IMG/VR virus record: IMGVR_UViG_3300034062_006701 | Strand: one strand, 5' to 3' | Source: a virus | Lineage: Duplodnaviria > Caudoviricetes | Length of the DNA: 64,000 nucleotides | Shown here: one piece after another, positions 1-64,000 of the stretch | Layout: each line of letters opens with the position of its first letter | Position numbering within the stretch: the stretch's first letter is position 1 | Notes under the pieces: model-generated | The model's database searches: none | What the model was told of the DNA's origin: nothing | What the model saw: the letters and a program-made list of their open reading frames with translations, nothing else | Program-made: the position numbers and the translations under genes

Positions 1-30
1 GTCCTTTACAGAGAAGAAATAATTTATTAC

Positions 31-504
31 ATGAACAAAGATTCTAATCTTATTTTTGAAGCATATAAGAAGGTTAATGAAGTTTCTCTCTCTTATGATA
101 GAGAAGGTAATGCGTATGATTCATTGCAGGATTATCACAATGCAAATGTAGCTAAAGAGCAGAAGACAGACATTGTACCCTCTGATGAAGAGATACAAGC
201 TGCATTAACCAGCTTTAAAAGCAAGTCTACAGTAGAGGAAGTAAAAGAAGCTATTAATGCAGTTGTTGAATACTACAAGCCAACTTCGGAGGAGGAGCTC
301 AAGGACTACATGTATGAAGATTATTGTGATATAAACAATCTCGGACTCGGAGTTGGTAAGCAACAATATCCATATAAAAAAGACGCAGTCGCCGAGGTTG
401 CTGTAAGACTTGCAGATACAAAGAGAATGTGGAGACAAAAGAAGGAGCGTAATGCACGTGGTGAGAACGCTGAAGAGGGCTCAAGAGAAGAAGATAATTC
501 TTAA
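31..504 (+). CDS. hypothetical acidic protein, possible virion-internal protein
   Basis: 157-aa ORF; N-terminus (LIFEAY) resembles that of the next ORF. Confidence 0.75.
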   Translation: MNKDSNLIFEAYKKVNEVSLSYDREGNAYDSLQDYHNANVAKEQKTDIVPSDEEIQAALTSFKSKSTVEEVKEAINAVVEYYKPTSEEELKDYMYEDYCDINNLGLGVGKQQYPYKKDAVAEVAVRLADTKRMWRQKKERNARGENAEEGSREEDNS

Positions 505-517
505 TGATTTAAGCTAA

Positions 518-523
518 TAAATA
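518..523 (+). promoter_or_regulatory. T4-type late promoter TAAATA
   Basis: TAAATA, 5 nt, then ATG at 529. Confidence 0.65.
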
Positions 524-528
524 TTTTT

Positions 529-1014
529 ATGCACAGAGACGACACTAACTTAACTAATGCTTATCGTAGGGTATATCTTACCGAAGACGCAGACTTCCGT
601 GATCAAGAACTCGGAGTAGATCCTGAGGAAGCTAAAGTCTATGATGATGCAAAGAAAGATATCAGCTATGAGAAGTATCCATTCTGGGATGCTTATCATG
701 CAGTAAAAGAAGGCGCTTGGACAGAGGACGATTTCGTTCAATGGGCACGCTCTGTTTGGGCTGATGGTGCAGACAATCAAGCTTCGCATTCTTATGGAGA
801 AGATGCAGAGGGTATAAAATCAAATAACGTTGATGTTAATACTTTTATTGATGCTTTGAAAGCGAGAGAAATTAAAAAAGGTAATAAAGACTTTGCAAAC
901 GCAGCAGTAATAGGGGTTCTAAGCGCTCTTGTAAAGGACGTACTTAACGGTGAATCGTCTAAAGACATACAACATTCTATTAATAGAATGTATGAGGTTT
1001 ATTCAGAAGAATAA
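529..1014 (+). CDS. hypothetical late protein
   Basis: 161-aa ORF behind TAAATA. Confidence 0.8.
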   Translation: MHRDDTNLTNAYRRVYLTEDADFRDQELGVDPEEAKVYDDAKKDISYEKYPFWDAYHAVKEGAWTEDDFVQWARSVWADGADNQASHSYGEDAEGIKSNNVDVNTFIDALKAREIKKGNKDFANAAVIGVLSALVKDVLNGESSKDIQHSINRMYEVYSEE

Positions 1015-1030
1015 TATACCTTAATGGTAT

Positions 1031-1312
1031 ATGCCTAAAGCAAAGCTCTCTCTCCTTAAAAAAGGAATTCTAGATGAATTTCTGTCTGACTTCCTTACCC
1101 TACCCTGGAAGGTAAGGAAAGAACTCCTAGACCCTATCTATGAGTTGTATGAGGATGATCCAGATATTACCCAGAGAGATATCTATTCAGCTCTCTTCTA
1201 TATGACCTATGGGTTTGATCCGTCTGTTAAGATTACCCCGATTGCTGAGGTATTTAAGATGTTTAAGATCTACAGGGATAAATGGATTATGATCGATCTA
1301 ACTGACGTTTAA
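1031..1312 (+). CDS. hypothetical protein
   Basis: 93-aa ORF. Confidence 0.65.
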   Translation: MPKAKLSLLKKGILDEFLSDFLTLPWKVRKELLDPIYELYEDDPDITQRDIYSALFYMTYGFDPSVKITPIAEVFKMFKIYRDKWIMIDLTDV

Positions 1313-1382
1313 CGTCTACCGATCCTGAACCATATCATCATCTGTGTTCCAACTATAGGAATATAAAAAAGAGGCTAAGCTT

Positions 1383-1562
1383 TTATATGAGCTCTTTCTC
1401 AAGTACTGCAATTTGATAATTGATCTGATCCTGCAAGTTAGCACCATACATCATATGCTGTTTAATCATAGATTCAAGCACAAACACAATGTGGTGTTGA
1501 TCCTTTTTAGCTTTAATCAAAAGGTTTACTAAATCGGATATACTCTTTCGTTCTTGGGACAT
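1383..1562 (-). CDS. small hypothetical protein (59 aa, MSQERKS...)
   Basis: hand-translated, below the ORF-track cutoff. Confidence 0.55.
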   Translation of the reverse strand: MSQERKSISDLVNLLIKAKKDQHHIVFVLESMIKQHMMYGANLQDQINYQIAVLEKELI

Positions 1563-1601
1563 ATTCTATCCCAAGTATTTATTCTATTAAAGATGAGATA
1601 A

Positions 1602-1856
1602 TCAGCTACTAACACTACGAGAGAAATTCTTGACCGCAGACCTTGCACCATTAGGCTCATAGTACATCTTAGTATTCTTAAAGGATTGCTGAGACATAAT
1701 TTGAATTTCAGCGCCTGTCTTATGAGAATATACCATTCTTCCAAGTCTTGGTGTACCGAGCTTATGTTTGTTAGCACAGGTAGAACATGCTACCGTTGTA
1801 GGTAAGATCTCTAATCTCTCCTGTTCAATAGCACCTGAACACAATCTACAGATCAT
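1602..1856 (-). CDS. TraR/DksA-family C4 zinc-finger protein
   Basis: CRLC...IEQERLEILPTT..CSTC matches the DksA/TraR C4 finger. Confidence 0.8.
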   Translation of the reverse strand: MICRLCSGAIEQERLEILPTTVACSTCANKHKLGTPRLGRMVYSHKTGAEIQIMSQQSFKNTKMYYEPNGARSAVKNFSRSVSS

Positions 1857-1861
1857 ATTAA

Positions 1862-2098
1862 CTAGGATGCGTTATCCGAACAATAACTATCAAAGTTAAG
1901 CTCTTCTTTAAGGTCATCTATAACACCGTCAAGCATCATAACTGCCTCACGTTCCTCGATTCCATCATACCAGAAATCATGTAGGTTGACAACATCAGGT
2001 AGATCAGAATAAGAGAGTCCGAACGTCTTATGACAACGGATGTTTAGAGCGCGTTTAAAGTCTCTAAAGCTTATAGTAGGTTCATTTAGTATGTTCAT
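1862..2098 (-). CDS. hypothetical protein
   Basis: 78-aa ORF, tightly packed. Confidence 0.7.
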   Translation of the reverse strand: MNILNEPTISFRDFKRALNIRCHKTFGLSYSDLPDVVNLHDFWYDGIEEREAVMMLDGVIDDLKEELNFDSYCSDNAS

Positions 2099-2110
2099 AT
2101 TTCTATTAAA

Positions 2111-2545
2111 TTAACTGCCCCATGAGAATTCAAATACTCTTGTACCGTCTGAACGAGGATCCAATTCGTAGAAACCTTCAAGGAAGAGACAAGCAGTGGA
2201 GCCATCATTTGGATCAATAAGCTGTCTACCCGCCTCATTGATCATTTCCTCCCAACGAGGGTTTGGCATGACTTCACTATTGACCTGCTCGTCGCTGATC
2301 CTCCAATAAGAAGAGAAGAAAATGCAATTACCTTCAAACACCGGCTCGTCTGACCAGATATCTGGATGCCTCACAATCCACTCTTCCGTACCTCCATTAG
2401 AAACTGAATCAAACATTGAGAACTCTAGACCCACTCTACCAAGCTTACTCTTATGCTTACACATTCCCTTTGTAGCCTTCTGCAGAGTATTATAAGAAGA
2501 AGTTGCGGTAAGCTCTAAAAGAGGCGATGTTGCTTTAATTGTCAT
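2111..2545 (-). CDS. hypothetical protein
   Basis: 144-aa ORF with its own sigma70 promoter. Confidence 0.75.
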   Translation of the reverse strand: MTIKATSPLLELTATSSYNTLQKATKGMCKHKSKLGRVGLEFSMFDSVSNGGTEEWIVRHPDIWSDEPVFEGNCIFFSSYWRISDEQVNSEVMPNPRWEEMINEAGRQLIDPNDGSTACLFLEGFYELDPRSDGTRVFEFSWGS

Positions 2546-2551
2546 ACGATG

Positions 2552-2580
2552 AGTATATTCGATTTATCAGGAAGCTTCAA
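2552..2580 (-). promoter_or_regulatory. sigma70-type promoter
   Basis: TTGAAG-17-TATACT, 6 nt, ATG at 2545. Confidence 0.75.
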
Positions 2581-2582
2581 GC

Positions 2583-2756
2583 TTATTTGATAGGAGACGG
2601 GTGGGAGAGCTTCTTCCATTCTACAAGACTATTAACAACAATAACGAGATCGTTAATAGTCTTCTGCTGCTTTTCAATCTCCATATACAGAGCTTGAATC
2701 TCTGCAACAACCGCTGGGTTAATAAGAGCTCCTTCGTGTGTATTTTTAATTTTCAT
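2583..2756 (-). CDS. small coiled-coil hypothetical protein
   Basis: start moved to MKIKNT (2756). Confidence 0.55.
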   Translation of the reverse strand: MKIKNTHEGALINPAVVAEIQALYMEIEKQQKTINDLVIVVNSLVEWKKLSHPSPIK

Positions 2757-2793
2757 ACACCTATTATGGCTAAGGTATATGGAACCTGCAAGC

Positions 2794-3219
2794 CTATACA
2801 GTATGATCGGGGTAGGTTGACCCACCCGGAAGACCTACATCATTATTAGTAAAATTCAGATCAACATCTGCTTTATATAGATAGTCCTTCTCAAGAAGGA
2901 GCTCCTTCTTAGCTTGATCGAGATCTTTATTAGTCGGGTATTGTTCCAAATGATCAAGAGACTTCTTAAGAAGATCTGAGATAACATCATTAACAGAGAT
3001 ATCCTTTTCACAAGAATCAGAAATAAGCATCTCGAGTACCTCTCTAGGCCATTCGGAGATCTCAATCTCCATCTTTACATAAGGACGAAGCTCGATTGAG
3101 CCATCATCATGATGTTTAACACTAAACTTAGTTCCAGGACCTGCTCCAATCTCCTGAAGTTCTTCTTCAGTGAACTGAATATAGGCATCGTTAGTTGGTT
3201 GTAGTACTTTCTTTGTCAT
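2794..3219 (-). CDS. AbrB/MazE-like DNA-binding domain protein
   Basis: DAYIQFTEEELQEIGAGPGTKFSV..DDGSIELRP fits the swapped-hairpin pattern. Confidence 0.55.
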   Translation of the reverse strand: MTKKVLQPTNDAYIQFTEEELQEIGAGPGTKFSVKHHDDGSIELRPYVKMEIEISEWPREVLEMLISDSCEKDISVNDVISDLLKKSLDHLEQYPTNKDLDQAKKELLLEKDYLYKADVDLNFTNNDVGLPGGSTYPDHTV

Positions 3220-3763
3220 AATTGTTTATAGAATTGTATATGATTTCAACAGCCTTATCAACTGTCAATTCGTTATAATAAGGACTTTTATATGGAAGCC
3301 AGACTTCTACATTTGCATCAGCTTCATAAGGAGAATCAATTCCTGACATATTTTCAACTACTCCATCTCTGAACATTCTATAAAGTCCTTTAGAATCTCT
3401 TTGTTCACAAATCTCAAGAGGGGTATCTACAAATACTTCAATAAAATTAGCATTTGAATAACTTGTAAGAATATGACGAGCTTGTTTTCTCATTTCTATA
3501 AGAGGGGAGATACTAGCAACAATGACAGCTTCTGTCTTTTGGCATTCAATCATATTCCTGACAGCATAGATCATTCTATTAACTGCCTTCCATCTTCCCT
3601 CTATATCAAAGCCAACAGGTGTCTTTGTATCAAGTCTTAGAGTGTCACCATCAGCAACACCTGATCTAATACCTTCTATTCTTAATTTAAAATTAAGAGC
3701 ATTAGCAATAGAAGTCTTACCAGCACCAGATAGACCTGTTAACCAAATTACTGTAGGTTTCAT
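3191..3763 (-). CDS. cysC: adenylyl-sulfate (APS) kinase
   Basis: GLSGAGKT P-loop, DGD.LR, SISP, EVFVDTPLEICEQRDSKGLY, GIDSPYE. Confidence 0.92.
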   Translation of the reverse strand: MKPTVIWLTGLSGAGKTSIANALNFKLRIEGIRSGVADGDTLRLDTKTPVGFDIEGRWKAVNRMIYAVRNMIECQKTEAVIVASISPLIEMRKQARHILTSYSNANFIEVFVDTPLEICEQRDSKGLYRMFRDGVVENMSGIDSPYEADANVEVWLPYKSPYYNELTVDKAVEIIYNSINNYDKESTTTN

Positions 3764-4116
3764 ACAGTCTTCTCTCTACCAAGCCACCTCTTATCCCATT
3801 CAGCTTGAGGTGTATATTCCTGAATAGTCTCCCAAAGAGAATCAATAGTGTGACAGATTTCTACCTTCTTCTTACCAACTGTCTTATAAGCTTTGTTAGG
3901 CTTTCCCTTCCCAGTTAGAGATGGTCTTTCATAAAGATACCAATCAATCCATCCAATCTGCTCATCATTGAAATGAGACTTCAAAAGGAGATCAACCATC
4001 CTTTCATAAGGTTCAGTGTAACTTAACAGATCAATACCAAGATCATAAGTCTTTCGACCCTTTTCATGCATTAGCTGAAGCTTTAAGATAATTTCTTCAA
4101 AGAGTTCTTTTGTCAT
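3760..4116 (-). CDS. hypothetical protein
   Basis: 118-aa ORF behind a cassette promoter. Confidence 0.75.
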   Translation of the reverse strand: MTKELFEEIILKLQLMHEKGRKTYDLGIDLLSYTEPYERMVDLLLKSHFNDEQIGWIDWYLYERPSLTGKGKPNKAYKTVGKKKVEICHTIDSLWETIQEYTPQAEWDKRWLGREKTV

Positions 4117-4122
4117 AATCTT

Positions 4123-4151
4123 ATTCTATATACTTTAGGAGGAGGTATCAA
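4123..4151 (-). promoter_or_regulatory. sigma70-type cassette promoter
   Basis: TTGATA-17-TAGAAT, 6 nt, ATG; the -35 contains the TGA stop of 4148..4372. Confidence 0.8.
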
Positions 4152-4372
4152 GGATCTTCTTTATATGCTACACAATTGATTCTGGAGTTAAGATCAGAGA
4201 TAAGACTAGCAGAAATTCTAGAGCCATCCTGAAGAGTTACACCTAGCCACCAATGACCATTATCCATTCTTTCTAGATGAAAGAACTGAACATCTTCTGC
4301 AATAATCTCATCAAGATTGCCTTCACTATTATATCGAAATTCCCATTCAGGTTTCATATTACCAATTATCAA
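4148..4372 (-). CDS. hypothetical protein
   Basis: 74-aa ORF. Confidence 0.7.
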   Translation of the reverse strand: MIIGNMKPEWEFRYNSEGNLDEIIAEDVQFFHLERMDNGHWWLGVTLQDGSRISASLISDLNSRINCVAYKEDP

Positions 4373-4607
4373 AGTCTAGACCTCTTTGTGTCATGATCTC
4401 CCAGAACTCTTTTCTAGCTTCTTCGAGAGCATCATAATAATCATCAGACTTTCCTTTATTGTCTCCAGTGTCTTCTGGATACTTGATCTTGTCTCTTAGG
4501 TATTGATCCATGTCCCAGGCAACCAAATACCAGCTAGTGGCATTGGATGCAAGTTTGAAGTCTGATTGTTCCTCTGGTAGATTAAAAGTTAATGTTCCTG
4601 TGGGCAT
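4359..4607 (-). CDS. hypothetical protein
   Basis: 82-aa ORF behind a promoter. Confidence 0.75.
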   Translation of the reverse strand: MPTGTLTFNLPEEQSDFKLASNATSWYLVAWDMDQYLRDKIKYPEDTGDNKGKSDDYYDALEEARKEFWEIMTQRGLDFDNW

Positions 4608-4613
4608 ATTCTT

Positions 4614-4641
4614 ATTATATATCTTTATGATGGAGTGTCAA
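4614..4641 (-). promoter_or_regulatory. sigma70-type promoter
   Basis: TTGACA-16-TATAAT, 6 nt, ATG; the -35 contains the stop of 4638..6122. Confidence 0.8.
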
Positions 4642-6122
4642 GAATTATTTTTCACATTGTGCCAAGGCCACTTACCATTCTTCATAAAGTAATCATAATT
4701 CGGATCCCTGTTTGCTTTCACTACTTTAAGTTCTTCTATCATTCTTTCAAGCTTTGCTACTTTCAGAGCTAAATCAGATGCTGCTTCTTCCCATGACTTC
4801 TCATCCTTTGATTCCTTACATTTATTACAAGGACACTTCCAAGGCTTTTCAAAATAATCTAAAACATCCTTACCTTCATCAAATCTCTCTTCAAGATTCT
4901 CAGCTGTTGTTTTATCATCTTCCCAATCATTAGGAACACCCTCATCAGCCATCCAATCAATTGTTTCGCCTTGGAACTCATTAGGAAATGACTTTGGTAA
5001 ATCATTTAGAGTATCTGCATACTCAGTAACTCTCTTCAAAAGCTCTTCAGCATTAAACTCTACCTCTTTTACAGGCTGTTCAAAGTCACTTGGATCATAA
5101 TCCTCAAATCCCTGGGTCTTCATATTCTTAAGTTCTTCAACAGCTTCTTTTACTTGTTCTCCTTCTAAAGGATCTTCATTGCTAAATTCAGACTCAACAA
5201 AATCAATGATATTTTTATTGTACTTTTCCTCGAATGCCTTATCTCTCTGCTCATTCAACCAATCAGAATAATGCTTCGGATAAGCTGATGCTGCACCATC
5301 ATAACCACCCCAATGGAGAGGGTACATAGGATGCTTTTGAGATTCCTTTTTTAGCTTTTCAACTTCTGCTTTTAACTCATCCCTCTCTTTAAGAAATCTC
5401 AAACAGGCATTTGCTACAACAACACCATGATTTTTTAACTCAGCATGGTTAATGATATATTCACGAACACCATTCCACTGATTTCGCTGATAAACATTAC
5501 TCTCCTTAAGTTTATCAATTTCTTTCTGCAACTTATTCATATCATCATAGCTAAAGCTTTGGGCATACTTGTCTTGATAATCTCTCAATTTACTCTTCAG
5601 TGCTTCAATCTCTTTATTAGCAGCATTAAGTTGGTGCTTATATTCATCCCTCTCTTCAGCACACTTCTTATAGTCATTCTGAATAATTTGAGTCTTAGCC
5701 TCATTAAAGGTTATACCATAGCTCTTCCCTTCTTTCTGAAGCAGTCTTTCAATCAACTCAACATTCTCAGTAATCTTCTTTACATACTTCTCATTAACTC
5801 TTTGAAGAGAATCTTTTAATTGCTTTTGATCTTCAATATCTTTTTTAAGCTTTGCATTCTCCTGTCTAAGCTCTACAGCAGCATTGTGCTCCTTAGTCCC
5901 ATCTTCTTCAATGGACTTGAGAAGAGCTTTATTGTTTTCATTCTCAGTCCAAAGTTCTTTATAAAGCTTTATAAATTCATCTGCTGTATATACTTTATCA
6001 TCAACAGTAAAAGTTGGTGTAGTTGTATAGGACCAAAAAGGCCAAGGTTGCTTACTCACAAGCTCTTCAGGTGTTGTAGAGTCACCAGCACTACCAAATT
6101 TTGGGAATAGATTAAAATTCAT
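4638..6122 (-). CDS. long coiled-coil hypothetical protein
   Basis: 494 aa, E/K-rich heptads. Confidence 0.8.
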   Translation of the reverse strand: MNFNLFPKFGSAGDSTTPEELVSKQPWPFWSYTTTPTFTVDDKVYTADEFIKLYKELWTENENNKALLKSIEEDGTKEHNAAVELRQENAKLKKDIEDQKQLKDSLQRVNEKYVKKITENVELIERLLQKEGKSYGITFNEAKTQIIQNDYKKCAEERDEYKHQLNAANKEIEALKSKLRDYQDKYAQSFSYDDMNKLQKEIDKLKESNVYQRNQWNGVREYIINHAELKNHGVVVANACLRFLKERDELKAEVEKLKKESQKHPMYPLHWGGYDGAASAYPKHYSDWLNEQRDKAFEEKYNKNIIDFVESEFSNEDPLEGEQVKEAVEELKNMKTQGFEDYDPSDFEQPVKEVEFNAEELLKRVTEYADTLNDLPKSFPNEFQGETIDWMADEGVPNDWEDDKTTAENLEERFDEGKDVLDYFEKPWKCPCNKCKESKDEKSWEEAASDLALKVAKLERMIEELKVVKANRDPNYDYFMKNGKWPWHNVKNNS

Positions 6123-6159
6123 TGTTTATATTATGATTCGAATAATCAAGATGTCAAGA

Positions 6160-6429
6160 TTAAAATCCAAACATTAATGCAGTTTGTGTGATAATAGGTT
6201 GGTTACCTCCATGAAACTTAAAGTCTCTACTAATAATTCCACCTAACTGACAATCTCTCTTCTTGGACACTCTAAGATGATACTTGGATTGTAACCTGTT
6301 AATATCTTCTATAAGATCTCTACTATCATGATATGAGCCAATATAGTCTATTACTTTAAATTCTCGTTCTTCATAAGCTCTCAATGTCATTGTAAAGAGC
6401 AACAGTATTAGAGCTGTAGTTTTGTACAT
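6160..6429 (-). CDS. hypothetical protein with signal-peptide-like N-terminus
   Basis: MYKTTALILLLFTMTLRA. Confidence 0.6.
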   Translation of the reverse strand: MYKTTALILLLFTMTLRAYEEREFKVIDYIGSYHDSRDLIEDINRLQSKYHLRVSKKRDCQLGGIISRDFKFHGGNQPIITQTALMFGF

Positions 6430-6472
6430 ATAATAAATATAAATGAAAGTTTAGAAAAATCAATAAGTATCA

Positions 6473-7150
6473 GTGATGACTGATAATATACTTGTAATCT
6501 CAGATGTTCATTTAGGCTCACCTGTCTCAAGGGTTAAGTCATTAGCCAAAGTTTTAAAGAGTGAAAAGTATGATCATTTGATTATAAATGGAGATTTATT
6601 TGACTCATCAGCCATACACAGATATAAAAAGCATCACTGGAAGATTCTAGCTCTCATTAGAAAGATAGCTAAGAAGAAAGAAGTCACCCTCATTAAAGGA
6701 AATCATGATATCAATTCAACATTCCTTATTAAAGTTCTTGGTTTAGAGTTTATTGACAAGTATGAATTGACACTTAATAATAAAAAGTTCTTATTCATTC
6801 ACTTCCATCAATTCGATTCATTCATAAAGAAGTACCCAATTGTAACTCATATTGCTGAAAGCATTTACTATTTCTTTCAGAGTATTGATAGATCAAAGAA
6901 GTTCTCTAGATGGTTAAAAAGAACATCTAAAGTATTCCTAAATGTAAAAGTAAAGATTAGGAATAAGGCTTTAGATTATATTAAAGACAAAGACTATGAT
7001 GCCATTGTTGGAGGACATATTCACTTTGCTGAAAGCTTTAAGTGTTCAGAATCAGGAAAAGAATATTACAACTCAGGATCTTTTTGTGACGAACCTTGTC
7101 ACTATCTTTTAATTGACAAAGAAGCTAATGTTACTTTGAAAGAGATTTAA
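6473..7150 (+). CDS. calcineurin-like metallophosphoesterase (LpxH/YbbF-like)
   Basis: ISDVHLG, NGDLFD, KGNHD, HFHQFD, GGHIH, NSGSF motifs. Confidence 0.85.
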   Translation: MMTDNILVISDVHLGSPVSRVKSLAKVLKSEKYDHLIINGDLFDSSAIHRYKKHHWKILALIRKIAKKKEVTLIKGNHDINSTFLIKVLGLEFIDKYELTLNNKKFLFIHFHQFDSFIKKYPIVTHIAESIYYFFQSIDRSKKFSRWLKRTSKVFLNVKVKIRNKALDYIKDKDYDAIVGGHIHFAESFKCSESGKEYYNSGSFCDEPCHYLLIDKEANVTLKEI

Positions 7151-7459
7151 TTACCAACCACCATAATACCTATTTTTAATAGCTCTTAATTTAGCATGCA
7201 ATTGCTTGAGAATTTTATCATGTGCTACTCTACCTTGAGGGTCTACTGTTTCAAAATAATCTTCTCTTCGCTTATCTGATTCAATCTGTTTAATTTTCTC
7301 TTTAAGTTCTTTTGATTGTGCTAATAGTTTAGCAGCTTCCTCATCTGTTATATTAGGGTTTCTCAATGAGAGTGTCTGACTATTTCCCATAATACTCTCA
7401 ACTAATTTATCAAATTTCATATAATATTATTTATCTATGTTACTTTGAAAGAGATTTAA
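7128..7459. repeat. 23-bp direct repeat ATGTTACTTTGAAAGAGATTTAA flanking gene 7151..7420
   Basis: copies at 7128-7150 and 7437-7459. Confidence 0.9.
7151..7420 (-). CDS. late protein with MKFDKLVESIM N-terminus
   Basis: TAAATA promoter; 5' end shared with 7456..7911. Confidence 0.8.
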   Translation of the reverse strand: MKFDKLVESIMGNSQTLSLRNPNITDEEAAKLLAQSKELKEKIKQIESDKRREDYFETVDPQGRVAHDKILKQLHAKLRAIKNRYYGGW

Positions 7460-7911
7460 AGAGCTTGTTCTAGGTTTGATCTAAAGAGCTTATTAAATTC
7501 AATCATTGGTGTCCATTCAGGGTTCAATGAATAAATTTGATACACTTGAAAGGAATCAGGTACTTTTAAATTAATTTTTACTGTACCTTTATCATGATAA
7601 TTTGTAAAGTCATTAGCATATTTGTTGAGAATAACTTCCTGTGCATTTTTAGCAGCTTGTATAGTTTTTTCCCTAATTTGTTGAATCTGTTCATCAGAAA
7701 GACCTAAACCTTTGAGTTCTTTGACAATAACCTGTGCATTATATCTAGGGGCACCAGTCTTTGGATCATAAGCAATGTGATCAAAAATCTTTTTACCAAT
7801 ACCTTTCAATCCTTTAGATGCTGGTCTGTCATAATCCCCAAAAACAGATTTAACAACATCTGATTTTTCAAAAGATTCCATAATACTCTCAACTAATTTA
7901 TCAAATTTCAT
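7456..7911 (-). CDS. late protein with MKFDKLVESIM N-terminus
   Basis: TAAATA at 7919-7924; shared 5' end. Confidence 0.8.
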   Translation of the reverse strand: MKFDKLVESIMESFEKSDVVKSVFGDYDRPASKGLKGIGKKIFDHIAYDPKTGAPRYNAQVIVKELKGLGLSDEQIQQIREKTIQAAKNAQEVILNKYANDFTNYHDKGTVKINLKVPDSFQVYQIYSLNPEWTPMIEFNKLFRSNLEQAL

Positions 7912-7943
7912 ATAATATTATTTAATCAATTTGTTTTTTTTAG

Positions 7944-8147
7944 TTAAATCTCATAAAACCAATTCTTCTTAAACTCTTCAAAACTCTTTAACCAGAGATT
8001 AAATTTCCTAAGTCTTTTAGCTCCTTTTCTACCCTTCTTCTTTACCTTCTTAACTCCCTTTGTAATCATCCAGAAGAACATCAGCATCCCAAATGCTAAT
8101 AGACCTACTGCTACATGACCAATAACATGAATATCATTATACTGCAT
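7944..8147 (-). CDS. small membrane protein
   Basis: one hydrophobic segment then a basic tail. Confidence 0.6.
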   Translation of the reverse strand: MQYNDIHVIGHVAVGLLAFGMLMFFWMITKGVKKVKKKGRKGAKRLRKFNLWLKSFEEFKKNWFYEI

Positions 8148-8969
8148 TTAGTGTTGTCCACCTTCCCATGTACTACCACAAGGGCCACCACTCTCATTAA
8201 CATCGATCACAATATCTTCTCCTTCAGGTGTTATCAAGGGTATATAATGTCTGCTGATGCGCTGAGTGGATTTTGGAACATAATGGCAGATAAAGGATCT
8301 ACGAAATCTGTCTTTGGATCTATTTGGCCCTGAGCCATGAATTGAACTACCATTAAAGAATAATGTATCACCTGATTTCATAATACAAGGAACAGCCTTT
8401 TTTCCTTTTGGAGTTGGTACAAAATGGTTTGTGAATGACTCTGCTGCATTGGCTTCTTTTGGACATATAATTTCCTCTTCTGCTGTATCTGCTACAAGAT
8501 ACATTCCACCATTCTCTGGATCTGCATCATCGATAGCAGTCCATGCTGCAACACATGTTTGTGGTTCAACTAAAAGATAGAAATTATCTTGATGCATTGC
8601 CTGTCCTCTAGAGCCTGGTGGTTTGTAGTAAAACATGCTTTGAGCAGCAAGTACATCTTCTTGCATAAGCTCTTTCAAGCAAAAAAGAACAGCTGGATGG
8701 ACAAGATTTTTGCGTGATACAGAGTCATAACGATGTGGTTGCAGCACTCTCGGAAATTCTTTTAAAGGGTCTCCATTTGATTCATCTTTAGAGACAGGGT
8801 AAAAATAATCTTCAATAGTACCACTCTTTGCAATTCGATCAAAGGTATTTTTAATTTCTTCAACTTCAGCTTCAGAAAAGAGACCTCTTGCTACAGCATA
8901 ACCATGTTGCTTAAAGGAGGCTTTCATCTCTTCAAGGTTAACAGATTCAGGGAGTGTATATGTACTCAT
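8148..8969 (-). CDS. phytanoyl-CoA dioxygenase family (Fe(II)/2OG) protein
   Basis: QSMFYYKPPG..GQAMHQDNFY, AWTAIDDADPENG, HGSGPNRS..FRR. Confidence 0.88.
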   Translation of the reverse strand: MSTYTLPESVNLEEMKASFKQHGYAVARGLFSEAEVEEIKNTFDRIAKSGTIEDYFYPVSKDESNGDPLKEFPRVLQPHRYDSVSRKNLVHPAVLFCLKELMQEDVLAAQSMFYYKPPGSRGQAMHQDNFYLLVEPQTCVAAWTAIDDADPENGGMYLVADTAEEEIICPKEANAAESFTNHFVPTPKGKKAVPCIMKSGDTLFFNGSSIHGSGPNRSKDRFRRSFICHYVPKSTQRISRHYIPLITPEGEDIVIDVNESGGPCGSTWEGGQH

Positions 8970-8977
8970 ATTATTAT

Positions 8978-9463
8978 TTATCTTCCTGCTATAAGCATTA
9001 CTCTAGTTATAATCTCTTCCAAATCATCCTTATCATATCTTGGATGCTGATCCCAGTCTGGATCTCCATAATGTTCCAAGTACCAATCGATTTCATTAAC
9101 TATGGATTTAGACAGAAGATTAATAAGTTCAGCTTCAGCTTCTTCTATAGTATCCCAATCTGTATCTTCATAATCATGGTTGATATAACCAGCATGTTGG
9201 ACTGTATAAACAACCTTCTCGCCATATTGATAATCAGTAATGATATAGAAATGACAATCTCGATCTTTATAATAGTCCACACAGACAGTGTTATACCACA
9301 ACTTATTCAGTTCTATAATTTTCTCATGATTGGTCATTTTATTAAACTTTATTATACCACTTCCTAAATTCTTTGCAATAGATTTTCTTACAGTCTTACA
9401 GAATCCTTCCCAAGAACCACAAGAGGATTTCCAATCAGATGTTTTAGGCATTGGTATTTTCAT
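8978..9463 (-). CDS. hypothetical protein
   Basis: 161-aa ORF. Confidence 0.7.
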   Translation of the reverse strand: MKIPMPKTSDWKSSCGSWEGFCKTVRKSIAKNLGSGIIKFNKMTNHEKIIELNKLWYNTVCVDYYKDRDCHFYIITDYQYGEKVVYTVQHAGYINHDYEDTDWDTIEEAEAELINLLSKSIVNEIDWYLEHYGDPDWDQHPRYDKDDLEEIITRVMLIAGR

Positions 9464-9725
9464 AACCCATATTAAGTTCTTGAGCCTGTGCAGTCAATTC
9501 ATTTAGAGCTTGTTCCCTCTTAGCAAAATTAATTATATTCCTTCTGAATCTCTGATAATCTCCTTCATAGATTCCCCAGTCTCCATTACTGAGCTTGGAG
9601 ACAGTTTGACCATTAATAAACTTTGTCCAGGCTGGAATCAGATCCTTAGGGATAGCATTTATAATATCAGCTTCTGGAATACATCCATCCTCTTTAGCCT
9701 TTAGATTTGGAATTACATCACTCAT
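9444..9725 (-). CDS. hypothetical protein
   Basis: start moved to MSDVIP. Confidence 0.7.
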   Translation of the reverse strand: MSDVIPNLKAKEDGCIPEADIINAIPKDLIPAWTKFINGQTVSKLSNGDWGIYEGDYQRFRRNIINFAKREQALNELTAQAQELNMGYENTNA

Positions 9726-10077
9726 TGTCTTTCTTCTCAAAGATGTGCCCAACAACCTCTAGGGTATCATTAAGGAAATTGGAATCATTCATAGCAAACA
9801 TCATAGTTCTTCCAAAGAGGAACATTCCATCATCCCAGTAAACCTCTTGAGTTGTCTCATGTTGATCATCTCCAGGTCCAGACAACCAAATAAAATTAAC
9901 AAGGTCACCCTCATAAATCTCTTTGCCATTCTTATCCAAGAGTCCAGTAAACTGTTGAGGGTAAGAGACTCCTCCAGCAATTCCCAGATTTGCTCCCTCA
10001 TAGATATCAAAGTCTACAAACTCTTTTGTAAGAAATGCCCAAACTCTGAATTTTAGTGCTCTATTTTCTGTATTCAT
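9718..10077 (-). CDS. YopX-family protein
   Basis: LKFRVW...QFTGLLDKNGKEIYEGD...LEVVGHIFE. Confidence 0.88.
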   Translation of the reverse strand: MNTENRALKFRVWAFLTKEFVDFDIYEGANLGIAGGVSYPQQFTGLLDKNGKEIYEGDLVNFIWLSGPGDDQHETTQEVYWDDGMFLFGRTMMFAMNDSNFLNDTLEVVGHIFEKKDNE

Positions 10078-10116
10078 TGTTCCTATATAGTATAGGTTTT
10101 AGGTGGACACTTCAAG

Positions 10117-10515
10117 CTACTTCTTAATCTTCAGACTCTTTACATCAACTCCAAACTTCTCAGCAATGTCCTTCAAAGTAACTTCAGTTACTAGGTTTGG
10201 ATTAGAGATTCTATTTCCTTTTGAATCAAACCAAGCTTCAGATCCAAAAGAGTCCTTGCGATGAATCAAATTATTATTCTCATCATATTCTTTCCAAAAT
10301 TCAAATCCATCTGAGTTCTTGTAATGAATCAGATTATTATTCTCATCATATTCATACCAAGATTCAGATCCATCTGAGTCCTTGTAATGAATCCGATTAC
10401 TATTCTCATCATATTCATTCCAATATTCATATCCATCTGAGTCCTTGATATGAATTTCATTTCCCTTTGAATCTTTGGTTACGAGTGGATAATTGATTAC
10501 AGGTTTGTTTTTCAT
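10117..10515 (-). CDS. protein with about four tandem 22-aa IHYKDSDGxExWxEYDENNN repeats
   Basis: 66-nt tandem repeats visible in DNA and protein. Confidence 0.8.
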   Translation of the reverse strand: MKNKPVINYPLVTKDSKGNEIHIKDSDGYEYWNEYDENSNRIHYKDSDGSESWYEYDENNNLIHYKNSDGFEFWKEYDENNNLIHRKDSFGSEAWFDSKGNRISNPNLVTEVTLKDIAEKFGVDVKSLKIKK

Positions 10516-10523
10516 GTTTTTAT

Positions 10524-10552
10524 ATTCTATATGCTTTAGGAGGAGGTGTCAA
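10524..10552 (-). promoter_or_regulatory. sigma70-type cassette promoter
   Basis: TTGACA-17-TAGAAT; 10517-10552 is identical to 22561-22596. Confidence 0.85.
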
Positions 10553-10560
10553 GATAATAA

Positions 10561-10833
10561 TCAGATCTTCTTATTCCAAACAATCTCAAAGAGATAACAC
10601 TCCCAAGCAATTCCTATCTTTGTATATGAAGAGCAATTAAAAAAAGTTGGACATACCTTCTTCTTATTAAGAACAGGAAACTCCCAAAGACCTATACTGA
10701 GCTTATTCCAGAGATAATTCTTACAGAAATACATCTTAGCAGGTTTTGCATTCTTTAGAATCCTCTTTGTCTTTTTGGTTAAAGGCTTGGAAACATCCAC
10801 ATAAGTTTCATTGTTCATTCTTATTTTCTTCAT
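10561..10833 (-). CDS. hypothetical protein, paralog of 22580..22828
   Basis: shared PAKxYFC...FNCSSYxKxGIxW..LFEIxWNK. Confidence 0.75.
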   Translation of the reverse strand: MKKIRMNNETYVDVSKPLTKKTKRILKNAKPAKMYFCKNYLWNKLSIGLWEFPVLNKKKVCPTFFNCSSYTKIGIAWECYLFEIVWNKKI

Positions 10834-11036
10834 ACTTCTATCCCTTCAATATATAGTATTTCTCTATCAAATTCAATAGTTATTTCTTCTCCATTCTTTG
10901 GAATAATCTTTAGATCACACTCTTTTGAATAAACTCTCTGAGCATTAAGAACATCAAACTCTTTGGTCAGAGGATTACAATCCTTATCAATTCCATTATC
11001 AATTGTTACTCTGATTCTTTTCATAACTTGGTGCAA
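10830..11036 (-). CDS. hypothetical protein
   Basis: 68-aa ORF; start may be MKRIRV. Confidence 0.6.
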   Translation of the reverse strand: MHQVMKRIRVTIDNGIDKDCNPLTKEFDVLNAQRVYSKECDLKIIPKNGEEITIEFDREILYIEGIEV

Positions 11037-11247
11037 TACTCAAAAATGCTCTTTCCTTAAATTCAACAATCATTTTTCTCAGTTCCTCAGACTTCCCTTC
11101 TCTAATAAGACTAATAGGAGTTCTATTTTCAAGAGCATTATTAGGAGTAGAAAGCCAAAGAACAACCTTATCAGCCTCTAAAAATGTCTTCAGCTTCATC
11201 ACCCAGATATAAAGATCAGTATGAAGATTTGCAGAGTCTAATTCCAT
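10999..11247 (-). CDS. MbcA/ParS/Xre-type antitoxin C-terminal (DUF2384-like) protein
   Basis: WLSTPNNALENRTPISLIREGKSEEL fits the family motif WL..PN.AL.g..P..L. Confidence 0.7.
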   Translation of the reverse strand: MELDSANLHTDLYIWVMKLKTFLEADKVVLWLSTPNNALENRTPISLIREGKSEELRKMIVEFKERAFLSIAPSYEKNQSNN

Positions 11248-11253
11248 AATCTT

Positions 11254-11281
11254 ATTCTATGTGTTTAAACAAAATTGTCAA
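11254..11281 (-). promoter_or_regulatory. sigma70-type promoter
   Basis: TTGACA-16-TAGAAT, 6 nt, ATG; the -35 contains the upstream stop. Confidence 0.75.
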
Positions 11282-11952
11282 TCCTCAATATCAGGCTTGT
11301 GATGATCAAATGTAACCTCATCATAATTTCTAAACTTAGCTCTTAGCTCAGCAAATGAAATAGGCTCAGGACAAATCTCCACACCTACATCCATTGTCTT
11401 TGCCTTATAGAGGATCTTTCCAAGCTCAGACTTATAGAGATTACCATGGGAATGACTATGAAGCTGCCAAGCTCCTTTATGCTGACCATTCCAAGTAGCC
11501 TGGGCATAATGATTCAGAACAATTGGCTGACCATTGATTACAATCTCTAGATAATTTGGAACAAAGTGAACCTTCTTATACTCAGTTGCTCCTGGTAGGA
11601 GAACATTATCCTGAACACTATCAAATAGCTGCTTATACCCTGCCTGATGATTACCAGGAAGAACATAAAGCTCTTTGAAGTCTAGTCTCCTAAAAAGACT
11701 TAGAAGCCTCTCATCAGCATTATGACCAAAGATTGTATCACCTAGAAGGAATCCAATAGTACTAGCATTAGCCTTCTTATTCCAATTCTGGATTAGACCC
11801 TCATCATGAAGCTCAACACTACTATAACCTCTGGACTTCCAAAGAGGTGTCTCCCATCTCTCACACTTGTGTCCTATGTGAAGACATCCCTGGAAAAGGA
11901 AATCATGATCCTTTCCAGAGAACTTTAGAGACTTATAAAAGAGATCCTTCAT
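11278..11952 (-). CDS. phage calcineurin-like phosphoesterase
   Basis: CLHIGH, LLGD, PGNH, LNHY, LHSHSHG, DVGV motifs. Confidence 0.85.
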   Translation of the reverse strand: MKDLFYKSLKFSGKDHDFLFQGCLHIGHKCERWETPLWKSRGYSSVELHDEGLIQNWNKKANASTIGFLLGDTIFGHNADERLLSLFRRLDFKELYVLPGNHQAGYKQLFDSVQDNVLLPGATEYKKVHFVPNYLEIVINGQPIVLNHYAQATWNGQHKGAWQLHSHSHGNLYKSELGKILYKAKTMDVGVEICPEPISFAELRAKFRNYDEVTFDHHKPDIED

Positions 11953-11990
11953 TATTCCTAAAGTATAAAGGAAATCTTAGGACAAGGCAA

Positions 11991-12527
11991 TTAAATTCTA
12001 CCTAGTACATCTTCTACTGGAATAATGTATCCAATAGTATGAGGTTTAGTGCAATCATCTCCCTTAATAGTCAATGTTGCCATCTCTGTGTTAATGCTTT
12101 TAACTTCACCACCTAGAGTTGAGCTATATACACTCTTCTTAAAGTGTACTCTCTGCCCTACTTCATAGGGAACAGTTACATTATAATCTTTAACCCATTT
12201 CTCTACAGCCTTACCAGTAGCTTTATGAACAATTGCCCAAACACCATCTAATGTATCAACTAAATCTGAATCAGCATCCCAACTCCATCGATCATCACAA
12301 AATCTTGCTAACTTATAGCCATCATAGTCACTATTATCAACAATCTCCTCAGCACACCATAGAGCTTCCTTATCATCAATTCCACCATCACTCTTCCAAT
12401 AATCTTTAAGCAATTCAGCCACCTTTACAGCTGCTACTTCCTGTACTTCTTTGCTCCATTTATCTGGTCTCTTTGGAACAGCAATATCTACATTAAAGCC
12501 TAATTCTGTTGTTTCTGTTGTAGTCAT
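11991..12527 (-). CDS. hypothetical protein
   Basis: start moved to MTTTET (TAATATG coupling). Confidence 0.75.
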   Translation of the reverse strand: MTTTETTELGFNVDIAVPKRPDKWSKEVQEVAAVKVAELLKDYWKSDGGIDDKEALWCAEEIVDNSDYDGYKLARFCDDRWSWDADSDLVDTLDGVWAIVHKATGKAVEKWVKDYNVTVPYEVGQRVHFKKSVYSSTLGGEVKSINTEMATLTIKGDDCTKPHTIGYIIPVEDVLGRI

Positions 12528-12528
12528 A

Positions 12529-12699
12529 TTATTCTGTTTCTGTAGAATCACAAAGATTAAACCACTTTGTATATGTATCAGGACATATTACATTACCATA
12601 CTCAAGAGCATTAATAACAATATACCAAGATTCCTCCTCTCCAACTGCTTTAGCTATAGTTTTTATTGCATTTACAATTTGTTGATCCTCAGCATTCAT
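12529..12699 (-). CDS. small hypothetical protein (56 aa, MNAEDQQ...)
   Basis: hand-translated; fills the gap exactly. Confidence 0.65.
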   Translation of the reverse strand: MNAEDQQIVNAIKTIAKAVGEEESWYIVINALEYGNVICPDTYTKWFNLCDSTETE

Positions 12700-12709
12700 T
12701 TTTTTTGGT

Positions 12710-12937
12710 CTACCTAGAAATTATTACAGCTTCACAATCTGCTTTTACTGTATCAGATATTCTATGAAGTTCATGTCTCCCATAATACCATTCATTTTCA
12801 TCAGTATGAACATTTAGCTTCATAGGTGTTTGAAAAGGCAATTGAGGTGTGTCATAACCCCCCTCGTAGCCATCCACAAATACAGGCAGTTCTGGATCAA
12901 ACTTCTGTAGCATTTCAATTAGTTGTTGTACCTTCAT
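12710..12937 (-). CDS. hypothetical protein (MKVxxLIExL..D..L.V type)
   Basis: 75-aa ORF. Confidence 0.75.
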   Translation of the reverse strand: MKVQQLIEMLQKFDPELPVFVDGYEGGYDTPQLPFQTPMKLNVHTDENEWYYGRHELHRISDTVKADCEAVIISR

Positions 12938-12940
12938 AAA

Positions 12941-13312
12941 TTAAATTCTCCAAGTTGTTCTTCCACCATGAGGGCCACATGTCTCACAATAACCATCACT
13001 TGATTCATAATCATCAGATTGGAAGCATTCTACAAGATCTTTAAAGGAACAAGTACCATCCTTGATTCCTTCTTTGAGTTTCAAAAGAAGATAATCTAAA
13101 AGCTCATCATCTTCTTCAGGTTGTTTAACACCTTCCTCTACTTCTCCACTCCTCCATACACCATTGATACTAAACCCCCAATTGTAACAAGAAGCTTCAT
13201 CATATACAATTGTATACTTTGGTTCATCCTCTTCTAAAGGCTTATCCAAATCAATCTCAACACCTTTAGTTAATTCTTTTGCTTTTTCTAAAACTTCTTT
13301 AAGGTCTTTCAT
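12941..13312 (-). CDS. hypothetical protein with C-terminal CxxC
   Basis: 123-aa ORF. Confidence 0.7.
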   Translation of the reverse strand: MKDLKEVLEKAKELTKGVEIDLDKPLEEDEPKYTIVYDEASCYNWGFSINGVWRSGEVEEGVKQPEEDDELLDYLLLKLKEGIKDGTCSFKDLVECFQSDDYESSDGYCETCGPHGGRTTWRI

Positions 13313-13551
13313 ATTTCTCCTTTGGAATATAAGTCCTTTGGAATATAAGATGAATATTTCTCCTTTGGAATATAAGATGAATATGTCAAAGATATGTGCT
13401 TATATACATTAAATTGTTTTTTACACTCATTACACTGAAGCCCTCTAAAGAAATCATCATTAGGGTTATAGAAGATTTCATGTGACATTTGAAACTCATA
13501 ACCACAATGAGGACAAACAATCTCCTCTGTAAATGAGCAATCAATTTCCAT
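13309..13551 (-). CDS. zinc-ribbon protein, paralog of 15987..16226
   Basis: EIVCPHCGYEF...CxxC; duplicated SSYIPK tail. Confidence 0.75.
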   Translation of the reverse strand: MEIDCSFTEEIVCPHCGYEFQMSHEIFYNPNDDFFRGLQCNECKKQFNVYKHISLTYSSYIPKEKYSSYIPKDLYSKGEI

Positions 13552-13753
13552 ATTTTTCTCCAGTATAGTATTTGTAAACTCTCTTCAATGCTTTAAGATC
13601 CTTTGTATTCTCTTCAATGTCTTCAATGATATAAGGCCTTGGATTCTTTATCTCTTCGAGACATTTAATATTCTTTGAAAGTATCTCAATAGTCTCAGCC
13701 AATGACTTAGCAAATGCCAAATCTAAATGTTCATCATTAAGTTCTATTTGCAT
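13541..13753 (-). CDS. hypothetical protein
   Basis: start moved to MQIELN. Confidence 0.7.
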   Translation of the reverse strand: MQIELNDEHLDLAFAKSLAETIEILSKNIKCLEEIKNPRPYIIEDIEENTKDLKALKRVYKYYTGEKYGN

Positions 13754-13754
13754 A

Positions 13755-13910
13755 TTAATCCTTCTTTGTGAATTTCCAGACAATATTAATATCCTTTAGG
13801 ATAAAAAGCAAGAAGATAGGAAGAGGGATCTGATTAGTGCAATAGAAGTAAATCAGCAGTCCAAGCCAAAATGGATAAAAGAGAGGAATAGAGAATGTTT
13901 TAAGTTTCAT
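13755..13910 (-). CDS. small membrane protein (51 aa, MKLKTFSIPL...)
   Basis: hand-translated; directly behind a cassette promoter. Confidence 0.7.
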   Translation of the reverse strand: MKLKTFSIPLFYPFWLGLLIYFYCTNQIPLPIFLLFILKDINIVWKFTKKD

Positions 13911-13916
13911 AATCTT

Positions 13917-13945
13917 ATTCTATATGCTCTATGAGGAGGTGTCAA
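13917..13945 (-). promoter_or_regulatory. sigma70-type cassette promoter
   Basis: TTGACA-17-TAGAAT, 6 nt, ATG; the -35 contains the upstream stop. Confidence 0.8.
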
Positions 13946-14166
13946 GAGTTATCTTCAGCTACTTCTGGTACAAAGTCTTTAGGAATCTTATCATCCAACC
14001 ACTCTTTTGGTCTCTCTGTATATTCGGATACACAATCTCCTAACAAACAATGGTAAGCACATTCTAAACCAATAAGCATACCATACATATACTCATTACA
14101 GTTATAGATGCCATTCTGCTTTTGGATATCAATTAGATCTTTTATCTTTTCTGCTGCTTCTTTCAT
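13942..14166 (-). CDS. hypothetical protein
   Basis: start moved to MKEAAEK. Confidence 0.7.
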   Translation of the reverse strand: MKEAAEKIKDLIDIQKQNGIYNCNEYMYGMLIGLECAYHCLLGDCVSEYTERPKEWLDDKIPKDFVPEVAEDNS

Positions 14167-14167
14167 A

Positions 14168-14779
14168 TTAAAAGTTGTGTCTATTTTTCCACATGAAGTC
14201 ATTTACCTGTGTGGCTGTCCATTTTTCAGGTACTGTAACAGGCAAAGTACTCTTTGTTCCATCATAGGATGTATGTGTTATTGGAGTTGTTTCTCTACTA
14301 TTATAAGCTTTGATATTTGGATCATATACAGAAGTATTTGAATTAGGAAGATTGTGAGAAACAGTTTGCCAAGGCATAGTGGGATTTGTGCCAGTATCTG
14401 CTGGTACAGCTTTTATTGAAAAAGGTTCCTGACAAGTTGGACTATTACTATAAACAGCAGTCCTTCCACAATGAGGACATTTTAATCCTTCTGGTGAAAT
14501 AACCATATGTAGTAACATTGGAATACCAGTGTTTTTACCACAATGAAGACAAGTAACATTATTATTGTAAGGTGTAGGATTTATATAAGGTTCTTTTGGC
14601 TTTATAGGGCCAGTAAACCTCTCATCCAAATAAGGACTATGACCTACAAGCTTCTCAATTAGCTTCTGAATAATAATAGACTGATCCATAATACAGTCAC
14701 TATTATGATTAACAAGCTTTTGAAGCTCATCAATTTTTTTGTTTAATTTTCTAATTTCTCTTTGCATATAATCTTTCAA
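14168..14779 (-). CDS. hypothetical protein with two CxxC pairs
   Basis: 203-aa ORF. Confidence 0.7.
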   Translation of the reverse strand: MKDYMQREIRKLNKKIDELQKLVNHNSDCIMDQSIIIQKLIEKLVGHSPYLDERFTGPIKPKEPYINPTPYNNNVTCLHCGKNTGIPMLLHMVISPEGLKCPHCGRTAVYSNSPTCQEPFSIKAVPADTGTNPTMPWQTVSHNLPNSNTSVYDPNIKAYNSRETTPITHTSYDGTKSTLPVTVPEKWTATQVNDFMWKNRHNF

Positions 14780-15038
14780 TTCTGTTCATATCTTGTTTAA
14801 TATTCTCAAAAGATGTACCATATTTTCTTTGAGTATGAAAAAAAAGAATCCAATCCTTCCATGATAATTTCCTACCAGTTGTTTCATGAACATGGAACAC
14901 ACCATTAAGCTTTCTGCCTAATTCAATTGCATCTTTTTTATTTTCAAACTGTCTTTGATCCATACCATGAAGAATTTGCCAACTACCATCCTCAAGTGGC
15001 ATTGGAATGCAGTATTCAACTTGGTACATGAGATTCAT
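14751..15038 (-). CDS. hypothetical protein
   Basis: 95-aa ORF. Confidence 0.65.
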   Translation of the reverse strand: MNLMYQVEYCIPMPLEDGSWQILHGMDQRQFENKKDAIELGRKLNGVFHVHETTGRKLSWKDWILFFHTQRKYGTSFENIKQDMNRIERLYAKRN

Positions 15039-15247
15039 AGATATTTAAATTTTCTCAAACACTCAAATTGTGCCATAGTTCCTTTAAAATTAATAGAAGA
15101 ATCATTTGTATTAATACTTTTAAGATTTTCAATATACTCTTCTAATCTTTCTACTCTATTTTTTAGAGAAAGTATTTCAACATCTCTTGCATCCATTTCT
15201 GCACTAAAGCAGATTGTTTCTTTATTATCACTCATAGTTTCTTCCAT
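15035..15247 (-). CDS. hypothetical protein
   Basis: 70-aa ORF. Confidence 0.6.
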   Translation of the reverse strand: MEETMSDNKETICFSAEMDARDVEILSLKNRVERLEEYIENLKSINTNDSSINFKGTMAQFECLRKFKYL

Positions 15248-15498
15248 TCCTCCAATGTTCTCTGAATATCAATCTTTTTCATCTCACTAGCATACTCTAA
15301 TGCCTTCTTATCAATCCAGCTAGGTTTACTTTTAAACTTACACCAAGCCAAATTTAGAAACCATACAAACTGAACAATATAATTCAGAGGAAATACTACA
15401 TACATTGCAGAGTTGATCCTATAATCAAAATAAGCAGACTTCATCCAATAAGGAGGAATAATATGCCATGAAACTCTTTGGTAAATTAAATTCTTCAT
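15232..15498 (-). CDS. hypothetical protein
   Basis: start moved to MKNLIY. Confidence 0.6.
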   Translation of the reverse strand: MKNLIYQRVSWHIIPPYWMKSAYFDYRINSAMYVVFPLNYIVQFVWFLNLAWCKFKSKPSWIDKKALEYASEMKKIDIQRTLEEWKKL

Positions 15499-15707
15499 TT
15501 CAAAAAGTATAGCACAGTAAAGTAAAGTGTCCAGACAAAAAAAGCACAGATGAGGCAAAAGATTCCAAGTAGTGCTAAACCAAAGTCTCCAAAAAGAGAA
15601 CCATCACTTGCATCATTTAAGTTTTTACCACCAAAAATGGTAAGAGCAATGGATAGGATAATAGGAATCCAAATGGATGAGAATGAGATTGTGAGTGCTA
15701 GGATCAT
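15495..15707 (-). CDS. two-TM membrane protein
   Basis: two hydrophobic segments. Confidence 0.65.
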   Translation of the reverse strand: MILALTISFSSIWIPIILSIALTIFGGKNLNDASDGSLFGDFGLALLGIFCLICAFFVWTLYFTVLYFLK

Positions 15708-15925
15708 AGATTAAATGCTTCCTCTACATCAGTTTCAAACTTCTTAATAGCTTTAACAAAGTCATGATGGTAATTTGATTGAATAGTTTTAATTACATCA
15801 TCCCCAAGTCCAATAGCTGCTAACATTACCTTCCTTTTAATATCAATAAGATCATCATGTTTTTCTAAACCAGTTAGAAGTTCTTTTAGAACATTTTTAA
15901 TTAAACTCTTATCACTTGTGCTCAT
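15704..15925 (-). CDS. hypothetical protein
   Basis: 73-aa ORF. Confidence 0.65.
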   Translation of the reverse strand: MSTSDKSLIKNVLKELLTGLEKHDDLIDIKRKVMLAAIGLGDDVIKTIQSNYHHDFVKAIKKFETDVEEAFNL

Positions 15926-15986
15926 AATATTATAAGTCCTTTAAAATTTCTTATGATATTTTCTATCAATCCAATTACTCATATTA

Positions 15987-16226
15987 TTAGACAGGGTAAC
16001 CTAAATCATCATATCTAGGTGGTAGTATATTCTCTTTTGGTATATATGAATTATAGCTTATTGAAATGTTTCTTTCAACATTAAATTCTTTTTCACATTT
16101 CTCACATTCAATTCCCTCAATATACTCATCATTATATTGAAAATTTTCCCAAGAATCAGTAAACTCATAACCACAATGAGGACAAACTATTTCATCTGTA
16201 TAAGAGCAATCAATTTCTTTTTTCAT
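15987..16226 (-). CDS. zinc-ribbon protein, paralog of 13309..13551
   Basis: EIVCPHCGYEF...CEKC. Confidence 0.75.
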   Translation of the reverse strand: MKKEIDCSYTDEIVCPHCGYEFTDSWENFQYNDEYIEGIECEKCEKEFNVERNISISYNSYIPKENILPPRYDDLGYPV

Positions 16227-16227
16227 A

Positions 16228-16512
16228 TTAATTAAAAATTACATCTCCATTATAAACAATTTTCCAAGGATCTAATTCAAAGTCTCTTTCTACTTGAATT
16301 ACACAACTAGCAATTTCAAGAAATGCTTCATCCATAGTTCTCATATGTTCAGGCATAACAAGAATCTGATCTAATGCTCTGAGTCCACATTTAATAGTAA
16401 TCTCTGCTTTCTTCTCTTGAATTAAAAGTTCTAAAAGAGCTTCTCTAATTGCTAATCTCTTTGATGCAGCAACTACTTCTGGTGATGGTTTGGGTTTATA
16501 AGGAGTCATCAT
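16228..16512 (-). CDS. hypothetical protein
   Basis: 94-aa ORF. Confidence 0.7.
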   Translation of the reverse strand: MMTPYKPKPSPEVVAASKRLAIREALLELLIQEKKAEITIKCGLRALDQILVMPEHMRTMDEAFLEIASCVIQVERDFELDPWKIVYNGDVIFN

Positions 16513-16513
16513 A

Positions 16514-16834
16514 TTATTTTAAAAGTTCTGGATTCTCAAAGATATTTCCTTCAACCTTCATAGAATTAAGATCCCAATAATTCCATTGATACCCTTTTTC
16601 ATTATCCCATTTGATAATCACTGATCTCTCATGAAAACCAGCTGGTCCAAAGTACATCATACCTCTAATAATATCACCCTCATAGATCTCAACTCCATTT
16701 TTATCTTCGAGACCAGTGAATTGCTGAACAATGTATTTGTCATCTAAGAACAATTCAGTATAGTTATAATCTTCTGGGTTCTTCCAGTTCAAATACATTG
16801 AATCCCAGACTCTAAATTTAAATTCTCTTTTCAT
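16514..16834 (-). CDS. YopX-family protein
   Basis: MKREFKFRVWD...QFTGLEDKNGVEIYEGDII...VEGNIFENPELL; start moved to 16834. Confidence 0.9.
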   Translation of the reverse strand: MKREFKFRVWDSMYLNWKNPEDYNYTELFLDDKYIVQQFTGLEDKNGVEIYEGDIIRGMMYFGPAGFHERSVIIKWDNEKGYQWNYWDLNSMKVEGNIFENPELLK

Positions 16835-16835
16835 A

Positions 16836-17005
16836 TTACTTCCCCCAAGTAAAAACAGGTGCTCCGTTTGTATCGGTTGCCCAATGAGCAGCATTGTTTG
16901 CAACAGCTTCTTTTTGTATTTGTTTTTCTTTTGAAATTACACCAAATAGAAATACAATCATTGAAAGTAAAAAAAAATTAAAATAAAGTATACTACAGGT
17001 TTCAT
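16836..17005 (-). pseudogene. small membrane-protein gene frameshifted in an A9 run
   Basis: one extra base in A9 (16969-16977) restores a 56-aa ORF, MKPVVYFILIFFLLSMIVF...FTWGK. Confidence 0.6.
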
Positions 17006-17006
17006 A

Positions 17007-18548
17007 TTAGAGATTATCGTTGATTCTGTTGCGAATGTCAACAAGATTCTGATCGATTAGAAGTTCTCCATCTTCAAACACTGGAAGAAGTTCAGAATCT
17101 GTTCCTGCTTCTACCTCATCATAGAGATGATACTGTCCATCAATTGGGTCTATTACAACAGTTAAGAATCCCTTTGCACTATTCTTCATACCATCATCAG
17201 TCTTAGGTTTCTTGAAGATCTCCTTGACCTCTCCGTTGACAATACCAGCAGTTGCCTTAACAGCAAAGCCAAGAGTATCACGAGTCTGATACTGATAGGT
17301 ATACGAACCAATACCAAAGACGATATTGTTGGAAGCAAATCCCTTGTTCTTCAAACGAGTAAGGATTTCATTTGCACGATCAAGTGTAATAGAATCACCA
17401 TAGATCAGCCCAATGTGCGAATCCAAAGACTTGAATCCCTTATCGGTTACAGTACCACCGAAGGTCTCCCATAGAACTTCTACAGCACCATTGATTTCAT
17501 TAAGATCAAGAATCTTATCAGTACCAACTTCCTTAAAGTATCCGTTATCAAGATATACTTCGTCTTCAGTGTAACCTGCAACGATCTTAACAGGATCTCC
17601 AGAGTCAGGACGAATGACAACCTTGCCATCACGAGCCATGATCTCAGCCTTCAGACTAGGAAGAATTTTGGTAAGAACTCCCCAAAAATCAAAGCTATCA
17701 GAGACAATAGAAACAATACCATTAGGATAAAGTTCGGTAATAAGACGCTTAAAGCTATCATACTCATCAGGCTCTCCCTCACCAAACTTGGCATTAAGAG
17801 TCATGACGCTATGCTCTGTAGCTGGAACAGAACAACCAACAAGCTCCTTGTCAGCATTAGCATTGTAGTAGTCTTCGAGGAAGTCGATAGCAGGAACAGT
17901 ATCGGTTCCTACAAAGCTAGTCAAGTGACCTGCACCTGTCATAGCCGCATCCTCTGCTCCACTCATACCACGGAAGCTGAAGTCATGTCCTTGGAATCCA
18001 ACAAAGGATGGATCAACTCCTGTTTCTTCTGCAAAGTTAAGAAGGAGCTTCTTATACTTTCGAGCAAGTGTAGCACTTGTGCAAGGCTTCCAAATAGTAG
18101 CTGAGAGAATAGTCTCAAGGAAGTTAGTAAGCCAGAAGAAATCAGGCAATGTATTCTCAATAGTAAATACTGGAATCTTGGCATCAACAGCAGCACCTTC
18201 AGGAAGAGCCTTGATAAGGATTGGTAGATAACCAAGATCATGCAGGGCTTCAATATGCGAAACATCAGCATCACCACCGAGGGAAGTATCGAGCCTTCTC
18301 TTGTAATAGGAAACAACCTCATTCTTTGGCTTACTAAAAAATTCCGTATTGAACTTCTCAATCAGAAAATCCTTGATAAAGTATTGAAGACCAAAGAATA
18401 CTACCTTATCATCGGTTCCTTCAATCTTAGGAAGATACTTCACCGAACGAGGAGTAAGATTGGAATAGACAAGAGTAGTACCTTCTGGATACATCTTATG
18501 ATGCTGGGTCTTGTAAAAATCGAGCTGCATTAATGGGCGTGTTTTCAT
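17007..18548 (-). CDS. nicotinamide phosphoribosyltransferase-like protein (Nampt / NARP1 Namat candidate)
   Basis: DFYKTQH, YSNLTPRS, HDFSFRGM, SVPATEHSVM, VSIVSDSFD, VIRPDSGDP, IYGDSIT, FGIGSYTYQ. Confidence 0.92.
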   Translation of the reverse strand: MKTRPLMQLDFYKTQHHKMYPEGTTLVYSNLTPRSVKYLPKIEGTDDKVVFFGLQYFIKDFLIEKFNTEFFSKPKNEVVSYYKRRLDTSLGGDADVSHIEALHDLGYLPILIKALPEGAAVDAKIPVFTIENTLPDFFWLTNFLETILSATIWKPCTSATLARKYKKLLLNFAEETGVDPSFVGFQGHDFSFRGMSGAEDAAMTGAGHLTSFVGTDTVPAIDFLEDYYNANADKELVGCSVPATEHSVMTLNAKFGEGEPDEYDSFKRLITELYPNGIVSIVSDSFDFWGVLTKILPSLKAEIMARDGKVVIRPDSGDPVKIVAGYTEDEVYLDNGYFKEVGTDKILDLNEINGAVEVLWETFGGTVTDKGFKSLDSHIGLIYGDSITLDRANEILTRLKNKGFASNNIVFGIGSYTYQYQTRDTLGFAVKATAGIVNGEVKEIFKKPKTDDGMKNSAKGFLTVVIDPIDGQYHLYDEVEAGTDSELLPVFEDGELLIDQNLVDIRNRINDNL

Positions 18549-18557
18549 TGCTTATAT

Positions 18558-18586
18558 ATTCTATACAATTTAATAGGAAGTGTCAA
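18558..18586 (-). promoter_or_regulatory. sigma70-type promoter
   Basis: TTGACA-17-TAGAAT, 9 nt, ATG at 18548. Confidence 0.8.
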
Positions 18587-18608
18587 GCTTTATTATGGCA
18601 TTCCAGTT

Positions 18609-18797
18609 CTAAATGGATCTTTTATAAGGCTTCTTAATCATTGCTTGGTTATAAACAACTTTTGCTTTATAAATCATACTAGGTGTTATAAAAAAAGAAG
18701 ACAGCCCTCCTAAACATTCCCAACCTTCTTCAAGTTTTTCATTAACAGCCTTTTCTAAATCTTCGATTGTGTTTCTTTCAACAATAATATATTTCAT
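18609..18797 (-). CDS. small DUF1737-like protein
   Basis: MKYIIVE...LEKAVNEKLEEGWECLGG...YNQAMIK. Confidence 0.65.
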   Translation of the reverse strand: MKYIIVERNTIEDLEKAVNEKLEEGWECLGGLSSFFITPSMIYKAKVVYNQAMIKKPYKRSI

Positions 18798-18798
18798 A

Positions 18799-19053
18799 TT
18801 ACCAATCTCCGCTTGCTCCACCGCCACCAGAATCTCCACCTCCACCAGAGAAGGAATCATAGGACGAATCATATGAAGAACTGGAACTGCTGTCATCAGA
18901 ACTCATAAGCTCTGAGATAATCATACCAGCAGCAAGTCCAGTAATAATATCATCGCTATCATCAGTAGTAGAACGATTACGATTAATTGATTCGCTTCTT
19001 GGTGCGACTTTCTTTTTGTTGTTTATTGGTTTTTTTGGTACGTTGTATCCCAT
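18799..19053 (-). CDS. low-complexity protein ending SGGGGDSGGGGASGDW
   Basis: 84-aa ORF with a common phage-type tail. Confidence 0.75.
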   Translation of the reverse strand: MGYNVPKKPINNKKKVAPRSESINRNRSTTDDSDDIITGLAAGMIISELMSSDDSSSSSSYDSSYDSFSGGGGDSGGGGASGDW

Positions 19054-19057
19054 ATGT

Positions 19058-19888
19058 TTAGATTTGTATAGTGTTTAGTTTAATGTTTTCCTGATTGTTT
19101 GTAAAGGAGTTTGTGCATCCCAATGTATCAAACCTTTCCAAAAGGATGTTAACTCCTTTAGAATAGATGCCATGAGTTGTCCAAAGATGTATATTATATT
19201 GTAAAGGATAAGCTTTACGAATAGCATCTGCTACTCCAAGGAATGTTCCTCCTCCATCACAAATATCATCAACAATAACAAGATCAGTAACACCTTCCTT
19301 GATAAGTCTTTCCTTGGAAACAGAAAAGTCACTATCAACAAAGAATCCCATAAGAGATCCATCAATAGGACTTCTAGTTTTTCCACATTGGATTGCCTTA
19401 TCGACACCAAGAGCACTACAATATCTTTGGGTCTTTTCATGTGCCCCCTTATCGGGTGCAATTAAGACAACTTTATCCAGTGTTATTATTCCAATTTTAT
19501 GAAGATACTTTTCAATATACTTTGCTGGAGATACAGATTCAAGATGAATACCTGCTTGTTTGAATATTTCAATACTAGCATGTGAGTGCAAATCAATGGT
19601 TTTTACATGGGTAATACCAGCGGCAGAAATAAGACTAGCAAGTACGGCAATAGCAAGAGGATCACCATGCGTTGCAATACGATCTTGTCTGGCATAAGGA
19701 AGATAAGGGATTGTAATAGATGTAATATCATTATCTGTATCATATTCATAGGCATTAATAGCCATGAACATTCCAATGAGGTCATCCGAGCTTTGAATCC
19801 TAAAGACAGTATCAAATGCTTCAGGGTTCTCTACACGAACTCCGACTTCACCACCAGAGTATTTCCATGTCTTGTATGCTTGTTTCAT
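19058..19888 (-). CDS. ribose-phosphate pyrophosphokinase-like protein (NARP1 Adps candidate)
   Basis: YSGGEVGV, PYLPYARQDR, DLHS, APDKGA, IVDDICDGGGTF, THGIYSKG. Confidence 0.9.
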   Translation of the reverse strand: MKQAYKTWKYSGGEVGVRVENPEAFDTVFRIQSSDDLIGMFMAINAYEYDTDNDITSITIPYLPYARQDRIATHGDPLAIAVLASLISAAGITHVKTIDLHSHASIEIFKQAGIHLESVSPAKYIEKYLHKIGIITLDKVVLIAPDKGAHEKTQRYCSALGVDKAIQCGKTRSPIDGSLMGFFVDSDFSVSKERLIKEGVTDLVIVDDICDGGGTFLGVADAIRKAYPLQYNIHLWTTHGIYSKGVNILLERFDTLGCTNSFTNNQENIKLNTIQI

Positions 19889-19927
19889 ATTTTTATAATC
19901 TATATCAAATTCTAGGAAAAGACAAGA

Positions 19928-20227
19928 TTAATCTTCTCTTGGATCAAATTGTTCTTTGTACTCTTTAATTGCTTCACTCTTAATCTCTTCAATCCTCTGA
20001 TTAAAAATATTCAAAAGGTAATTCATAAAGATTTTTGCTGAATCTTCCATATCACCTTCAAACTTCAGCTTATCTTCATTAAAATCTAAACAACCACTTA
20101 CTTTAGTTCCATTGTCGAAGATAAACTTAATAGTATAATCTGGTTTAAAAAAAGATACATCATCACCACAAGTAATTTTACTCCAATCTATTGTATCAAT
20201 TTTTAGTTCTTCGTTCATATTATTCAA
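19928..20227 (-). CDS. hypothetical protein
   Basis: 99-aa ORF. Confidence 0.7.
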   Translation of the reverse strand: MNNMNEELKIDTIDWSKITCGDDVSFFKPDYTIKFIFDNGTKVSGCLDFNEDKLKFEGDMEDSAKIFMNYLLNIFNQRIEEIKSEAIKEYKEQFDPRED

Positions 20228-20356
20228 CAGTTATAGTTTCATTAAGTTTACTTTTTAACTATTTTTACAACCAGAAAAGCTAATCCTAATATACCAAAGA
20301 ATGTACAGTTGTTAATTATTACCTTAATTAATAGTAAAGCATCTTCGTGTGTCATA

Positions 20357-20569
20357 TTATCCCACTTTAAAGAAGTGTAATCCAAGATTACCAATGTTGC
20401 ATTGTCTGGCAACAAATCTTGTAATCTTTTTAAGATCAGAATCATATGAGTTATTGAACTCATAGTTATGTGTACCAAAGAATCTAATAAAAGGTCTCCA
20501 TGAGACTCTAAATGTATACTTGGTATTGAATATAACTGTGCTATAATCTATTAAGAATGTTTCTTCCAT
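20357..20569 (-). CDS. hypothetical protein
   Basis: start moved to MEETFL. Confidence 0.6.
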   Translation of the reverse strand: MEETFLIDYSTVIFNTKYTFRVSWRPFIRFFGTHNYEFNNSYDSDLKKITRFVARQCNIGNLGLHFFKVG

Positions 20570-20570
20570 A

Positions 20571-21182
20571 TTATTTCCTAATATAACACCAAATTGTAGC
20601 CAAGTCAATTACAAAAAGCAGAATGACCATAAAGAACATAATCATAGATTCTCTTGTTAATTTCTTAATATGATTAAAGTGTCTCTCATTGATCATATTT
20701 TGAGCAGATTTGAATACATCTAAATCAAGTCTATTATTTTTAATAACTTGCTCAGTTACATTTTTGAATATATCAAACTCAAACTCCTTCTCTTCAATAT
20801 CATGCTCAATGTGCTTCTTAAATGCTTTGAATTCATCTTTATGTGAACTAAAATCTTGTTCCAAATCAATAATTCTCCTTCTGCTGTCATTAGCAAAGAT
20901 TGAAATATCTCCTAAAGCATCTTCTAATCCTTCTACATTCTTTTGAGGAATAGAAGCTGAAACAATATTTGCTCCAATAGCTCCAGTCACTGTAATATCA
21001 GGCTTCTTCATCTTTAAATTACAATCAGTGCAATACTTTGCTCTAAATGATACAGGAACTCCATTCTTATCATATTGAGCATTGATTCTAAATGTCTTAT
21101 TACAATCTCTGCATACAACATCTTCAACCTTAGTCACATTAGAAAATGGATCTGTAAAGTCATTCTCATTCATATTAGTCAA
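20571..21182 (-). CDS. zinc-finger / coiled-coil protein with C-terminal TM segment
   Basis: CRDC...CTDC; hydrophobic C-terminus. Confidence 0.7.
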   Translation of the reverse strand: MTNMNENDFTDPFSNVTKVEDVVCRDCNKTFRINAQYDKNGVPVSFRAKYCTDCNLKMKKPDITVTGAIGANIVSASIPQKNVEGLEDALGDISIFANDSRRRIIDLEQDFSSHKDEFKAFKKHIEHDIEEKEFEFDIFKNVTEQVIKNNRLDLDVFKSAQNMINERHFNHIKKLTRESMIMFFMVILLFVIDLATIWCYIRK

Positions 21183-21345
21183 TTAGATCTTCTCCAGAGG
21201 CCTCCCAAAAGGGCATTCCAGTGATTTTATTAATCCTAATGATATCTGCATCTATGCACTCTTCTAAAAGATCCATAAGAGCTAGTGGATGCTGCATTAG
21301 GAGATATGCTGCCCTTTCAATAGGTGTTGTTGGTTCAATGTTCAT
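21175..21345 (-). CDS. hypothetical protein
   Basis: start moved to MNIEPT. Confidence 0.6.
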   Translation of the reverse strand: MNIEPTTPIERAAYLLMQHPLALMDLLEECIDADIIRINKITGMPFWEASGEDLID

Positions 21346-21445
21346 ATTACTTTGAAAGTCTACCAAGTACAAAACCTATCGAATAAGTAAAGAAAGCTAA
21401 TAGTATAATTGCTATTCTAGGGTCTATTGTTATGTTCATATTATT

Positions 21446-21817
21446 TTAAAAACAAGCATCCAAATTGCTACTATCAGTAATTACTACTGGTTTTGGTTTG
21501 TCATATTTTTCCTTTACCTTCTCATAAGCTCTGTCATAGACATCACCAATTGGATCTTTTACAACATCTCCAGTTTCATCTCTCCCATGTCCAAGTTCCT
21601 CTAATAGATTATGAAACTCATCAATGATCATTTTGTTATAGTAAACTTCCCTTGCATAATACTCACCATATTTGCAATCATGGCCTAAAAGAGATTTCTC
21701 AATAGAACAGCATCCTTCCTCACCACAGCATCCACACTTCTTACAATAAGCACTATCAAAATAATCTCTTTTCCAATCTATAAATTTTTGCCAAAGATTT
21801 TTAAAATAATTTATCAT
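21446..21817 (-). CDS. Cys-cluster hypothetical protein
   Basis: CKKCGCCGEEGCC motif. Confidence 0.7.
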   Translation of the reverse strand: MINYFKNLWQKFIDWKRDYFDSAYCKKCGCCGEEGCCSIEKSLLGHDCKYGEYYAREVYYNKMIIDEFHNLLEELGHGRDETGDVVKDPIGDVYDRAYEKVKEKYDKPKPVVITDSSNLDACF

Positions 21818-21818
21818 A

Positions 21819-22166
21819 TTATTTCTTCCTTTCTCTATTATTAATAATCACATCACAGTCAATATCATAATCTTTATAATTCACAGGGTCTTTGATATAA
21901 TAAGCTCCTCCACAAGTTTGTGCAAGGAATAAGAAATTCCAATATACCTGAGTCTTTAGAGCATAAACAATAGATTCATTACCAGACCAGCCACCAGTAG
22001 CAATCTTTAGCCACCCATTCTGTCTATTCCACATCCCATATCCTTTTTGATATGCCTTTTCAGCAAAATTCAAACAGTTTACAAAGTCTTCCATAGGCCA
22101 TTTCTCAATAGCCTCAATAGTATCATCAGATGGATAACCATCAATATCAAAGGTTGGTTCTTTCAT
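21819..22166 (-). CDS. conserved phage hypothetical protein
   Basis: DGYP...ATGGWSGNESIV motif. Confidence 0.8.
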   Translation of the reverse strand: MKEPTFDIDGYPSDDTIEAIEKWPMEDFVNCLNFAEKAYQKGYGMWNRQNGWLKIATGGWSGNESIVYALKTQVYWNFLFLAQTCGGAYYIKDPVNYKDYDIDCDVIINNRERKK

Positions 22167-22172
22167 TTTTAT

Positions 22173-22201
22173 AGTCTATATGCTTTAGGAGGACTTGTCA
22201 A
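22173..22201 (-). promoter_or_regulatory. sigma70-type cassette promoter
   Basis: TTGACA-17-TAGACT, 6 nt, ATG. Confidence 0.8.
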
Positions 22202-22204
22202 GAA

Positions 22205-22561
22205 TTAAATCCAAAAAGACCAAAAGCTATGCCATAACTTTGTGATCCAGTTAAACTTAACACCATCATAATATCTCACAATGAAACCATTAGGTGTATC
22301 ATATATCTTATAAAGAACAATGCCTTTGTTTTCAATAAGCCAAATAAGCATATCATTAAAACTCTGAAATTGTCTGCAACAAGCAACATGTACACTCTGT
22401 TTTGTAGATGGAAACTTACAAAACAGATTTATAGGACCACCATCCTTACAATGATAGCTATTTGTCTTCTTTACAAGAACATCAAATTCTGAGCTTGAAA
22501 TCTCTAGTCTGTCCAATCCTTTTGATGGATGACCATCAGTATTAATATACAGTTCAGTCAT
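22205..22561 (-). CDS. hypothetical protein
   Basis: 118-aa ORF behind a promoter. Confidence 0.75.
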   Translation of the reverse strand: MTELYINTDGHPSKGLDRLEISSSEFDVLVKKTNSYHCKDGGPINLFCKFPSTKQSVHVACCRQFQSFNDMLIWLIENKGIVLYKIYDTPNGFIVRYYDGVKFNWITKLWHSFWSFWI

Positions 22562-22567
22562 TTTTAT

Positions 22568-22596
22568 ATTCTATATGCTTTAGGAGGAGGTGTCAA
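22568..22596 (-). promoter_or_regulatory. sigma70-type cassette promoter
   Basis: TTGACA-17-TAGAAT, 6 nt, ATG. Confidence 0.85.
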
Positions 22597-22828
22597 ATGA
22601 ATAATCTCTTTTGTTCCAAATAATCTCAAACAAAAGCCTCTTCCATCTGATTCCAAACTTTGAATAAGATGAGCAATTAAAAGTAGACAACCTGGGAAAC
22701 CTTGATTTATAAAGTTCAGCAGGGGTATCTGGAATACTCCAAAGACTAATAGTAATCTTATTGTTCAGCAGGTTAAAGCAGAAGTATTTCTTTGCTGGTA
22801 TAGCTGTGTTTGGTATAAAAATGCTCAT
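22580..22828 (-). CDS. hypothetical protein, paralog of 10561..10833
   Basis: start moved to MSIFIP; reads into the promoter spacer. Confidence 0.7.
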   Translation of the reverse strand: MSIFIPNTAIPAKKYFCFNLLNNKITISLWSIPDTPAELYKSRFPRLSTFNCSSYSKFGIRWKRLLFEIIWNKRDYSFDTSS

Positions 22829-22829
22829 A

Positions 22830-23495
22830 TTATTCTCCCCAAGTAATAGTAGCATTCTTTTCTGGCTTATCAACATAGAAGCCAACTACATCAAAGTTAC
22901 AGCCAATTCTATACTGTTCTCCTCTAGGAAGCTTTGGCAATGCTTTCTTACCCAACTTCCAAATGCTCTCATAATCTTCATTAGTAAAGAACTCAAAAGC
23001 CTTCTCTTGATACTTCTTAGGGAATGGAAAGAACTTCTCAGTACTAAAGTTCTTAATCACAGCATAAGGGACTTTAGAAGTAGGAACTACTCCAATGTTA
23101 CCATCAGCATCAACAGTCCATCCTTCCCTCCATCCATCAGTCCTCTTATAGTATTTGTACTGCTTAAAGGTTTTATAGAGCTCATAAGCTAAAGTAGCAT
23201 CTCCTACCTTCTCAGTATTATAAATGCCATAAGAAGCATTAGGACTAAGCTCAGGAAAAAGAATCTTTCTAGTAAAGTTCTCAATAGCCATTGCATCCTC
23301 ATAATCAATAGGAGTATCAAAAGCCTCATCAAGGGCATGTTTGATTTGACCAAGTTTTAATCGTTGGTATGTCTCGAGCGCCCGAACCACTACATCGAGG
23401 TGTTCCTCCTGGAGTTCAACAGTAACAGGCTGACGAACTTTCTTCTTATAATTCTTAGAGGCAGCTTTGAGAGTCTTTGCAGCTTTCTTATTCAT
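22830..23495 (-). CDS. hypothetical protein
   Basis: 221-aa ORF behind a promoter. Confidence 0.75.
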   Translation of the reverse strand: MNKKAAKTLKAASKNYKKKVRQPVTVELQEEHLDVVVRALETYQRLKLGQIKHALDEAFDTPIDYEDAMAIENFTRKILFPELSPNASYGIYNTEKVGDATLAYELYKTFKQYKYYKRTDGWREGWTVDADGNIGVVPTSKVPYAVIKNFSTEKFFPFPKKYQEKAFEFFTNEDYESIWKLGKKALPKLPRGEQYRIGCNFDVVGFYVDKPEKNATITWGE

Positions 23496-23501
23496 ACACC
23501 T

Positions 23502-23530
23502 ATAATAGATGAACTGTGCTGGACAGTCAA
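23502..23530 (-). promoter_or_regulatory. sigma70-type promoter
   Basis: TTGACT-17-TATTAT, 6 nt, ATG. Confidence 0.7.
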
Positions 23531-23537
23531 GAAAAAA

Positions 23538-23628
23538 CTCCTAGGTGTTGTGTTTTCTGCAATGAATAACAACTACCTCCACAGAAAGCTCATGTGGAAA
23601 TAACACCTAGGAGCATAAGTACTTATGC
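23538..23628 (+). repeat. inverted repeats upstream of the HNH gene
   Basis: 12-bp IR CTCCTAGGTGTT (23538-49) / AACACCTAGGAG (23602-13); 16-bp palindrome GCATAAGTACTTATGC (23613-28). Confidence 0.85.
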
Positions 23629-23629
23629 A

Positions 23630-24496
23630 ATGAATAACACTACTCAACAACTATCTATTGTAATAACCAGCTGTTCATGTTGTAATAAGGAATTTTCCTT
23701 TTATCCACCTTCTCGAAATAGAAAATACTGTTCAAGAAAATGCTCTAGAGTACATCATGCTAGCAAATTGCCTTCGTTATTGATTACCATCAATTGTAAA
23801 ATTTGTAACAAGGAGTTCAAATCACATTCAAAGAAAAAAAGAAAATACTGTTCGAGGGAGTGTTATACCAAAAGCATGGTTAAACCTGGAACTGCAGAAA
23901 GAAAGATACAGTATAGACTTGAACATAGAGAACAACATAGAATATACAGCAGGGAACATTATTTAAAGAATAAAGAAAAGAGAAAGAAACAAGATCAAGA
24001 AAGAAGGAAGGACCCAGAGCATAAAAAAAGAAGAGCTGAGTATATGGCAAACAGGTATAAGAATCCTATTAACAGAGAAAAGAGAAAAGCATACTATAAA
24101 GTTTATAATAAGAAAAATAAAGAGCATAATCTTAAATTAACAAGAGCTAGATATTACAAATACATTAAAGATCCTAAGCAGAAACTAAAGTTTAAATTAA
24201 GAAATAGGTTGTATATTGCTCTAAAAGCTAAAAATGCTGAAAAGCAATTAAGTGCTATAGCTCTTATTGGATGCTCTATAGAAGAGCTTAAAAAGCATAT
24301 AGAATCTCAATGGCTAGAAGGAATGACATGGGAGAATCATACTGTAAATGGTTGGCATATAGATCATATAATGCCATGTAATACATTTGACCTAACCAAT
24401 ATCGAAGAACAGAAGAAGTGCTTTCATTACACTAATCTAAGACCTCTTTGGGGACCTGATAATATCTCTAGGCCTCATGATGGCAGTGATCTTTAG
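23630..24496 (+). CDS. free-standing HNH-type endonuclease with N-terminal zinc-finger repeats
   Basis: two CxxC..KYCSRxC repeats, basic helix, GMTWEN..GWHIDHIMPC...CFHYTNLRPLW..DN; antisense to all neighbours. Confidence 0.85.
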   Translation: MNNTTQQLSIVITSCSCCNKEFSFYPPSRNRKYCSRKCSRVHHASKLPSLLITINCKICNKEFKSHSKKKRKYCSRECYTKSMVKPGTAERKIQYRLEHREQHRIYSREHYLKNKEKRKKQDQERRKDPEHKKRRAEYMANRYKNPINREKRKAYYKVYNKKNKEHNLKLTRARYYKYIKDPKQKLKFKLRNRLYIALKAKNAEKQLSAIALIGCSIEELKKHIESQWLEGMTWENHTVNGWHIDHIMPCNTFDLTNIEEQKKCFHYTNLRPLWGPDNISRPHDGSDL

Positions 24497-24512
24497 GACA
24501 CTTCAAGCCTTA

Positions 24513-24851
24513 TTAGCTTTCACCTAAAGTATTCTTCAATCTAAGAACAAAATCCTTTATGTTTAACATCTGATAATCATCATAAGTCATATAGCTGTCT
24601 CCAAATTCATCAACTCTAATAACAGCTAAAATATGCTTTTTACCATTTGTTGTTACAAATTCTTCAATTACAAATTCCTCATCATTAATCTCGAAAGAAT
24701 ATTCTACAGAGTGTTTAATAGCTCCTTTTGTATAATTTTTATCATTCTTCTCATACTTTACCCCATTCCTATCAAGTAAAGATAATACCATCTGTACAAT
24801 ATTGCCTTCAACATTCTCCATAATATTTTCAACCAGTTTATCGAATTTCAT
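24513..24851 (-). CDS. late protein with MKFDKLVENIM N-terminus
   Basis: TAAATA at 24857-62, 5 nt before ATG. Confidence 0.8.
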   Translation of the reverse strand: MKFDKLVENIMENVEGNIVQMVLSLLDRNGVKYEKNDKNYTKGAIKHSVEYSFEINDEEFVIEEFVTTNGKKHILAVIRVDEFGDSYMTYDDYQMLNIKDFVLRLKNTLGES

Positions 24852-24876
24852 ATTATTATTTAATATATATTAACTC

Positions 24877-25158
24877 TTAAATTGAATTCAAAATCTCATC
24901 AAGTTCAGCTTCCATATCCTCCTCATACCCTTCATACTTTATACTGTTGATTGTGATAGGTGCATCATAAACACAATCCTTAACAGCCTCTCTACAAGCC
25001 CTAAAGATATGCTTATTAAGTGCTGAACCCTTCAGATCATCTTCGACATTAATAATTGTATCGAAGTCAATAATCATCCTCCCCCTTACTTCAATATCTT
25101 TCATATAATTCTTTGCAGCCTTCTTCAGATTCTTTCTAGCTTGTGCTTTAGTAGTCAT
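24877..25158 (-). CDS. hypothetical protein
   Basis: 93 aa; promoter TTGAAA-17-TATTAT at 25168-96. Confidence 0.75.
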   Translation of the reverse strand: MTTKAQARKNLKKAAKNYMKDIEVRGRMIIDFDTIINVEDDLKGSALNKHIFRACREAVKDCVYDAPITINSIKYEGYEEDMEAELDEILNSI

Positions 25159-25192
25159 TATGCTTTTATAATATAGAAATTTTTAGGACTTT

Positions 25193-25498
25193 TCAAGCTT
25201 CTTCTTTTGGAACAGGTGTAATTTCACTCTGAACAATCTCTGGAAACTTTGTAGTAAGCTTTGGGATTACTGCCTTTGGTATAGATGTATGCTTTGCAAT
25301 TATATCTTCAAGCATTTTAACTCTATCCTTTAGTTCATTTCTTTCTTTTCTTACTCTATATAAATTAGTAGCAAACCCCTCACATCTTTCTTCTAAGTGT
25401 TTTACATAAATCATTACCTTTGTCTCAACATCCTTAGCAATGTTTTCTTGAACAGCTAAATGTAAACACTTCAAAGCCTTTAACATTTCTTCATTCAT
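25193..25498 (-). CDS. hypothetical protein
   Basis: start moved to MNEEML; stop lies in the next -35. Confidence 0.7.
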   Translation of the reverse strand: MNEEMLKALKCLHLAVQENIAKDVETKVMIYVKHLEERCEGFATNLYRVRKERNELKDRVKMLEDIIAKHTSIPKAVIPKLTTKFPEIVQSEITPVPKEEA

Positions 25499-25499
25499 A

Positions 25500-25766
25500 T
25501 TATCCAGCATTAAAGGATGATAGGACCAGACCAACTTCCTGACTTTCATCAGCTTTTCCAAGATATTTTACATATACATTATCAGGTGATGATGCCCAGG
25601 AGCCATAATTATTATTCCACCTATGTTCAGTCATAAAGGTACCCCACATAGTACTTGGATCAATCCTTTTAGCTGTCTCTTCATCTGGTGCTACAACAAC
25701 CATAGAGTCATAGGTGTCATAACCTTTGCTCTCTTCTTGATAAACAAGATAAATGTTATTCTTCAT
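25500..25766 (-). CDS. conserved phage hypothetical protein
   Basis: YDTYDSMVVVAPDEETAK...SSFNAG. Confidence 0.8.
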   Translation of the reverse strand: MKNNIYLVYQEESKGYDTYDSMVVVAPDEETAKRIDPSTMWGTFMTEHRWNNNYGSWASSPDNVYVKYLGKADESQEVGLVLSSFNAG

Positions 25767-25772
25767 GTCTTT

Positions 25773-25801
25773 ATACTATAGGAATTTTTAGGACACTTCA
25801 A
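25773..25801 (-). promoter_or_regulatory. sigma70-type cassette promoter (TTGAAGTGTCCTAA family)
   Basis: TTGAAG-17-TAGTAT, 6 nt, ATG. Confidence 0.8.
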
Positions 25802-26063
25802 GCTTCTTCTTCAGCTCATCCCTCTCCTTAAGATACTTCAAACAGATTTGTGGAACAAACCTACCAAGATCCTCTACTTCAGCATTATGGTTAATATAAT
25901 CAGAGACTTCATTCCACTGATTCATAACCTTTAGAGCTTCTTCTTTCCATTTTTGTAATGCATTTATCTCCCTCTCTAGCTCTCTAGCAAAATCTGCTTC
26001 TACAAAGCCTTCTTGTTCAAGGATGTTAATATCCTCTGCATCTGTTCTTGGTGTATCACTCAT
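25788..26063 (-). CDS. hypothetical protein (MSDTPRTDA type), ends KLEVS
   Basis: FARELERE motif; last codons come from the promoter cassette. Confidence 0.75.
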   Translation of the reverse strand: MSDTPRTDAEDINILEQEGFVEADFARELEREINALQKWKEEALKVMNQWNEVSDYINHNAEVEDLGRFVPQICLKYLKERDELKKKLEVS

Positions 26064-26455
26064 TGTTTAAAAACCTCAATATCCTTGTTAAACCTTACAA
26101 ATGCTTCAAGGTAATTTGTCAACCTTTCTCTTAACTGCTTATTAATATCCCTTAGGTCATTAATCTCCCTCTCATCCTCTTGAGTTTTGACCCACAGAGC
26201 ATCTCTCTCCAGCTTTACTTCTTCTAGCTCTTCAGCAGCATCCCTCAACTGATTGATTTCCCTCTCGTCCTCTTGAGTTTTGACCCACAGAGCATCTCTT
26301 TCTAGTTTAAGCTCTTCTAGCTTCTTTGTAAGATATTTTTCAAGGTCCCATGCTTTATGTTCCAGCATATCTCTTTCGAGCTTAACTGTCTCAAGCTTTT
26401 CTTCGAGCCATACAAACCTAGACTCTGGGTCATTATGATTATAAGGACAATTCAT
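26060..26455 (-). CDS. coiled-coil protein with a tandem KLERDALWVKTQEDEREIN duplication
   Basis: internal repeat visible. Confidence 0.75.
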   Translation of the reverse strand: MNCPYNHNDPESRFVWLEEKLETVKLERDMLEHKAWDLEKYLTKKLEELKLERDALWVKTQEDEREINQLRDAAEELEEVKLERDALWVKTQEDEREINDLRDINKQLRERLTNYLEAFVRFNKDIEVFKQ

Positions 26456-26456
26456 A

Positions 26457-26714
26457 TTAAAAAGGTGGTTGGTTGTTTTTGTACTTCATTCTCCAGTACC
26501 AATAAGGAAATGGTGTACTATACCAAAGACTAATCCACATCCTCCTAAAGCTCTTATGCCATCTCTCTTCTTTAGCAAAATGCATTCCACACTCAGTATG
26601 CCAACAGGCAAGATGGTGTAAAGCCTTCTTGGGATCTTTTGCCCACTCTTCTGTATAGATACCAGTAGTCATCAGCTCTTCAATAATTGCCTCTTTCCAG
26701 ATGTTCTTAGCCAT
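26457..26714 (-). CDS. hypothetical protein
   Basis: 85-aa ORF. Confidence 0.7.
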   Translation of the reverse strand: MAKNIWKEAIIEELMTTGIYTEEWAKDPKKALHHLACWHTECGMHFAKEERWHKSFRRMWISLWYSTPFPYWYWRMKYKNNQPPF

Positions 26715-26726
26715 ATATAAAGGAGT

Positions 26727-27119
26727 TTACTTCTTCCTATTAGCTTCAAGGATAGGAAGGTTAGCTTCTGTAGGAATATAGATTACCTGATTCTTTGTGT
26801 TCTCTAGATTATTAACAAAGAGGTAGCGAAGATATTCCTCATTGTTCTTCAGAGACTCACCAATGATCTTGTTAGCCTCTGCAACTCCCCTCGCCCTTTC
26901 AATCTCTGCCTTTGCTAGCAAAGATGCACTCTCCATCTTAGCCTTTGCCTCAGCTACAGCTACCTCTCGAGAGGATTGAGCATGTGCAAGGATTGCCTCT
27001 CCTTCCATCTTCTTTGAATATACATCATACTTTAGACATCCCCACATTCCAAGGGTAATAACTCCAATGAAGAGAATTGCTACAAGTGTTGTTACTGATA
27101 CTGCTGTTGTTGTTTTCAT
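26727..27119 (-). CDS. SPFH/band-7-related membrane protein (coiled-coil part)
   Basis: N-terminal TM, EIERARGVAEANKIIGESL, YLRYL, VIYIPTEANLPILEA. Confidence 0.75.
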   Translation of the reverse strand: MKTTTAVSVTTLVAILFIGVITLGMWGCLKYDVYSKKMEGEAILAHAQSSREVAVAEAKAKMESASLLAKAEIERARGVAEANKIIGESLKNNEEYLRYLFVNNLENTKNQVIYIPTEANLPILEANRKK

Positions 27120-27127
27120 ATTTTTAT

Positions 27128-27156
27128 AGTCTATAGAGATTTTTAGGACACTTCAA
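27128..27156 (-). promoter_or_regulatory. sigma70-type cassette promoter
   Basis: TTGAAG-17-TAGACT, 8 nt, ATG. Confidence 0.8.
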
Positions 27157-27493
27157 GCTTTTTCTTATCATAGAGTTCAGCATACTCTTGGACAAAGTAG
27201 AATTCAAGCACAACTGCAACAGCTGTCCAAATCCATCCAAACCAAATTAGAGTACAAAAGAATCCAACTGTCACTGGAATTGAAACCCAAAGTGATGTAC
27301 TTGGTCTTGACATTTTTACACTCTCAATCTTTTTAATCGAATTAAGAGCATATACATTAAAAGAAATAATCCATACCCCCAGCCAATTAAATCCAACATA
27401 GATGTATTGTGCTGTCTTATTACCTTCAATGCCCTTCCAAAGAAGAAGAGCTAAAAAGAAATTAAAAAGTAGATAACTAATATTTTTATTCAT
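27143..27493 (-). CDS. multi-TM membrane protein, ends KLEVS
   Basis: 3-4 hydrophobic segments. Confidence 0.7.
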   Translation of the reverse strand: MNKNISYLLFNFFLALLLWKGIEGNKTAQYIYVGFNWLGVWIISFNVYALNSIKKIESVKMSRPSTSLWVSIPVTVGFFCTLIWFGWIWTAVAVVLEFYFVQEYAELYDKKKLEVS

Positions 27494-27501
27494 ATTTTTA
27501 T

Positions 27502-27530
27502 ATACTATAGGGATTCTTAGGACACTTCAA
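27502..27530 (-). promoter_or_regulatory. sigma70-type cassette promoter
   Basis: TTGAAG-17-TAGTAT, 8 nt, ATG. Confidence 0.8.
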
Positions 27531-27532
27531 GT

Positions 27533-36965: not shown

Positions 36966-37780
36966 TATTCTTTAATTCATCAATGCCAAGGTCCATGTCG
37001 ACCTTGCTACAATGTATACTCAATCAGAACCCACAAGTATGTGCTACTCCAACAGACGGTGTATTAGAGTACCTATATGGTGCACGTGCTAACTATACTT
37101 CAACACCAGAGGTTAAAGCCATAGATAAGGAACTAGCTTTAAAGACTTGGCGAGGGTTTTGTTGGGGAGGTCTCGAGGGTTATGCAAAGGCATATACCAA
37201 TAAGGATCATATTTGTATTAAAACAAGAGGTGCTACAATTCACCATGATTGGTTTAATTCATTTATGCCATATGATATGAAGTGCATTGTAATGGTGAGG
37301 AATCTTAAGAGTATTGTCTCCTCTATGGAGAAGCTCTATAGGTCAAATCAAGAAAACCATCAAGAGATACAAAACCACGCAGCGATGACCGGTACGAGTA
37401 CCGCTAAGAGAGTCGATTCATGGTTTGCAAGTCCACCGGTTGGATTGGCGTTAGAACGTCTACAGCAGTGCTTCCTTGAAGGTACAAACAAAAACTTTTT
37501 ATACGTACGAGCTGAAGATCTTACTAGCTACCCTGATCGGGAGATGAATAAGATTTATAATTATCTTGGTCTTGACCCGTTTAAGCATGACTTTGATAAT
37601 GTAGAGCAAACAATAAAAGAAGATGATTCTGTATACGGTCTATCATCTACATTACACACAATTAGAAAATCTGTAAAACCCCTGACACCGGACTATACAC
37701 AGGTACTAGGACCACAGATATGTGATTGGATTGATAATACATTCCAGAACTATCAAAGAATGTTTGGCTATATTAAATAA
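36962..37780 (+). CDS. sulfotransferase family protein
   Basis: SMPRSMSTLL (5'-PSB loop), MVRNLKSIVSS (3'-PB), RAEDL...IYNYLG. Confidence 0.85.
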   Translation: MIFFNSSMPRSMSTLLQCILNQNPQVCATPTDGVLEYLYGARANYTSTPEVKAIDKELALKTWRGFCWGGLEGYAKAYTNKDHICIKTRGATIHHDWFNSFMPYDMKCIVMVRNLKSIVSSMEKLYRSNQENHQEIQNHAAMTGTSTAKRVDSWFASPPVGLALERLQQCFLEGTNKNFLYVRAEDLTSYPDREMNKIYNYLGLDPFKHDFDNVEQTIKEDDSVYGLSSTLHTIRKSVKPLTPDYTQVLGPQICDWIDNTFQNYQRMFGYIK

Positions 37781-37788
37781 TATAGCCA

Positions 37789-37962
37789 ATGACATTTAAA
37801 GAATACCTGAAGACACCAGAAGCAAAACGCAAAATTAAACAGATTATAAAGAAGAGACACGCTTTGCCTGTATGCACTAAATCACGTCATATGGATACAA
37901 GCAATATGGGATCAACTGCAGCATTACCTGCTGCATCACCTACACAGCCTTCTTTAAGTTGA
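37789..37962 (+). CDS. small late protein (57 aa, MTFKEYLK...)
   Basis: hand-translated; TAAATA at 37774-79. Confidence 0.55.
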   Translation: MTFKEYLKTPEAKRKIKQIIKKRHALPVCTKSRHMDTSNMGSTAALPAASPTQPSLS

Positions 37963-37995
37963 AAAATCAAATAAACAGAATAAATCTTATTATAT

Positions 37996-38190
37996 ATGTC
38001 AACAAACACATCCAACACACTAACAGAACTCGTAGCTTCTTTTGCTCTTGATGCAGAGAAATTTTACAGCGGAAATAACGCTGCTGGAGCTCGCGCAAGA
38101 AAGACTCTTCAGGAGATCATTAAGTATGGTCGCACGGAGAGAAAGACAATACAAGAGACAAAGAACGCACGTAAGGCAACTAAGGAGTAA
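37996..38190 (+). CDS. histone H1-like Hc1 family protein
   Basis: DAEKFYSGNNAAGARARKTLQEI matches the Hc1/HctA core GNKAAGxRARK. Confidence 0.8.
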   Translation: MSTNTSNTLTELVASFALDAEKFYSGNNAAGARARKTLQEIIKYGRTERKTIQETKNARKATKE

Positions 38191-38443
38191 TTTCTCTCCA
38201 TTTTGGCTGCGGTAGCGGGCATTCTGTTGTCACTAATGGTAATTTAGCAATAGTAGAACAACCGCAAACCTTACATAAGCCAGTATTAACAAAGCCTGTG
38301 GGATCCCAATGCTCACAGGCTTTGCACTGTTTAATGCGCTCCTCATACTGCTCGTCCGTTACAAGACCAAAGTCATTCTTTGACCACTTAATAACCTCTT
38401 CGGTTACACTTTTTATTTTCGATGTAATAGACGGCTTATTCAT
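38180..38443 (-). CDS. Cys-rich small protein
   Basis: YEERIKQCKACEH...CKVCGC...CP..KW. Confidence 0.75.
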   Translation of the reverse strand: MNKPSITSKIKSVTEEVIKWSKNDFGLVTDEQYEERIKQCKACEHWDPTGFVNTGLCKVCGCSTIAKLPLVTTECPLPQPKWREITP

Positions 38444-38627
38444 CGTATTCTACAAATCCCTCTTCAACGAGGTATTGGGTTAATTTTAGTAAATCTTCTT
38501 CAGCTATATCATCATCGATATCTGCATACTCCACATAAACAGACGTCCTACCGTTCCACTCCATGACATCAACAATATATTGTATGCCCTGAAAAGTTAT
38601 ACGAAAGGTAGTGCCGTCGTTGTTCAC
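38436..38627 (-). CDS. hypothetical protein
   Basis: 63 aa; similar to 50494..50700. Confidence 0.65.
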   Translation of the reverse strand: MNNDGTTFRITFQGIQYIVDVMEWNGRTSVYVEYADIDDDIAEEDLLKLTQYLVEEGFVEYDE

Positions 38628-38839
38628 ACAATTTTCTGAATAAACTGTAATGCTTTAGGTGCTGAATTAATATTCAAAAAGAACTGTCTACCATCCTTTT
38701 GGTAGATTGTCCCCCATGCATGTGTATTGCTCATTGGTTCACGCTGCACTGAACCAATATTTTCCCAGTTATTTGTTTCAAATGCTGTTTGAGCTGCAGC
38801 TAAAACCTGAAGATCTTTCTTGAGTGTTTCGTTTAACAT
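38624..38839 (-). CDS. hypothetical protein
   Basis: 71-aa ORF. Confidence 0.65.
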   Translation of the reverse strand: MLNETLKKDLQVLAAAQTAFETNNWENIGSVQREPMSNTHAWGTIYQKDGRQFFLNINSAPKALQFIQKIV

Positions 38840-38872
38840 ATATAATAATTTATGATATGCTCGTTTACAGAT

Positions 38873-39133
38873 CTACTTTTTTCTTAGTTGTATCTCTGTT
38901 TTTTCTAACTTATCACCCTTATCCCATGTCTTACCGTCCTGATCACATTTATACTCGATCTTATTGCCGATAATATTGTCTTTCTTACCCTTTATCTTAC
39001 TAACCTTTGTAACAACACCTTTACTTTTATAGTGTTTGCATTCTTTATTACAATCCTCGACATTATCTCCAACCTTTAATTCATTAGGTCGGAGATTTGT
39101 CTTTTCTATAAAGGTCTTAAACGTGATAGGCAC
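38873..39133 (-). CDS. late SH3-like hypothetical protein
   Basis: GTG start 5 nt after TAAATA; MPITFKTFIEK N-terminus. Confidence 0.7.
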   Translation of the reverse strand: MPITFKTFIEKTNLRPNELKVGDNVEDCNKECKHYKSKGVVTKVSKIKGKKDNIIGNKIEYKCDQDGKTWDKGDKLEKTEIQLRKK

Positions 39134-39144
39134 GTATATATTTA

Positions 39145-39639
39145 TTATTTACGCTTCTTTGCTTTAGTGAATCTCCCCTTCTTGTCGCGCGCTGGACCGG
39201 TCTTCTTCTTTACATTAGAGGGAACACGTTGAAACTTAACTGAATGAATAGCGTTCTGAATACGCTGGAGCCATTCCTGATGTGCTTGATCATATAGTGC
39301 ACTGAGTCCTTCATTTACGAGATAATCAATACGGCTAAAGGTAAACTCTTTGTTATCACTGTATCTACCACCGCGTACGAGTGATTGGATAGCTAGCAAA
39401 GCATTCTCTATATCCGTCTCACCTCCTTGATCGTATGGTGCCTTTACAAGGTCATCTGAGTGATATGCTAGCTTATAAGCTACAAATGCCTTACTATTAA
39501 TTTTCTTAAGGATGCTACTATTATGTAAATTGAGCTTACAAAAAATAGGGTGTGTCGATGCTTTAATAACAGTATCTGTAATACCGTTATAAACTGCTTT
39601 AGCGATTTTTGCCTTAATGGTTGGTGTTGTATTACTCAT
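39145..39639 (-). CDS. hypothetical protein with basic RDKKGRF tail
   Basis: 164-aa ORF. Confidence 0.7.
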   Translation of the reverse strand: MSNTTPTIKAKIAKAVYNGITDTVIKASTHPIFCKLNLHNSSILKKINSKAFVAYKLAYHSDDLVKAPYDQGGETDIENALLAIQSLVRGGRYSDNKEFTFSRIDYLVNEGLSALYDQAHQEWLQRIQNAIHSVKFQRVPSNVKKKTGPARDKKGRFTKAKKRK

Positions 39640-40088
39640 TCTGTATAGAGATTAGATTCTTTAGAGAGTGATGGCAACTCAATTCTTATACAATCTATAT
39701 TATAGAACTTAAAAATATCCAGAGCACTCATATCTTTAGTGTATATATCCCTATACACTACTCGCTTAATACCATGCGCTATGATTTGTCTTGCGCATGA
39801 TGAGCATGGTAGCAATGTACATGCAAGTAAACGCCCTTCCCCTCTCTTAAAGAGAGATAACAAATTAGTCTCCGAATGCAAAATAAATGGACGTCTACCA
39901 TCTCTATCTGCCCAGAAGTAGTCTGATGCTGCTGTACCAGGTGCTAATCCATTATAAGCTACACCAAGGACGCGATTGTTATGATCGAGAGCACATGAAC
40001 CAACTTGCACATATGGGTCTTCTGATCTCAGTGCAGCAACTTCCGCTAAGCGTAAAGCATAAACATCCCATGACAATCGTTCTTTCAT
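39636..40088 (-). CDS. dCMP deaminase
   Basis: RSED...VG, YNG, HSETN, PCSSCARQI. Confidence 0.9.
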   Translation of the reverse strand: MKERLSWDVYALRLAEVAALRSEDPYVQVGSCALDHNNRVLGVAYNGLAPGTAASDYFWADRDGRRPFILHSETNLLSLFKRGEGRLLACTLLPCSSCARQIIAHGIKRVVYRDIYTKDMSALDIFKFYNIDCIRIELPSLSKESNLYTE

Positions 40089-40092
40089 TATA

Positions 40093-40674
40093 TTATTTTA
40101 TATGGTCTAAGAAGAGATTCCATTCTGGAATTTGATGATAGTTCTTTATATAGAATGTTATTGGAAGACACTTCGGCTCTTTAGGTGGTCGAACCAGACG
40201 TAGATTAGCTTCCTCCGGTGTCATGTTAGCCTTCCGTGCGTTAACCTCTCTATGGGTAACAACACAGTTCGTCCATGATGTCTTACCTCCTCGACTCCTT
40301 GGGATAATATGATCGATATTAGCCTCGTTGGGTGTAAGTTTTTTATTTGTATACTGACAAATACCACCATCTCGTTGCCATAGGGCTTTAAACGAGAACT
40401 TAGGTCTCTTTTGCGGTACTCTATCGTATTTGCATAAGATGATGACCTTGGGAATTTTTATATCCCCTCTTACAGTTTTAATGTAATTAGAGTTTTCATC
40501 ATAAGGAAGCTTAATCCAATCTTGCCACTTATTTGGAATCATTGTTTCTGAACTTTGTATATCTAAACCTGTAGCAGAATCTGAATACATCATAGAAAGG
40601 GCATCTGCCACGGTCTTAGTACCAATAGCCTGCCAGCAACGATTCAACACAAGAACTATTTCTCCCTTTGTCAT
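40093..40674 (-). CDS. HNH endonuclease (McrA-like)
   Basis: VLVLNR.W, RDGGICQY, IDHIIPRSRGG..SW.N.V, N..K. Confidence 0.88.
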   Translation of the reverse strand: MTKGEIVLVLNRCWQAIGTKTVADALSMMYSDSATGLDIQSSETMIPNKWQDWIKLPYDENSNYIKTVRGDIKIPKVIILCKYDRVPQKRPKFSFKALWQRDGGICQYTNKKLTPNEANIDHIIPRSRGGKTSWTNCVVTHREVNARKANMTPEEANLRLVRPPKEPKCLPITFYIKNYHQIPEWNLFLDHIK

Positions 40675-40723
40675 AGAATTAATCCACCTATTGTAAAACT
40701 CTTAATTTAAGATAGCAATAAAA

Positions 40724-40879
40724 TTAATACCGCTTAAAGCTTTTTTTCTTTTTGTGGTTGAAAGTTCTATACGGAGTTAATGTTGTGTCGTAAACTTTGC
40801 ATTCCTTTCTACGTTGCTGATACCAGATAAAGTCTTCCTTAGAGAGGACTACTTTATCTGCATCTGGCTCCCAACGCAT
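40724..40879 (-). CDS. small basic protein
   Basis: start moved to MRWEPD to avoid overlap with nrdA. Confidence 0.5.
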   Translation of the reverse strand: MRWEPDADKVVLSKEDFIWYQQRRKECKVYDTTLTPYRTFNHKKKKSFKRY

Positions 40880-40889
40880 ATACGTATCC

Positions 40890-42539
40890 TTATGATTCGC
40901 AATTGGAGCAAGCCAAGATGGAGCGAGCAAGTTCTTGGGCAGGGTTAGCCGAACGCTGATAGTATAAAGCTTTGATTCCCTGCTCCCATGCAAATATAAT
41001 AAGTTCATTTACATCCTTAGGCTTTGTATTAGGAGGTATCATTACATTCAATGACTGACCTTGATCAATATACTTTTGACGACCTGCAGCTTGGATGATA
41101 ATCTCTTTTTGTGGAATTTCACCGAAAGTCTTGAAGACATCCTTTTCATGCTGCGTTAGAAAATCTAAATGCTGAACCGAACCGCCCTTCTTGAGAATAG
41201 ACATCCATGTCTCATCATCATGCTTACCCTTCTCCTTAAGAAGCGCTTTAAGATACGGATTCTTATAGGTAAATTTACCCTTAGCAAGATCCTTAACATA
41301 GTAGTTTGAATTTTGAGGTTCGATAGACGGGCTTACCTGACCGAGAATAAACGAACTCGATGTCGTTGGAGCTACAGCTAATGTCGTTGTGTTGCGACGA
41401 CCATAACCCTTAAGTAGAGGTGGTTCGCCAAATTCCTTAGCTAGAGATTCAGAAGCTCTATCTGCTTTCTCTCTAATAGTCTTCCAGATCTGAGTATTGA
41501 TAATCTTCGCCTGCATTGACTCGAACGCAACCATCTTTTGCTGAAGTAAGGAATGCCAACCTAGAACACCAACGCCAATAGCGCGCTGATTGATAGCAAA
41601 GTTTCTAGGATGATCCATAAACTTCATTCCTTCGGTCTTATTAATAAACTCTGTCATTACAGCATCAAGGAAGTATACAAGTGTTTCGACAGCATCTGTA
41701 TCCTTCCAATCTTCCCAACGCTCAAGATTAAGCGAAGAAAGATCACACACAAAAGACTCATCAATACCATTTGATAACATAATTTCGCTGCAAAGGTTGC
41801 TGTGGTGAATCTTTAATCCCTTATCCTTATAGACTTGCGGGGCCTGGTTATTAGCGTTATCGGTAAAGAAGATATAAGGATATCCAGATTCAAAACGCTT
41901 CTTAATAACAGAGGCCCAGATAGTACGCTTTTCCCTGTCACCTTCCTTCATGGACTTCATCCATTCATCCGATACACAGACACCAATTGAAAGATTCTGA
42001 ATATCATCACCTTCTCCTCTAATCTTCAGGAACTCTTCAATATCAGGGTGATCAATAGGAAGATAAGCTGCAAAAGAACCACGGCGGACATTACCCTGGG
42101 AGATATAATTTGTTAATGACTCAAACACTGTTAACTGATGATGGACACCGGTTGCTTCGCCCCCAGAAGAAATCTTAGCACCTCTCGGTCTAATTGCACC
42201 AAAATATCCAGATGTACCACCGCCAACCTTAGACATAACACCGACCTCTGACATCTTATAAAGAATATCATCCATGTCATCGTTAACATAAGAACCGAAG
42301 CAAGAAATTGGTAAGCCGCGATCACGGCCGAAATTACTCCAGATAGGACTTGAAAGTGAATAGTAACCTAATTTTAAATATTCTTCGAACTTGTCTGCAA
42401 AACCTTTAATCTTTAGAAGCTTTTCAGCAGTCTTTGCGATGTCAGTAATGCGTTGTTCGGCAGTTTCTCCTTCTAGAAGGTAACCACGTTCTAGAAACTT
42501 TCTAGAATCCTTATTAAGCCAATAGATATCCTTATGCAT
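40890..42539 (-). CDS. nrdA: class I ribonucleotide reductase alpha subunit
   Basis: PISCF, GGGT, RRGSFAAY, SNLCSE, APTTSSS, DQGQSLN, LYYQRS, C-terminal CSNC; uninterrupted. Confidence 0.96.
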   Translation of the reverse strand: MHKDIYWLNKDSRKFLERGYLLEGETAEQRITDIAKTAEKLLKIKGFADKFEEYLKLGYYSLSSPIWSNFGRDRGLPISCFGSYVNDDMDDILYKMSEVGVMSKVGGGTSGYFGAIRPRGAKISSGGEATGVHHQLTVFESLTNYISQGNVRRGSFAAYLPIDHPDIEEFLKIRGEGDDIQNLSIGVCVSDEWMKSMKEGDREKRTIWASVIKKRFESGYPYIFFTDNANNQAPQVYKDKGLKIHHSNLCSEIMLSNGIDESFVCDLSSLNLERWEDWKDTDAVETLVYFLDAVMTEFINKTEGMKFMDHPRNFAINQRAIGVGVLGWHSLLQQKMVAFESMQAKIINTQIWKTIREKADRASESLAKEFGEPPLLKGYGRRNTTTLAVAPTTSSSFILGQVSPSIEPQNSNYYVKDLAKGKFTYKNPYLKALLKEKGKHDDETWMSILKKGGSVQHLDFLTQHEKDVFKTFGEIPQKEIIIQAAGRQKYIDQGQSLNVMIPPNTKPKDVNELIIFAWEQGIKALYYQRSANPAQELARSILACSNCES

Positions 42540-42575
42540 ATAGTTTTATTTTAATACCTGGTTTCTAGATAACAA

Positions 42576-43547
42576 CTAGAATAGATCGTCTTCAGAAAAA
42601 GATTGATTTTTCTTTGAGTACTCAACTGGACGAGAGCTAAAAAAATCGGTCATGTTGTTGCCATGTAATTCCTCTTCGAACCAGGTCGAAGCTTTTAGTA
42701 ATTCAGTATCAACTTCAAAGGGCTTTTGAAAGCCAATGCCTTCTAATGAATGATTAATTCTGTTCTTGATAAACTCCTTGAGAAGAAGAGCATTGAGATT
42801 CTCCTCGTTGATATCATTTAACATCCAATCAACAATCTTAGCCTCTGCTTTAAAGGCTTCATGAGCTTCGTGAATAATCTTATCTTCAAGCTCTTGATCA
42901 AATAAATCAGGGTATTCTTCTCTAATTGTATTAATTATCTTTGTACCTACAAGCCCGTGAATGTTCTCTTCATTACGAGTGTACTTTACTTGCTGGTCGG
43001 TATCCTTGAGAACGTTCTTAAAACGTGCAAACCAATTAATAACATAGAACTGACTAAAGAGCGATACGTTCTCAATAAGAAGAGTAAAGAGAGCAATAGC
43101 ATAAAGGTACTGCTTCTTTGAATCTTTAAAACAACGTTTAGTATACTTCTTAAGATACTTTACTCGACCCTGGATCCAAGGGAGCTCTAAGTTCTTTTCG
43201 AAGATATCCTCTAATCCAAGAACGGAAAGCAAACGTTCGTAGGCATTATTATGAATGACTTCTGTATTAGCCATAACATAACCGAGATCATAGATAGATG
43301 GATGAGGTAGATTATCACCTAGACGTGCCCAGAATGTCTTAACTGAGACCTCTATCTGACCGATAGCTGAAAGAACCCTGATTACTGCTTCTCTTTCCTG
43401 TTCGGTTAAATTTACTTTAAATTGTTGGACATCAGCCTTAAAGCTAAATTCCTTATCTGTCCAGAAGCCATTGTGCATGGCCTCTATGAATTCTTCTGTC
43501 CAGGGATAGTTATTCGGTTTACGTGAGATTTGTTCGTTGAAAATCAT
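42576..43547 (-). CDS. nrdB: ribonucleotide reductase beta subunit
   Basis: FWTDKEF, IGQIE, EVIHNNAY, ENVSLFSQF, EENIH. Confidence 0.95.
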   Translation of the reverse strand: MIFNEQISRKPNNYPWTEEFIEAMHNGFWTDKEFSFKADVQQFKVNLTEQEREAVIRVLSAIGQIEVSVKTFWARLGDNLPHPSIYDLGYVMANTEVIHNNAYERLLSVLGLEDIFEKNLELPWIQGRVKYLKKYTKRCFKDSKKQYLYAIALFTLLIENVSLFSQFYVINWFARFKNVLKDTDQQVKYTRNEENIHGLVGTKIINTIREEYPDLFDQELEDKIIHEAHEAFKAEAKIVDWMLNDINEENLNALLLKEFIKNRINHSLEGIGFQKPFEVDTELLKASTWFEEELHGNNMTDFFSSRPVEYSKKNQSFSEDDLF

Positions 43548-43706
43548 GGCTTTGGTCGAGTTTATTTATTATTGTTTTACAAGGCATCTTACATCAAAAG
43601 AGAAACTTTTGTTGTAAAATCTACATCAATAATAGCCTAAATACCAGCTAAAGCAATTATTTTTTACGAATAAAAAAATAGCTATAACTAATTTATAATA
43701 ATGTAT

Positions 43707-43949
43707 TTAAACGAATCGAATATTCCCAGAATTAATAAGCTCTTTAGCTCTTTGAAGAGCTGATTCGTTTGTCCAGATTCCTGCTTCTTCGTATTCTACT
43801 GGTCCATACCAGAGGTAGATATCTCTTCCTAAAGCAGGTATTGTTGTCCAGATTGTCTGACTTGACGAGCTATCGATAACCTTCTCTAGCATAAGAGAAT
43901 TTGTATCTATATCGACTGTCTGTTCGGGTTGTAGTATAATTGTTGCCAT
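43707..43949 (-). CDS. small late protein, paralog of 48971..49210
   Basis: LW.G..EY..AG.WTNE..L..A.E..NSGN.RF. Confidence 0.8.
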   Translation of the reverse strand: MATIILQPEQTVDIDTNSLMLEKVIDSSSSQTIWTTIPALGRDIYLWYGPVEYEEAGIWTNESALQRAKELINSGNIRFV

Positions 43950-43957
43950 AATAGTAT

Positions 43958-46900
43958 TTAGTTAATCTTAAAGACTTCAACCTTTGTCCAAGCTCCATCA
44001 GATGTACCTATAATACTTTGAGCAGCATTGCTTGAATAGGCTATAAATTCAAGGTAATCAGTCGTACCATTAAGGAAGGCAATATCTGCTGTATTCTGTG
44101 TTGTGTTAACATTAGAGTCACTAATAGGTTGCTGAGCTAGAGCCACCGATGTATCATTTCTTCTAATTTGAATGTTATTTTGATTACCTGAACCTGAAGT
44201 GCCACCGACCCAGGCTACTTGATAATCAACATGATAATAACCAGGGATGGTTGGTGTAAGTCTGCGGGTGCTTCTATCAAACCAATTATTTGGATCATTT
44301 AAAGGATCGAGAGTTACAGTAGTATCAGAAGCGTTATTAGCTGTTTGATTTGCTGTTAAAGATAAAGTGACAACGTAGTTTGTATTTGATTCAATATTTC
44401 CTTGAACCGATAAGTTATTAACGTATGTGTAATTTGCTTTAGATGCACTTAAACTTGATCCTAAGATAAAGGTATTAGCAAATCCCTTTGTATTATTAGC
44501 AGACCCACCAGCAACGAATGAGTAGTTACCAGATGCTGTATTACAGAAACCACCAACGATAACGGAGAAACCACTAGATACAAGATTTCTACAACCTGCA
44601 CCTATGAAAATACATCCGCCAGAAGCTATATTATTTCTCCCGCCAATAACTGTTGAGGCACCACCACTTGTGATACAATTTGTATAACCTGAAACAGTAT
44701 TTCTGCTACCGCCACATATTGCATTACCACTTCCGCCTAAAATCGTATTAACATCATTTGCAGGCGAATTGACTGTGTTAAAAAGCCCTCCTAAAATAGA
44801 GTGATAACTGCCTGCACATATTCTATTTGTGAGACCACCGACAATGTTATTATAGTTGCCTGTACTTATTGTATTTGTGATACCACCGACAATGTTATTA
44901 TAACTTCCTGTACTTATTGTATTTGTGTCTCCACCTCCAACAAAGCTAAAGCTACCAAATGATGTATTTCTAAAACCACTTCCCACAAAATTATAACAAC
45001 CGGACGCTGTATTTAAAATACCTCCGCCAATAAAACTGTTTCGCCCGCCGATGTTTAAGCATCTATCATAAACAAAGATACTACAAGCACTCAATCCTGT
45101 TCTGCATGCACTATAGTCTTCATTAATAATAATGCAGTTCGCAGCATTCGTAACGACATTGGCTGTAGTAAAACATGCTGATGATAGGGTACTATTAGCT
45201 GTACCTGATGTCATCCACATTAAGGATACTGCTCCTGTTGTACCTGATGCACTAAAGCACGATCCGATGCCTGTAGCTATTAAAGCTGTATTAGTTCCAT
45301 TACCTGATAGGTTAGCACCAAAAGTGATATTAGCTGGAGTAAAGCCACCAGTATGGTTAAAAGAACCACCAACAATACTAGAATTAAAGAGAGGGTTATG
45401 ATTGAATTTACCACCGGCGATAGTTGAGAAAGCACCTAATACAGTATTACATAAACCACCTGCTATATTTGAATAGTTTCCAGAAGCCGTTTGTCTATAA
45501 CCCCCTGAAATCGTAGTACGAGCTCCGCATGTTGTATTTGCATGTCCGAGAACTACGTTAACACTTCCGCATGCTCTATTTGATGCTCCCATTGCAACAC
45601 CAATATTTCCAATGACCTGATTCAGATATCCTGATGCGGTTCCAGCAGCACCACCAGTGCAAATAATATTACCTCTCCCGCCTAGTATACTTGCACAGTT
45701 AGCAATAACAGTATTAGCACAACCGCCTACTATAACAGAACAGCTACCAGTTACTGTATTACTTGCACCTCCACCGATAAAACTATAGCGCCCTGAAGCT
45801 GTATTAAGTTTACCACCAGCTATAGTATTAACGTACCCTGTCTGGTTTATTGTTCTGTCATAAACATATACAGATGTAGCACTAAGACCAGATGAGGTAC
45901 AAGTACTATAATCATTATTAACTACAATAAAGTTAGTACCAGTTGCTGCAATTGTAGCTGTTGTAAATATACCAGAGCTTAGAGGTACAGTAGGTGTAGC
46001 ATAGTATAGAGAAACATTACCAGTAGTAAAAGGAAAAGAGAAACAGCTTTGGATACCAGTACCAGTTAATCTGGTCTGGGTACCATTACCTGAAATTGAT
46101 GCTGTTGTGATATTAAAAGGAGCAAATCCACCGGTATGATTAGCAACGCCTCCACCAATAATTGAGTCTCGAAGAGGGTTAAAGTTACCGAGACCGCCAA
46201 CGATAATAGAATAGGCTGAAGAAGCTGTAATAGCATTACAACTACCTCCAGCGATATTGCTAGGTGCGGCTAATGCACAATTCTGCAGACCTCCGCCTAC
46301 AGAGCTGCAATTACCAATAGCACAATTTGAATTACCAGCAGCTACAATTGATGCTCTACCTTGAGCTAAATTAGATAAACCACCAACAACATTAGCAAAT
46401 GTACCAACAGAAGCAGTGTTGTTTCTACCTCCTACAACTACATTATAAGCAGCTGAAGCTGTATTACAACATCCACCGTTTATAGAGCTATAATTACCCG
46501 AAGCTGTATTCTTATTACCACCAACAGCTACAGCATAGTTACCTGTAGCTCTATTTCCTGAACCAGCGCCTACAAATGTTGCATAGCCTGTTGCACGTGA
46601 ACTAAAACCGCCAACGATTGATGAATAGGTTCCAGATGCTATATTACAATCACCTCCTAAGACACCAGAGAATATACCAGAAGCTATATTATCACCTAAA
46701 ACTGTATCAATTGATGACGTTAAAGAAACAATTGTAAAGGGATTAGTTGAAACTGCTTGATACGCTGTATTCCATTGATCTGAATTTCCGTCTCCTTGTA
46801 TGTAAATCTTGCCACTCGTCGTGATATCCGACGTCGCTGATATTTCACCGACTACAGTTAATGTCTTATTAGGTGTACTCGTCTTAACACCTACATTAGG

Positions 46901-48877
46901 ATGCGAACCATTATTACCACCAACATGAAGTACTTCAATACCTTGATCCAAATCATAGAATGAAGCAATGTCACCATCTCCATTGTTACCAATATATAAT
47001 GCAGGACCACTCCCTATGTGAACAACGCTCAAAGCACTTGTAACAGAAAAGACAGTGTTTGCAAACGTTGTAGTGCCTGTCGCTGTCAAGTTACCAAAGA
47101 CAGTTAAATTATTATTGATTCTTACAGGACCTGAAACTAAGCCACCAGTGAGATTGAGAAAGTTACTATCTACATAGTTTGTTGTAGCATATAATGCAGA
47201 ATTGCTAGCGTATACAGTAGAGATATTATATGCAGTATCCCAATTAGCACTCGTACTAATAACAAGAGCATTAACGTTAGGGTTACCAGCACCGCCTCCG
47301 CTCCCAGATAGAATATTAAATAAACTAACGCCACCAGAGAGATATTGACCGGTAACGTTCAGATCGCCATTCATCGTACCGCCATTAGCGTATTGTACAG
47401 CATTTGAACCACCACCGCCTCCGAGGTCAAGAATGCGTCTAGCGTACGACATGACCTCTTCTGATACCTTAGCTACCTTAGCGTCTGTATATTTTCTTGC
47501 GTCATCAACTAGTAACTGGACGTTCTTCTTCTCAGTGACAAAAGATTGTATTCTCTTGTTTATATCTTTAATGGTGGTGTTGAGCTCGGGGAGCTTTCCG
47601 TCTACTTCGCTCTTAAATTTATCAATTGAATACCCGACAGTGTTGAGTTTATCTGTTATTGTATTGTTTAAATTCTGCTTATGTTCATCAAGTAATACAG
47701 TTACAGCCTTATTTAACTCCTCTGTCTTTTCGTTAAAGATCCTTGAGGCTGTCTCCGTAGAGGAGGTTTTAAACTCACGAGACAGGTTGTTTTTATATTC
47801 AGCTAAATCTGTAGCTACCTTTTCACTAAATTGATCCTGTAAAATACCAGCTCTATTTACAAGAAGCACATCAACATTATCATTGTTTAAAGTTATTTTT
47901 TCAGTAACAATAACATCAAGTGACTTAGTTATCGTATCAATCTCTGAACCGATATTACGCTTATGCTCTTCTAGTTCTGTAATGATTTTTTCTGTAAAAA
48001 CAGCTTCAAGCTCAGAAGCACGTTCAAGAAGTAGCTTATCATTCTCAACAGAGGCCTGCTCTAATCTCTCTGCTAGAAGAGAATTAATGCTACTCTTAAT
48101 CTCATTTACTTGATTATCCTGATATTTCTTAACTTCCTCCAGATTGGCAGAAGATAGTGTTTCAAGATATTTACCGACATTAATTTGCTGATCATCAAAC
48201 TGTCCTTGTATAGATGCAACAGCTTCGTTAATTGCTTGCTCAAGAAGCTCTTTCTGTTGTTCACTAATACGAAAGGTTTCATGTAATAACTCTGACTTAT
48301 AATCCTCAAGCGTTTTTTGTATTCTACGATCATCCTCTAACACTATACGCTCTCTATTCAATCGCTGTACTTCAGCCTTAATTCTTGCTTGCTCCTCAAT
48401 AAGATGTGCTTCATATGATTTAACCCTTTCTACATATTCGCTAACATCTTCTGATACAGGTATTATCTGAAGATCATCAATCGAGTCCTCTATATTCTTT
48501 TCGTTACCGATAGTTACATCATAACTCTCTTCGATGAAATTAGGTAGTGTTGTGTGTTCGCTTATTGACGAATAAGAACCGAGTAAAGAGAGATTAATGG
48601 TTGATTGAGGTAGCTCTTTACTGCCTTCAACAGTGACGAGCTTAAAGCGGACACTAGGGTAAACACGACCATCAGGGAGCTGGATATCAGTCTCTAAATA
48701 GTTGTTGGTTGATTCTTGTATGTAGCTATGAATAAACTCATTATCCTTTGTAGAGATAATAGATACATTATCGAGACTCTCTTCGAGAGGTCGACAGAAT
48801 ATAACATTTTCAATACTCGAACTCTCGATAAAGGAACACGATATTCGATTATCAATGACTATATCAATAAGCTGCAC
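43958..48877 (-). CDS. very long fibre protein: coiled coil, Cys-rich GGxxN repeats, C-terminal C1q/TNF-like domain
   Basis: GTG start 5 nt after TAAATA; C-terminal RLTPTIPGYYHVDYQVAW...LNGTTDYLEF. Confidence 0.8.
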   Translation of the reverse strand: MQLIDIVIDNRISCSFIESSSIENVIFCRPLEESLDNVSIISTKDNEFIHSYIQESTNNYLETDIQLPDGRVYPSVRFKLVTVEGSKELPQSTINLSLLGSYSSISEHTTLPNFIEESYDVTIGNEKNIEDSIDDLQIIPVSEDVSEYVERVKSYEAHLIEEQARIKAEVQRLNRERIVLEDDRRIQKTLEDYKSELLHETFRISEQQKELLEQAINEAVASIQGQFDDQQINVGKYLETLSSANLEEVKKYQDNQVNEIKSSINSLLAERLEQASVENDKLLLERASELEAVFTEKIITELEEHKRNIGSEIDTITKSLDVIVTEKITLNNDNVDVLLVNRAGILQDQFSEKVATDLAEYKNNLSREFKTSSTETASRIFNEKTEELNKAVTVLLDEHKQNLNNTITDKLNTVGYSIDKFKSEVDGKLPELNTTIKDINKRIQSFVTEKKNVQLLVDDARKYTDAKVAKVSEEVMSYARRILDLGGGGGSNAVQYANGGTMNGDLNVTGQYLSGGVSLFNILSGSGGGAGNPNVNALVISTSANWDTAYNISTVYASNSALYATTNYVDSNFLNLTGGLVSGPVRINNNLTVFGNLTATGTTTFANTVFSVTSALSVVHIGSGPALYIGNNGDGDIASFYDLDQGIEVLHVGGNNGSHPNVGVKTSTPNKTLTVVGEISATSDITTSGKIYIQGDGNSDQWNTAYQAVSTNPFTIVSLTSSIDTVLGDNIASGIFSGVLGGDCNIASGTYSSIVGGFSSRATGYATFVGAGSGNRATGNYAVAVGGNKNTASGNYSSINGGCCNTASAAYNVVVGGRNNTASVGTFANVVGGLSNLAQGRASIVAAGNSNCAIGNCSSVGGGLQNCALAAPSNIAGGSCNAITASSAYSIIVGGLGNFNPLRDSIIGGGVANHTGGFAPFNITTASISGNGTQTRLTGTGIQSCFSFPFTTGNVSLYYATPTVPLSSGIFTTATIAATGTNFIVVNNDYSTCTSSGLSATSVYVYDRTINQTGYVNTIAGGKLNTASGRYSFIGGGASNTVTGSCSVIVGGCANTVIANCASILGGRGNIICTGGAAGTASGYLNQVIGNIGVAMGASNRACGSVNVVLGHANTTCGARTTISGGYRQTASGNYSNIAGGLCNTVLGAFSTIAGGKFNHNPLFNSSIVGGSFNHTGGFTPANITFGANLSGNGTNTALIATGIGSCFSASGTTGAVSLMWMTSGTANSTLSSACFTTANVVTNAANCIIINEDYSACRTGLSACSIFVYDRCLNIGGRNSFIGGGILNTASGCYNFVGSGFRNTSFGSFSFVGGGDTNTISTGSYNNIVGGITNTISTGNYNNIVGGLTNRICAGSYHSILGGLFNTVNSPANDVNTILGGSGNAICGGSRNTVSGYTNCITSGGASTVIGGRNNIASGGCIFIGAGCRNLVSSGFSVIVGGFCNTASGNYSFVAGGSANNTKGFANTFILGSSLSASKANYTYVNNLSVQGNIESNTNYVVTLSLTANQTANNASDTTVTLDPLNDPNNWFDRSTRRLTPTIPGYYHVDYQVAWVGGTSGSGNQNNIQIRRNDTSVALAQQPISDSNVNTTQNTADIAFLNGTTDYLEFIAYSSNAAQSIIGTSDGAWTKVEVFKIN

Positions 48878-48921
48878 GTGAGTATTTATGCGTTATTAGA
48901 AGTATTCAATCTATAAAAATG

Positions 48922-48949
48922 GAGAGAGAGCATATATATGCTCTCTCTC
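48922..48949 (-). terminator. intrinsic terminator-like hairpin
   Basis: perfect palindrome GAGAGAGAGCATATATATGCTCTCTCTC with a T-run on the minus strand. Confidence 0.7.
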
Positions 48950-48970
48950 GTTGTAGACTCTTAAAGTTTA

Positions 48971-49210
48971 TTAGAGAAATCTAACGTTACCGGAATTTAA
49001 AATTTCAGTAGCTTTACTGAGGACTGTCTCGTTAGTCCAGTTTCCAGCTGCAGTATACTCCTCTTCACCATCCCAAAGGACGACCGGGGAAGGGAGACCC
49101 TTAACTCTTGCAACAATCTTCTTCTCGAGGAAGAGATCTCTTACTGCTAAAACTTCAACTTCATCAATGGTAACGGTTTCTGCCGGTCTAAGTGTAAATG
49201 TAATGCTCAT
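48971..49210 (-). CDS. small late protein, paralog of 43707..43949
   Basis: shared motif; TAAATA at 49217-22. Confidence 0.8.
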   Translation of the reverse strand: MSITFTLRPAETVTIDEVEVLAVRDLFLEKKIVARVKGLPSPVVLWDGEEEYTAAGNWTNETVLSKATEILNSGNVRFL

Positions 49211-49233
49211 ATTGAGTATTTATTGTTTAAAAA

Positions 49234-49581
49234 TTATAATACTACAGAAATCAATTGATTTCTATTGGATAATTTTGTATATCCTGCTTTATTGTAAAAC
49301 ACTACATCAACTATACCGGTACCTGAAAGAGCGAATCCTGGTATAGTTACGCGTAAATTGTTGTTATCGATTGCTGCAAAGTATTTTTGTGGTAGATTAT
49401 AACCAGAAAATGGTGGACAAAAGCTTGATACCACTCTGTTTGTGGTAAATGTATTTACCGCTGTTAGACTTGGAAATCTAACAGTTCCAGAGCTTAAAAA
49501 AACATTTAATGTATAATTATACTGATAACCTTGTACATTAAGATAAGCGGTAGTGAGAGGTGATAATGTTATGAATTCCAC
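49234..49581 (-). CDS. beta-rich late protein (Ig/IPT-like?)
   Basis: GTG start 5 nt after TAAATA; GTGIVDVVFYNKAGY. Confidence 0.65.
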   Translation of the reverse strand: MEFITLSPLTTAYLNVQGYQYNYTLNVFLSSGTVRFPSLTAVNTFTTNRVVSSFCPPFSGYNLPQKYFAAIDNNNLRVTIPGFALSGTGIVDVVFYNKAGYTKLSNRNQLISVVL

Positions 49582-49611
49582 GATATTATTTATTAATATC
49601 GAGTAGGTACA

Positions 49612-49845
49612 TTAAATCTTAACCACCATACCTTCATCTGAATTCCAGCGATGAAATGGGTTTGTGTATTTACTAGGTTTTTTCTTAGGCTTGGAATTTA
49701 CGACACGGTATGGGTTCTCTGCTGTATAGTGCCATGAATACGTTTTTAAATGCTTAGAGACTTCCGACATTGTTTTAAAGGACAAACCAGGAAAAGAATC
49801 CCACGCACGCCCTGTCCACCTCTCAACGACAAATCTCATCGACAT
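49612..49845 (-). CDS. hypothetical protein
   Basis: start moved to MSMRFV. Confidence 0.65.
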   Translation of the reverse strand: MSMRFVVERWTGRAWDSFPGLSFKTMSEVSKHLKTYSWHYTAENPYRVVNSKPKKKPSKYTNPFHRWNSDEGMVVKI

Positions 49846-49846
49846 T

Positions 49847-50050
49847 TTAATTATTCTTTTTATTTTGCCAATGCGTTGCACCTCTCCACGTGAAATACAA
49901 AAACGACATAGCTCCCCAGTTAGTAAGGCTGTAAGCAATATGTAGATTGAACAGTGTATTTAAAGACCAGATAACACAGAGTGGAATAAAAATTATAAGT
50001 GCGAGAGCAATTATACATACGGTGAGTAAGCTAATAATTTTACTAATCAT
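49847..50050 (-). CDS. small membrane protein
   Basis: PLCVIWSLNTLF...W motif; start at 50050 fits promoter spacing. Confidence 0.7.
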   Translation of the reverse strand: MISKIISLLTVCIIALALIIFIPLCVIWSLNTLFNLHIAYSLTNWGAMSFLYFTWRGATHWQNKKNN

Positions 50051-50094
50051 ATCCATATGATAATTTTAAGAAATTAAAATGCAAGCTTAAAAAA

Positions 50095-50170
50095 TGGTGG
50101 AGCATGTCGGGATCAAACCGACGACCTGAAGCTTGCAAAGCTACCGCTCTATCAACTGAGCTAATGCCCC
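50095..50170 (-). tRNA. tRNA-Ala(UGC)
   Basis: cloverleaf, loop TT-TGC-AA, CCA encoded. Confidence 0.93.
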
Positions 50171-50177
50171 ATTAAAA

Positions 50178-50251
50178 TGGTAGGAGATGACGGTAACGCT
50201 CCGCCGAATCCTGAGTGTAAATCAGGTGTTTTACTTTTAAACTAATCTCCC
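50178..50251 (-). tRNA. tRNA-Val(UAC), non-canonical T-loop AGCGTTA
   Basis: CCTGA-TT-TAC-AC-TCAGG; CCA encoded. Confidence 0.85.
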
Positions 50252-50313
50252 TTATTTGTCTTTAGTATATAGACAGAAAGATAGAAAATCAAGATTGTAA
50301 TAATTCGAACTTT

Positions 50314-50386
50314 TGCCTGTAGTAGGATTCGAACCTACCCTTGATGGCTTCTAAGACCATTGCCTCTTCCGCTGGGCTATACAGGC
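50314..50386 (-). tRNA. tRNA with UAG (Leu) anticodon and a short variable loop
   Basis: ATGGT-CT-TAG-AA-GCCAT; 5-nt variable region; no CCA. Confidence 0.85.
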
Positions 50387-50393
50387 TTAAAAA

Positions 50394-50470
50394 TGGTACA
50401 ACCGGAGGGACTTGAACCCCCATAAGCCGAGGTAGAAGCTCGGTACTTTATCCAGTTAAGTTACGGTTGC
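50394..50470 (-). tRNA. tRNA-Arg(UCU)
   Basis: CCGAG-CT-TCT-AC-CTCGG; CCA encoded. Confidence 0.92.
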
Positions 50471-50493
50471 ATAAAAACCTATTATATAACCCC

Positions 50494-50700
50494 CTACGAT
50501 TTAAACAAGTCAAAAATTCCTTTTCTTTTATCAATTTCTTGAATAAAACCTTCGTCTTCGAGATAGTTCCTCAATGAGGCATAATGCTGTTCATCTATAG
50601 GTCCCCAGCCTTCAATCGTAACGTTCGTACCTACAACGTCGCACTTATATGGCTTGCCAAGAAATTGAATGTAGACGGTGTAATCGTTGTGTTGCTTCAC
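50494..50700 (-). CDS. hypothetical protein
   Basis: 68 aa; YLEDEGFI, compare 38436..38627. Confidence 0.65.
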   Translation of the reverse strand: MKQHNDYTVYIQFLGKPYKCDVVGTNVTIEGWGPIDEQHYASLRNYLEDEGFIQEIDKRKGIFDLFKS

Positions 50701-50964
50701 TTATAGAGTTGTAGAATAAGAAACTATAGAATCATGTCTAAACGATCGCCAAGCAGCCTTTTCCAGGTCCCAGACTGCGATACTTTCATCGTTCTGCTTC
50801 TTTTCCTTCTTAACCTCATCATCTTCCTTCTTTTCAATAACAGGAAGAAGTGACGGATTAAGTGTACAGAGCATGGTACGCACTGTACCGTCCTTCTTAG
50901 TGAAACAGACAGTAAGTGTATTTTCGTGAAGAAGCTTCTTAAGATGTTCTTTATCGTGAATCAT
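50701..50964 (-). CDS. WYL_2/DUF2693-like SH3-fold protein
   Basis: V.FTKKDGTVRTM.CT...VWDLEKAAWRSFR. Confidence 0.8.
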   Translation of the reverse strand: MIHDKEHLKKLLHENTLTVCFTKKDGTVRTMLCTLNPSLLPVIEKKEDDEVKKEKKQNDESIAVWDLEKAAWRSFRHDSIVSYSTTL

Positions 50965-50968
50965 AAGG

Positions 50969-51307
50969 TTACTTCTTAGTCCAGGAACGAATACCAGCTG
51001 TCCATGCCTTACAGCCCTTTTCGTTATTAAATTTAGTTGCATTGCCCCACGTGCTATTAGGATCGAGAGCCTTAAGCTTGTAATTTACAATAGGCCAGAT
51101 TTTATTAAAACGTAGCTTTTGTCCAAAGTACTTGTAGCTATGACCGAGACCATACTCAGTATCGTTATAATAAGCAGGCGGTAGATAGTCTTCATTAGGG
51201 AAAAGAACCTTGAATGTCTTTTCAATAATATTATCGATCTCAAATTTATTATGAAGCTCAGATCGATTGTAGAACTTCTTCCAGGTTGTTGGTGTTCTTT
51301 TTTTCAT
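50969..51307 (-). CDS. hypothetical protein
   Basis: start moved to MKKRTP. Confidence 0.6.
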   Translation of the reverse strand: MKKRTPTTWKKFYNRSELHNKFEIDNIIEKTFKVLFPNEDYLPPAYYNDTEYGLGHSYKYFGQKLRFNKIWPIVNYKLKALDPNSTWGNATKFNNEKGCKAWTAGIRSWTKK

Positions 51308-51311
51308 ATTT

Positions 51312-51467
51312 TTATTTCCGCTTCCTACCGGCATCACTACGCTGGGCACGGCTCTTCTGTCCGAACATACGCTGACGAGCTGCGGTAGCTTTTTGTTCTT
51401 TAGCTGCAAAGCTGTTCTTTGAGGTTGTAGCACCCCACACCTTAATTATTTTGTTTTTTGTTGTCAT
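51312..51467 (-). CDS. small basic peptide (51 aa)
   Basis: hand-translated; ends RSDAGRKRK. Confidence 0.55.
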   Translation of the reverse strand: MTTKNKIIKVWGATTSKNSFAAKEQKATAARQRMFGQKSRAQRSDAGRKRK

Positions 51468-51479
51468 AGAATGTTAATA

Positions 51480-51567
51480 TGGTAGTGCGGGTGGGATTCG
51501 AACCCACAATGTTTCTAATGTAAGGGATTTTAAGTCCCTTGCGTTTCACCAATTTCGCCACCGCACC
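51480..51567 (-). tRNA. tRNA-Leu(UAA)
   Basis: AGGGA-CT-TAA-AA-TCCCT, long variable arm, CCA; no intron. Confidence 0.93.
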
Positions 51568-51641
51568 ATATTTTTAAAAGTTATTCATACCTCCAAATTA
51601 GATCTATATAATATATCTTATTATACTGGAACGCAAGCATT

Positions 51642-51818
51642 TTATAGAGCTTCCAAAGCCTTCTTATAGTCATCTCGTTCAATAAGAGCGTGTCCATAAG
51701 CTTCAGCAAGTTCTACCAACTGCTTATCTTTGTACTTGATCTGATCTTCAAGTACTTTAATATGAAGATTCTTCTCTTTTAGAATATATTCGTACTCAGC
51801 TTGAATAGGAGTTGTCAT
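51642..51818 (-). CDS. small coiled-coil protein (58 aa)
   Basis: hand-translated. Confidence 0.55.
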   Translation of the reverse strand: MTTPIQAEYEYILKEKNLHIKVLEDQIKYKDKQLVELAEAYGHALIERDDYKKALEAL

Positions 51819-51821
51819 AAG

Positions 51822-52076
51822 CTATTGTGGAAGAGGAGGGCTAATAACAAAGATCTGATTGGTTTCAGTATCCAAAGCCTTAGCAACCCAATCATTTGGA
51901 TCAGCTTTGAATTCTGAGAATTGAGATATAGCCGAAAGAAGAGGTTGATTCCAGCTTACAACACTATCATATTCTTCTTTTGACCACTTCTTAGCATCAT
52001 CCATCTTAATAGGAATCATCAATCCTTCTAGGATATCGATGACCTCTTGGTTGTCCCATCCATTACGCTTAAGCAT
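51822..52076 (-). CDS. hypothetical protein
   Basis: 84-aa ORF. Confidence 0.65.
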   Translation of the reverse strand: MLKRNGWDNQEVIDILEGLMIPIKMDDAKKWSKEEYDSVVSWNQPLLSAISQFSEFKADPNDWVAKALDTETNQIFVISPPLPQ

Positions 52077-52278
52077 TGATTGTCTCCTTAACTAGTTCAA
52101 TAATGTCTGGGTTATGAATATGAGGTCCAAGATGGTAATCGGAGAAGACAAAGTATTGGTCTCCAGCTGCCGATCGAATCCTATTAACCTTATACCTGCC
52201 TTCATAAGCTCCTTTAAGCTCAACCTTATAGGTAGTTACATCAGCCCTATAAGCATCTGTAATTGTGAATGTACTCAT
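52069..52278 (-). CDS. hypothetical protein
   Basis: 69-aa ORF. Confidence 0.65.
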   Translation of the reverse strand: MSTFTITDAYRADVTTYKVELKGAYEGRYKVNRIRSAAGDQYFVFSDYHLGPHIHNPDIIELVKETINA

Positions 52279-52283
52279 ATGTT

Positions 52284-52583
52284 TTATTTTGGTGGTTCTT
52301 GTCCTGGTGATCCGTCAGTTCTCCAATTAATATAGATGCCTTCATTAAAGGCGTCAAGATTAATATAGTTATGAATTAAACTATAATCATGTTTCATCTG
52401 AAGGAAGGCTCCAATAAGCATTATAATAATTGGAACAATAAAGAAGATAGGCCAAACTTTAAGCCACATTCTATTAGCCCATCTAATGAGTTTCATCTTA
52501 TTATAGATGACATGGGCCTGGAAGTAGATCTTAGCCTTCCTCCAATGACCATGGGATAGATAATATAGAAGTTCTTTAATCAT
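52284..52583 (-). CDS. membrane protein
   Basis: one TM segment. Confidence 0.65.
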   Translation of the reverse strand: MIKELLYYLSHGHWRKAKIYFQAHVIYNKMKLIRWANRMWLKVWPIFFIVPIIIMLIGAFLQMKHDYSLIHNYINLDAFNEGIYINWRTDGSPGQEPPK

Positions 52584-52995
52584 TTAGGTACTCCAAACCC
52601 TTCTTATACTTCTCAATCTGTTTCTGAGATGGTGTATCATTCAGGTTATAGGTCATATCGGCAATCTTTACTGCCCTGGCTATAGCATTCTCCTTTACCT
52701 TCTTTAGATACTCTTCATATGAAAGATGATCAAACTTTGTTAGAATCAAGACTGCGTCAACTACCATCTTAGGCATTCCAATCTTCTGAAGATCCATGGA
52801 GTTATAATTCGTATCTTCAATGACATCATGAAGGTAGGCGGTAGCAATGTACTCAGGCTTCTGCGGCTTAACTAGCCTGGCGACACCATCAACATGCTTA
52901 AAGTATGGAGTAGTACCATCTCTACGGAACTGACCCATATGGGCTATCTGGGCAAAGTTCCTGGCCGTTGCTATAAGATCTAATCCGTCTTTCAT
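52576..52995 (-). CDS. HD-domain (p)ppGpp-hydrolase-like protein (SpoT/Mesh1 type)
   Basis: AH.GQFRRDG.TPYFKH, LHDVIEDT, VKIADM..NL. Confidence 0.85.
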   Translation of the reverse strand: MKDGLDLIATARNFAQIAHMGQFRRDGTTPYFKHVDGVARLVKPQKPEYIATAYLHDVIEDTNYNSMDLQKIGMPKMVVDAVLILTKFDHLSYEEYLKKVKENAIARAVKIADMTYNLNDTPSQKQIEKYKKGLEYLND

Positions 52996-53001
52996 ATTAC
53001 C

Positions 53002-53030
53002 ATAATAGATTCCAGAAGAAGGAATGACAA
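53002..53030 (-). promoter_or_regulatory. sigma70-type promoter
   Basis: TTGTCA-17-TATTAT, 6 nt, ATG. Confidence 0.7.
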
Positions 53031-53033
53031 GCT

Positions 53034-53201
53034 TTATTTCTCTATCAAAGTAAGCTCAGAGGCCGATCGATACATCTTCGAAGGCTGAATAGGTATGAGC
53101 TGAATAAGCGGATCATCCGGTCGATCAGAATCATTAATTGTATCCAATACAATATAATCCCAACCATCATACTCTACCCTATCTCCTCTTTTGAATTTCA
53201 T
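53034..53201 (-). CDS. small protein (55 aa, MKFKRGDRV...)
   Basis: hand-translated; SH3-like start. Confidence 0.6.
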   Translation of the reverse strand: MKFKRGDRVEYDGWDYIVLDTINDSDRPDDPLIQLIPIQPSKMYRSASELTLIEK

Positions 53202-53205
53202 ATTA

Positions 53206-53532
53206 TTAATAGTATTTTAATTGTACAGGCTTATTTGTGCAATCTAAAAACTCATTATTTTTAAATTCTACACACTTATATGTCCCTATTTCTTCAAGAT
53301 AGAGTTTATCGCCCAATGTCATGGGGTTAACATATCTTTTACCGTCTTTTGTAATGGGTGAATGGTTACAGATAAATCCAAGCTCACATGCTGCTTTGAG
53401 CAAGGATTTATCTTTACCTGTTCTTGATACTTTCTTTTGAGCTCGCTCTATAATCTTATGCGCTTTTTTAAAAGACCGTTCCAGGTCCTTAGCTTTTACA
53501 GCAACGTCTTTAAGAATATATTGCTTGGCCAT
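53206..53532 (-). CDS. hypothetical protein
   Basis: 108-aa ORF. Confidence 0.65.
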   Translation of the reverse strand: MAKQYILKDVAVKAKDLERSFKKAHKIIERAQKKVSRTGKDKSLLKAACELGFICNHSPITKDGKRYVNPMTLGDKLYLEEIGTYKCVEFKNNEFLDCTNKPVQLKYY

Positions 53533-53540
53533 ATTAGATA

Positions 53541-53699
53541 TTAATCTTCTGGATCAATTAGCTCTTTAATCTCTTCGTTAATCCTCTTGATTTCTTCGTT
53601 AAATCCCTTTGCAGCTGCCTTTTTACGGAGCTTCATGTCCTCGAGCTCTGTACAGAGTTGAAAAACGCGTGCTTCTTTTGTTGTGTTTGTTTGTGTCAT
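53541..53699 (-). CDS. small coiled-coil protein (52 aa)
   Basis: hand-translated. Confidence 0.6.
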   Translation of the reverse strand: MTQTNTTKEARVFQLCTELEDMKLRKKAAAKGFNEEIKRINEEIKELIDPED

Positions 53700-53838
53700 A
53701 AATTCTTGAATATATTAATAGCTTAGCCACAGGCATTCAAGTATAAAAATTATAAAACATACACATATTGTAATCATGATTATACGGTCGTGGTTCCAAA
53801 AATTTAACCAAGCTCGGTATAATTGATTTTTGTTCATA

Positions 53839-54603
53839 TCATGTTAAAGTACCTATTGAGGCTTGAGACTGTCTCTCATTTAATATTCTTTTATAGATGG
53901 TTTTAAGCACCGGCGCCGTATTAAAATCTAACCAAAGCATCTTATACCCTTTATCGTCGCAGTATTTTTCTAACGCCAGTTGCTTATAAGGTATAGTTCT
54001 ATTATAAGGGTGCTCTGATTGTATATTCCACTTTTGCTTTACCTCGACAATGCACGTTTTACTATCTATCCTACAAATAAAATCAGGATTAAATGTTCGA
54101 TGTGACCCGTCTTCCCAATAATTTAAAATACTTATAAATCGCTCAATACGATTCGCACCTAATTCATCAATGAGATATACAATACCAGCTTTTTCTAAAT
54201 TTGAATCAACATCTATTACCACATCTTTATAATTAAATGTTTCTCTTAATGTAGAGAAATTACCGTGCTCTTTGAGATAATTTTGCCTATTAATAGAACG
54301 TAAATAGCTCGCACATACCTTACTACATGTCTTTTTTTCGTAACCAGCTTGTGCTATAAAAGTATCACCACACGTTACACAAACACAATCGATGTACGTC
54401 CTTGGCCTATATCCCGGTGATCCTGGAATATTTCGCTTTCTACCTTTGAGGGACCGAGAGATTTTTAATTTTGTTGCTTCTGAGCGCACTCCCCTGTTAT
54501 TAGCGCAATTGCGCGAACAATATAATAAAGGTTTTGTTTTACGAACAACCCTATCCTTACGCCAATCATCAACTATTTCTTCTTTACAAGTTATACATTT
54601 CAT
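53839..54603 (-). CDS. free-standing PD-(D/E)xK (TnsA-N-like) endonuclease with zinc fingers and a NUMOD3-like motif
   Basis: YCSRNC, RSEATKLKISRSLKG, CVTC/CSKVC, FNPDF...IVEVK. Confidence 0.8.
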   Translation of the reverse strand: MKCITCKEEIVDDWRKDRVVRKTKPLLYCSRNCANNRGVRSEATKLKISRSLKGRKRNIPGSPGYRPRTYIDCVCVTCGDTFIAQAGYEKKTCSKVCASYLRSINRQNYLKEHGNFSTLRETFNYKDVVIDVDSNLEKAGIVYLIDELGANRIERFISILNYWEDGSHRTFNPDFICRIDSKTCIVEVKQKWNIQSEHPYNRTIPYKQLALEKYCDDKGYKMLWLDFNTAPVLKTIYKRILNERQSQASIGTLT

Positions 54604-54652
54604 AAGATTTGAACCTATAATTATTTAGTCTCTAGGTTCGAGTCCTAAAGAG

Positions 54653-54907
54653 CTCCGGGGGCAGGATTTGAACCTGCGACCAATCGGTTACATCTACCCT
54701 TAAGTTTTAATTCCTTAAGGAATGGACTTTGTCTTCATCCTGTTAGGATGTGTCGTGTAAAGTCTCTACACTTGCCCGGTCTTTCGACCTGCTAGCTCGG
54801 CGTTAGCATTTCAGCTTTCACCGACTTAGCGACATTTTTCAATCAACATTACTGCTGAAAGCTGCAACTTAATACAGCCGACCGCTCTACCGCTGAGCTA
54901 CCCCGGA
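54653..54907 (-). tRNA. tRNA-Asn(GUU) split by a group I intron (exons 54907-54874 and 54690-54653)
   Basis: joined exons give a canonical cloverleaf with GTCGG-CT-GT/T-AA-CCGAT and G73. Confidence 0.92.
54691..54873 (-). ncRNA. 183-nt group I intron
   Basis: P1 with U.G at the 5' splice site, P10, P3, P7 core (AGAGACU / AAGACAAAGUCC), P8, P9, terminal G. Confidence 0.9.
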
Positions 54908-54959
54908 TCGGTAATTATATTAATCTCTAAAAGAAAATATGCAATAAAATTTTAAAAAA

Positions 54960-55054
54960 TGGAAGTGGGTATGGGAATCGAACCCATGCTCGTCCCTCAT
55001 CTAGGGAACACAGATTATAAGTCTGTCGGTGCTATCCAGTTACACTAACCCACC
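54960..55054 (-). tRNA. tRNA with UAU (Ile) anticodon and a long variable arm
   Basis: ACAGA-CT-TAT-AA-TCTGT; ~22-nt arm with TCCCT/AGGGA stem; U73; CCA. Confidence 0.82.
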
Positions 55055-55125
55055 GCAATTGTTTAGCATCCTCCTTTTGTTGAGTTAGTTGCATGAATCA
55101 TTATTCACGTAATATATATACAGTC

Positions 55126-55416
55126 TTATGAAGATGCAAGCATCTTAAGCGACTTAAATTCGTTTTTAAAAAACAACTGACCAACAATTGTCAGTCTTTG
55201 CTTAAGCAGAGGCATAAAGGTAATAACATCACCGTTCTCAAGTGCTTGAATAATATCGCGGATATAATCACGATCACTCTCGTAGTGCTGACGAATTTTC
55301 TCGTTATTGTCTAGCATAGAAGATAGCATTCGCTCGAGAGAAGCTTTCTTATATTGAATTAATCTCTGACCAAACGTAATTGAGAGATCAATTTCTGCTA
55401 TTTCTCTGTCAGTCAT
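55126..55416 (-). CDS. hypothetical protein
   Basis: 96 aa; promoter TTGCAT-17-TATTCT 6 nt upstream. Confidence 0.7.
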   Translation of the reverse strand: MTDREIAEIDLSITFGQRLIQYKKASLERMLSSMLDNNEKIRQHYESDRDYIRDIIQALENGDVITFMPLLKQRLTIVGQLFFKNEFKSLKMLASS

Positions 55417-55454
55417 AAAAAGAGAATATACTCCTTTAAAGGAAGATGCAAGAT

Positions 55455-56201
55455 TTATATCTCAACAATATTACCAGAAGCCGGTACACGATCAACTAGC
55501 ACGATCCTTCGACCGCTATCTCCCTTTGTCGGGCTTTTACCTAGAATCAACGGGTTACCGTCTTTATCTTTTAAATCCGGTTCATATGGTTGATCTTCTC
55601 TACGCTTTCTTAGTCTTAAAAAGATTGAATGTCCTTTCGCATATTGATCAATATCTGTAAACACACCGTTGAGATTTAATTGATTGCTCTTAAAGGATCC
55701 AACAACATCCATAGGACCAATATACATGTAATCAACCGGTCCACCCATAGCTGGTGTTCCTTTTAAAACAGTGAGAGTATCTTTTTCATTCAGACGACCA
55801 TATACATCTGGAATTAAATCACCTCTCTTAAACCCTTGCTTTTTATACCAAGCATTAGCGTTATTTAAAAATCTTTTAGTTATATCAGGTATTAAAGTCT
55901 GTAAGCCGACAAGACCACCTCCTCCTACGCTCGGTGCTGCAGATACACCGCTCTCGGTACCTCCTTTGAGGCTAACGTTAATACGCTTTTTACCCGAACC
56001 AATTGTAAGAATTACATCTGTGTATGGTTCAGTGCCTAGTTCATTAATGCCTTCCATCTTCTCTGCAGAAGATACGTTCTTTATTTGATTAACAGAAATA
56101 GGCCCTTTTTTAGCATATCTGTTAATAGCATCAATGACTCCACGTTCTTGACGCTCAGCTCCGACGCCGCCTTCAATGAGAAATGTTTTAAATGATACCA
56201 T
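55455..56201 (-). CDS. late protein, possible PD-(D/E)xK nuclease fold
   Basis: start moved to MVSFKTFLIE (TAAGTA 5 nt upstream); PYTDVIL...NVSLK. Confidence 0.65.
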   Translation of the reverse strand: MVSFKTFLIEGGVGAERQERGVIDAINRYAKKGPISVNQIKNVSSAEKMEGINELGTEPYTDVILTIGSGKKRINVSLKGGTESGVSAAPSVGGGGLVGLQTLIPDITKRFLNNANAWYKKQGFKRGDLIPDVYGRLNEKDTLTVLKGTPAMGGPVDYMYIGPMDVVGSFKSNQLNLNGVFTDIDQYAKGHSIFLRLRKRREDQPYEPDLKDKDGNPLILGKSPTKGDSGRRIVLVDRVPASGNIVEI

Positions 56202-56217
56202 AAATGTACTTATTGTT

Positions 56218-57057
56218 TTAAAACCCTTCTTCAGGAATTGCAACATCTTTTTGTGGTCGTTGGTTTAATTTTTGGTAATAGTGTTGAAGAGCTAACTTAA
56301 ATTTTCTATATTGTTTTCTGAATTCAGGCTTTTCTTTAATACGAAAGAGAGTACGAATAAAGTCTTCCTGATACTTCAAATAACTCGGGAGAGGGAAATC
56401 TTTAGGTAGATTAGATGACCTTATAAAGGTATCAAGTAATCGGAGAAAACCGATACGCTGCTTTTCCCAAAACTTCTTATTATCACCTCGTTTCAAATGC
56501 TGAAGAATGAGACTGTATTGACGCTGAAGTTCTTCAGTAATTGAAGCGAGTTGTATTGGAAATTCGTTCGGTGATGTATAATAACCCTGCTTACTTCTTA
56601 TAGAAACTTGACCGGTAGGGAGGGTTCTCTGATTAGTAGCACGTATGTCTTGAGGCCTTAGTTTCTTATAGTGCTGTCTGGCGTGAAGGACTTCATGTAA
56701 TATTGTATTACGCTGTTCGTTAGGTGATAAATTACTGAAATAGTTATAAAAGAGAATTACAGAATTCGTGCTCTCTCTATATCCCGCTGCAGCAGACGCC
56801 TTTTGACCGAAGCTTACCTCTACATGAAGCTTTTTTTCTTTTCTATCTACCTGGTCTATATAGGTAACCGTCCCGAGAAAGAAAGTACCATCTCCCTGTA
56901 GTTTTTTTCTATAAACAGCTTCAGGTGATTTACCTTGCAGCTTATCATCATTAAAATAAAGCTGATATCTATCGAAGATATCCTCGATTTGCTTTCTTTC
57001 TTTTGATGTAACGCTGTAAGTCTTCTCCGTTACAAATTTTTTAAACGGAACAAGCAT
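56218..57057 (-). CDS. HExxH zincin-like protein
   Basis: TILHEVLHARQH; MLVPFKKFVTE N-terminus. Confidence 0.65.
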   Translation of the reverse strand: MLVPFKKFVTEKTYSVTSKERKQIEDIFDRYQLYFNDDKLQGKSPEAVYRKKLQGDGTFFLGTVTYIDQVDRKEKKLHVEVSFGQKASAAAGYRESTNSVILFYNYFSNLSPNEQRNTILHEVLHARQHYKKLRPQDIRATNQRTLPTGQVSIRSKQGYYTSPNEFPIQLASITEELQRQYSLILQHLKRGDNKKFWEKQRIGFLRLLDTFIRSSNLPKDFPLPSYLKYQEDFIRTLFRIKEKPEFRKQYRKFKLALQHYYQKLNQRPQKDVAIPEEGF

Positions 57058-57062
57058 ACGTA

Positions 57063-57263
57063 TTATCTCCTACGCTTATATTTACGGTCCTGAGCCTTTT
57101 GTTTACGTTTCTTCTTTTGGGCCTTTGTCTCAAAGGAACGACGATTTTTTACCTCTTCGAGGATATTACCAGCGTCGAGCTTTGTTTTAAGTCTCTTAAG
57201 AGCACGATCTATATCCTCTCCTTGATAAACCTTTATAGAGTAAAGCCCGCCTCGTCTAATCAC
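57063..57263 (-). CDS. rpsU: ribosomal protein bS21
   Basis: IKVYQGEDIDRALKRLKTKLD...EEVKNRRSFET; GTG start assumed. Confidence 0.85.
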   Translation of the reverse strand: MIRRGGLYSIKVYQGEDIDRALKRLKTKLDAGNILEEVKNRRSFETKAQKKKRKQKAQDRKYKRRR

Positions 57264-57386
57264 AGGAAAAATATTATGTTGCAAGCAGTTAGAAATATTT
57301 CTAAACCGCTAATTTGGTTAATAAAAGAGTGAACACCGTTCATATGTTCGAATATTTATATAATAAATACCTTCTATTTACAATAA

Positions 57387-57584
57387 TTATTCTATTGGCT
57401 TTTTCCAAAGAAGGTAACCTGCTCTTTCGTCATAATCAAGAGATAACGACATGAACTTTTGATAAAGAGACCAGGAAGGCATAGCAATAAGATGACGAGT
57501 CACTGTATTCCAATCTGTCCAACAGACTATTCGCCAACAAAAATCACCAAGATAGTAAAATATATACGCTAAAAGTCTATTCAT
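57387..57584 (-). CDS. hypothetical protein
   Basis: 65-aa ORF. Confidence 0.6.
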   Translation of the reverse strand: MNRLLAYIFYYLGDFCWRIVCWTDWNTVTRHLIAMPSWSLYQKFMSLSLDYDERAGYLLWKKPIE

Positions 57585-57602
57585 ACAGATATATAATCAT
57601 TT

Positions 57603-57833
57603 CTACCTCTTCTTTTTACGAACAAAGATATTAACTTTCGCAGACTTCATATCCTTCTCTGCAATAATAAAGCGAAACGGTCTACCTTCATACTTGTTAT
57701 TCTCTCTGATGAGAGCACGACGTAGAATACCTTCACGCTCTTCATACGTACACTCCTTAATAAAAGGAACAGTAATAGTATACATTTCTTCGTTTTTTGG
57801 CTTAGACTTTGCTTTGATAGGTGCTTTAGGCAT
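57603..57833 (-). CDS. basic hypothetical protein
   Basis: 76-aa ORF behind a promoter. Confidence 0.65.
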   Translation of the reverse strand: MPKAPIKAKSKPKNEEMYTITVPFIKECTYEEREGILRRALIRENNKYEGRPFRFIIAEKDMKSAKVNIFVRKKKR

Positions 57834-57850
57834 TCCTATAGTATAAAGAG

Positions 57851-57991
57851 CTATTTAAATTTAACAAGAATAAACTTCCATAATTTCTGTACTGCGAGAA
57901 ATGTAAAGAAGATCGTCCAGTATAAAGCACCAGTCGCTAGAAAAGGCAAAAGAATTAATGCAAAAAAAATACCTTCTTCAGCGGTAAGCAT
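57851..57991 (-). CDS. small membrane protein (46 aa)
   Basis: hand-translated; TAAATA 5 nt upstream. Confidence 0.6.
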   Translation of the reverse strand: MLTAEEGIFFALILLPFLATGALYWTIFFTFLAVQKLWKFILVKFK

Positions 57992-58008
57992 AAAGATATT
58001 TAATATTT

Positions 58009-58767
58009 TTATATCTCTACTTTAAATACTTTCTCAAAAACTTTAGGATCCTGCTTGTATCCTTCTTTTGATTCATCGTATGCATCTGTAGTATACTGCC
58101 AGTTAAAGAAAAGCTGATTCGGTGTCTTGAATCCAAAGAACTTTAAAACTTGTTGTTGCGTCTCCACGACGACCTTACCATTCCAGTTATGACCAAGACC
58201 GATAAAGCCTACATCAATATCCTTCACGACGTTTGCTTCACTGAGAGTTGTATGCCTATTCTCTATCCAGTTTAGTCTTTCGATTAGTTTTTGATATATA
58301 GCGTTTGTCTGGCCCCAGCGAATACTAGAGAAAAACACAACACAGTCTGACTTAAAAAGTTCTTTTGATATCTTCCAAAGCTCATCATCTTTATTACCAT
58401 ACGATACCCAGCAACGATGATAACCGGAAGGGTTTTTATCCTTATCTTCTAAAAGCGCACCTTTGAGACCACACGAATTCCCGTCTTTTGTCGATACATT
58501 ACCAACACAGGGTAGAATATTGAGATCCGGTACTTCAATAATTCTAATATTTTTGCTCGGAAATTCATCTTTTAAGTGATAAGCGAAAAGAGTACTCTTA
58601 GGTCTTTCTTCATCCTGACCAGGCCTTCTGTTTGAGGTAGTTAAGAATAAAATGTTTTCTTTTGTATTGAGGTATTCTTTGAGGTCAGAGATTTTCTTCT
58701 GAATAGGCGCAGGAGATGAGTTAATTCTCTCAAGAATTATTTGATTGTATGCTTGTTCTAGACTCAT
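58009..58767 (-). CDS. flavodoxin-fold NAD(P)H-dependent FMN reductase family protein
   Basis: LTTSNR, PCVGNVS...C, DCVVFFSSIRWGQTNA.YQKLIERL. Confidence 0.8.
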   Translation of the reverse strand: MSLEQAYNQIILERINSSPAPIQKKISDLKEYLNTKENILFLTTSNRRPGQDEERPKSTLFAYHLKDEFPSKNIRIIEVPDLNILPCVGNVSTKDGNSCGLKGALLEDKDKNPSGYHRCWVSYGNKDDELWKISKELFKSDCVVFFSSIRWGQTNAIYQKLIERLNWIENRHTTLSEANVVKDIDVGFIGLGHNWNGKVVVETQQQVLKFFGFKTPNQLFFNWQYTTDAYDESKEGYKQDPKVFEKVFKVEI

Positions 58768-58768
58768 A

Positions 58769-59503
58769 TTAGCAATGATAATTTATAAATCTTTGAGCTC
58801 CCTTTGCTGTAGCGTTAGATTTATTCTTTTGTTTTGATTTTAAGGCTCGAGCCTTAGCACAGGTTACTTTACCCTTTATTTGACGCTTGAGAATACCAGG
58901 ACGAACTGGATCATGTATATTCTTCTTCTCTGTAACTTCTGCAAGACCTGGTTGGGTATTAAAACGGTTTGAAGCTCGTACACCTCTACCAACTTTCTTG
59001 ATTTGCCGTGCACCTGCTACTACAGCCCGAGCTATCGGCTTTGCTTTTCGTAATTTAAGAACTTTGATGATATCAGCAAACGGAATCAAAGATATAGCAC
59101 TGATCCCTGCATTGATTATATGTTTCTTTCGTTCGTCAGTTGTCTTGGATAATCCAGCTCGTAGCCCTGATATTAAGACATTTGCAGCATCGGCAAACGT
59201 ACCGAAAGTAGGTTCAAAGCCTATTACATCTAAGGCGGCTTGAAGTGTGTTTATTGCTTGCTGTGTGCCTTCTACAACATTAGAAAGCTTTGTATAATAG
59301 TCGGGGTCTTCAAACAAGTGATCCATAGCAATCTTTCTTGCAACACTATCATCCTTTGTATGTTCGTGCTCTATTTTAATACCCTTCTTTAACTGACTGC
59401 TAATATGCTCTATAGAAACCTTGTGCTTCTTAGCGAGATCATCAATGCTTTTACCTTTAGCTAGACCACTAAATGTCTGTTCGTAAAAAGTCTTGAAAGT
59501 CAT
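58769..59503 (-). CDS. late protein with a DUF5661-like N-domain
   Basis: QLKKGIKIEHEHT...IAMDHL.EDPDYYTKL. Confidence 0.7.
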   Translation of the reverse strand: MTFKTFYEQTFSGLAKGKSIDDLAKKHKVSIEHISSQLKKGIKIEHEHTKDDSVARKIAMDHLFEDPDYYTKLSNVVEGTQQAINTLQAALDVIGFEPTFGTFADAANVLISGLRAGLSKTTDERKKHIINAGISAISLIPFADIIKVLKLRKAKPIARAVVAGARQIKKVGRGVRASNRFNTQPGLAEVTEKKNIHDPVRPGILKRQIKGKVTCAKARALKSKQKNKSNATAKGAQRFINYHC

Positions 59504-59515
59504 AAAAGTATTTAT

Positions 59516-59598
59516 GCTAGATAGGTCTTCGTTGGCTACCGGGTCTTTAACCCGCTGGACGAAGCGCTCTAGTTGCCCCCTGCCTACTCGGGTCTAGC
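59516..59598 (-). ncRNA. unassigned 83-nt structured RNA
   Basis: terminal GCUAGA/UCUAGC, UAGG/CCUA, CUUCGU/ACGAAG and GGGU/ACCC stems; starts 5 nt after TAAATA (59604-09). Confidence 0.65.
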
Positions 59599-59622
59599 AA
59601 AATTATTTAATGAGCTGCGTGC

Positions 59623-59700
59623 TGGAGCGTAGAGCCAGATTTGAACTGGCGATTTTATCCTTTTGCAGAGGATTGCCTTTGACCACTCAGCCATCTACGC
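59623..59700 (-). tRNA. tRNA-Cys(GCA)
   Basis: ATCCT-CT-GCA-AA-AGGAT; U73; CCA. Confidence 0.92.
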
Positions 59701-59709
59701 ATTAAAAAT

Positions 59710-59798
59710 TGGCGGGCAGCTGAGGTGTCGATCCCCATACCTTTAACAGTATCACCCGATTTCAAGTCGGAGCCCAGGGCCGCCTGGGGTAACTGCCC
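59710..59798 (-). tRNA. tRNA-Ser(UGA)
   Basis: TCCGA-CT-TGA-AA-TCGGG; long arm; G73; CCA; atypical D and T loops. Confidence 0.85.
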
Positions 59799-59816
59799 GT
59801 ATAAATCTATATTAAT

Positions 59817-60563
59817 TTATTTAAGAGACATTATATCTTCTTTTTTCCACACAATCAAGCTTTCCTTAAATTGATTCCATTTACATCGATCAAGCTCTGT
59901 TTCAAATCCTTTTACTTCCAAATAACCACCAAGTTCTTCTACCCAAAAATCAGGTGTATAATAAGCATCTCTACCGTTCAAGTGAACATATTTAAACCGT
60001 TGCGTATTTCTCTTCCAATTATAATTTTTACTATCTAACCATTTTGCAACTCTAAGCTCCCACGTGCCATCCACAGTTATATCACCAGCGATTGGACTCA
60101 AATACGTGTATTTTTTGCATCTACCGGCTTTATTGTCCCACCCTTCAGCGTGTCTACGTAATGCGCTTTGTCTAATAAGTTCTTTAGATTTTTCTGTATG
60201 TTTACGACCAGTATATACCGTCCTACCGGTAATATAGTTTTCACGCTTAGTATTTAAAAGTTTTTGAACGCGTGGATCTTCAGCTGTTAAACCCTTGTTC
60301 CACGCCGTGCTTCCTTTTTGTCTGCCTGCATTAGGTGACCGCTTTCCAGGTATTCTATTGGGATTTAATTTACATCTTTTAATATGTACGATAAGCGATC
60401 CCTTGTTAAGAATTTCCTTATTACAGAAATTACACTTTGTATCATTATATTGTGCATATAGCCTTTTACCGCACTGTTTACCATTTAAATGACGCTGTAT
60501 CGTTGATAAAGATATTTTTTTATTGCAACCAGGGCAATCTGTGTAGTTTCTTTTAATTTTCAC
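59817..60563 (-). CDS. free-standing PD-(D/E)xK endonuclease with zinc fingers and a NUMOD3-like motif
   Basis: CPGC, CNFC, GRKHTEKSKELIR, DGTWE, YTPDF...YLEVKG; GTG start 6 nt after TAAATA. Confidence 0.85.
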   Translation of the reverse strand: MKIKRNYTDCPGCNKKISLSTIQRHLNGKQCGKRLYAQYNDTKCNFCNKEILNKGSLIVHIKRCKLNPNRIPGKRSPNAGRQKGSTAWNKGLTAEDPRVQKLLNTKRENYITGRTVYTGRKHTEKSKELIRQSALRRHAEGWDNKAGRCKKYTYLSPIAGDITVDGTWELRVAKWLDSKNYNWKRNTQRFKYVHLNGRDAYYTPDFWVEELGGYLEVKGFETELDRCKWNQFKESLIVWKKEDIMSLK

Positions 60564-60609
60564 CAAAGATATTTAGTCTAGACGGTCACTTTTAACCACT
60601 CTTACAAAC

Positions 60610-60696
60610 AAGAGGTGGAGGGATTCGAACCCCCGAGACCGGTTATGGTCTGGCGATTTAGTAAATCGCTCTCGTCGACCGCTTGAGTACACCTCC
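60610..60696 (-). tRNA. tRNA-Ser(ACU)
   Basis: GCGAT-TT-ACT-AA-ATCGC; AGACC/GGTCT variable arm; no CCA. Confidence 0.88.
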
Positions 60697-60725
60697 GTGT
60701 TATATAAGAAAATTTTATTATAAGT

Positions 60726-60749
60726 GCTCCTGGTCGCTCAATCCAGAGC
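60726..60749 (-). other. hairpin in the hsp20 3' UTR, complementary to the 5' UTR
   Basis: minus strand GCUCUGG-AUUGAGCGA-CCAGGAGC. Confidence 0.7.
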
Positions 60750-60763
60750 TAAATTAAACTTTT

Positions 60764-61243
60764 TTAATTAACCTTCACGTCGATAGAAACGACCTCCGGT
60801 TTTACGACAGGGACCTTAACTCGAAGAAGGCCGTCTGTGTATGTTGATGAGATGTTCTTAATGTCCGTATTGTCATTGAGGGTGAAGGACAATTGTCCCT
60901 TCCTCCTACTAATGCCCTTACGGTGGAAGTGGACGGTCTCATCATGTTCCTCTTCCTCTTTATTAACATTAATGTGGAGTCGACCCTCCTTAACATTAAC
61001 GGTAATATTGTCTTTACCGACCCCTGCCAACGCTACTTCAATATAGTATGCGTATGGATTCCCATCAGGATCGGTTTCCGATACGATGTTATAAGGATAT
61101 GTAGCATTTGGAATATCAAATGCTTTATCAAAATCCTTGATAACGCTGCTTAGCCAACTTTCGTTAAACAGGCCTGGAAGATGGCTATAACCAGTACCTG
61201 CTGCCGGGATTACCCGACCTAGTGTGTATGTGTGTGTTGTCAT
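60764..61243 (-). CDS. small heat-shock protein Hsp20
   Basis: YPYNIV, IEVALAG, HRKGISRR, ISSTYTDGLLRV.VP. Confidence 0.92.
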   Translation of the reverse strand: MTTHTYTLGRVIPAAGTGYSHLPGLFNESWLSSVIKDFDKAFDIPNATYPYNIVSETDPDGNPYAYYIEVALAGVGKDNITVNVKEGRLHINVNKEEEEHDETVHFHRKGISRRKGQLSFTLNDNTDIKNISSTYTDGLLRVKVPVVKPEVVSIDVKVN

Positions 61244-61248
61244 ATATG

Positions 61249-61319
61249 TTCTCCTTTGTTAAGCGAGTTAATATGTTTACTTTAGTCCTGTTTGAGCGAC
61301 CAGAGCAAATATATTTATA
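61249..61319 (-). promoter_or_regulatory. hsp20 late promoter TATAAATA plus leader with SD AAAGGAGAA
   Basis: promoter 61312-19; the only clear canonical SD I noticed on a protein gene. Confidence 0.75.
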
Positions 61320-61343
61320 TACGACTATTCTTATTTGGCAATA

Positions 61344-62021
61344 CTAGAATTTAATTTTTTTCTTAAAATCTTTAAAATTACTCTTAAGCTCAAGAACAAC
61401 ATCGGTAATATTCTCGAGTTCCTTTTTATTGAGTTTTGTTTTACTCTTCAGAGATAAGAATTCGGTAGAAAAGTACGCCTGTAACTCATCATTGATAACA
61501 GACTTATCGTATCCCAATTCAAATAAAACACCGACTGCTTTCTTTTTAGCGGAAGGTATAAGCTTTTTTAGAATTGAATTTGCCTTCTTTTTATACTCTT
61601 CATCTAAGAAATATAAAGCATGACATACTTCGTGCTCCACAGTCTTCTTATTATCATCTGAACCTATTAGGTAGTAGTGATTAGGTATGGGTATCTCTTT
61701 ATTAATCTTCTTGTGTATATTCTCAATAATCTCATCATATACATTATAATCTTCAATACCGAGCTTAAAGAGATTGGCTATAACCGGGCCAGGAACATTG
61801 AAACCACCCCAATCCTCAGGGTACGTAAAAACACCTCCGTTCTTTTTAGAATACAGTGACATGAGCTCAACAAGCGTGAATTTCTGTCCCTTTATCTGCT
61901 TAATAGGCGATTCATAGAACTCCTGAACCCTACAGAACGTCATCGCTAAATCATACATATCCTTAATTGAACAGAGATAGATACCGGGATAGAGGTTTTT
62001 AAGTGTGTAGTTGACGTTCAT
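61344..62021 (-). CDS. HExxH-containing hypothetical protein
   Basis: RVQEFYES, HEVCHALY. Confidence 0.65.
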   Translation of the reverse strand: MNVNYTLKNLYPGIYLCSIKDMYDLAMTFCRVQEFYESPIKQIKGQKFTLVELMSLYSKKNGGVFTYPEDWGGFNVPGPVIANLFKLGIEDYNVYDEIIENIHKKINKEIPIPNHYYLIGSDDNKKTVEHEVCHALYFLDEEYKKKANSILKKLIPSAKKKAVGVLFELGYDKSVINDELQAYFSTEFLSLKSKTKLNKKELENITDVVLELKSNFKDFKKKIKF

Positions 62022-62037
62022 TTTGTATTTATTAAGA

Positions 62038-62112
62038 TGGCAGTCTCACGGAGACTCGAACTCCGATTCTGCGGATGAAAACCGCATGTCCTAGCCGTTA
62101 GACGATGAGACC
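62038..62112 (-). tRNA. tRNA-Glu(UUC)
   Basis: TGCGG-TT-TTC-AT-CCGCA; CCA. Confidence 0.92.
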
Positions 62113-62124
62113 GTTATTAGTTTG

Positions 62125-62201
62125 TGGTCGGCGAGACAGGAATTGAACCTGCAACCACGTGCTCCCAAAGCACGTGCTCTACCAAGTTGAGCTACTCGCC
62201 G
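62125..62201 (-). tRNA. tRNA-Pro(UGG)
   Basis: CGTGC-TT-TGG-GA-GCACG; CCA. Confidence 0.94.
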
Positions 62202-62216
62202 TTGATCACGATAAAT

Positions 62217-62291
62217 TGGTGCGCTATGACAGAGTCGAACTGTCCTCTCAGCCTTGGCAAGGCCACGTATTAGCCGATATACGAATAACGC
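62217..62291 (-). tRNA. tRNA-Gly(GCC)
   Basis: loop TT-GCC-AA; A73; CCA. Confidence 0.88.
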
Positions 62292-62334
62292 GCTTATTAT
62301 ACTTACATCATAGAATGGCTCAAGCAAATACTTT

Positions 62335-62982
62335 CTACCAATTTAAGGCCTGAAATGTACATGGAAAGTGTTCTTTAAAGATATCTCTAATAGCGTACGC
62401 GATTTCACGATGCTCCTTCTGCGTATCCTCTTTTGCTCTAATATCAATATAATGAATCCATGAACGGATTGTACCTGACATATAGATTGTAGTAGAAGTA
62501 TTGAGAGGAAGAACCATTCTCGCACACTCTTTAGCAATTCCACCATCTACCAATTTACTATATGCATACGTCGCCCACTTTTGAGCACAATTAATAGCTT
62601 CTCTTTGCTCGTTTGTTAATGACTCAAGAGGTATGACATCGTCACCGACCTGTCTATTAGTTTTTCCCTGCATTCTCCATTCAATATCTTCAAGCTCCGT
62701 TGTTGATGAATACCTCTGACTAAATTCCTGAAAAGAAAAACTACGATGGCGGAGAATTTGTGCTGCAATTGCCCGAGAGGTTTTGATCTCTACAGTCATG
62801 CTTACCATCTCATAAGGTGACCAATGTTTATGTTTAATCAAATAAGCAAGAAGCCTTGGTGCTGTCTCGGTATTAAGCTGGTTTGTAGGATTTGAGACTC
62901 TAGCACAATAGCTAATAAGCTCTTCAGCCGTTGTAATACCTTCAATCTTTGGTTCAGTAATTGATATGAGTTTAACGTTCAT
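62335..62982 (-). CDS. thyX: flavin-dependent thymidylate synthase
   Basis: ARVS, HWSPYE, QILRHRSFSFQEFSQRY, ECARMVLP, R....TQKEHR. Confidence 0.96.
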   Translation of the reverse strand: MNVKLISITEPKIEGITTAEELISYCARVSNPTNQLNTETAPRLLAYLIKHKHWSPYEMVSMTVEIKTSRAIAAQILRHRSFSFQEFSQRYSSTTELEDIEWRMQGKTNRQVGDDVIPLESLTNEQREAINCAQKWATYAYSKLVDGGIAKECARMVLPLNTSTTIYMSGTIRSWIHYIDIRAKEDTQKEHREIAYAIRDIFKEHFPCTFQALNW

Positions 62983-62997
62983 TATATAAAAAGAACA

Positions 62998-63020
62998 ACC
63001 CCGGTGCTACACACCGGGGT
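62998..63020 (-). terminator. intrinsic terminator
   Basis: ACCCCGGTG/CACCGGGGT 9-bp stem followed by a T-rich tract on the minus strand. Confidence 0.75.
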
Positions 63021-63034
63021 GTTACTTTGATTGT

Positions 63035-64000
63035 TTAGGCTTCCAGGTTAGCTGGAGCAACTGACCGGAAAGGGTCTGGTGCAACTGCTGCGAAGTCAGG
63101 TCCGGTGAAGAACATGTCTGAAGCCAGACGATTAAGTTCCATTCGGAGAGCGATATCCTGATCAGTAGTCCTATGGGTAGCGACGTTGGTCAGGTTATTG
63201 AACAAGTCGTAAGCGTTGACGTTTGAATTAGCAGTCGCCATCCAACGATTACCCTTACCCTTGAGAGCGATACCAGCGTCAGTGTAGCGGCGCTTGATCT
63301 CCTGATCGTTGAACATAGTAGCACCGAGCTCCTTATCAACCCTCATAGCGATTGCACGTGCTGTATTGAACTCACGGAGTGAGGCGTTATGGTTGCGGAG
63401 GCGGTTACCAGCCATCTGTACCTCTTCCTTGATAATGTCACCGGATAGGAACTTACGGACCTGGGTATCGAAGGTCTTCTGGGTGAAGTCTGCGCTATCA
63501 ACAAAACGCTGAGCCATACGATGTACAGCAGTCATTCCGTTAGAGCAGACAAGACGGAGAAGATAAGGATAGAACTGTGACTTGTTAAGCGAGAAGTTCA
63601 TACCAAACCCGCTCTTCCAGACATCCTTTCCATCACCAAATACATCGATGTCAGCGTCAGGGTTCTTGAAGTTGATGGCGATACTGATGTTCGTGGGATC
63701 GAAGTAGAAATCCCTCAGCTCGAGGTTGTTGTTGTTCTCACGGAGATACTCCTCCGTATAGCGTAGACCATTGGAGAGATCTACCGCACGCTCTTCCTTA
63801 ATAGAACGATCGAAGATATTGTTAATCTCATTACTCTGACTATTTAGAACAGCGGTCACGCGCTTGTTCTTCCTAATGTTCGAGAGAGCATTGTGAAGAG
63901 GTGCCCACTGAGAGCTATCATCGCTAATCTCATTAACAAGCTGCTCCTTAACTCCAAGAACATTGATAAGGCTCTTAAGAGACTCCTGACGGAGCTGGTT
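63035..64000 (-). CDS. DUF932-like protein, 5' end outside the window
   Basis: LLRLVCSNGM motif, YDLFNNLT..ATH; frame stays open to position 64000. Confidence 0.7.
   Translation of the reverse strand, partial: NQLRQESLKSLINVLGVKEQLVNEISDDSSQWAPLHNALSNIRKNKRVTAVLNSQSNEINNIFDRSIKEERAVDLSNGLRYTEEYLRENNNNLELRDFYFDPTNISIAINFKNPDADIDVFGDGKDVWKSGFGMNFSLNKSQFYPYLLRLVCSNGMTAVHRMAQRFVDSADFTQKTFDTQVRKFLSGDIIKEEVQMAGNRLRNHNASLREFNTARAIAMRVDKELGATMFNDQEIKRRYTDAGIALKGKGNRWMATANSNVNAYDLFNNLTNVATHRTTDQDIALRMELNRLASDMFFTGPDFAAVAPDPFRSVAPANLEA

Follow-up and report, generated by a model that had tools for sequence, protein, structure and literature searches.

Leaderless mRNAs as the probable reading of promoter-to-start-codon spacing in an uncultured freshwater jumbo phage

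Where does an mRNA begin when its promoter ends only a few bases before the gene? This question was raised by an uncultured, mesophilic giant (jumbo) phage from freshwater, of which a stretch of 64,000 nt (the window) was analysed. About 45 of its approximately 118 genes (~38%) begin a few bases downstream of a promoter. Genes and starts were called crudely, the start being the first ATG of the ORF. For the promoter-proximal genes, the positions of the promoters suggest that the mRNA most likely begins at the start codon, without a ribosome-binding leader.

Promoter spacing in the window

Host-type (sigma70-like) promoters of the form TTGnnn-N16/17-TAnnnT were located exactly 6 nt upstream of ATG in 16 genes (Table 1). 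All 13 early starts named in the original prediction, from 2545 to 55416, showed this arrangement, and three further cases were found at 6429, 36024 (+ strand) and 57833. Spacings of 8-9 nt, which had also been proposed, were present before ATG in eleven genes (five at 8 nt and six at 9 nt), and three genes had a spacing of 5 nt. The distance profile for d = 0 to 15 was 0,0,0,0,0,1,16,0,5,6,1,0,2,1,1,1. When the 60-nt upstream region was shuffled 2000 times, gene by gene, the 6-nt class had a mean of 0.17 and a maximum of 3, against the 16 observed. Five of the eight best matches to the sigma70 consensus (11 of 12 positions) between 9.5 and 29.5 kb adjoined an ATG. The gaps upstream of promoter-adjacent genes had a median of 38 nt, which is the length of one promoter.

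Late boxes of the form (A/T/C)TAAATA lay 5-6 nt upstream of ATG or GTG in 12 genes, at 5 nt in nine and at 6 nt in three; these are the 12 late starts (529 to 60563) for which such boxes had been claimed. Additional cases had spacings of 7 nt (7420 and 7911) and 4 nt (62021), and the profile from d = 0 was 0,0,0,1,1,9,3,2,0,1,0,... The 12 boxes at 5-6 nt compare with a mean of 0.46 and a maximum of 3 in 2000 shuffles.

Table 1. Promoter elements and associated genes in the window. Spacing is the distance from the end of the -10 hexamer or TAAATA box to the start codon.
Span	Strand	Element	Spacing (nt)	Codon	Start	Remark
2543..2580	-	TTGAAG-N17-TATACT	6	ATG	2545	
4114..4151	-	TTGATA-N17-TAGAAT	6	ATG	4116	
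4605..4641	-	TTGACA-N16-TATAAT	6	ATG	4607	
6120..6157	-	TTGACA-N18-TAATAT	5	ATG		494-aa gene
6427..6463	-	TTGATT-N16-TATATT	6	ATG	6429	absent from earlier list
9461..9497	-	TTGACT-N17-TAATAT	5	ATG		
10075..10115	-	TTGAAG-N17-TACTAT	9	ATG		predicted leader 2-3 nt
10513..10552	-	TTGACA-N17-TAGAAT	8	ATG		29-nt cassette
11245..11281	-	TTGACA-N16-TAGAAT	6	ATG	11247	
11950..11990	-	TTGCCT-N17-TATACT	9	ATG		
13908..13945	-	TTGACA-N17-TAGAAT	6	ATG	13910	
15496..15533	-	TGGACA-N18-TACTTT	5	ATG		weakest call of set
18546..18586	-	TTGACA-N17-TAGAAT	9	ATG		NAMPT gene; Pfam domain from residue 7
19886..19925	-	TTGTCT-N17-TAGATT	8	ATG		PRPP synthase-like gene; PHROG match from residue 4
22164..22201	-	TTGACA-N17-TAGACT	6	ATG	22166	
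22559..22596	-	29-nt early cassette (22568-22596)	6	ATG	22561	
23493..23530	-	TTGACT-N17-TATTAT	6	ATG	23495	
25156..25196	-	TTGAAA-N17-TATTAT	9	ATG		
25764..25801	-	TTGAAG-N17-TAGTAT	6	ATG	25766	
27117..27156	-	TTGAAG-N17-TAGACT	8	ATG		
27491..27530	-	TTGAAG-N17-TAGTAT	8	ATG		
27953..27990	-	TTGACT-N17-TATTAT	6	ATG	27955	
29434..29471	-	TTGACC-N17-TACTAT	6	ATG	29436	Metallophos phosphoesterase gene; domain from residue 3
30418..30457	-	TTGCTT-N16-TATCAT	9	ATG		
35990..36026	+	TTGTTT-N16-TAAAAT	6	ATG	36024	-35 weak
39637..39677	-	TTGCCA-N17-TAATCT	9	ATG		
42537..42575	-	TTGTTA-N16-TAAAAT	8	ATG		RNR large subunit; promoter weak, uncertain
52993..53030	-	TTGTCA-N17-TATTAT	6	ATG	52995	
55414..55451	-	TTGCAT-N17-TATTCT	6	ATG	55416	
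57831..57867	-	TTGTTA-N16-TATACT	6	ATG	57833	
518..531	+	TAAATA	5	ATG	529	161-aa gene
7418..7433	-	TAAATA	7	ATG	7420	same start region as 7911
7909..7924	-	TAAATA	7	ATG	7911	
8967..8980	-	TAAATA	5	ATG	8969	
24849..24862	-	TAAATA	5	ATG	24851	
31937..31951	+	TAAATA	6	ATG	31949	1341-aa fibre-like gene; Mtd_N from residue 10
39131..39144	-	TAAATA	5	GTG	39133	
43947..43960	-	TAAATA	5	ATG	43949	
48875..48888	-	TAAATA	5	GTG	48877	1639-aa gene
49208..49222	-	TAAATA	6	ATG	49210	
49579..49592	-	TAAATA	5	GTG	49581	
57989..58002	-	TAAATA	5	ATG	57991	46-aa ORF
59501..59514	-	TAAATA	5	ATG	59503	
60561..60575	-	TAAATA	6	GTG	60563	
62019..62031	-	TAAATA	4	ATG	62021	
57063..57284	-					bS21 gene; Pfam Ribosomal_S21, E 1e-12
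60764..61243	-	TATAAATA at 61312-61319		ATG		hsp20 gene; AAAGGAGAA 5' of ATG

The sigma70 -10 hexamer occupies positions -12 to -7; by this geometry the predicted +1 coincides with the first base (A or G) of the start codon, in agreement with the original prediction. The T4 late promoter TATAAATA occupies -13 to -6 (PMC1524935). With promoters ending at these distances, transcription should begin at the start codon itself, and in the 8-9 nt class 2-3 nt upstream of it. A caution is that start sites predicted in this way are accurate to about ±1-2 nt and follow rules taken from E. coli and T4, while the host is probably a verrucomicrobium. On this geometry leaderless mRNAs are the best reading for the promoter-proximal genes, and we consider it a probable one. 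The phage sets its promoters directly against start codons, the late boxes presumably being read by a gp55-type phage sigma factor, and the first gene of each leaderless mRNA would be translated without a Shine-Dalgarno (SD) sequence, most likely by ribosomes that bind the 5'-terminal start codon directly.

At their fixed distance, the AU-rich boxes (TAnnnT and TAAATA) could instead work at the RNA level, binding ribosomes or enhancing translation independently of an SD, on leadered transcripts that start further upstream, in a host with few SD sequences. The phage bS21 gene suggests a host in the Verrucomicrobiota, which are reported to be SD-scarce (PMC10783764), and a crude test on 400 kb of Verrucomicrobiota genomes showed no SD peak. 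The distances of 5-9 nt are also those usual between SD and AUG, and read-through from upstream promoters is likely, since terminator-like sites were present at chance level only (10 found versus 8.6 expected). We nevertheless consider an RNA element rather unlikely, as the TTGACA-like -35 is at the canonical 16-17 nt, and controls in 1.47 Mb of relatives with motifs of similar composition, or with 13 or 21 nt between the -35 and -10 boxes, gave flat profiles without a peak. TAAATA is moreover found upstream of a tRNA/ncRNA region (proposed 5' end at 59598) and of the long hsp20 (proposed 5' end at 61306) and bS21 leaders, where no start codon follows, and gp55 is encoded by relatives. A test of the same question in Deinococcus identified the box as a promoter and not a ribosome-binding site (PMC12340547).

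Start codons and ribosome-binding sites

The start codon was ATG or GTG in 45 of 45 promoter-adjacent genes, making +1 a purine; the -1 base was a pyrimidine (T or C) in 22 of the 28 strict cases, and A was present at +4 in 30 of the 45. An in-frame stop lay within 48 nt upstream in 42 of these genes, and only one had an alternative start upstream. Annotated domains (Metallophos, NAMPT, PRPP synthase, RNR and Mtd_N) begin at residues 3-12, and in the 1639-aa ORF (48877) 1425 nt of open frame precede the first ATG, and an in-frame stop is located 18 nt upstream. The start codons of the promoter-adjacent genes are reliable.

The promoter-adjacent genes are for the most part small orphans with no homologues to anchor the N-terminus, and the start rule simply took the first ATG in the ORF, so it might be argued that the true starts lie downstream, that the promoter-adjacent ATGs are incidental and that the mRNAs have ordinary leaders. 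This is highly improbable: in 28 cases an ATG or GTG is exactly at the predicted +1, which incidental placement could not produce, and both the domain onsets and the open frame of the 1639-aa ORF argue against it. In the cultured T4-like Pelagibacter myophage HTVC008M, all seven TAAATA-N5-ATG sites that were checked are independently annotated CDS starts, including those of head-closure and baseplate genes. GTG was used at four late starts, which counts against the leaderless reading, as translation from a leaderless GUG is poor in E. coli. Leaderless GUG does work in mycobacteria, however (PMC4633059), as it does in Thermus phages.

SD-like 4-mers preceded 4 of the 45 promoter-adjacent genes, equal to the background of 8.8%, and GGAG-type motifs preceded 14 of the 73 other genes. 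It had been stated that a clear SD is found only before hsp20; this was not the case, as operon-internal genes, among them those starting at 13312, 52076, 57057, 30946, 12937 and 13551, have GGAG-type motifs at SD distance as well. Approximately 62% of the genes are operon-internal and start a median of 4 nt from the upstream stop, which suggests coupling. Downstream genes of a unit would then be translated by stop-start coupling, a minority using GGAG-type SD motifs. The broader claim that the phage translates mainly by leaderless initiation is overstated, since only ~38% of the genes (45 of 118) adjoin a promoter. The bS21 gene, for which TATAAATA lies about 65 nt upstream (57353-57360), is not leaderless, and hsp20 is a contrasting case that has both a leader and an SD.

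Relatives and the 29-nt cassette

The spacing was also observed in two complete relatives of approximately 200 kb, G008 and G006, which share 12% and 9% of the window DNA, respectively. The sigma70 peak at d = 6 comprised 28 cases in G008 and 20 in G006, and the TAAATA peak at d = 5-6 comprised 38 and 18. Orthologues of the Metallophos gene in both relatives keep the -10 box and the 6 nt with a different sequence. In G008 the orthologue of 39133 has TAAATA, 5 nt and ATG (GTG in the window), again with the spacing kept and the sequence different, that of 43949 has TAAATA at 6 nt (5 nt in the window), and that of 57833 keeps its promoter 6-7 nt upstream of ATG. A gp55-type late sigma is encoded by both G008 and G006 and was present in four of five relatives, with matches to phrog_234 at E values of 4e-27 and 1e-24. 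In some relatives TAAATA is 7-15 nt upstream of orthologous starts, such as that of nrdB, indicating that short SD-less leaders also occur.

Identical copies of a 29-nt early promoter were found 49 times in the relatives, with an ATG at exactly +6 nt in 31, and the ORFs opened by these 31 ATGs differ. Since most copies then carry the same AAGATT spacer, copied cassettes may have brought some of the fixed spacing with them. The exact spacing might even be a by-product of copy-and-paste promoter cassettes that include the ATG, like the PeSLs of RB49 and phi1, and not a leaderless constraint; the dozens of unrelated small ORFs behind identical cassettes in relatives, and the promoter sub-families that recur within the window, would fit this. 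Unrelated -10 and spacer sequences (2545, 23495, 29436, 52995 and 55416) are still at 6 nt, however, late boxes with variable spacers hold 5-6 nt, and orthologues with different promoter sequences retain the spacing, all of which make such an origin distinctly unlikely; cassette spread is also compatible with leaderless function. The PeSLs are reportedly mobile regulatory cassettes, with highly conserved strong early promoters before small orphan ORFs in plastic regions, and are said to include a stem-loop terminator. The strong conserved early promoters repeated before small orphan ORFs resemble them, but here the gaps of ~38 nt hold only a promoter, fused to the ATG, and PeSL-like stem-loop terminators are absent, the terminator-like sites being at chance level.

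Comparison with known systems

Thermus phages phiYS40 and Lalka27a are precedents for mostly leaderless phage transcripts. Their promoters directly abut ORFs, so that in most transcripts the first base is the initial A or G of the initiator codon (bioRxiv 10.64898/2026.04.20.719267, which cites Sevostyanova 2007). Their host is a thermophile in which cellular genes, too, are often leaderless (PMC12340547), and the host RNAP reads their promoters, whose motifs are distinct (late -10 TAGGGT), whereas the phage described here is mesophilic, has a full early -35/-10 consensus and late T4-type TAAATA with a gp55-type sigma, and a crude test of its probable host lineage found no comparable signal. 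In the Deinococcus-Thermus '-10 region adjacent to ORF' genes, a TAnnnT a few bp upstream is a -10 element that gives rise to leaderless mRNA and is strengthened when a -35 is present at a spacing of 17 ± 1 bp (PMC12340547). That layout belongs to a cellular genome and mostly lacks a -35, in contrast to the strong -35 and the second, phage-sigma class found in this phage.

The core late box is the same as in T4 late promoters (TATAAATA; gp55, gp33 and gp45), and relatives encode a gp55 homologue, as T4 does. Its first T is variable, as it is in RB49, KVP40, S-PM2 and Aeh1 (PMC1524935). T4 differs in that box-to-ATG distances are spread and a GGAG leader is found downstream of many sites, while here the distance is 5-6 nt with no SD. 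HTVC008M shares the late layout, with N = 5 in 14 of 74 TAAATA-N(0-20)-ATG sites, and is reported to encode bS21. Its host is different (SAR11), and the distance from its host-type promoters (extended -10, TGTGATATAAT) to ATG varies, mostly between 7 and 14 nt, with no 6-nt peak.

The lambda cI mRNA from PRM has a 5'-end AUG that is translated without SD, as proposed here, although cI is a single regulatory gene and the arrangement in this phage would be a genome-wide design. The cI mRNA makes contact with the ribosome through its A at +4 (PMC10491246); the same base is found in the 30 genes noted above. It had been suggested that leaderless initiation, together with the phage's own bS21, could bias ribosomes away from host mRNA; in E. 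coli, ribosomes without uS2 and bS21 favour leaderless cI mRNA (PMC10491246), and these data point the other way.

Distances from promoter to start codon

All of the start coordinates listed in the original prediction were confirmed in the window. In a motif-centred scan, each promoter-like site was paired with the first ATG or GTG after it at which an ORF of 50 aa or more begins, and the distance between the two was recorded. For the host-type (early, sigma70-like) promoter TTGnnn-N16/17-TAnnnT, 16 genes formed a sharp peak at exactly 6 nt, with smaller groups of 5 genes at 8 nt and 6 genes at 9 nt, and of the 56 occurrences of the late box TAAATA in the window, eight were positioned 5 nt and three 6 nt before such a start. 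Counted from 117 crude gene starts, over distances of 0 to 15 nt, the host-type profile ran 0,0,0,0,0,1,16,0,5,6,... and the TAAATA profile 0,0,0,1,1,9,3,2,... As the original prediction required, these distributions were sharper than those of shuffled sequence: 2000 shuffles of each upstream 60 nt gave means of 0.17 (host-type) and 0.46 (TAAATA), with a maximum of 3. The promoter-to-start geometry is statistically very strong.

The early promoters have a TTGACA-like -35, a spacer of 17 +/- 1 nt and a TAnnnT -10. The peak was found only with spacers of 16-17 nt and not with 13 or 21 nt, and in a generic scan the ATG-adjacent sites ranked among the best sigma70 matches. The base directly 5' of the late core TAAATA is A, T or C, and together they form a T4-type (TATAAATA-like) late box, for which we infer the position relative to the start site; variants of the first base of the late box are known in RB49, KVP40, S-PM2 and Aeh1 (PMC1524935).

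Two sub-families of early promoter were observed (see table). Read on the coding strand, the spacer of the commonest early promoter is CCTCCTCC, a sequence similar to the anti-SD (anti-Shine-Dalgarno) end of 16S rRNA; its position 5' of the predicted start site means that only read-through RNA would contain it. The second sub-family, distinct from this TTGACA/CCTCCTCC family, consists of TTGAAG, a spacer with GTCCTAAAAAT and then TATAGnnT, and could mark another temporal class. TCCTAAA in the spacer is common to both. Two late sites preceding genes of 89 and 151 aa have an identical promoter and start region and look like a local duplication.

Coordinates of genes, promoters and RNAs in the window
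Feature	Position	Strand	Detail
Gene start	29436		Metallophos domain from residue 3
Gene start	18548		NAMPT_N from residue 7
Gene start	19888		PRPP synthase match from residue 4
Gene start	42539		RNR from residue 12
1341-aa late protein gene	31949-35974	+	Start 31949; Mtd_N from residue 10
CCTCCTCC spacer promoter	22568-22596	-	29-nt early promoter
CCTCCTCC spacer promoter	10524-10552	-
CCTCCTCC spacer promoter	13917-13945	-
CCTCCTCC spacer promoter	4123-4151	-
TTGAAG/GTCCTAAAAAT promoter	25764-25801
TTGAAG/GTCCTAAAAAT promoter	27117-27156
TTGAAG/GTCCTAAAAAT promoter	27491-27530
TTGAAG/GTCCTAAAAAT promoter	25156-25196
TTGAAG/GTCCTAAAAAT promoter	10075-10115
Late site, 89-aa gene	7418-7433		TAAATA, 7 nt, ATGAAATTTGATAAATT
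Late site, 151-aa gene	7909-7924		TAAATA, 7 nt, ATGAAATTTGATAAATT
hsp20	60764-61319	-	TATAAATA at 61312-61319; leader ~63 nt; AAAGGAGAA before ATG
bS21 gene	57063-57360	-	Span includes TATAAATA box; leader ~65 nt behind it
tRNA	50181-50251	-	Rfam; missing from ARAGORN list
'tRNA-Ser (act)', 87 nt	60610-60696	-	ARAGORN only; absent from Rfam at gathering score
Proposed ncRNA	~59515-59598

Start codons, leaders and gene architecture

Mis-called start codons were considered as a cause of this pattern and rejected, since several of the encoded domains begin at the extreme N-terminus (see table). Among the 45 promoter-adjacent genes (30 host-type and 15 TAAATA), 42 have an in-frame upstream stop no more than 48 nt away and only one has an upstream alternative start. 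For the gene encoding a 1639-aa protein the frame is open for 1425 nt 5' of the first ATG, and the earliest possible start is a GTG located 5 nt past TAAATA.

The -10 hexamer of sigma70 promoters occupies positions -12 to -7, and RNA polymerase prefers a pyrimidine at -1 and a purine at +1. In T4 the late box TATAAATA is located at -13 to -6 (PMC1524935). With these positions, the spacings observed here would make the first base of the start codon, A or G, the +1 nucleotide. The start codons of the 45 genes (41 ATG, 4 GTG and no TTG) would supply a purine at +1, and -1 is T or C in 22 of the 28 strict cases, those with a host-type promoter at exactly 6 nt or TAAATA at 5-6 nt, in keeping with the polymerase preference. 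Genes of the 8-9 nt class would have leaders of 2-3 nt. It is quite likely that the promoter-proximal genes are expressed from leaderless mRNA; we infer both the start sites and the mode of translation, the former from promoter geometry alone.

The 118 crude genes fall into three groups: 30 with a host-type promoter that ends 5-9 nt ahead of the start, 15 with TAAATA at 4-7 nt and 73 with neither. The intergenic gaps 5' of the host-type-promoter genes measure 38 nt at the median, which is exactly one promoter length. These gaps are not of the PeSL type (early promoter plus stem-loop terminator), as the promoter itself occupies them, and a generic scan of the window for terminator-like hairpins gave a chance-level count (10 vs 8.6 +/- 2.9 expected). 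The 73 genes lacking an adjacent promoter begin a median of 4 nt from the upstream stop, with 22 overlapping it and 25 at 0-15 nt. SD-like 4-mers (GGAG, GAGG or AGGA at -18 to -4) were found in four of the 45 promoter-adjacent genes, a frequency equal to the 8.8% background, and these fall within the promoter itself. They were found in 14 of the 73 other genes, with good GGAG sites at 13312, 52076, 57057, 30946 and in front of hsp20 (61243), the last being the clearest leadered gene. Together, the gap and SD counts indicate a design in which the first gene is probably leaderless and the genes after it are translated by coupling or, now and then, from an SD. The original prediction that the phage translates mainly by leaderless initiation is therefore supported for promoter-proximal first genes, but not as the main mode across all genes, since 73 of 118 have no adjacent promoter; its observation stands in full and its interpretation in part.

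Conservation in relatives and comparison with known systems

The window is without a close cultured relative. No match was obtained when the window (megablast) and its 1341-aa and 1639-aa proteins (tblastn) were compared with 50,697 phage records, and the RNR large subunit is at most ~62% identical to those of cultured phages. Relatives in IMG/VR are numerous and include complete genomes of ~200-226 kb, and for window DNA at 20001-30000 and 47801-49700 the matches listed came from 24 metagenomes, all freshwater or lake DNA, with no RNA dataset among them. No relatives of a 494-aa protein were found in IMG/VR. The RNR large subunit has relatives on at least 595 IMG/VR stretches, the best 80 being 68-97% identical, and the genes flanking RNR are mostly unrelated between relatives; the RNR module seems mobile among aquatic phages. 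Because neighbouring genes are not conserved, RNR-flank loci are poor for orthologue tests, and two complete relatives of ~200 kb, G008 and G006, are better suited.

The 29-nt early promoter was found in 29 stretches of about 20 IMG/VR contigs. In 31 of 49 copies, counting those of the window, an ATG follows exactly 6 nt downstream; the spacer is mostly identical and the ORFs are all different. Across relatives, 49 copies kept the CCTCCTCC spacer exactly. Within related loci totalling 1.47 Mb, which are partly orthologous, TAAATA distances peaked at 5 nt (151), followed by 6 nt (68) and 7 nt (56), and sigma70-N17 distances peaked at 6 nt (90), while control motifs and wrong spacers were flat. 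G008 and G006 gave 28 and 20 cases of sigma70 at 6 nt, and 38 and 18 cases of TAAATA at 5-6 nt; these counts are independent because only 12% (G008) and 9% (G006) of the window is shared, with 72-75% identity between the DNAs. The spacing was kept despite a different promoter sequence in some orthologues, namely those of genes 29436, 39133 (GTG in the window, ATG in the relative) and 57833, and was not kept in others. In front of nrdB the box lies 6-15 nt from the start and varies among relatives. A homologue of T4 gp55 was found in four of five large relatives (phrog_234 'late sigma transcription factor', E values 4e-27 and 1e-24).

Leaderless-dominated transcriptomes are established for the Thermus phages YS40 and Lalka27a (bioRxiv 10.64898/2026.04.20.719267), as are ORFs directly adjoining the -10 box in Deinococcus-Thermus (PMC12340547). 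Two jumbo phages with mapped start sites differ from the pattern predicted for the window: in phiKZ no transcript is leaderless (PMC8244752), and the leaders of AR9 measure 26-491 nt (PMC5312081). T4 also differs, with no sharp TAAATA-to-ATG peak and with GGAG leaders at many sites, and our literature search found no description of promoter-to-ATG fusion for T4-like phages. The cultured Pelagibacter phage HTVC008M (NC_020484) resembles the window in its late layout, since 14 of its 74 TAAATA-N(0-20)-ATG sites have N=5 and all seven of the N5 sites checked are annotated CDS starts; its host-type promoters, unlike those of the window, show no fixed spacing of 6 nt. Its conserved early promoter, TTGACTTTT...TGTGATATAAT with an extended -10 (e.g. 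80353-80384, 97020-97063 and 118213-118255), stands at varying distances, mostly 7-14 nt, from the ATG, and no SD is obvious. As this late layout occurs in a cultured phage on Pelagibacter, start-site mapping is feasible there.

Should the mRNAs indeed begin at the ATG, then, as far as the searched literature shows, no earlier T4-type (gp55) late system and no earlier mesophilic aquatic jumbo-phage clade would be built around leaderless mRNAs in both temporal classes. SD-reliant gene callers will mis-start genes of these phages, and with the promoter-to-ATG rule hundreds of orphan genes of abundant lake phages can be given an exact start and a temporal class.

Likely host, bS21 and other contents of the window

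The phage-encoded ribosomal protein bS21 (Pfam E value 1e-12) gave best 80 matches, among species-representative genomes, that were all from Verrucomicrobiota (Akkermansiaceae, Luteolibacter and others) at 43-53% identity, a similarity that probably points to a host in this phylum. Its gene has no SD and an uncertain TTG start. Akkermansia species are reported to be SD-scarce though the CCUCC anti-SD is kept (PMC10783764), and in 400 kb of three verrucomicrobial genomes, examined with crude start calls and no SD-positive control genome, an SD peak was lacking, as was a sharp -10 peak at 6 nt. The phage's lack of SD motifs thus fits the likely host, and the fusion of promoter to ATG appears to be a design of the phage itself.

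The leaderless lambda cI mRNA is translated better by E. coli ribosomes that have neither uS2 nor bS21 (PMC10491246), and bS21 of Flavobacterium contributes to hiding the anti-SD (reviewed in PMC10783764). The present data make it testable whether phages favour their own messages through SD-independent initiation and their own bS21. The fullest reading is a widespread freshwater jumbo-phage clade, probably on Verrucomicrobiota, in which almost all early and late transcription units would have a leaderless first gene and the phage bS21 would re-tune host ribosomes (e.g. in anti-SD handling) so that phage mRNAs out-compete those of the host, a specialised-ribosome programme run by the virus; as a whole we regard it as improbable.

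The window has a GC content of 36% and nearly all of its transcription is on the minus strand. It contains at least 10 tRNA genes, with two differences between Rfam and ARAGORN (see table), and at the gathering threshold Rfam returned tRNAs only, so the proposed ncRNA is without a known family. Its products include RNR large and small subunits, NAMPT, a PRPP-synthase-like protein, Hsp20, ThyX, a Metallophos phosphoesterase and a fibre-like protein of 1341 aa. The last is a late protein that carries Mtd_N (major tropism determinant) at its N-terminus as well as an antifreeze-like beta-roll, and is a candidate fibre.

Follow-up and report, generated by a model that had tools for sequence, protein, structure and literature searches.

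A probable free-standing homing-type endonuclease cassette beside an intron-bearing tRNA-Asn gene in uncultured phages

SegB of phages T4 and T6 is a free-standing, mobile endonuclease gene lying inside a phage tRNA array (PMC2988022, PMC13096335), and its leader combines a hairpin with a late-promoter-like element (PMC2988022). For I-TevI, segB, and mobE, a hairpin silences read-through RNA while late RNA escapes, and the operator of I-TevI both resembles the homing site of the enzyme and overlaps a late promoter (PMC2988022). Here, we analyze a nuclease gene with the same setting and possibly similar leader elements in a 64,000-nt stretch of viral DNA, which we call the window. The two enzymes differ in fold, GIY-YIG in SegB versus TnsA-like PD-(D/E)xK in the window nuclease. 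They also differ in placement: SegB homologs show no isotype preference (PMC13096335), whereas the family of the window nuclease is associated with tRNA-Asn, and the gene sits immediately next to the tRNA.

The combination found here, a free-standing nuclease next to a group I intron whose ORF is absent or defunct, is known from F-CphI and the psbA intron of S-PM2 and from mobE and I-TevIII (PMC6083498, PMC2790892, PMC3984707). In these systems and in the window alike, intron and nuclease lie within co-conversion distance of each other. The nucleases belong to different classes: F-CphI has an Endo VII motif and mobE encodes an HNH enzyme, whereas the window nuclease is of the PD-(D/E)xK type. 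In addition, cleavage at the intron site has been shown for F-CphI and mobE, whereas the window pair is known from sequence and its two members are distributed independently.

I-Ssp6803I, the nuclease of the Synechocystis tRNA-fMet intron (2OST, PDDEXK_5), shares with the window nuclease both the PD-(D/E)xK superfamily and a tie to the anticodon region of a tRNA. Members of the I-Ssp6803I family are found inside phage tRNA-Asn introns, whereas the window nuclease is a free-standing non-member equipped with zinc modules. TnsA of Tn7 (1T0F, 1F1Z) has the same E/D/ExK-type active site as the window catalytic domain; however, the window nuclease has no TnsB/C/D context, and N-terminal zinc modules replace the C-terminal domain of TnsA.

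The tRNA-Asn locus and its group I intron

Direct reading of the minus strand gives the order tRNA-Asn(GUU) exon 1, intron, exon 2, leader, and nuclease ORF (Table 1). The discriminator base of tRNA-Asn is 54653, which leaves 49 nt between the tRNA 3' end and the ATG, in agreement with the spacing of about 50 nt given in a preliminary description of this DNA. The ORF lies outside any intron and is therefore a free-standing gene, and the 183-nt intron has no ORF. ARAGORN did not pick up the split tRNA-Asn, and a search of the INPHARED phage genomes did not find a relative of the locus. Elsewhere in the window, we considered the ORF at 59817-60566 as a possible paralog of the nuclease, which BLASTP ruled out.

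Table 1. Features of the nuclease locus in window coordinates
Feature	Position	Strand	Remarks
tRNA-Asn(GUU) exon 1, 34 nt	54874..54907	-	direct reading, alignment of intron relatives
ORF-less group I intron, 183 nt	54691..54873	-	between anticodon positions 35 and 36
tRNA-Asn(GUU) exon 2, 38 nt, CCA not encoded	54653..54690	-	
Nuclease leader, 49 nt, part of the mobile cassette	54604..54652	-	included in the L010/L031 homology block
5' arm, antisense T-loop-like copy; plus strand reads TAGGTTCGAGTCCTA	54633..54647	-	pairing with the tRNA T-arm is likewise possible
TAAATA, promoter-like, in the loop of the inverted repeat	54622..54627	-	putative promoter
3' arm, sense T-loop-like copy containing AGGTTCAAATC	54603..54617	-	AGGTTCAAATC matches the tRNA-Asn T-arm; last base of the arm is the A of ATG
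Nuclease ORF, 254 aa	53839..54603	-	ATG 54603-54601; family start M-K/N-C conserved
Zinc module 1 (C3, C6, C29, C33; CxxC-x22-CxxxC)	54505..54597	-	cysteines at least 90% conserved
NUMOD3-like helix, residues 41-55	54439..54483	-	sub-threshold PF07460; helix 42-53 in the AF2 model
Zinc module 2 (C75, C78, C93, C97)	54313..54381	-	invariant in the alignment
TnsA-like PD-(D/E)xK catalytic domain, residues 121-244	53872..54243	-	E137, D174, E187, K189

The preliminary description had also placed an intron in the neighboring tRNA-Asn gene, and its sequence identifies this element as a real group I intron. In an alignment with three relatives, 21 of 81 base pairs carry a compensatory change, including pairs in the tRNA acceptor, anticodon, and T stems. 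GCUGU in exon 1 pairs with GCAGC in the intron to form P1, with U.G at the 5' splice site, and the intron ends with an omega G at 54691. It has the -1 U/omega G splice-site signature and the anticodon-loop position of known tRNA group I introns, from which it differs as a very compact, ORF-less phage copy. A search of 301 nt matched Rfam RF00028 (Intron_gpI) with 44.9 bits (E 1.6e-10), below the gathering score of 50, and a search of 15 kb at E up to 1 did not detect the intron. The length of 183 nt is exact, because contigs from other organisms in lake metagenomes carry intron-less tRNA-Asn DNA that joins 54690 directly to 54874. The flanks of these contigs are GC-rich; therefore, they are not intron-less variants of the window phage, and among the contigs of four lake metagenomes we found no phage variant that lacked the intron or the nuclease.

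Across seven lineages, the intron is 75 to 88% identical, whereas the exons are 44 to 76% identical, which fits horizontal spread of the intron, with constraint on the ribozyme core also contributing. In bacterial genomes, a 25-mer from the intron found nothing, and a shorter 18-nt core was needed; this core was recovered from 69 contigs of bacteria and 64 of viruses, where it marks anticodon-loop group I introns of many tRNAs, phage suppressor tRNAs among them. For such introns, the running text of Williams 2020 does not name Asn. Related tRNA-Asn introns of about 600 nt encode a PDDEXK_5 ORF that matches the structure of I-Ssp6803I (2OST). Because these relatives carry a nuclease of that type, the intron does not need the window nuclease to spread, and the PDDEXK_5 enzyme is a plausible alternative source of mobility for the ORF-less copy.

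The nuclease family and its mobile cassette

Alignment and structural modeling show the ORF product to be a PD-(D/E)xK nuclease, as had been proposed, with a restriction-endonuclease-like core and all catalytic residues; it is predicted to cleave DNA. E137, D174, E187, and K189, which are held by the invariant family motifs DSxLExA, NPDF, and VEVK, do not vary among 47 aligned sequences. The AF2 model of the 254-aa protein has a pLDDT of 90.6, and the best structural match of its C-terminal half is TnsA (VIA-align Z 7.5 over 128 residues, Foldseek probability 1.0). All top Foldseek matches are PD-(D/E)xK nucleases, and Hjc, Vsr, XisH-like, and other structures match at Z 5-7. The likeness to TnsA is structural only, as PF08722 (Tn7_TnsA-like_N) was unmatched even at E up to 1.

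Searches of Pfam and PHROGs returned no significant family for the nuclease. The NUMOD3-type label given to it earlier could not be confirmed, since PF07460 scored only 14.3 bits, short of the 20.4-bit cut-off (E 0.04, residues 41-55). A weak PHROG match to 'HNH endonuclease' is confined to the zinc-rich N terminus, and zinc module 1 bears a weak likeness to eL24/TRASH-type zinc ribbons (E 0.087, PDB sequence search). The Atlas neighbors of the protein are phage clusters with TnsA-like domains and, in some of them, NUMOD3 domains. We found no sign of membership in PDDEXK_5, the family of I-Ssp6803I, either with Pfam or by hhalign against a phage intron-encoded member (probability 0.1%). The protein, in which two N-terminal Cys4 zinc modules are joined to a TnsA-like PD-(D/E)xK domain, belongs to an uncharacterized family with no Pfam model.

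A database search placed the homologs in 49 clusters, all metagenomic and none annotated or named, and the phages that carry them are uncultured and mostly from fresh water. When viral contigs were scanned with the single protein, nothing matched, and the family alignment was needed as the query; from viral contigs, metagenomes, and assemblies we gathered 29 distinct gene copies, which we refer to by locus number. A tRNA-Asn gene abuts 24 of the 29 copies, upstream, downstream, on both sides, or in convergent orientation, which shows, at the level of sequence, a strong preference of the nuclease for tRNA-Asn loci. The tRNA-Asn gene upstream of the nuclease is intron-bearing in the window, L028, L029, and L010, of ordinary length in L031, L016, L004, L023, and L025, and long-armed in L011, L014, L017, L003, and L039. 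An intron-bearing tRNA-Asn converges with the nuclease in L018 and L036, and tRNA-Asn genes lie on both sides of it in L032 and L041. In L001, L012, L038, L040, L021, and L024, tRNA-Asn follows the nuclease, and a 5' tRNA fragment often precedes it. The five copies away from tRNA-Asn are the second copy in L003 and those in L005, L020, L022, and L026.

Two comparisons between close relatives define the unit that moves. L010, where the intron is present, and L031, where tRNA-Asn is an ordinary 75-nt gene, have nucleases that are near-identical by the protein tree, and the DNA of these is 91% identical over 758 nt that comprise the leader and ORF only. This block begins 7 to 10 nt past the 3' end of tRNA-Asn and ends at the stop codon; the tRNA-Asn genes themselves and the downstream tRNAs do not align. 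L035 lacks the cassette and is 90% identical to L010 upstream, with homology ending at the last base of tRNA-Asn. Sequence comparison thus shows that leader and ORF form a discrete mobile cassette with sharp boundaries at the tRNA-Asn 3' end. L035 nevertheless carries an intron-bearing tRNA-Asn identical to that of L010: tRNA-Asn and intron make up a 275-nt tract with zero changes, whereas the flanks are about 90% identical and the neighboring tRNA-Pro differs at 6 of 73 nt. The unchanged tract looks like a recent conversion tract, and selection on the RNA also contributes to its conservation.

In L032, L041, L001, L012, and L040, the nuclease is bordered by tRNA-Asn copies or by 5' tRNA fragments. 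The duplicates around the nuclease are divergent in both L032 and L041; those of L032 are 82% alike and share a 20-nt tail. L039 has two tandem long-arm tRNA-Asn genes upstream of the nuclease.

T-loop-like motifs in the nuclease leader

The preliminary description had pointed to an 11-mer common to the T-arm and the leader, a TAAATA ahead of the gene, and a second T-loop-like element on the plus strand. We recovered all three: GATTTGAACCT is present at 54606-54616 and 54665-54675, TAAATA is on the minus strand at 54627-54622, and TAGGTTCGAGTCCTA spans 54633-54647, a shift of one base from the position claimed. The repetition exceeds what chance would give: exact GGTTCRARTC occurs seven times in the 64 kb, in five tRNA T-loops and the two leader elements. 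These two elements form a single imperfect inverted repeat of 15 nt (80% complementary, -10.1 kcal/mol), one in each arm. TAAATA sits inside this repeat, as in the T4 arrangement (PMC2988022), which inverts the order proposed earlier, with a hairpin downstream of the promoter. Because of this location, a transcript begun at TAAATA would lack the 5' arm, and folding of transcripts that begin 5 to 8 nt past TAAATA found them unstructured.

The T-arm-like hairpin that had been drawn over the start codon proved marginal. Its 5 bp, which cover the AU of the start codon, are worth -1.0 kcal/mol and are absent from the minimum-energy fold, and the AUG is mostly unpaired (pairing 0.13-0.16). The 15-nt inverted repeat is not the minimum-energy fold of the window leader either, and this leader folds no better than its shuffles (z -1.2). 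Strong leader hairpins are found in L004, L011, L014, and L016 (z -3.1 to -6.8).

Across the family, 15 of 20 leaders have a T-loop-like hexamer no more than 46 nt from the start, compared to 11% of random stretches from the same loci (p ~3e-11 as run, with one of the 15, in L021, being the T-arm of the adjacent tRNA-Val). Typically, an antisense copy at about -40 is followed by TAAATA and then by a sense copy at about -13; in the window, L028, L029, L011, L004, L022, and L016, TAAATA occupies the loop of the repeat. Leader motifs in L040 are direct rather than inverted repeats, and several leaders carry the motif only once. We considered the leader T-arm copy as a remnant of the adjacent tRNA and rejected this origin: the L010/L031 comparison assigns the motif to the cassette, and in most loci it mismatches the T-arm of the adjacent tRNA. 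Judged from this set of sequences, the inverted T-loop-like motifs around TAAATA are a real feature of the leader.

On the coding (minus) strand of the window, 29 of 39 TAAATA copies are intergenic, and many are 4 to 21 nt ahead of start codons; this distribution suggests that TAAATA may act as a promoter. By analogy to the T4 systems, the leader most likely serves to control translation. Alternatively, its motifs may be binding sites through which the nuclease regulates its own gene, and for the direct repeats in L040 and the single copies elsewhere, a binding site for protein is a better fit than an RNA hairpin.

Homing, intron pairing, and other readings of the locus

The ORF product is, in our view, probably a free-standing endonuclease of the homing type that belongs to an unnamed phage family, its gene being borne on a cassette at the edge of tRNA-Asn, with a T4-style leader and with the intron as a separate element and facultative partner; cleavage, its position, immunity, and regulation are the parts of this reading that we infer. 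The gene and its leader of about 50 nt would lodge at tRNA-Asn edges within the tRNA arrays of uncultured freshwater phages. During mixed infection, the enzyme would cut in or beside tRNA-Asn in a cassette-free phage, and recombinational repair would then copy the cassette and nearby markers, as in the intron-less homing of T4 Seg and Mob enzymes. The intron would be a second mobile element of the same tRNA-Asn gene with a distribution of its own. Where both occur, it is about 90 nt away, an easy distance for co-conversion, and it may shield the carrier's own tRNA-Asn. Read-through transcripts from the tRNA array would fold over the ribosome-binding region, whereas transcripts begun at TAAATA would lack the 5' arm and be translated.

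The preliminary description had suggested collaborative homing of the intron and the nuclease. A free-standing homing-type nuclease on a mobile cassette tied to tRNA-Asn is borne out by our data; a fixed pairing with the intron is not. The ORF-less intron adjoins the nuclease in the window and in L028, L029, L010, L018, and L036. However, at least 16 nuclease lineages lie beside intron-less tRNA-Asn genes, about seven of which are of ordinary length. We also located nine intron-bearing phage tRNA-Asn loci through the intron core, without reference to the nuclease, and a family nuclease is adjacent in only one of them. Of the four close viral relatives recovered by an intron-only search, L036 has a nuclease next to the intron-bearing gene, in convergent orientation, whereas L033, L034, and L035 have none there. 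These comparisons show, as far as sequences can, that intron and nuclease are separately distributed elements rather than a fixed pair. Such independence in relatives is the outcome that the preliminary description itself had named as counting against its idea, and it tells against an obligate pair. Because of this independence, collaborative homing is possible but optional, and a facultative partnership through co-conversion and protection may exist.

In its strict form, collaborative homing holds that the nuclease cuts intron-less tRNA-Asn at or near positions 35/36, that the intron confers immunity, and that the pair spreads together. This would suit an ORF-less intron that occupies one site in exons 44 to 76% alike while being itself 75 to 88% alike, the adjacency of intron and nuclease in both tandem (window, L028, L029, L010) and convergent (L018, L036) layouts, and the enrichment of upstream tRNAs for insertions between anticodon and T-arm that is described below. 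In addition, the 5' tRNA fragments in L001, L012, and L040 stop near the junction of the D-arm and anticodon stem, so the break was likely inside the tRNA, and the F-CphI/psbA intron (PMC6083498) and mobE/I-TevIII (PMC2790892) pairs offer precedents. We nevertheless regard the strict form as unlikely. Besides the intron-less lineages and the single pairing among nine intron-bearing loci, the nuclease of L031 is nearly identical to that of intron-bearing L010, and the PDDEXK_5 nuclease of related introns could move ORF-less copies in trans. The gain or loss of the cassette on an intron-bearing background (L010 versus L035) is hard to explain under the strict form, because the intron would block cleavage.

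Two further readings concern the tRNAs more than the intron. A domesticated, SegB-like nuclease might make breaks in the tRNA array that drive duplication or exchange of tRNAs and hence escape from tRNA-cutting defenses. The duplicate tRNA-Asn copies in L032 and L041 and the tandem long-arm pair in L039 agree with such a role, and SegB, which is widely found beside tRNAs, amplifies a tRNA segment to evade Septu (PMC13096335). However, SegB has no isotype preference (PMC13096335) and the window family is almost confined to tRNA-Asn, and presence or absence of the cassette between near-identical phages looks selfish; we hold this role to be very unlikely. Most improbable of all is an RNA-processing or repair nuclease that acts on the tRNA precursors of the array, for example by recognizing T-arm-like RNA, and is not a DNA homing enzyme. 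Its appeal lies in the presence of tRNA-splicing endonucleases among the structural matches (Z 5.2-6.2) and of T-loop-like motifs in the nuclease's own leader. Yet the invariant metal-binding D-E-K triad is typical of DNA nucleases, and splicing endonucleases do not use this triad. In addition, TnsA is the best structural match, and cassette-like gain and loss among close relatives would be unexpected for a housekeeping enzyme.

If the ORF is the homing-type endonuclease that we favor, the free-standing homing endonucleases would gain an uncharacterized family that combines zinc modules with a TnsA-like PD-(D/E)xK domain. L010, L031, and L035 for the cassette, and L010 and L031 for the intron, provide natural before/after pairs, which make the target of the enzyme and the co-conversion model directly testable. 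The tRNA-Asn gene would then be a landing site common to unrelated selfish elements, namely the window family and the I-Ssp6803I-type intron nucleases.

Lengths of at least 80 nt are overrepresented among the class I tRNAs directly upstream of family nucleases (raw Fisher p 7e-4, on non-redundant loci). After hand correction, which adds intron-bearing genes that ARAGORN skipped, an insertion is present in about 10 of 17 nuclease-adjacent tRNAs and in 9 of about 106 others; counted as independent events, insertions occur in about 6 to 7 of 13. Because few loci were sampled and the nuclease itself served to collect them, this enrichment is only a lead. A variable-region hairpin accounts for the extra length in tRNA-Asn (four lineages, with a fifth in L039), tRNA-Asp, and tRNA-Lys, and the insertions lie between the anticodon and the T-arm. 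They would fit a nuclease target that spans this interval. A more elaborate and quite doubtful proposal is that the enzyme uses T-arm-like DNA as its recognition site and makes its cut some way off, in the anticodon or variable region of tRNA-Asn, in the manner of I-TevI. The insertions, whether a group I intron or hairpin 'extra arms' in the variable loops of tRNA-Asn, tRNA-Asp, and tRNA-Lys, would then give the carrier immunity, and the leader motifs would be operators that mimic the target and allow autorepression. If this were true, homing endonucleases would shape the structure of phage tRNAs, and if the link between nuclease and insertions holds, it would account for the large number of oddly long class I tRNAs in such phages.

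Nuclease genes and split tRNAs in phage tRNA arrays

Introns of approximately 600 nt in phage tRNA-Asn genes encode I-Ssp6803I-type (PDDEXK_5) nucleases, and the GAAA-capped mini-hairpin of the ORF-less intron in the window's tRNA-Asn lies at the position occupied by the PDDEXK_5 ORF in these longer introns. In many viral contigs, suppressor-type tRNAs with CUA or UUA anticodons are likewise interrupted by group I introns belonging to the family of the window's intron; an uninterrupted CUA tRNA was found in the related phage locus L038.

The window itself probably carries a second nuclease cassette in its tRNA array, unrelated to the first. The product of this 249-aa ORF has a zinc finger-like N-terminus and matches the PHROG families "endonuclease" and "Holliday junction resolvase" (E 4e-14). 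In contig L003, a family nuclease (a homologue of the window's free-standing PD-(D/E)xK ORF) follows tRNA-Asn, and another paralogue, highly divergent in sequence, lies after a long-arm tRNA-Asp of 91 nt. The tRNA array of the closest relative, L028, contains an HNH endonuclease gene immediately after tRNA-Val, indicating that several nuclease families inhabit these arrays.

Features of the window and of compared contigs or loci (L-numbers; L113 to L168 carry related introns)
Feature	Location	Strand	Context
Intron-encoded PDDEXK_5 nucleases	L131:238-678, L151:1316-1765, L168:1812-2297
Intron-split tRNAs, anticodon CTA	L122, L128, L152, L154, L160
Intron-split tRNAs, anticodon TTA	L113, L123, L126, L139, L144
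Uninterrupted CUA tRNA	L038:718-792
249-aa ORF	window 59817-60566	-	between tRNA-Cys and tRNA-Ser
Divergent paralogue	L003:7377-8048
HNH gene	L028:1229-1819
Additional tRNA	window 50181-50251	-
UAU tRNA, 95 nt	window 54960-55054	-	immediately upstream of intron-bearing tRNA-Asn
UAU tRNA counterpart, 94 nt	L038:2575-2668
Long class I tRNAs	L003:7063-7145, L003:7179-7269
Long class I tRNA	L010:1048-1134
Long class I tRNA	L017:1081-1165
Long class I tRNAs	L024:230-318, L024:1604-1688
Long class I tRNA	L026:1470-1554
Long class I tRNA	L031:5482-5566
Long class I tRNA	L001:3586-3669
TAAATA close to ATG (motif starts)	window 62031, 59514, 49222, 24862, 7924, 7433	-

tRNAs with long variable regions

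The UAU tRNA of the window has a long, class II-like variable arm, as listed with its L038 counterpart. In phages with family nucleases, many class I tRNAs (isotypes Trp, Asp, Cys, Thr, Lys, Pro, Ala, and Gln) reach 80 to 91 nt through an extra variable-region hairpin, and these long tRNAs are over-represented next to the nuclease genes. An additional window tRNA was detected by an Rfam match (52 bits) and is absent from the ARAGORN list.

TAAATA motifs and a possible host clue

At several window genes, TAAATA lies just 4 to 7 nt upstream of the ATG start codon; if the motif is a promoter, the mRNAs of these genes would have little or no leader. The copies at 7924 and 7433 are followed by the same 40 nt, suggesting that a gene start has been duplicated.

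Metagenome contigs from the same lakes contain an abundant intron-less tRNA-Asn (depth up to 566) with GC-rich flanks; it closely resembles the exons of the phage tRNA-Asn gene (window 54653-54907). This gene may be bacterial and may hint at the host.

Follow-up and report, generated by a model that had tools for sequence, protein, structure and literature searches.

A compact group I intron within the anticodon of a phage tRNA-Asn(GUU) gene

We identified a tRNA-Asn(GUU) gene at 54653-54907 (minus strand) of the window (the whole 64,000-nt stretch of phage DNA analyzed here), which is split by an insert of 183 nt (54873-54691) that separates anticodon positions 35 and 36. The insert is a group I intron; its pairings, its E-value against the Rfam model RF00028, its folding-energy z-score and the covariation among its homologues all lie far beyond chance. 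We consider that the locus is most probably (probability of about 0.88) a tRNA-Asn(GUU) gene in working order, belonging to a large freshwater phage and carrying a mobile, ORF-less group I intron of the class 'Asn.4Ug'. Splicing of this tRNA-Asn is predicted from sequence.

The two exons of the gene are as follows.

54874..54907, minus strand: 5' exon of tRNA-Asn, 34 nt, tRNA positions 1-35, ending C32 U33 G34 U35 (minus-strand read, ARAGORN intron mode); letters UCCGGGG UA GCUC AGCGGUA GAGC G GUCGG CUGU, then the 183-nt insert.
54653..54690, minus strand: 3' exon of tRNA-Asn, 38 nt, from U36 to discriminator G73, without encoded CCA (minus-strand read); letters UAA CCGAU UGGUC GCAGG UUCAAAU CCUGC CCCCGGA G.

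Joining the exons in silico yielded a 72-nt product called tRNA-Asn(gtt) by ARAGORN, with a perfect cloverleaf, a seven-pair acceptor stem, the anticodon G34 U35 U36, and G73 at 54653. The ligated junction is predicted to read GGCUGUUAACCG, and the resulting anticodon loop, CUGUUAA, is ordinary for tRNA-Asn. The identity elements of AsnRS are G34, U35 and U36 together with discriminator G73; the spliced product carries all of them on its cloverleaf, as a functional tRNA-Asn does. The final base of the 5' exon is U and that of the insert is G, and sliding the boundary alters the product. When introns were allowed, ARAGORN called the genomic DNA as tRNA-Asn(gtt)i(35,183). Both the split at 35/36 by a 183-nt insert and the recovery of a canonical tRNA-Asn with a recreated GUU anticodon upon its removal, as proposed in the initial annotation, were thus confirmed in silico. 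The same annotation expected the usual tRNA scans to skip this gene, and indeed neither default ARAGORN nor the Rfam tRNA model at its gathering score detected it in the whole window. It is the sole tRNA-Asn among the 12 tRNA genes of the window.

Other tRNAs of the window also drew attention. A tRNA at 50181-50251 (minus strand) was matched by Rfam (52.2 bits) and missed by ARAGORN, and a tRNA-Ser with the rare anticodon ACU lies at 60610-60696 (minus strand). At 54960-55054 (minus strand), 52 nt upstream of the tRNA-Asn, is a 95-nt tRNA whose anticodon is UAU; it has a long variable arm of class II type, and its CCA is encoded. Class II tRNAs in bacteria are those for Leu, Ser and Tyr. This tRNA(UAU) is 92-97% conserved in the IMG/VR loci L047, L460 and L369, where substitutions in the stems of the acceptor and the variable arm are compensatory, and blastn against GenBank phages found no match to it.

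We mapped the structural elements of the insert as listed below.

54691..54873, minus strand: group I intron, 183 nt, first base A (54873), terminal G (54691); RF00028, and 170.2 bits with the family model R1.
54861..54878, minus strand: P1, exon G31-U35 plus intron A1 (54878-54873) paired with the guide UGCAGC (54866-54861), with a U35.G wobble at the 5' splice site.
54865..54868, minus strand: P10 guide segment GUUG, pairing with the 3' exon UAAC (54690-54687; U36-C39).
54843..54858, minus strand: P2 hairpin UCAGCA-GUAA-UGUUGA; GNRA loop in 17/17 aligned relatives, 6/6 pairs covary.
54830..54834, minus strand: 5' strand of P3, UGUCG, with its partner CGACA at 54755-54751; 5/5 pairs change on both sides, 100% paired.
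54797..54824, minus strand: P4 (UCGGUG/CGCCGA) around P5 (AGC/GCU, 3 bp, 6-nt loop).
54770..54796, minus strand: P6 and P6a (GGUC-GAAA-GACC hairpin); 6/8 pairs change on both sides.
54761..54766, minus strand: 5' strand of P7, G(A)GACU with a bulged A, and its partner AGUCC at 54728-54724; pseudoknot, guanosine-binding helix.
54736..54750, minus strand: P8 hairpin CAUCCU-AAC-AGGAUG (helix mapping, covariation).
54729..54735, minus strand: J8/7, AAGACAA, the conserved catalytic-core joiner (RF00028 alignment, relatives' alignment).
54692..54723, minus strand: P9.0 (AU/AU) and P9 (CCUUAAG/CUUAAGG, 7 bp, 9-nt loop).

All of the pairings claimed at the outset were found, namely P1 as GCUGU(A)/(U)GCAGC, P10 as UAAC/GUUG, the GUAA-capped P2, P3, P7, P8 and P9, together with the terminal G; the GAAA-capped hairpin that had been labeled P6 is likewise present, and is more exactly P6a. 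The insert therefore has what characterizes a group I intron: a P1 with a U.G pair formed by an internal guide, a terminal guanosine (54691), and a core of P3-P8 with the P3/P7 pseudoknot, the bulged P7 and J8/7. P7 was invariant in 17/17 relatives and agrees with the RF00028 consensus AGACU...AGUC, and P9 covaries inside the closest clade and is poorly aligned across the wider family. With its GNRA-capped P2 and its lack of large peripheral domains, the intron would be compatible with subgroup IC3. No ORF of at least 50 aa, and hence no intron-encoded endonuclease, was found inside the 183-nt intron. When the 255-nt precursor was folded without constraints, the minimum-energy structure contained the acceptor, D and T arms as well as P1, P2, P4, P5, P6a, P8 and P9, and its folding energy was well below that of shuffled sequences (z = -6.6).

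The initial annotation had proposed RF00028 as a check on its reading. In a local Rfam scan of the insert, the model matched over model positions 1-253 at 44.9 bits, which is highly significant (E 2.4e-10), yet below the curated gathering score of 50 bits. Because of this 5-bit shortfall, an RF00028 scan of the whole window at gathering thresholds gave no match. According to a survey of tRNA introns (Williams, bioRxiv 2020, doi 10.1101/2020.01.27.920355), RF00028 comprises 12 seed sequences, none of them bacterial, and far lower cut-offs were applied there to tRNA introns.

We gathered homologues by two exact-word scans of IMG/VR using conserved core words, followed by nhmmer. In a MAFFT alignment of 17 introns, 87.2% of the cells in paired positions were paired, compared with 30-37% when the 3' partners were slid, and 27 pairs changed on both sides, a count matched by 0/500 shuffles. 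P2, P3, P5, P6a and P8 covary among the 17 relatives, and P4 and P7 show no variation. The compensatory changes in the other helices, combined with the invariance of P4, P7 and J8/7, therefore point to selection on the fold. The covariance model R1, built from this alignment, found 96 copies in 100 fetched stretches (at most four per contig); among 91 distinct model-aligned copies, 85.1% of cells were paired versus 32-41% for slid partners, a figure biased towards the structure because the alignment was fitted to the model.

At least six further phage contigs of IMG/VR have a homologous intron at this tRNA-Asn site. In L032, L031, L026, L034, L010 and L220, a tRNA-Asn(GUU) is split at 35/36 with U at -1 and an intron-terminal G, and the acceptor stems of these contigs differ from one another; all listed introns of the family that had a clean tRNA call end in G. 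One degenerate copy (L008, 416-591) lies in a tRNA-like gene whose T arm is degenerate and which ARAGORN left uncalled. The guide varies in step with the anticodon loop of each host tRNA: it is GCAG where the loop has CUGU (Asn, Tyr), GGAG where it has CUCU (anticodons CUA, CUU), and GGAA where it has UUUU. P10 shows a compensatory change in L010 (AUUA with UAAU) and is just 2 bp in three of the closest relatives. Intron size among the relatives reaches down to approximately 173 nt. The host tRNAs assigned confidently are Asn, Tyr, Lys and an amber-suppressor-type CUA; the list of hosts is partial and some single calls are unreliable, since script-based typing gave no tRNA for 59/96 model matches and looser typing was too noisy.

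A 16-mer scan of genome contigs returned mostly chance matches, as expected at that length, and related introns in only six bacterial MAG contigs, 0/6 of them in a tRNA-Asn. Searching the precursor against GenBank phages with blastn gave no match at E 1e-5 and only short matches at E 1, one of which is a protein-gene intron of Bacillus phage PJN02, and a second of which led to a different tRNA intron in the E. coli phages Turkey5 and TH47. Turkey5 is a cultured E. coli phage of 351 kb; there, a group I intron without annotation (L476, PQ471516.1 288996-289309; RF00028 95.1 bits) lies in a tRNA(CAU) gene that is itself unannotated and is situated between a tRNA-Ser and an HNH homing endonuclease gene.

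In five phage contigs (L258:799-981, L269:3228-3409, L212:339-522, L199:7590-7774 and L259:5568-5751), mini-introns of the window intron's family (173-176 nt) split an amber-suppressor-type tRNA(CUA) at 35/36, so that the CUA anticodon would exist only after splicing. Two to four copies of the family were found within a few kb per contig in L187 (1189-5721), L186, L180, L191 and L216, presumably in adjacent tRNA genes. A C rather than U apparently precedes the 5' splice site in L224:7794-8009 (Leu CAA, 34/35, exons judged by eye), and in L187:1189-1377 and L203:2103-2291 (Thr CGU, typed by script alone). A splicing test of such a type, 'Leu.3Cg', is called for in Williams 2020 (doi 10.1101/2020.01.27.920355).

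We evaluated the mobility of the intron from its distribution, its phylogeny and its neighbors. At least 120 IMG/VR contigs contain a tRNA-Asn without interruption whose 20-nt junction is identical, and two related tRNA clusters, L369 and L460, share the tRNA(UAU) and contain the tRNA-Asn without an intron; the intron-less alleles for which the initial annotation proposed to look are thus present among relatives, as the mobility of such an element would lead one to expect. In an intron-core tree from which the guide sequence was left out, the window grouped with L032, L031, L026 and L034 (100/99 support), a single origin of all eight phage Asn introns was rejected (p-AU 0.0185), and the L220-Asn intron grouped with a tRNA-Leu(UAA) intron (95/94). 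Based on this rejection and on the L220/Leu(UAA) pairing, intron cores appear to have moved between tRNA species. Next to the gene, we found the following reading frame.

53839..54603, minus strand: 254-aa ORF, candidate free-standing homing endonuclease, 50 nt downstream of the tRNA.

This ORF encodes two zinc-finger-like modules of the form CxxC...CSxxC and, at the C-terminus, a PD...EVK motif (identified by eye), and weakly matches the DNA-binding part of phrog_1271 'HNH endonuclease' (E 1.9e-5) as well as NUMOD3. A 47%-identical homologue (L034:1906-2865) abuts the L034 Asn intron in the opposite orientation, and the ORFs in the same place in L032 (6613-7353) and L031 (10861-11535) match 'homing endonuclease' families (E 7e-18 and 8e-14). 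Homing-endonuclease-like ORFs therefore lie directly downstream of the intron-bearing tRNA-Asn, in either orientation, in four of the five closest relatives (window, L034, L032 and L031). These downstream ORFs would fit trans-acting homing of the intron by a candidate endonuclease. Because of the presence/absence pattern of the intron and its nuclease neighbors, we regard it as a selfish mobile element, a reading that fits all the data.

Two features of these neighboring ORFs were observed in addition. The four nuclease-like ORFs combine two types of C-terminal nuclease with common zinc-finger-like N-terminal modules, and 11 nt of the tRNA T-arm (AGGUUCAAAUC) are repeated immediately ahead of the start codon of the 254-aa ORF.

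Other products encoded in the window are the two subunits of ribonucleotide reductase, nicotinamide phosphoribosyltransferase, PRPP synthetase and a protein resembling a tail fibre that has an Mtd_N domain; many small ORFs gave no matches. The stretch was present in 20 lake or freshwater DNA runs of 16 studies, and the source sample may be among these. Judging from this gene content and occurrence, the carrier is probably a large freshwater phage. Relatives of the upstream 263-aa protein were found at 80 loci (at most 52% identity), none of which has a tRNA-Asn or intron nearby, and a scan for promoters and terminators beside the gene gave nothing above shuffled expectation.

We examined RNA data for traces of the locus. 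No RNA dataset was listed as containing the 1-kb stretch, and small shares of it were present in four freshwater metatranscriptomes (contigs only). Two RNA contigs join 54690 to 54874, an exact 183-nt skip, with matching sides of 29 and 21 nt and flanks unlike the window. We rejected these contigs as spliced product of the window gene; since their flanks differ, they are best read as another organism's uninterrupted tRNA-Asn, and they confirm the location of the empty site. Other RNA contigs, approximately 91% identical, carry related unspliced introns, which could represent either precursor RNA or contaminating DNA.

Taken together, these features suggest the following course of events. In the precursor, as the sequence shows, the guide GCAGC pairs with G31-U35 to form P1, placing U35.G at the cleavage site, and the P3-P9 core folds round the guanosine pocket of P7. 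Free guanosine would attack after U35 in the first step; in the second, GUUG would hold U36-C39 in P10 while the terminal G (54691) enters the pocket and the exons are joined. The predicted products are a tRNA with a recreated GUU anticodon and a free 183-nt intron, and host enzymes would complete the tRNA by end trimming and CCA addition. At the DNA level, the intron would behave as a selfish element, present or absent in otherwise similar phage tRNA clusters. Because it has no nuclease gene of its own, it would depend for its spread on help, probably from the downstream free-standing homing-endonuclease-like gene, or from recombination.

We weighed this reading against explanations in which the intron is real and its operation differs. 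It is unlikely that splicing at physiological Mg2+ requires a protein helper, such as a phage or host maturase or chaperone, to replace peripheral contacts lost as the intron shrank. The intron falls 22 nt short of that of Azoarcus (205 nt), its P5 has only 3 bp, its P9 loop is not a GNRA tetraloop in the closest clade, and the gene of an uncharacterized protein adjoins it; however, the tertiary docking elements remain, with a GNRA loop on P2 in 17/17 relatives and GAAA on P6a, small bacterial tRNA introns such as that of Azoarcus self-splice efficiently (PMC13168695), and the neighboring ORF bears no maturase mark. The initial annotation had further suggested that splicing times the supply of the tRNA or shields it from anticodon nucleases. 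Co-option of this kind, whereby the intron delays or gates the phage tRNA-Asn or protects its anticodon loop from host nucleases, seems to us decidedly unlikely. Phage tRNAs have been proposed to make up for host tRNAs that anticodon nucleases have destroyed (PMC10264068), and the same family splits the suppressor-type tRNA(CUA), where timing could matter. Nevertheless, the mature tRNA, with its ordinary CUGUUAA loop, would be as exposed as any tRNA-Asn, related tRNA clusters lack the intron, and no regulatory element was found. Occurrence in many unrelated tRNA types, with endonuclease-like genes adjoining the closest Asn copies, is what a selfish element would show; the suggestion is thus unsupported, and the presence/absence pattern and nuclease neighbors favor the selfish reading instead.

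That the locus is a decayed, inactive intron in a tRNA-Asn pseudogene, leaving the phage to use the tRNA-Asn of its host, is highly improbable. The RF00028 score below the gathering threshold and the copy in a degenerate tRNA-like gene (L008, 416-591) would agree with decay, whereas the core helices are all intact, P4, P7 and J8/7 are invariant with compensatory changes elsewhere, the exons form a flawless cloverleaf, and five close copies in different phage contigs retain both exons and intron. An assembly chimera of a tRNA gene and an unrelated ribozyme is hardly credible: the stretch occurs whole in contigs of many independent lake metagenomes, and at least six further contigs show this arrangement with boundaries that match. 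On the assembly, which the initial annotation proposed to check, recurrence of the stretch across the 20 lake and freshwater DNA runs speaks against an artefact. We thus retain the reading of a working tRNA-Asn(GUU) gene with a mobile group I intron.

The mechanism is ordinary and the site is known; what distinguishes the intron is its phage tRNA host, of which no description was found, and its unusually small size (183 vs 205 nt). Since both the kind of intron and the insertion site were already known, the locus extends the catalogue and introduces no new mechanism. Together with its many IMG/VR relatives, it indicates that phage tRNA genes are targets of group I introns too. Because standard tRNA finders miss the gene, the tRNA set of this phage is undercounted, and by extension those of many metagenomic phages; the same is true of Turkey5, in which the intron-split tRNA(CAU) is unannotated. 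As a natural and evidently constrained core of 183 nt, with relatives near 173 nt, the intron would be a convenient minimal ribozyme system if self-splicing, and the Turkey5 intron provides a case of a group I intron in a phage tRNA that is ready for the bench. More tentatively, and possibly though by no means probably, the family represents a phage-borne radiation of ORF-less minimal group I introns (approximately 172-200 nt, below the 205 nt of Azoarcus), which would have passed repeatedly from the anticodon loop of one tRNA to that of another as their guide (4-6 nt) was retargeted, and which would be mobilized in trans by free-standing nucleases next to the tRNA genes. If true, self-splicing ribozymes would have a major habitat, so far undescribed, in phage tRNA clusters, and splicing would be needed for some phage tRNAs, recoding suppressors among them, to exist at all.

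The closest known class is Asn.4Ug. Williams 2020 (doi 10.1101/2020.01.27.920355) increased the number of classes of group I introns in bacterial tRNAs from four (Leu.3Ug, Arg.5Ug, fMet.2Ug and Ile2.5Ug, marked IC3) to 21, with 'Pam37.Asn.4Ug' as a seed sequence; the survey covers bacterial and archaeal assemblies only, and the word 'phage' is absent from it. Because Pam37.Asn.4Ug is in this seed alignment, the insertion site is not new, and the mention of reported 35/36 Asn introns in the initial annotation was right in substance. Like this class, the window intron lies at anticodon-loop position 4 (35/36) of a tRNA-Asn, with U at -1 and a 3'-terminal G (CUGU/a...g/UAA). P2-P6 of the seed are quite unlike those of the window intron and apparently longer (by eye), and the window differs in its phage-like carrier and the absence of an ORF. 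The Azoarcus tRNA-Ile intron, the benchmark compact self-splicer (PMC13168695), is likewise a small, ORF-less intron of the anticodon loop with a GNRA P2, short P5/P6a, P9 and P9.0, and neither intron has large peripheral domains. The Azoarcus intron sits after position 36 of tRNA-Ile2, whereas that of the window sits at 35/36 of tRNA-Asn, has a non-GNRA P9 loop and is 22 nt shorter (183 nt vs 205 nt, PMC13168695), the size order claimed in the initial annotation.

The cyanobacterial and plastid tRNA-Leu(UAA) introns and the Synechocystis tRNA-fMet intron are also group I introns in bacterial-type anticodon loops, inserted at 34/35 and 33/34, respectively, as opposed to 35/36 in the window tRNA-Asn. 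The Synechocystis intron encodes the PD-(D/E)xK endonuclease I-Ssp6803I (Bonocora and Shub 2001, as cited in PMC3984707), and this case links an intron to a nuclease targeting the anticodon region of a tRNA. Its nuclease gene is internal to the intron, whereas the nuclease-like gene of the window is free-standing and just downstream. Group I introns of phage protein genes include T4 td, nrdB and sunY and those of SPO1, Twort and Bastille, and in 'collaborative homing' free-standing endonucleases target intron sites, for example in cyanophage psbA. These introns are also phage-borne and self-splicing and spread by means of homing endonucleases; that of the window sits instead in a tRNA gene. 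All phage introns known to Hausner, Hafez and Edgell in 2014 were in protein genes, despite the many phage tRNA genes, and full-text literature searches found no paper after that review on group I introns within the tRNA genes of phages. Devoto et al. 2019 (PMC6784885) reported 'enigmatic' introns in Lak megaphage tRNAs as the first phage tRNA introns. As in the window, these lie within phage tRNA genes and were missed by bacterial tRNA settings; whereas the Lak introns, one of them tRNA-shaped, were left unclassified (PMC6784885), the intron of the window is a group I ribozyme.

What the first reader, a model, noticed from the sequence alone, without database searches (positions are those of the whole stretch)
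59516..59609. Unassigned 83-nt structured RNA with its own late promoter in the tRNA cluster
Seen: between tRNA-Cys and the DUF5661-like gene lies a GC-rich, ORF-less segment: GCUAGA-CCCGAG-UAGG-CAGGGGGCAACUAGAGCG-CUUCGU-CCAGC-GGGU-UAAAG-ACCC-GGUAGCCA-ACGAAG-A-CCUA-UCUAGC. It has four nested stems with large internal loops, and the 5' ACCCG could alternatively pair with CGGGU. Its first G is 5 nt after TAAATA, and the next gene's TAAATA follows its 3' end, so it looks like a discrete unit. I could not match it to tRNA, SRP, tmRNA, hammerhead or HDV/theta ribozymes. Established: T4 encodes stable RNAs of unknown function (band C/D) among its tRNAs.
Basis: partly seen in the sequence, partly recalled or inferred. 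Interest (0 to 1): 0.7.

Follow-up and report, generated by a model that had tools for sequence, protein, structure and literature searches.

The report
New structured phage RNA beside tRNAs
The 83-base stretch is a real, strongly conserved folded RNA gene of an uncatalogued family, found only in uncultured phages and often next to their tRNA and tmRNA genes; what it does is still unknown.

Summary
The finding holds. On the minus strand at 59598-59516 lies an 83-nt RNA that matches no Rfam 15 family, even at E<=10, and no tRNA or tmRNA finder. I collected about 35 distinct relatives from lake and other metagenomes and from IMG/VR.

They share a three-way junction. An outer stem P1 closes the RNA. 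A 3-bp hairpin P2 carries an invariant 9-nt loop, GA(G/U)(U/C)AGGCA. A long arm, P3-P4-P5, carries an invariant internal loop, UCCAG on the 5' side and GUAGCCAA on the 3' side.

Covariation is strong: 94% of cells pair against 74% in shuffles and 35-46% in slid controls, and 19 of 22 pairs show compensatory changes. UAGG/CCUA is not.

TAAATA sits exactly 5 nt before P1 here and in five related phages. The same spacing precedes many start codons in this window, so a dedicated promoter is plausible.

There is one copy per phage genome and no constant neighbouring protein gene. Sixteen of about 35 members lie within 100 nt of a called tRNA or tmRNA gene. All five AT-rich records tested also encode a tmRNA. 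None of the five long-P5 or GC-rich records tested does.

T4 rnaC and rnaD do not match. My best reading is a discrete trans-acting small RNA. A new self-cleaving ribozyme is not excluded. An earlier first-stage note in this scan covers the same stretch, not other DNA.

The parts
59604..59609 (-). TAAATA late-type promoter box, 5 nt upstream of the RNA's first base
   Evidence: Read directly. The same TAAATA-N5-P1 spacing occurs in L012, L014, L031, L045 and L060. TAAATA-N(4-6)-ATG occurs at real ORF starts in the window. Function is inferred.
59516..59598 (-). The 83-nt structured RNA, a member of a new family (model R1)
   Evidence: R1 scores 103.7 bits, E 2e-26. No Rfam match at E<=10. Covariation.
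59593..59598 (-). P1 5' strand (GCUAGA); pairs with 59516-59521 (UCUAGC)
   Evidence: All 6 pairs show changes on both sides; 93.6% of cells pair.
59578..59592 (-). P2 hairpin: CCC / 9-nt loop GAGUAGGCA / GGG. The loop is invariant apart from positions 3 and 4.
   Evidence: All 3 pairs co-vary and 100% of cells pair. The loop was invariant in 20 sequences found with a pattern that did not require it.
59572..59577 (-). J2/3 linker (GGCAAC), with AA in most members (A or G, C or U in a few)
   Evidence: Alignment A4.
59569..59571 (-). P3 5' strand (UAG); pairs with 59522-59524 (CUA). P3 is 3-6 bp in relatives.
   Evidence: All 3 pairs show double changes; 85% of cells pair on an alignment fitted to the model.
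59560..59564 (-). P4 5' strand (CUUCG); pairs with 59527-59531 (CGAAG)
   Evidence: All 5 pairs co-vary. The closing pair is G-U in 16 of 26 sequences, which fixes the folded strand as this one.
59555..59559 (-). 5' side of the conserved internal loop, UCCAG. CCAG is invariant; the first base is U in most members and A in L012, L014, L060 and L079.
   Evidence: Conserved also in members found with a pattern that did not require it.
59540..59554 (-). P5 hairpin: CGGGU / UAAAG / ACCCG. The base of the stem is conserved; the tip varies in sequence and length.
   Evidence: 2 pairs show double changes. Tip variants include UUAAAAA, UUUAAUA and AUCACAA and tip segments of 11-20 nt in place of 5.
59532..59539 (-). 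3' side of the conserved internal loop, GUAGCCAA
   Evidence: Invariant in A4, but partly by ascertainment. The one variant found when it was not required reads GAGAAGCCAA in place of GGUAGCCAA, keeping AGCCAA (L097).
59509..59514 (-). Second TAAATA box, 5 nt before the ATG (59503) of the DUF5661 gene. It is not part of the RNA but defines its 3' boundary.
   Evidence: DUF5661 E 1.6e-17.

Best explanation
This is the gene for a discrete, stable small RNA of about 83 nt. It belongs to a previously uncatalogued family carried one per genome by uncultured phages. In this phage it is most likely transcribed from its own TAAATA late-type promoter, starting at the first base of P1 (inferred). Its 3' end would be trimmed back to P1 (inferred). 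The RNA folds into a three-way junction (shown by covariation). The invariant P2 loop is D-loop-like: it has A, R, GG and A at the positions of tRNA A14, R15, G18, G19 and A21. I infer that this loop docks on the invariant asymmetric internal loop at the P4/P5 boundary, possibly through GGC pairing with GCC, to build a compact core. I propose that the core is the functional surface and that the RNA acts in trans by binding a host or phage factor. That factor probably belongs to tRNA or tmRNA handling or to translation, because large AT-rich phages keep the gene inside their tRNA/tmRNA gene islands. It is not a gene-specific leader. That it is a real structured RNA of a new family I hold at about 0.95. 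That it is a discrete trans-acting RNA I hold at about 0.45. The partner is unknown.
For: The structure is real and specific to this strand. Roughly 30 nucleotides are invariant across phages of 35-60% GC. No known family matches. There is one copy in each of five phage records, including a complete 217-kb genome. The flanking protein genes differ: DUF5661, resolvase, NYN nuclease, small membrane protein and unknowns. In several lineages a promoter for the next gene follows the element directly. This argues against a leader for one gene. TAAATA-N5 precedes P1 in six related phages. Sixteen of about 35 members lie within 100 nt of a called tRNA or tmRNA gene, in at least four different arrangements. 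All five AT-rich records tested carry a full tmRNA gene. Both ends of the RNA are locked in a helix, as in other stable RNAs (established knowledge).
Against: No transcript data could be obtained, so the ends and the stability are inferred. There is no terminator after P1, so transcription from the first TAAATA would run into the DUF5661 gene. In the long-P5 subfamily the element sits tightly between cistrons, a few nt after a stop codon and 10-40 nt before the next start. That fits a cis-acting or self-processing element as well. Those phages have no tmRNA or nearby tRNA, so the translation link is not universal and may reflect clustering of RNA genes in large phages. The proposed loop-to-loop docking cannot be tested because both partners are invariant. 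Very high conservation with a complex fold is more typical of ribozymes and riboswitches than of protein-binding small RNAs.
Confidence: 0.45

Rival explanations
1. It is a self-cleaving ribozyme of a new class. The P2 loop docks into the conserved internal loop to form an active site, and the RNA cuts itself out of tRNA/tmRNA or polycistronic transcripts.
For: It is small and has about 30 invariant nucleotides concentrated in a hairpin loop and an internal loop, with freely co-varying helices. It occurs in many unrelated intergenic contexts of phages with no constant neighbour. It lies between cistrons in one subfamily and directly next to tRNA or tmRNA genes in another. Ribozymes also occur at such positions, for example HDV-like theta ribozymes next to phage tRNAs (my own knowledge). 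As I recall, a hairpin loop reaching an internal loop across a junction is also the twister-sister architecture.
Against: No Rfam ribozyme family matches at E<=10. There is one copy per genome, whereas a general processing device would be expected at several tRNAs. In six phages the element has a promoter that already sets its 5' end. New ribozyme classes are rare among orphan motifs (base rate, my own knowledge).
Confidence: 0.15
2. It is a cis-acting leader: a riboswitch aptamer or protein-binding operator that controls the gene or RNA immediately downstream.
For: In several lineages it begins near a predicted transcription start and ends 8-40 nt before a start codon or a tmRNA gene. The conserved junction and loop pattern is aptamer-like.
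Against: The downstream genes are unrelated. In the window and in L025, L028, L032, L037, L038 and L042 a promoter for the next gene lies between the element and that gene. No conserved expression platform or terminator is present. In L013 the next gene is convergent. No riboswitch family matches.
Confidence: 0.1
3. It is a cis-acting RNA that acts on transcription or RNA stability. Examples are a put-like element that makes RNA polymerase resistant to termination, or a protective end structure for neighbouring stable RNAs or mRNAs.
For: It is promoter-proximal in several lineages. It sits at operon boundaries. It has no terminator of its own.
Against: Simple stabilising hairpins do not need about 30 invariant nucleotides. 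In this window nearly every gene appears to have its own TAAATA box, so antitermination is not obviously needed. No comparison with put RNA could be made because no model was available.
Confidence: 0.1
4. It is an antisense or decoy RNA aimed at tmRNA. The P2 loop UAGGCAG pairs with the end of the tag frame (Ala-Ala-stop, GCUGCCUAA), and the AGCCAA strand resembles that tag end.
For: The longest complement to the P2 loop in six adjacent phage tmRNAs always falls at the tag end and is 5-7 nt long. All five AT-rich element-bearing records encode a tmRNA.
Against: A 5-7-nt match in a 440-nt RNA is expected by chance, and the six tmRNAs are homologous, so they are not independent. Three essentially complete phage genomes of the other subfamily have the element but no tmRNA. 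No tmRNA was found in this window. The hosts' tmRNAs are unknown.
Confidence: 0.05
5. It is a decayed or chimeric tRNA-derived relic with no function of its own.
For: The P2 loop fits the tRNA D-loop consensus, and P5 resembles a T arm (GGGUU..A..CCC) (read by eye). It sits in tRNA clusters. In phage XAJ24 a partial look-alike lies inside an over-long 'tRNA-Trp' annotation.
Against: Relics do not keep about 30 invariant bases and compensatory changes across phages of 35-60% GC. It has no cloverleaf. ARAGORN finds nothing even at a lowered threshold, and the Rfam tRNA model does not hit.
Confidence: 0.03

Closest known systems
Phage T4 stable RNAs species 1 and 2 (rnaC, rnaD; 'band C/D')
   Same: They are small, non-coding, stable-RNA-type genes of unknown function embedded in the tRNA gene cluster of a large virulent phage, on the same strand as the tRNAs.
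   Different: They are not homologous. Model R1 with filters off gives only noise (below 10 bits) on the T4 tRNA region. T4 rnaC carries a canonical T-arm-like GGUUCGAAUCC near its 3' end; this RNA does not. The T4 RNAs are 119 and 139 nt.
tRNA (D arm and elbow)
   Same: The P2 loop has A, R, GG and A at the spacing of A14, R15, G18, G19 and A21. P1 closes the molecule as an acceptor stem does. The gene lies among tRNA genes.
   Different: It is a three-way, not a four-way, junction. It has no anticodon arm, no T loop (the P5 tip varies in sequence and length), no 8-9 linker and no discriminator or CCA. ARAGORN and Rfam RF00005 do not detect it.
Small self-cleaving ribozymes with a loop-to-internal-loop tertiary contact (twister-sister, hatchet, pistol)
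   Same: Similar size, a phage and metagenome habitat, no constant gene neighbour, and invariant nucleotides concentrated in a hairpin loop and an internal loop around co-varying helices.
   Different: There is no match to any of these Rfam families at E<=10. No cleavage site can be named. Catalysis is untested.
GOLLD and ROOL RNAs (large ornate RNAs of phages and prophages, often beside tRNA genes)
   Same: They are orphan, highly structured phage RNAs that tend to lie next to tRNA genes, and their function is unknown (my own knowledge).
   Different: Those RNAs are 500-800 nt. This one is 83-110 nt. No Rfam match to either was found in the window or in 17 related loci.
Bacterial SRP (4.5S) RNA helix 8
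   Same: The words CCAG on the 5' strand and AGCCAA on the 3' strand of an asymmetric internal loop recall the ACCAGG ... GCAGCCAAGG of 4.5S RNA (from memory).
   Different: It has no GNRA tetraloop and no symmetric loop, and the 5' half of the Ffh-binding site is absent. The SRP models give no hit at E<=10.

Membership tests
Any Rfam 15 family (4227 models) | Score at or above the family's gathering threshold, or at least a weak consistent hit | tested here: not met
   The element gives nothing at gathering score and nothing at E<=10 on a 501-nt search. The same holds for 17 related loci.
tRNA | Cloverleaf with acceptor, D, anticodon and T arms, detected by ARAGORN or RF00005 | tested here: not met
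   ARAGORN finds 0 genes at default and at a lowered threshold (-ps80) on this strand. There is no RF00005 hit at E<=10. Covariation supports a three-way junction.
tmRNA | tRNA-like domain plus tag reading frame and pseudoknots (RF00023, ARAGORN) | tested here: not met
   No hit on the element. True tmRNAs next to relatives are detected as separate genes.
T4 rnaC / rnaD | Sequence and structure homology to the T4 RNAs | tested here: not met
   R1 searched with filters off over T4 68000-75000: best score 9.8 bits, not at rnaC or rnaD.
Known self-cleaving ribozymes (hammerhead, HDV-like/theta, twister, twister-sister, pistol, hatchet, hairpin) | Match to the family's covariance model and conserved catalytic core | tested here: not met
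   No hit at E<=10. No CUGAUGA/GAAA core is visible.
Self-cleaving ribozyme (as an activity) | Site-specific self-scission in vitro | not testable with these tools
   This needs a bench assay.
Intrinsic terminator | GC-rich hairpin followed directly by a U tract | tested here: not met
   No terminator-like site in 59516-59609 on either strand. P1 is followed by AUAAAUA.
Riboswitch or gene-specific leader | A constant class of downstream gene and an expression platform | tested here: not met
   Downstream genes are unrelated, promoters intervene or the next gene is convergent.
Bacterial SRP RNA | Helix 8 with a GNRA tetraloop and with symmetric and asymmetric loops | tested here: not met
   No SRP hit at E<=10. 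The P5 tip is a variable 5-20-nt segment.
New family defined here (model R1) | P1-P5 three-way junction with P2 loop GANNAGGCA and internal loop (U/A)CCAG / GUAGCCAA | tested here: met
   The window scores 103.7 bits, E 2e-26. About 35 distinct members score 47-105 bits.

The most novel reading that the evidence does not exclude
The RNA is a new class of catalytic or mimicry RNA. One possibility is a self-cleaving ribozyme that phages use to cut stable RNAs and cistrons apart. The other is a tRNA-elbow or tmRNA-tag-end mimic that captures a component of the host's tRNA-processing or ribosome-rescue machinery during infection.
Probability: 0.2. Interest if true: 0.85.

Novelty: categorically new. 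Interest (0 to 1): 0.62.

Why it matters
A compact RNA with about 30 invariant nucleotides, kept in phages whose genomes range from 35 to 60% GC, must do something specific. RNAs with this conservation pattern have repeatedly turned out to be ribozymes, riboswitches or key partners of cellular machines.

This one is absent from Rfam. A blastn search found no full-length copy in about 50,700 sequenced phage records. One strict core pattern found it in none of 185,579 species-representative bacterial and archaeal genomes. It therefore marks biology of uncultured, mostly freshwater phages that isolate-based work has missed.

Its habit of sitting inside tRNA/tmRNA gene islands of jumbo phages bears on an old open question: what the non-tRNA stable RNAs of phage tRNA clusters are for. 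T4 band C/D RNAs have been unexplained since the 1970s. The 83-nt RNA is short enough to synthesise, so cleavage, ligand-binding and pull-down tests are directly feasible.

One caveat applies. Large catalogues of unnamed candidate phage RNAs exist (for example PMC10690425), and I could not check whether this motif is among them.

Tried and rejected
- **Rfam:** searched at gathering score and at E<=10. Nothing was found for the element or for the other structured modules in related loci.
- **Phage genomes (INPHARED):** blastn with 2 kb and with the 83 nt found no homologue, only a 27-nt look-alike in Xanthomonas phage XAJ24. It scores 27 bits with R1, and its apparent P1 borrows the acceptor stem of the neighbouring tRNA, so I treat it as doubtful.
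- **Own genome:** none is held.
- **Neighbour-based retrieval:** 11 loci found through the DUF5661 protein contain no copy of the element. The element is therefore not tied to that gene.
- **T4 rnaC/rnaD homology:** rejected.
- **T-loop or anticodon-loop reading of the P5 tip:** rejected once variants with other sequences and tip segments of 11-20 nt turned up.
no covariation.
- **SRP helix 8, 5S loop E, the 16S 790 loop and RNase P L15:** I noticed word-level resemblances from memory. None is backed by a model hit, and I give them no weight.
- **Constant protein partner:** none among the neighbours.
- **Obligatory link to a phage tmRNA:** rejected. None of five records of the other subfamily has one, and three of them are at least 98% complete.
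- **Literature:** a full-text search for the invariant strings found only unrelated papers. The supplements of the IMG/VR candidate-RNA catalogue are not held.
- **Junk pattern matches:** L015-18, L023, L027, L029, L030, L034 and L041 were excluded. All lack the fold apart from a forced weak R1 alignment at L029.

Full report
**What is in the window.** The feature lies on the minus strand. Reading 5' to 3' on that strand, the order is:
- an unannotated cloverleaf at 59800-59711;
- tRNA-Cys at 59700-59623;
- a 24-nt spacer that ends in TAAATA (59609-59604) plus 5 nt;
- the 83-nt element, from G59598 to C59516;
- one base;
- a second TAAATA (59514-59509) plus 5 nt;
- the ATG (59503) of a 244-aa protein with a DUF5661 domain (E 1.6e-17).

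The element is about 52% G+C in a window that averages about 37%. Only chance-sized ORFs overlap it. The window belongs to a large AT-rich phage that encodes ribonucleotide reductase, ThyX, NAMPT, Hsp20, an endonuclease and at least 11 tRNA genes. No whole genome is held for it.

**Is it more than chance?** Folded alone, the sequence is unremarkable (-27.2 kcal/mol, z = -1.03), and the MFE fold is partly wrong. The case rests on relatives.

An exact-pattern scan for the core found three IMG/VR contigs and 20 true metagenome loci, mostly from lakes. In 185,579 species-representative bacterial and archaeal genomes it found only one chance match. A blastn search found no full-length copy in about 50,700 sequenced phage records.

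I built a covariance model, R1, from 20 distinct sequences. Three further IMG/VR scans, each anchored on a different part of the motif, added 15 more members. The total is about 35 distinct sequences scoring 47-105 bits.

On the 26-sequence alignment:
- 94.4% of cells form standard pairs, against 74.2% in column shuffles (0 of 500 reach the observed value) and 35-46% when the 3' partners are slid by 1-3 columns;
- 19 of 22 pairs show changes on both sides (the 20-sequence version is).

That alignment was fitted to the model, which inflates the P3 figures somewhat. P1, P2, P4 and P5 were already evident in the plain MAFFT alignment. The closing pair of P4 is G-U in 16 of 26 sequences. It would be a C-A mismatch on the other strand, so the folded strand is the one that carries the tRNA genes.

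**Anatomy.**
- **P1:** 6 bp, GCUAGA/UCUAGC. It closes the molecule.
- **P2:** follows P1 directly. It is a 3-bp hairpin (CCC/GGG; CUC/GAG, UCC/GGA and UUU/AAA in relatives) with a 9-nt loop, GAGUAGGCA. Only loop positions 3 and 4 vary.
- **J2/3:** a 5-8-nt linker, with AA in most members, leads into the long arm.
- **Long arm:** P3 (UAG/CUA here, 3-6 bp elsewhere), a variable internal loop, P4 (CUUCG/CGAAG), a conserved asymmetric internal loop (UCCAG on the 5' side, GUAGCCAA on the 3' side), and P5 (CGGGU/ACCCG).
- **P5:** the base is conserved in sequence. The tip is free to vary: UAAAG, UAAAA, UUAAU or AUCACAA, or a segment of 11-20 nt in place of 5.

The invariance is not only ascertainment. 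The P2 loop was invariant in sequences retrieved without requiring it. CCAGCGGGU and ACCCG were invariant in sequences retrieved without requiring them. Only GGUAGCC was required in most scans. The one scan that did not require it found a member that reads GAGAAGCCAA in place of GGUAGCCAA, keeping AGCCAA (L097).

The conserved surface is therefore the P2 loop, the internal loop and the base of P5. I infer that the loop docks on the internal loop. GGC in the loop could pair with GCC in the 3' strand, or GG with the CC of the 5' strand. Both partners are invariant, so no covariation can test this.

Three stems are confirmed. The UAGG/CCUA stem is not: it shows no double changes and pairs no better than shuffles. 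The alternative ACCCG/CGGGU pairing is possible in most sequences but never co-varies, and the P5 changes are compensated within P5. The stems are not all nested, because P2 is a side branch.

**Promoter.** On the minus strand of the window, TAAATA occurs 39 times against 17 on the plus strand. Many copies sit 3-7 nt (mostly 5) before the ATG, GTG or TTG of real ORFs. Examples are the ORFs that start at 62021, 60566, 59503, 57991, 48877 and 8969, and at 31949 on the plus strand.

The overall count of TAAATA-N(4-6)-ATG is only modestly above shuffles (10 against 5.5). What matters is that the sites coincide with ORF starts. Read as T4-type late promoters, these boxes would give leaderless mRNAs.

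The element has the same TAAATA-N5 before its first base, and so do L012, L014, L031, L045 and L060. The element is not translated, so a shared spacing is better explained by a transcription start than by a translation signal. In L022 a sigma70-type TTTACA-17-TAGCAT lies 7 nt before P1 (read by eye). The 'own promoter' is therefore supported but still inferred. No terminator follows P1.

**Context across the family.** Each of five phage records holds one copy, including a complete 217-kb genome with terminal repeats. Sixteen of about 35 members lie within 100 nt of a called tRNA or tmRNA gene, in these arrangements:
- 12 nt after a tRNA in L012, L014, L031 and L045, and 24 nt after one in the window;
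- about 65 nt after a tRNA in L032, L038 and L042;
- 14-20 nt before a tmRNA in L039, L048, L049 and L089;
- about 95 nt before a tmRNA in L019 and L057;
- directly after a tmRNA in L036.

All five AT-rich records tested encode a full tmRNA, in three of them 2-24 kb from the element. A second subfamily has a long P5 and higher GC (L077/L082, L079, L081, L086, L088). Together with the GC-rich L013, its members lie between protein genes, a few nt after a stop codon and 10-40 nt before the next start. No tRNA was found in the loci fetched around them. None of the five whole records tested has a tmRNA, and three of them are at least 98% complete.

The flanking proteins are unrelated: DUF5661, resolvase, NYN nuclease, IMPDH-like, AdoMet decarboxylase, a small membrane protein and unknowns. 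In several lineages a promoter for the next gene lies between the element and that gene.

**What it is not.**
- **Any Rfam 15 family:** none matches, even at E<=10.
- **tRNA or tmRNA:** the finders detect nothing.
- **T4 rnaC/rnaD:** no homology.
- **Intrinsic terminator:** no such site.
- **Gene-specific leader:** the neighbours vary.

Word-level resemblances to SRP helix 8, 5S loop E, the 16S 790 loop and RNase P L15, all from memory, have no model support.

The one resemblance I keep as a lead concerns the P2 loop. It carries A, R, GG and A at the spacing of tRNA positions 14, 15, 18, 19 and 21. With its 3-bp stem it looks like a D arm. The rest of the molecule is not tRNA-like.

**Most likely mechanism.** Four features point to a stand-alone RNA gene whose product acts in trans through its conserved core: a single copy per genome, ends locked in a helix, a dedicated start in several lineages, and no constant neighbour.

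Its placement in the tRNA/tmRNA islands of large phages suggests a partner in tRNA or tmRNA handling or in translation. That link is not universal, and it may only reflect clustering of RNA genes. I hold the trans-acting reading at about 0.45.

The conservation pattern and the intercistronic positions keep a new self-cleaving ribozyme alive, at about 0.15. Leader or riboswitch readings stand at about 0.1, and cis-acting transcription or stability readings also at about 0.1.

An antisense or decoy action on tmRNA is an attractive but weak idea, at about 0.05. The P2 loop is complementary to 5-7 nt at the Ala-Ala-stop end of the tag frame in all six adjacent phage tmRNAs. Matches of that length are expected by chance, and those tmRNAs are homologous to one another.

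**Novelty.** By every test available here this is a new RNA family. Other notes in this scan describe unrelated orphan structured RNAs next to phage tmRNA and tRNA genes. The same stretch was noted once before by a first-stage reader. I could not check whether the motif is among the about 8,500 unnamed IMG/VR candidates of PMC10690425.

Noticed in passing
window 59711-59800 (-): An unannotated tRNA-shaped gene missed by ARAGORN and Rfam. Its MFE fold is a cloverleaf with a 9-bp acceptor stem, a 6-bp D stem with a 4-nt loop, the anticodon loop CUUGAAA (anticodon UGA, serine), a 5-bp variable arm and a 4-bp T stem, followed by GCCA. This is the shape of tRNA-Sec or 'allo-tRNA' but with a sense anticodon. 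A sigma70-like promoter (TTGATT-17-TATAAT) lies just upstream at 59858-59830.
   Followed up: partly
window, minus strand, e.g. 62031, 60575, 59514, 58002, 49222, 48888, 43960, 24862, 8980; plus strand 31937: TAAATA followed by 3-7 nt (mostly 5) and then the start codon of a real ORF. If TAAATA is a T4-type late promoter, many genes of this phage are expressed as leaderless mRNAs. No Shine-Dalgarno sequence is visible before these starts.
   Followed up: partly
L024, L025, L028, L032, L037, L038, L042, L066: the 50-70 nt directly upstream of the element: A second conserved hairpin module (core ..GUGCUG..CUUUAAAAGCU.ACC.. inside a co-varying outer stem) precedes the element in many lake phages. 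It is not in Rfam and is absent from this window.
   Followed up: no
L019, L039, L057: about 90 nt upstream of the element; L019 and L057: between the element and the tmRNA: Two more uncatalogued structured modules. The first looks like a pseudoknot: CCGCGA in an internal strand is complementary to UCGCGG in the loop of the next hairpin. The second is a structured spacer of about 90 nt before the tmRNA. These phages carry strings of unknown RNA modules around the tmRNA.
   Followed up: no
L020, L028, L038, L042: 150-300 nt upstream of the element: A conserved stretch of about 120 nt, closed by ACCGAG...CUCGGU (it begins UUUACCGAGCGCAUAGGCCUGCAAAGCC), is shared by four loci and matches no Rfam family at E<=1.
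   Followed up: no
L019, L039, L048, L049, L089 (tmRNA genes); G001-G005: Phage-encoded one-piece tmRNAs with unusually long tags (EAEYIFNNAD...LAA, 24-25 residues). All five AT-rich element-bearing IMG/VR records have a tmRNA.
   Followed up: partly
L077 2660-2735: The last 33 nt or so of the element, plus the following Shine-Dalgarno sequence and AUG, are directly repeated once. This is either a real duplication or an assembly artefact.
   Followed up: no
L046 (Xanthomonas phage XAJ24, KU197013, 863-1036): The record annotates a 174-nt 'tRNA-Trp'. The true tRNA is the last 75 nt or so. The first part holds a near copy of the element's P5 core (CCCAGCGGGUUAGAGACCCGGUAGC) behind a sigma70-like promoter. 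It scores only 27 bits with R1.
   Followed up: partly
window 50181-50251 (-); window 54960-55054 (-); L032 482-603: Rfam calls a tRNA at 50181-50251 that ARAGORN misses. tRNA-Ile(UAU) at 54960-55054 is 95 nt long, and a tRNA in L032 is 122 nt long, so both may carry insertions or introns.
   Followed up: no
L020 and L021: about 75-160 nt upstream of the element: A tRNA-like sequence with a long variable arm (GGAGA...GGUUCGGAACCC...UCUCC, anticodon loop CUCGAAU) is not called by ARAGORN.
   Followed up: no
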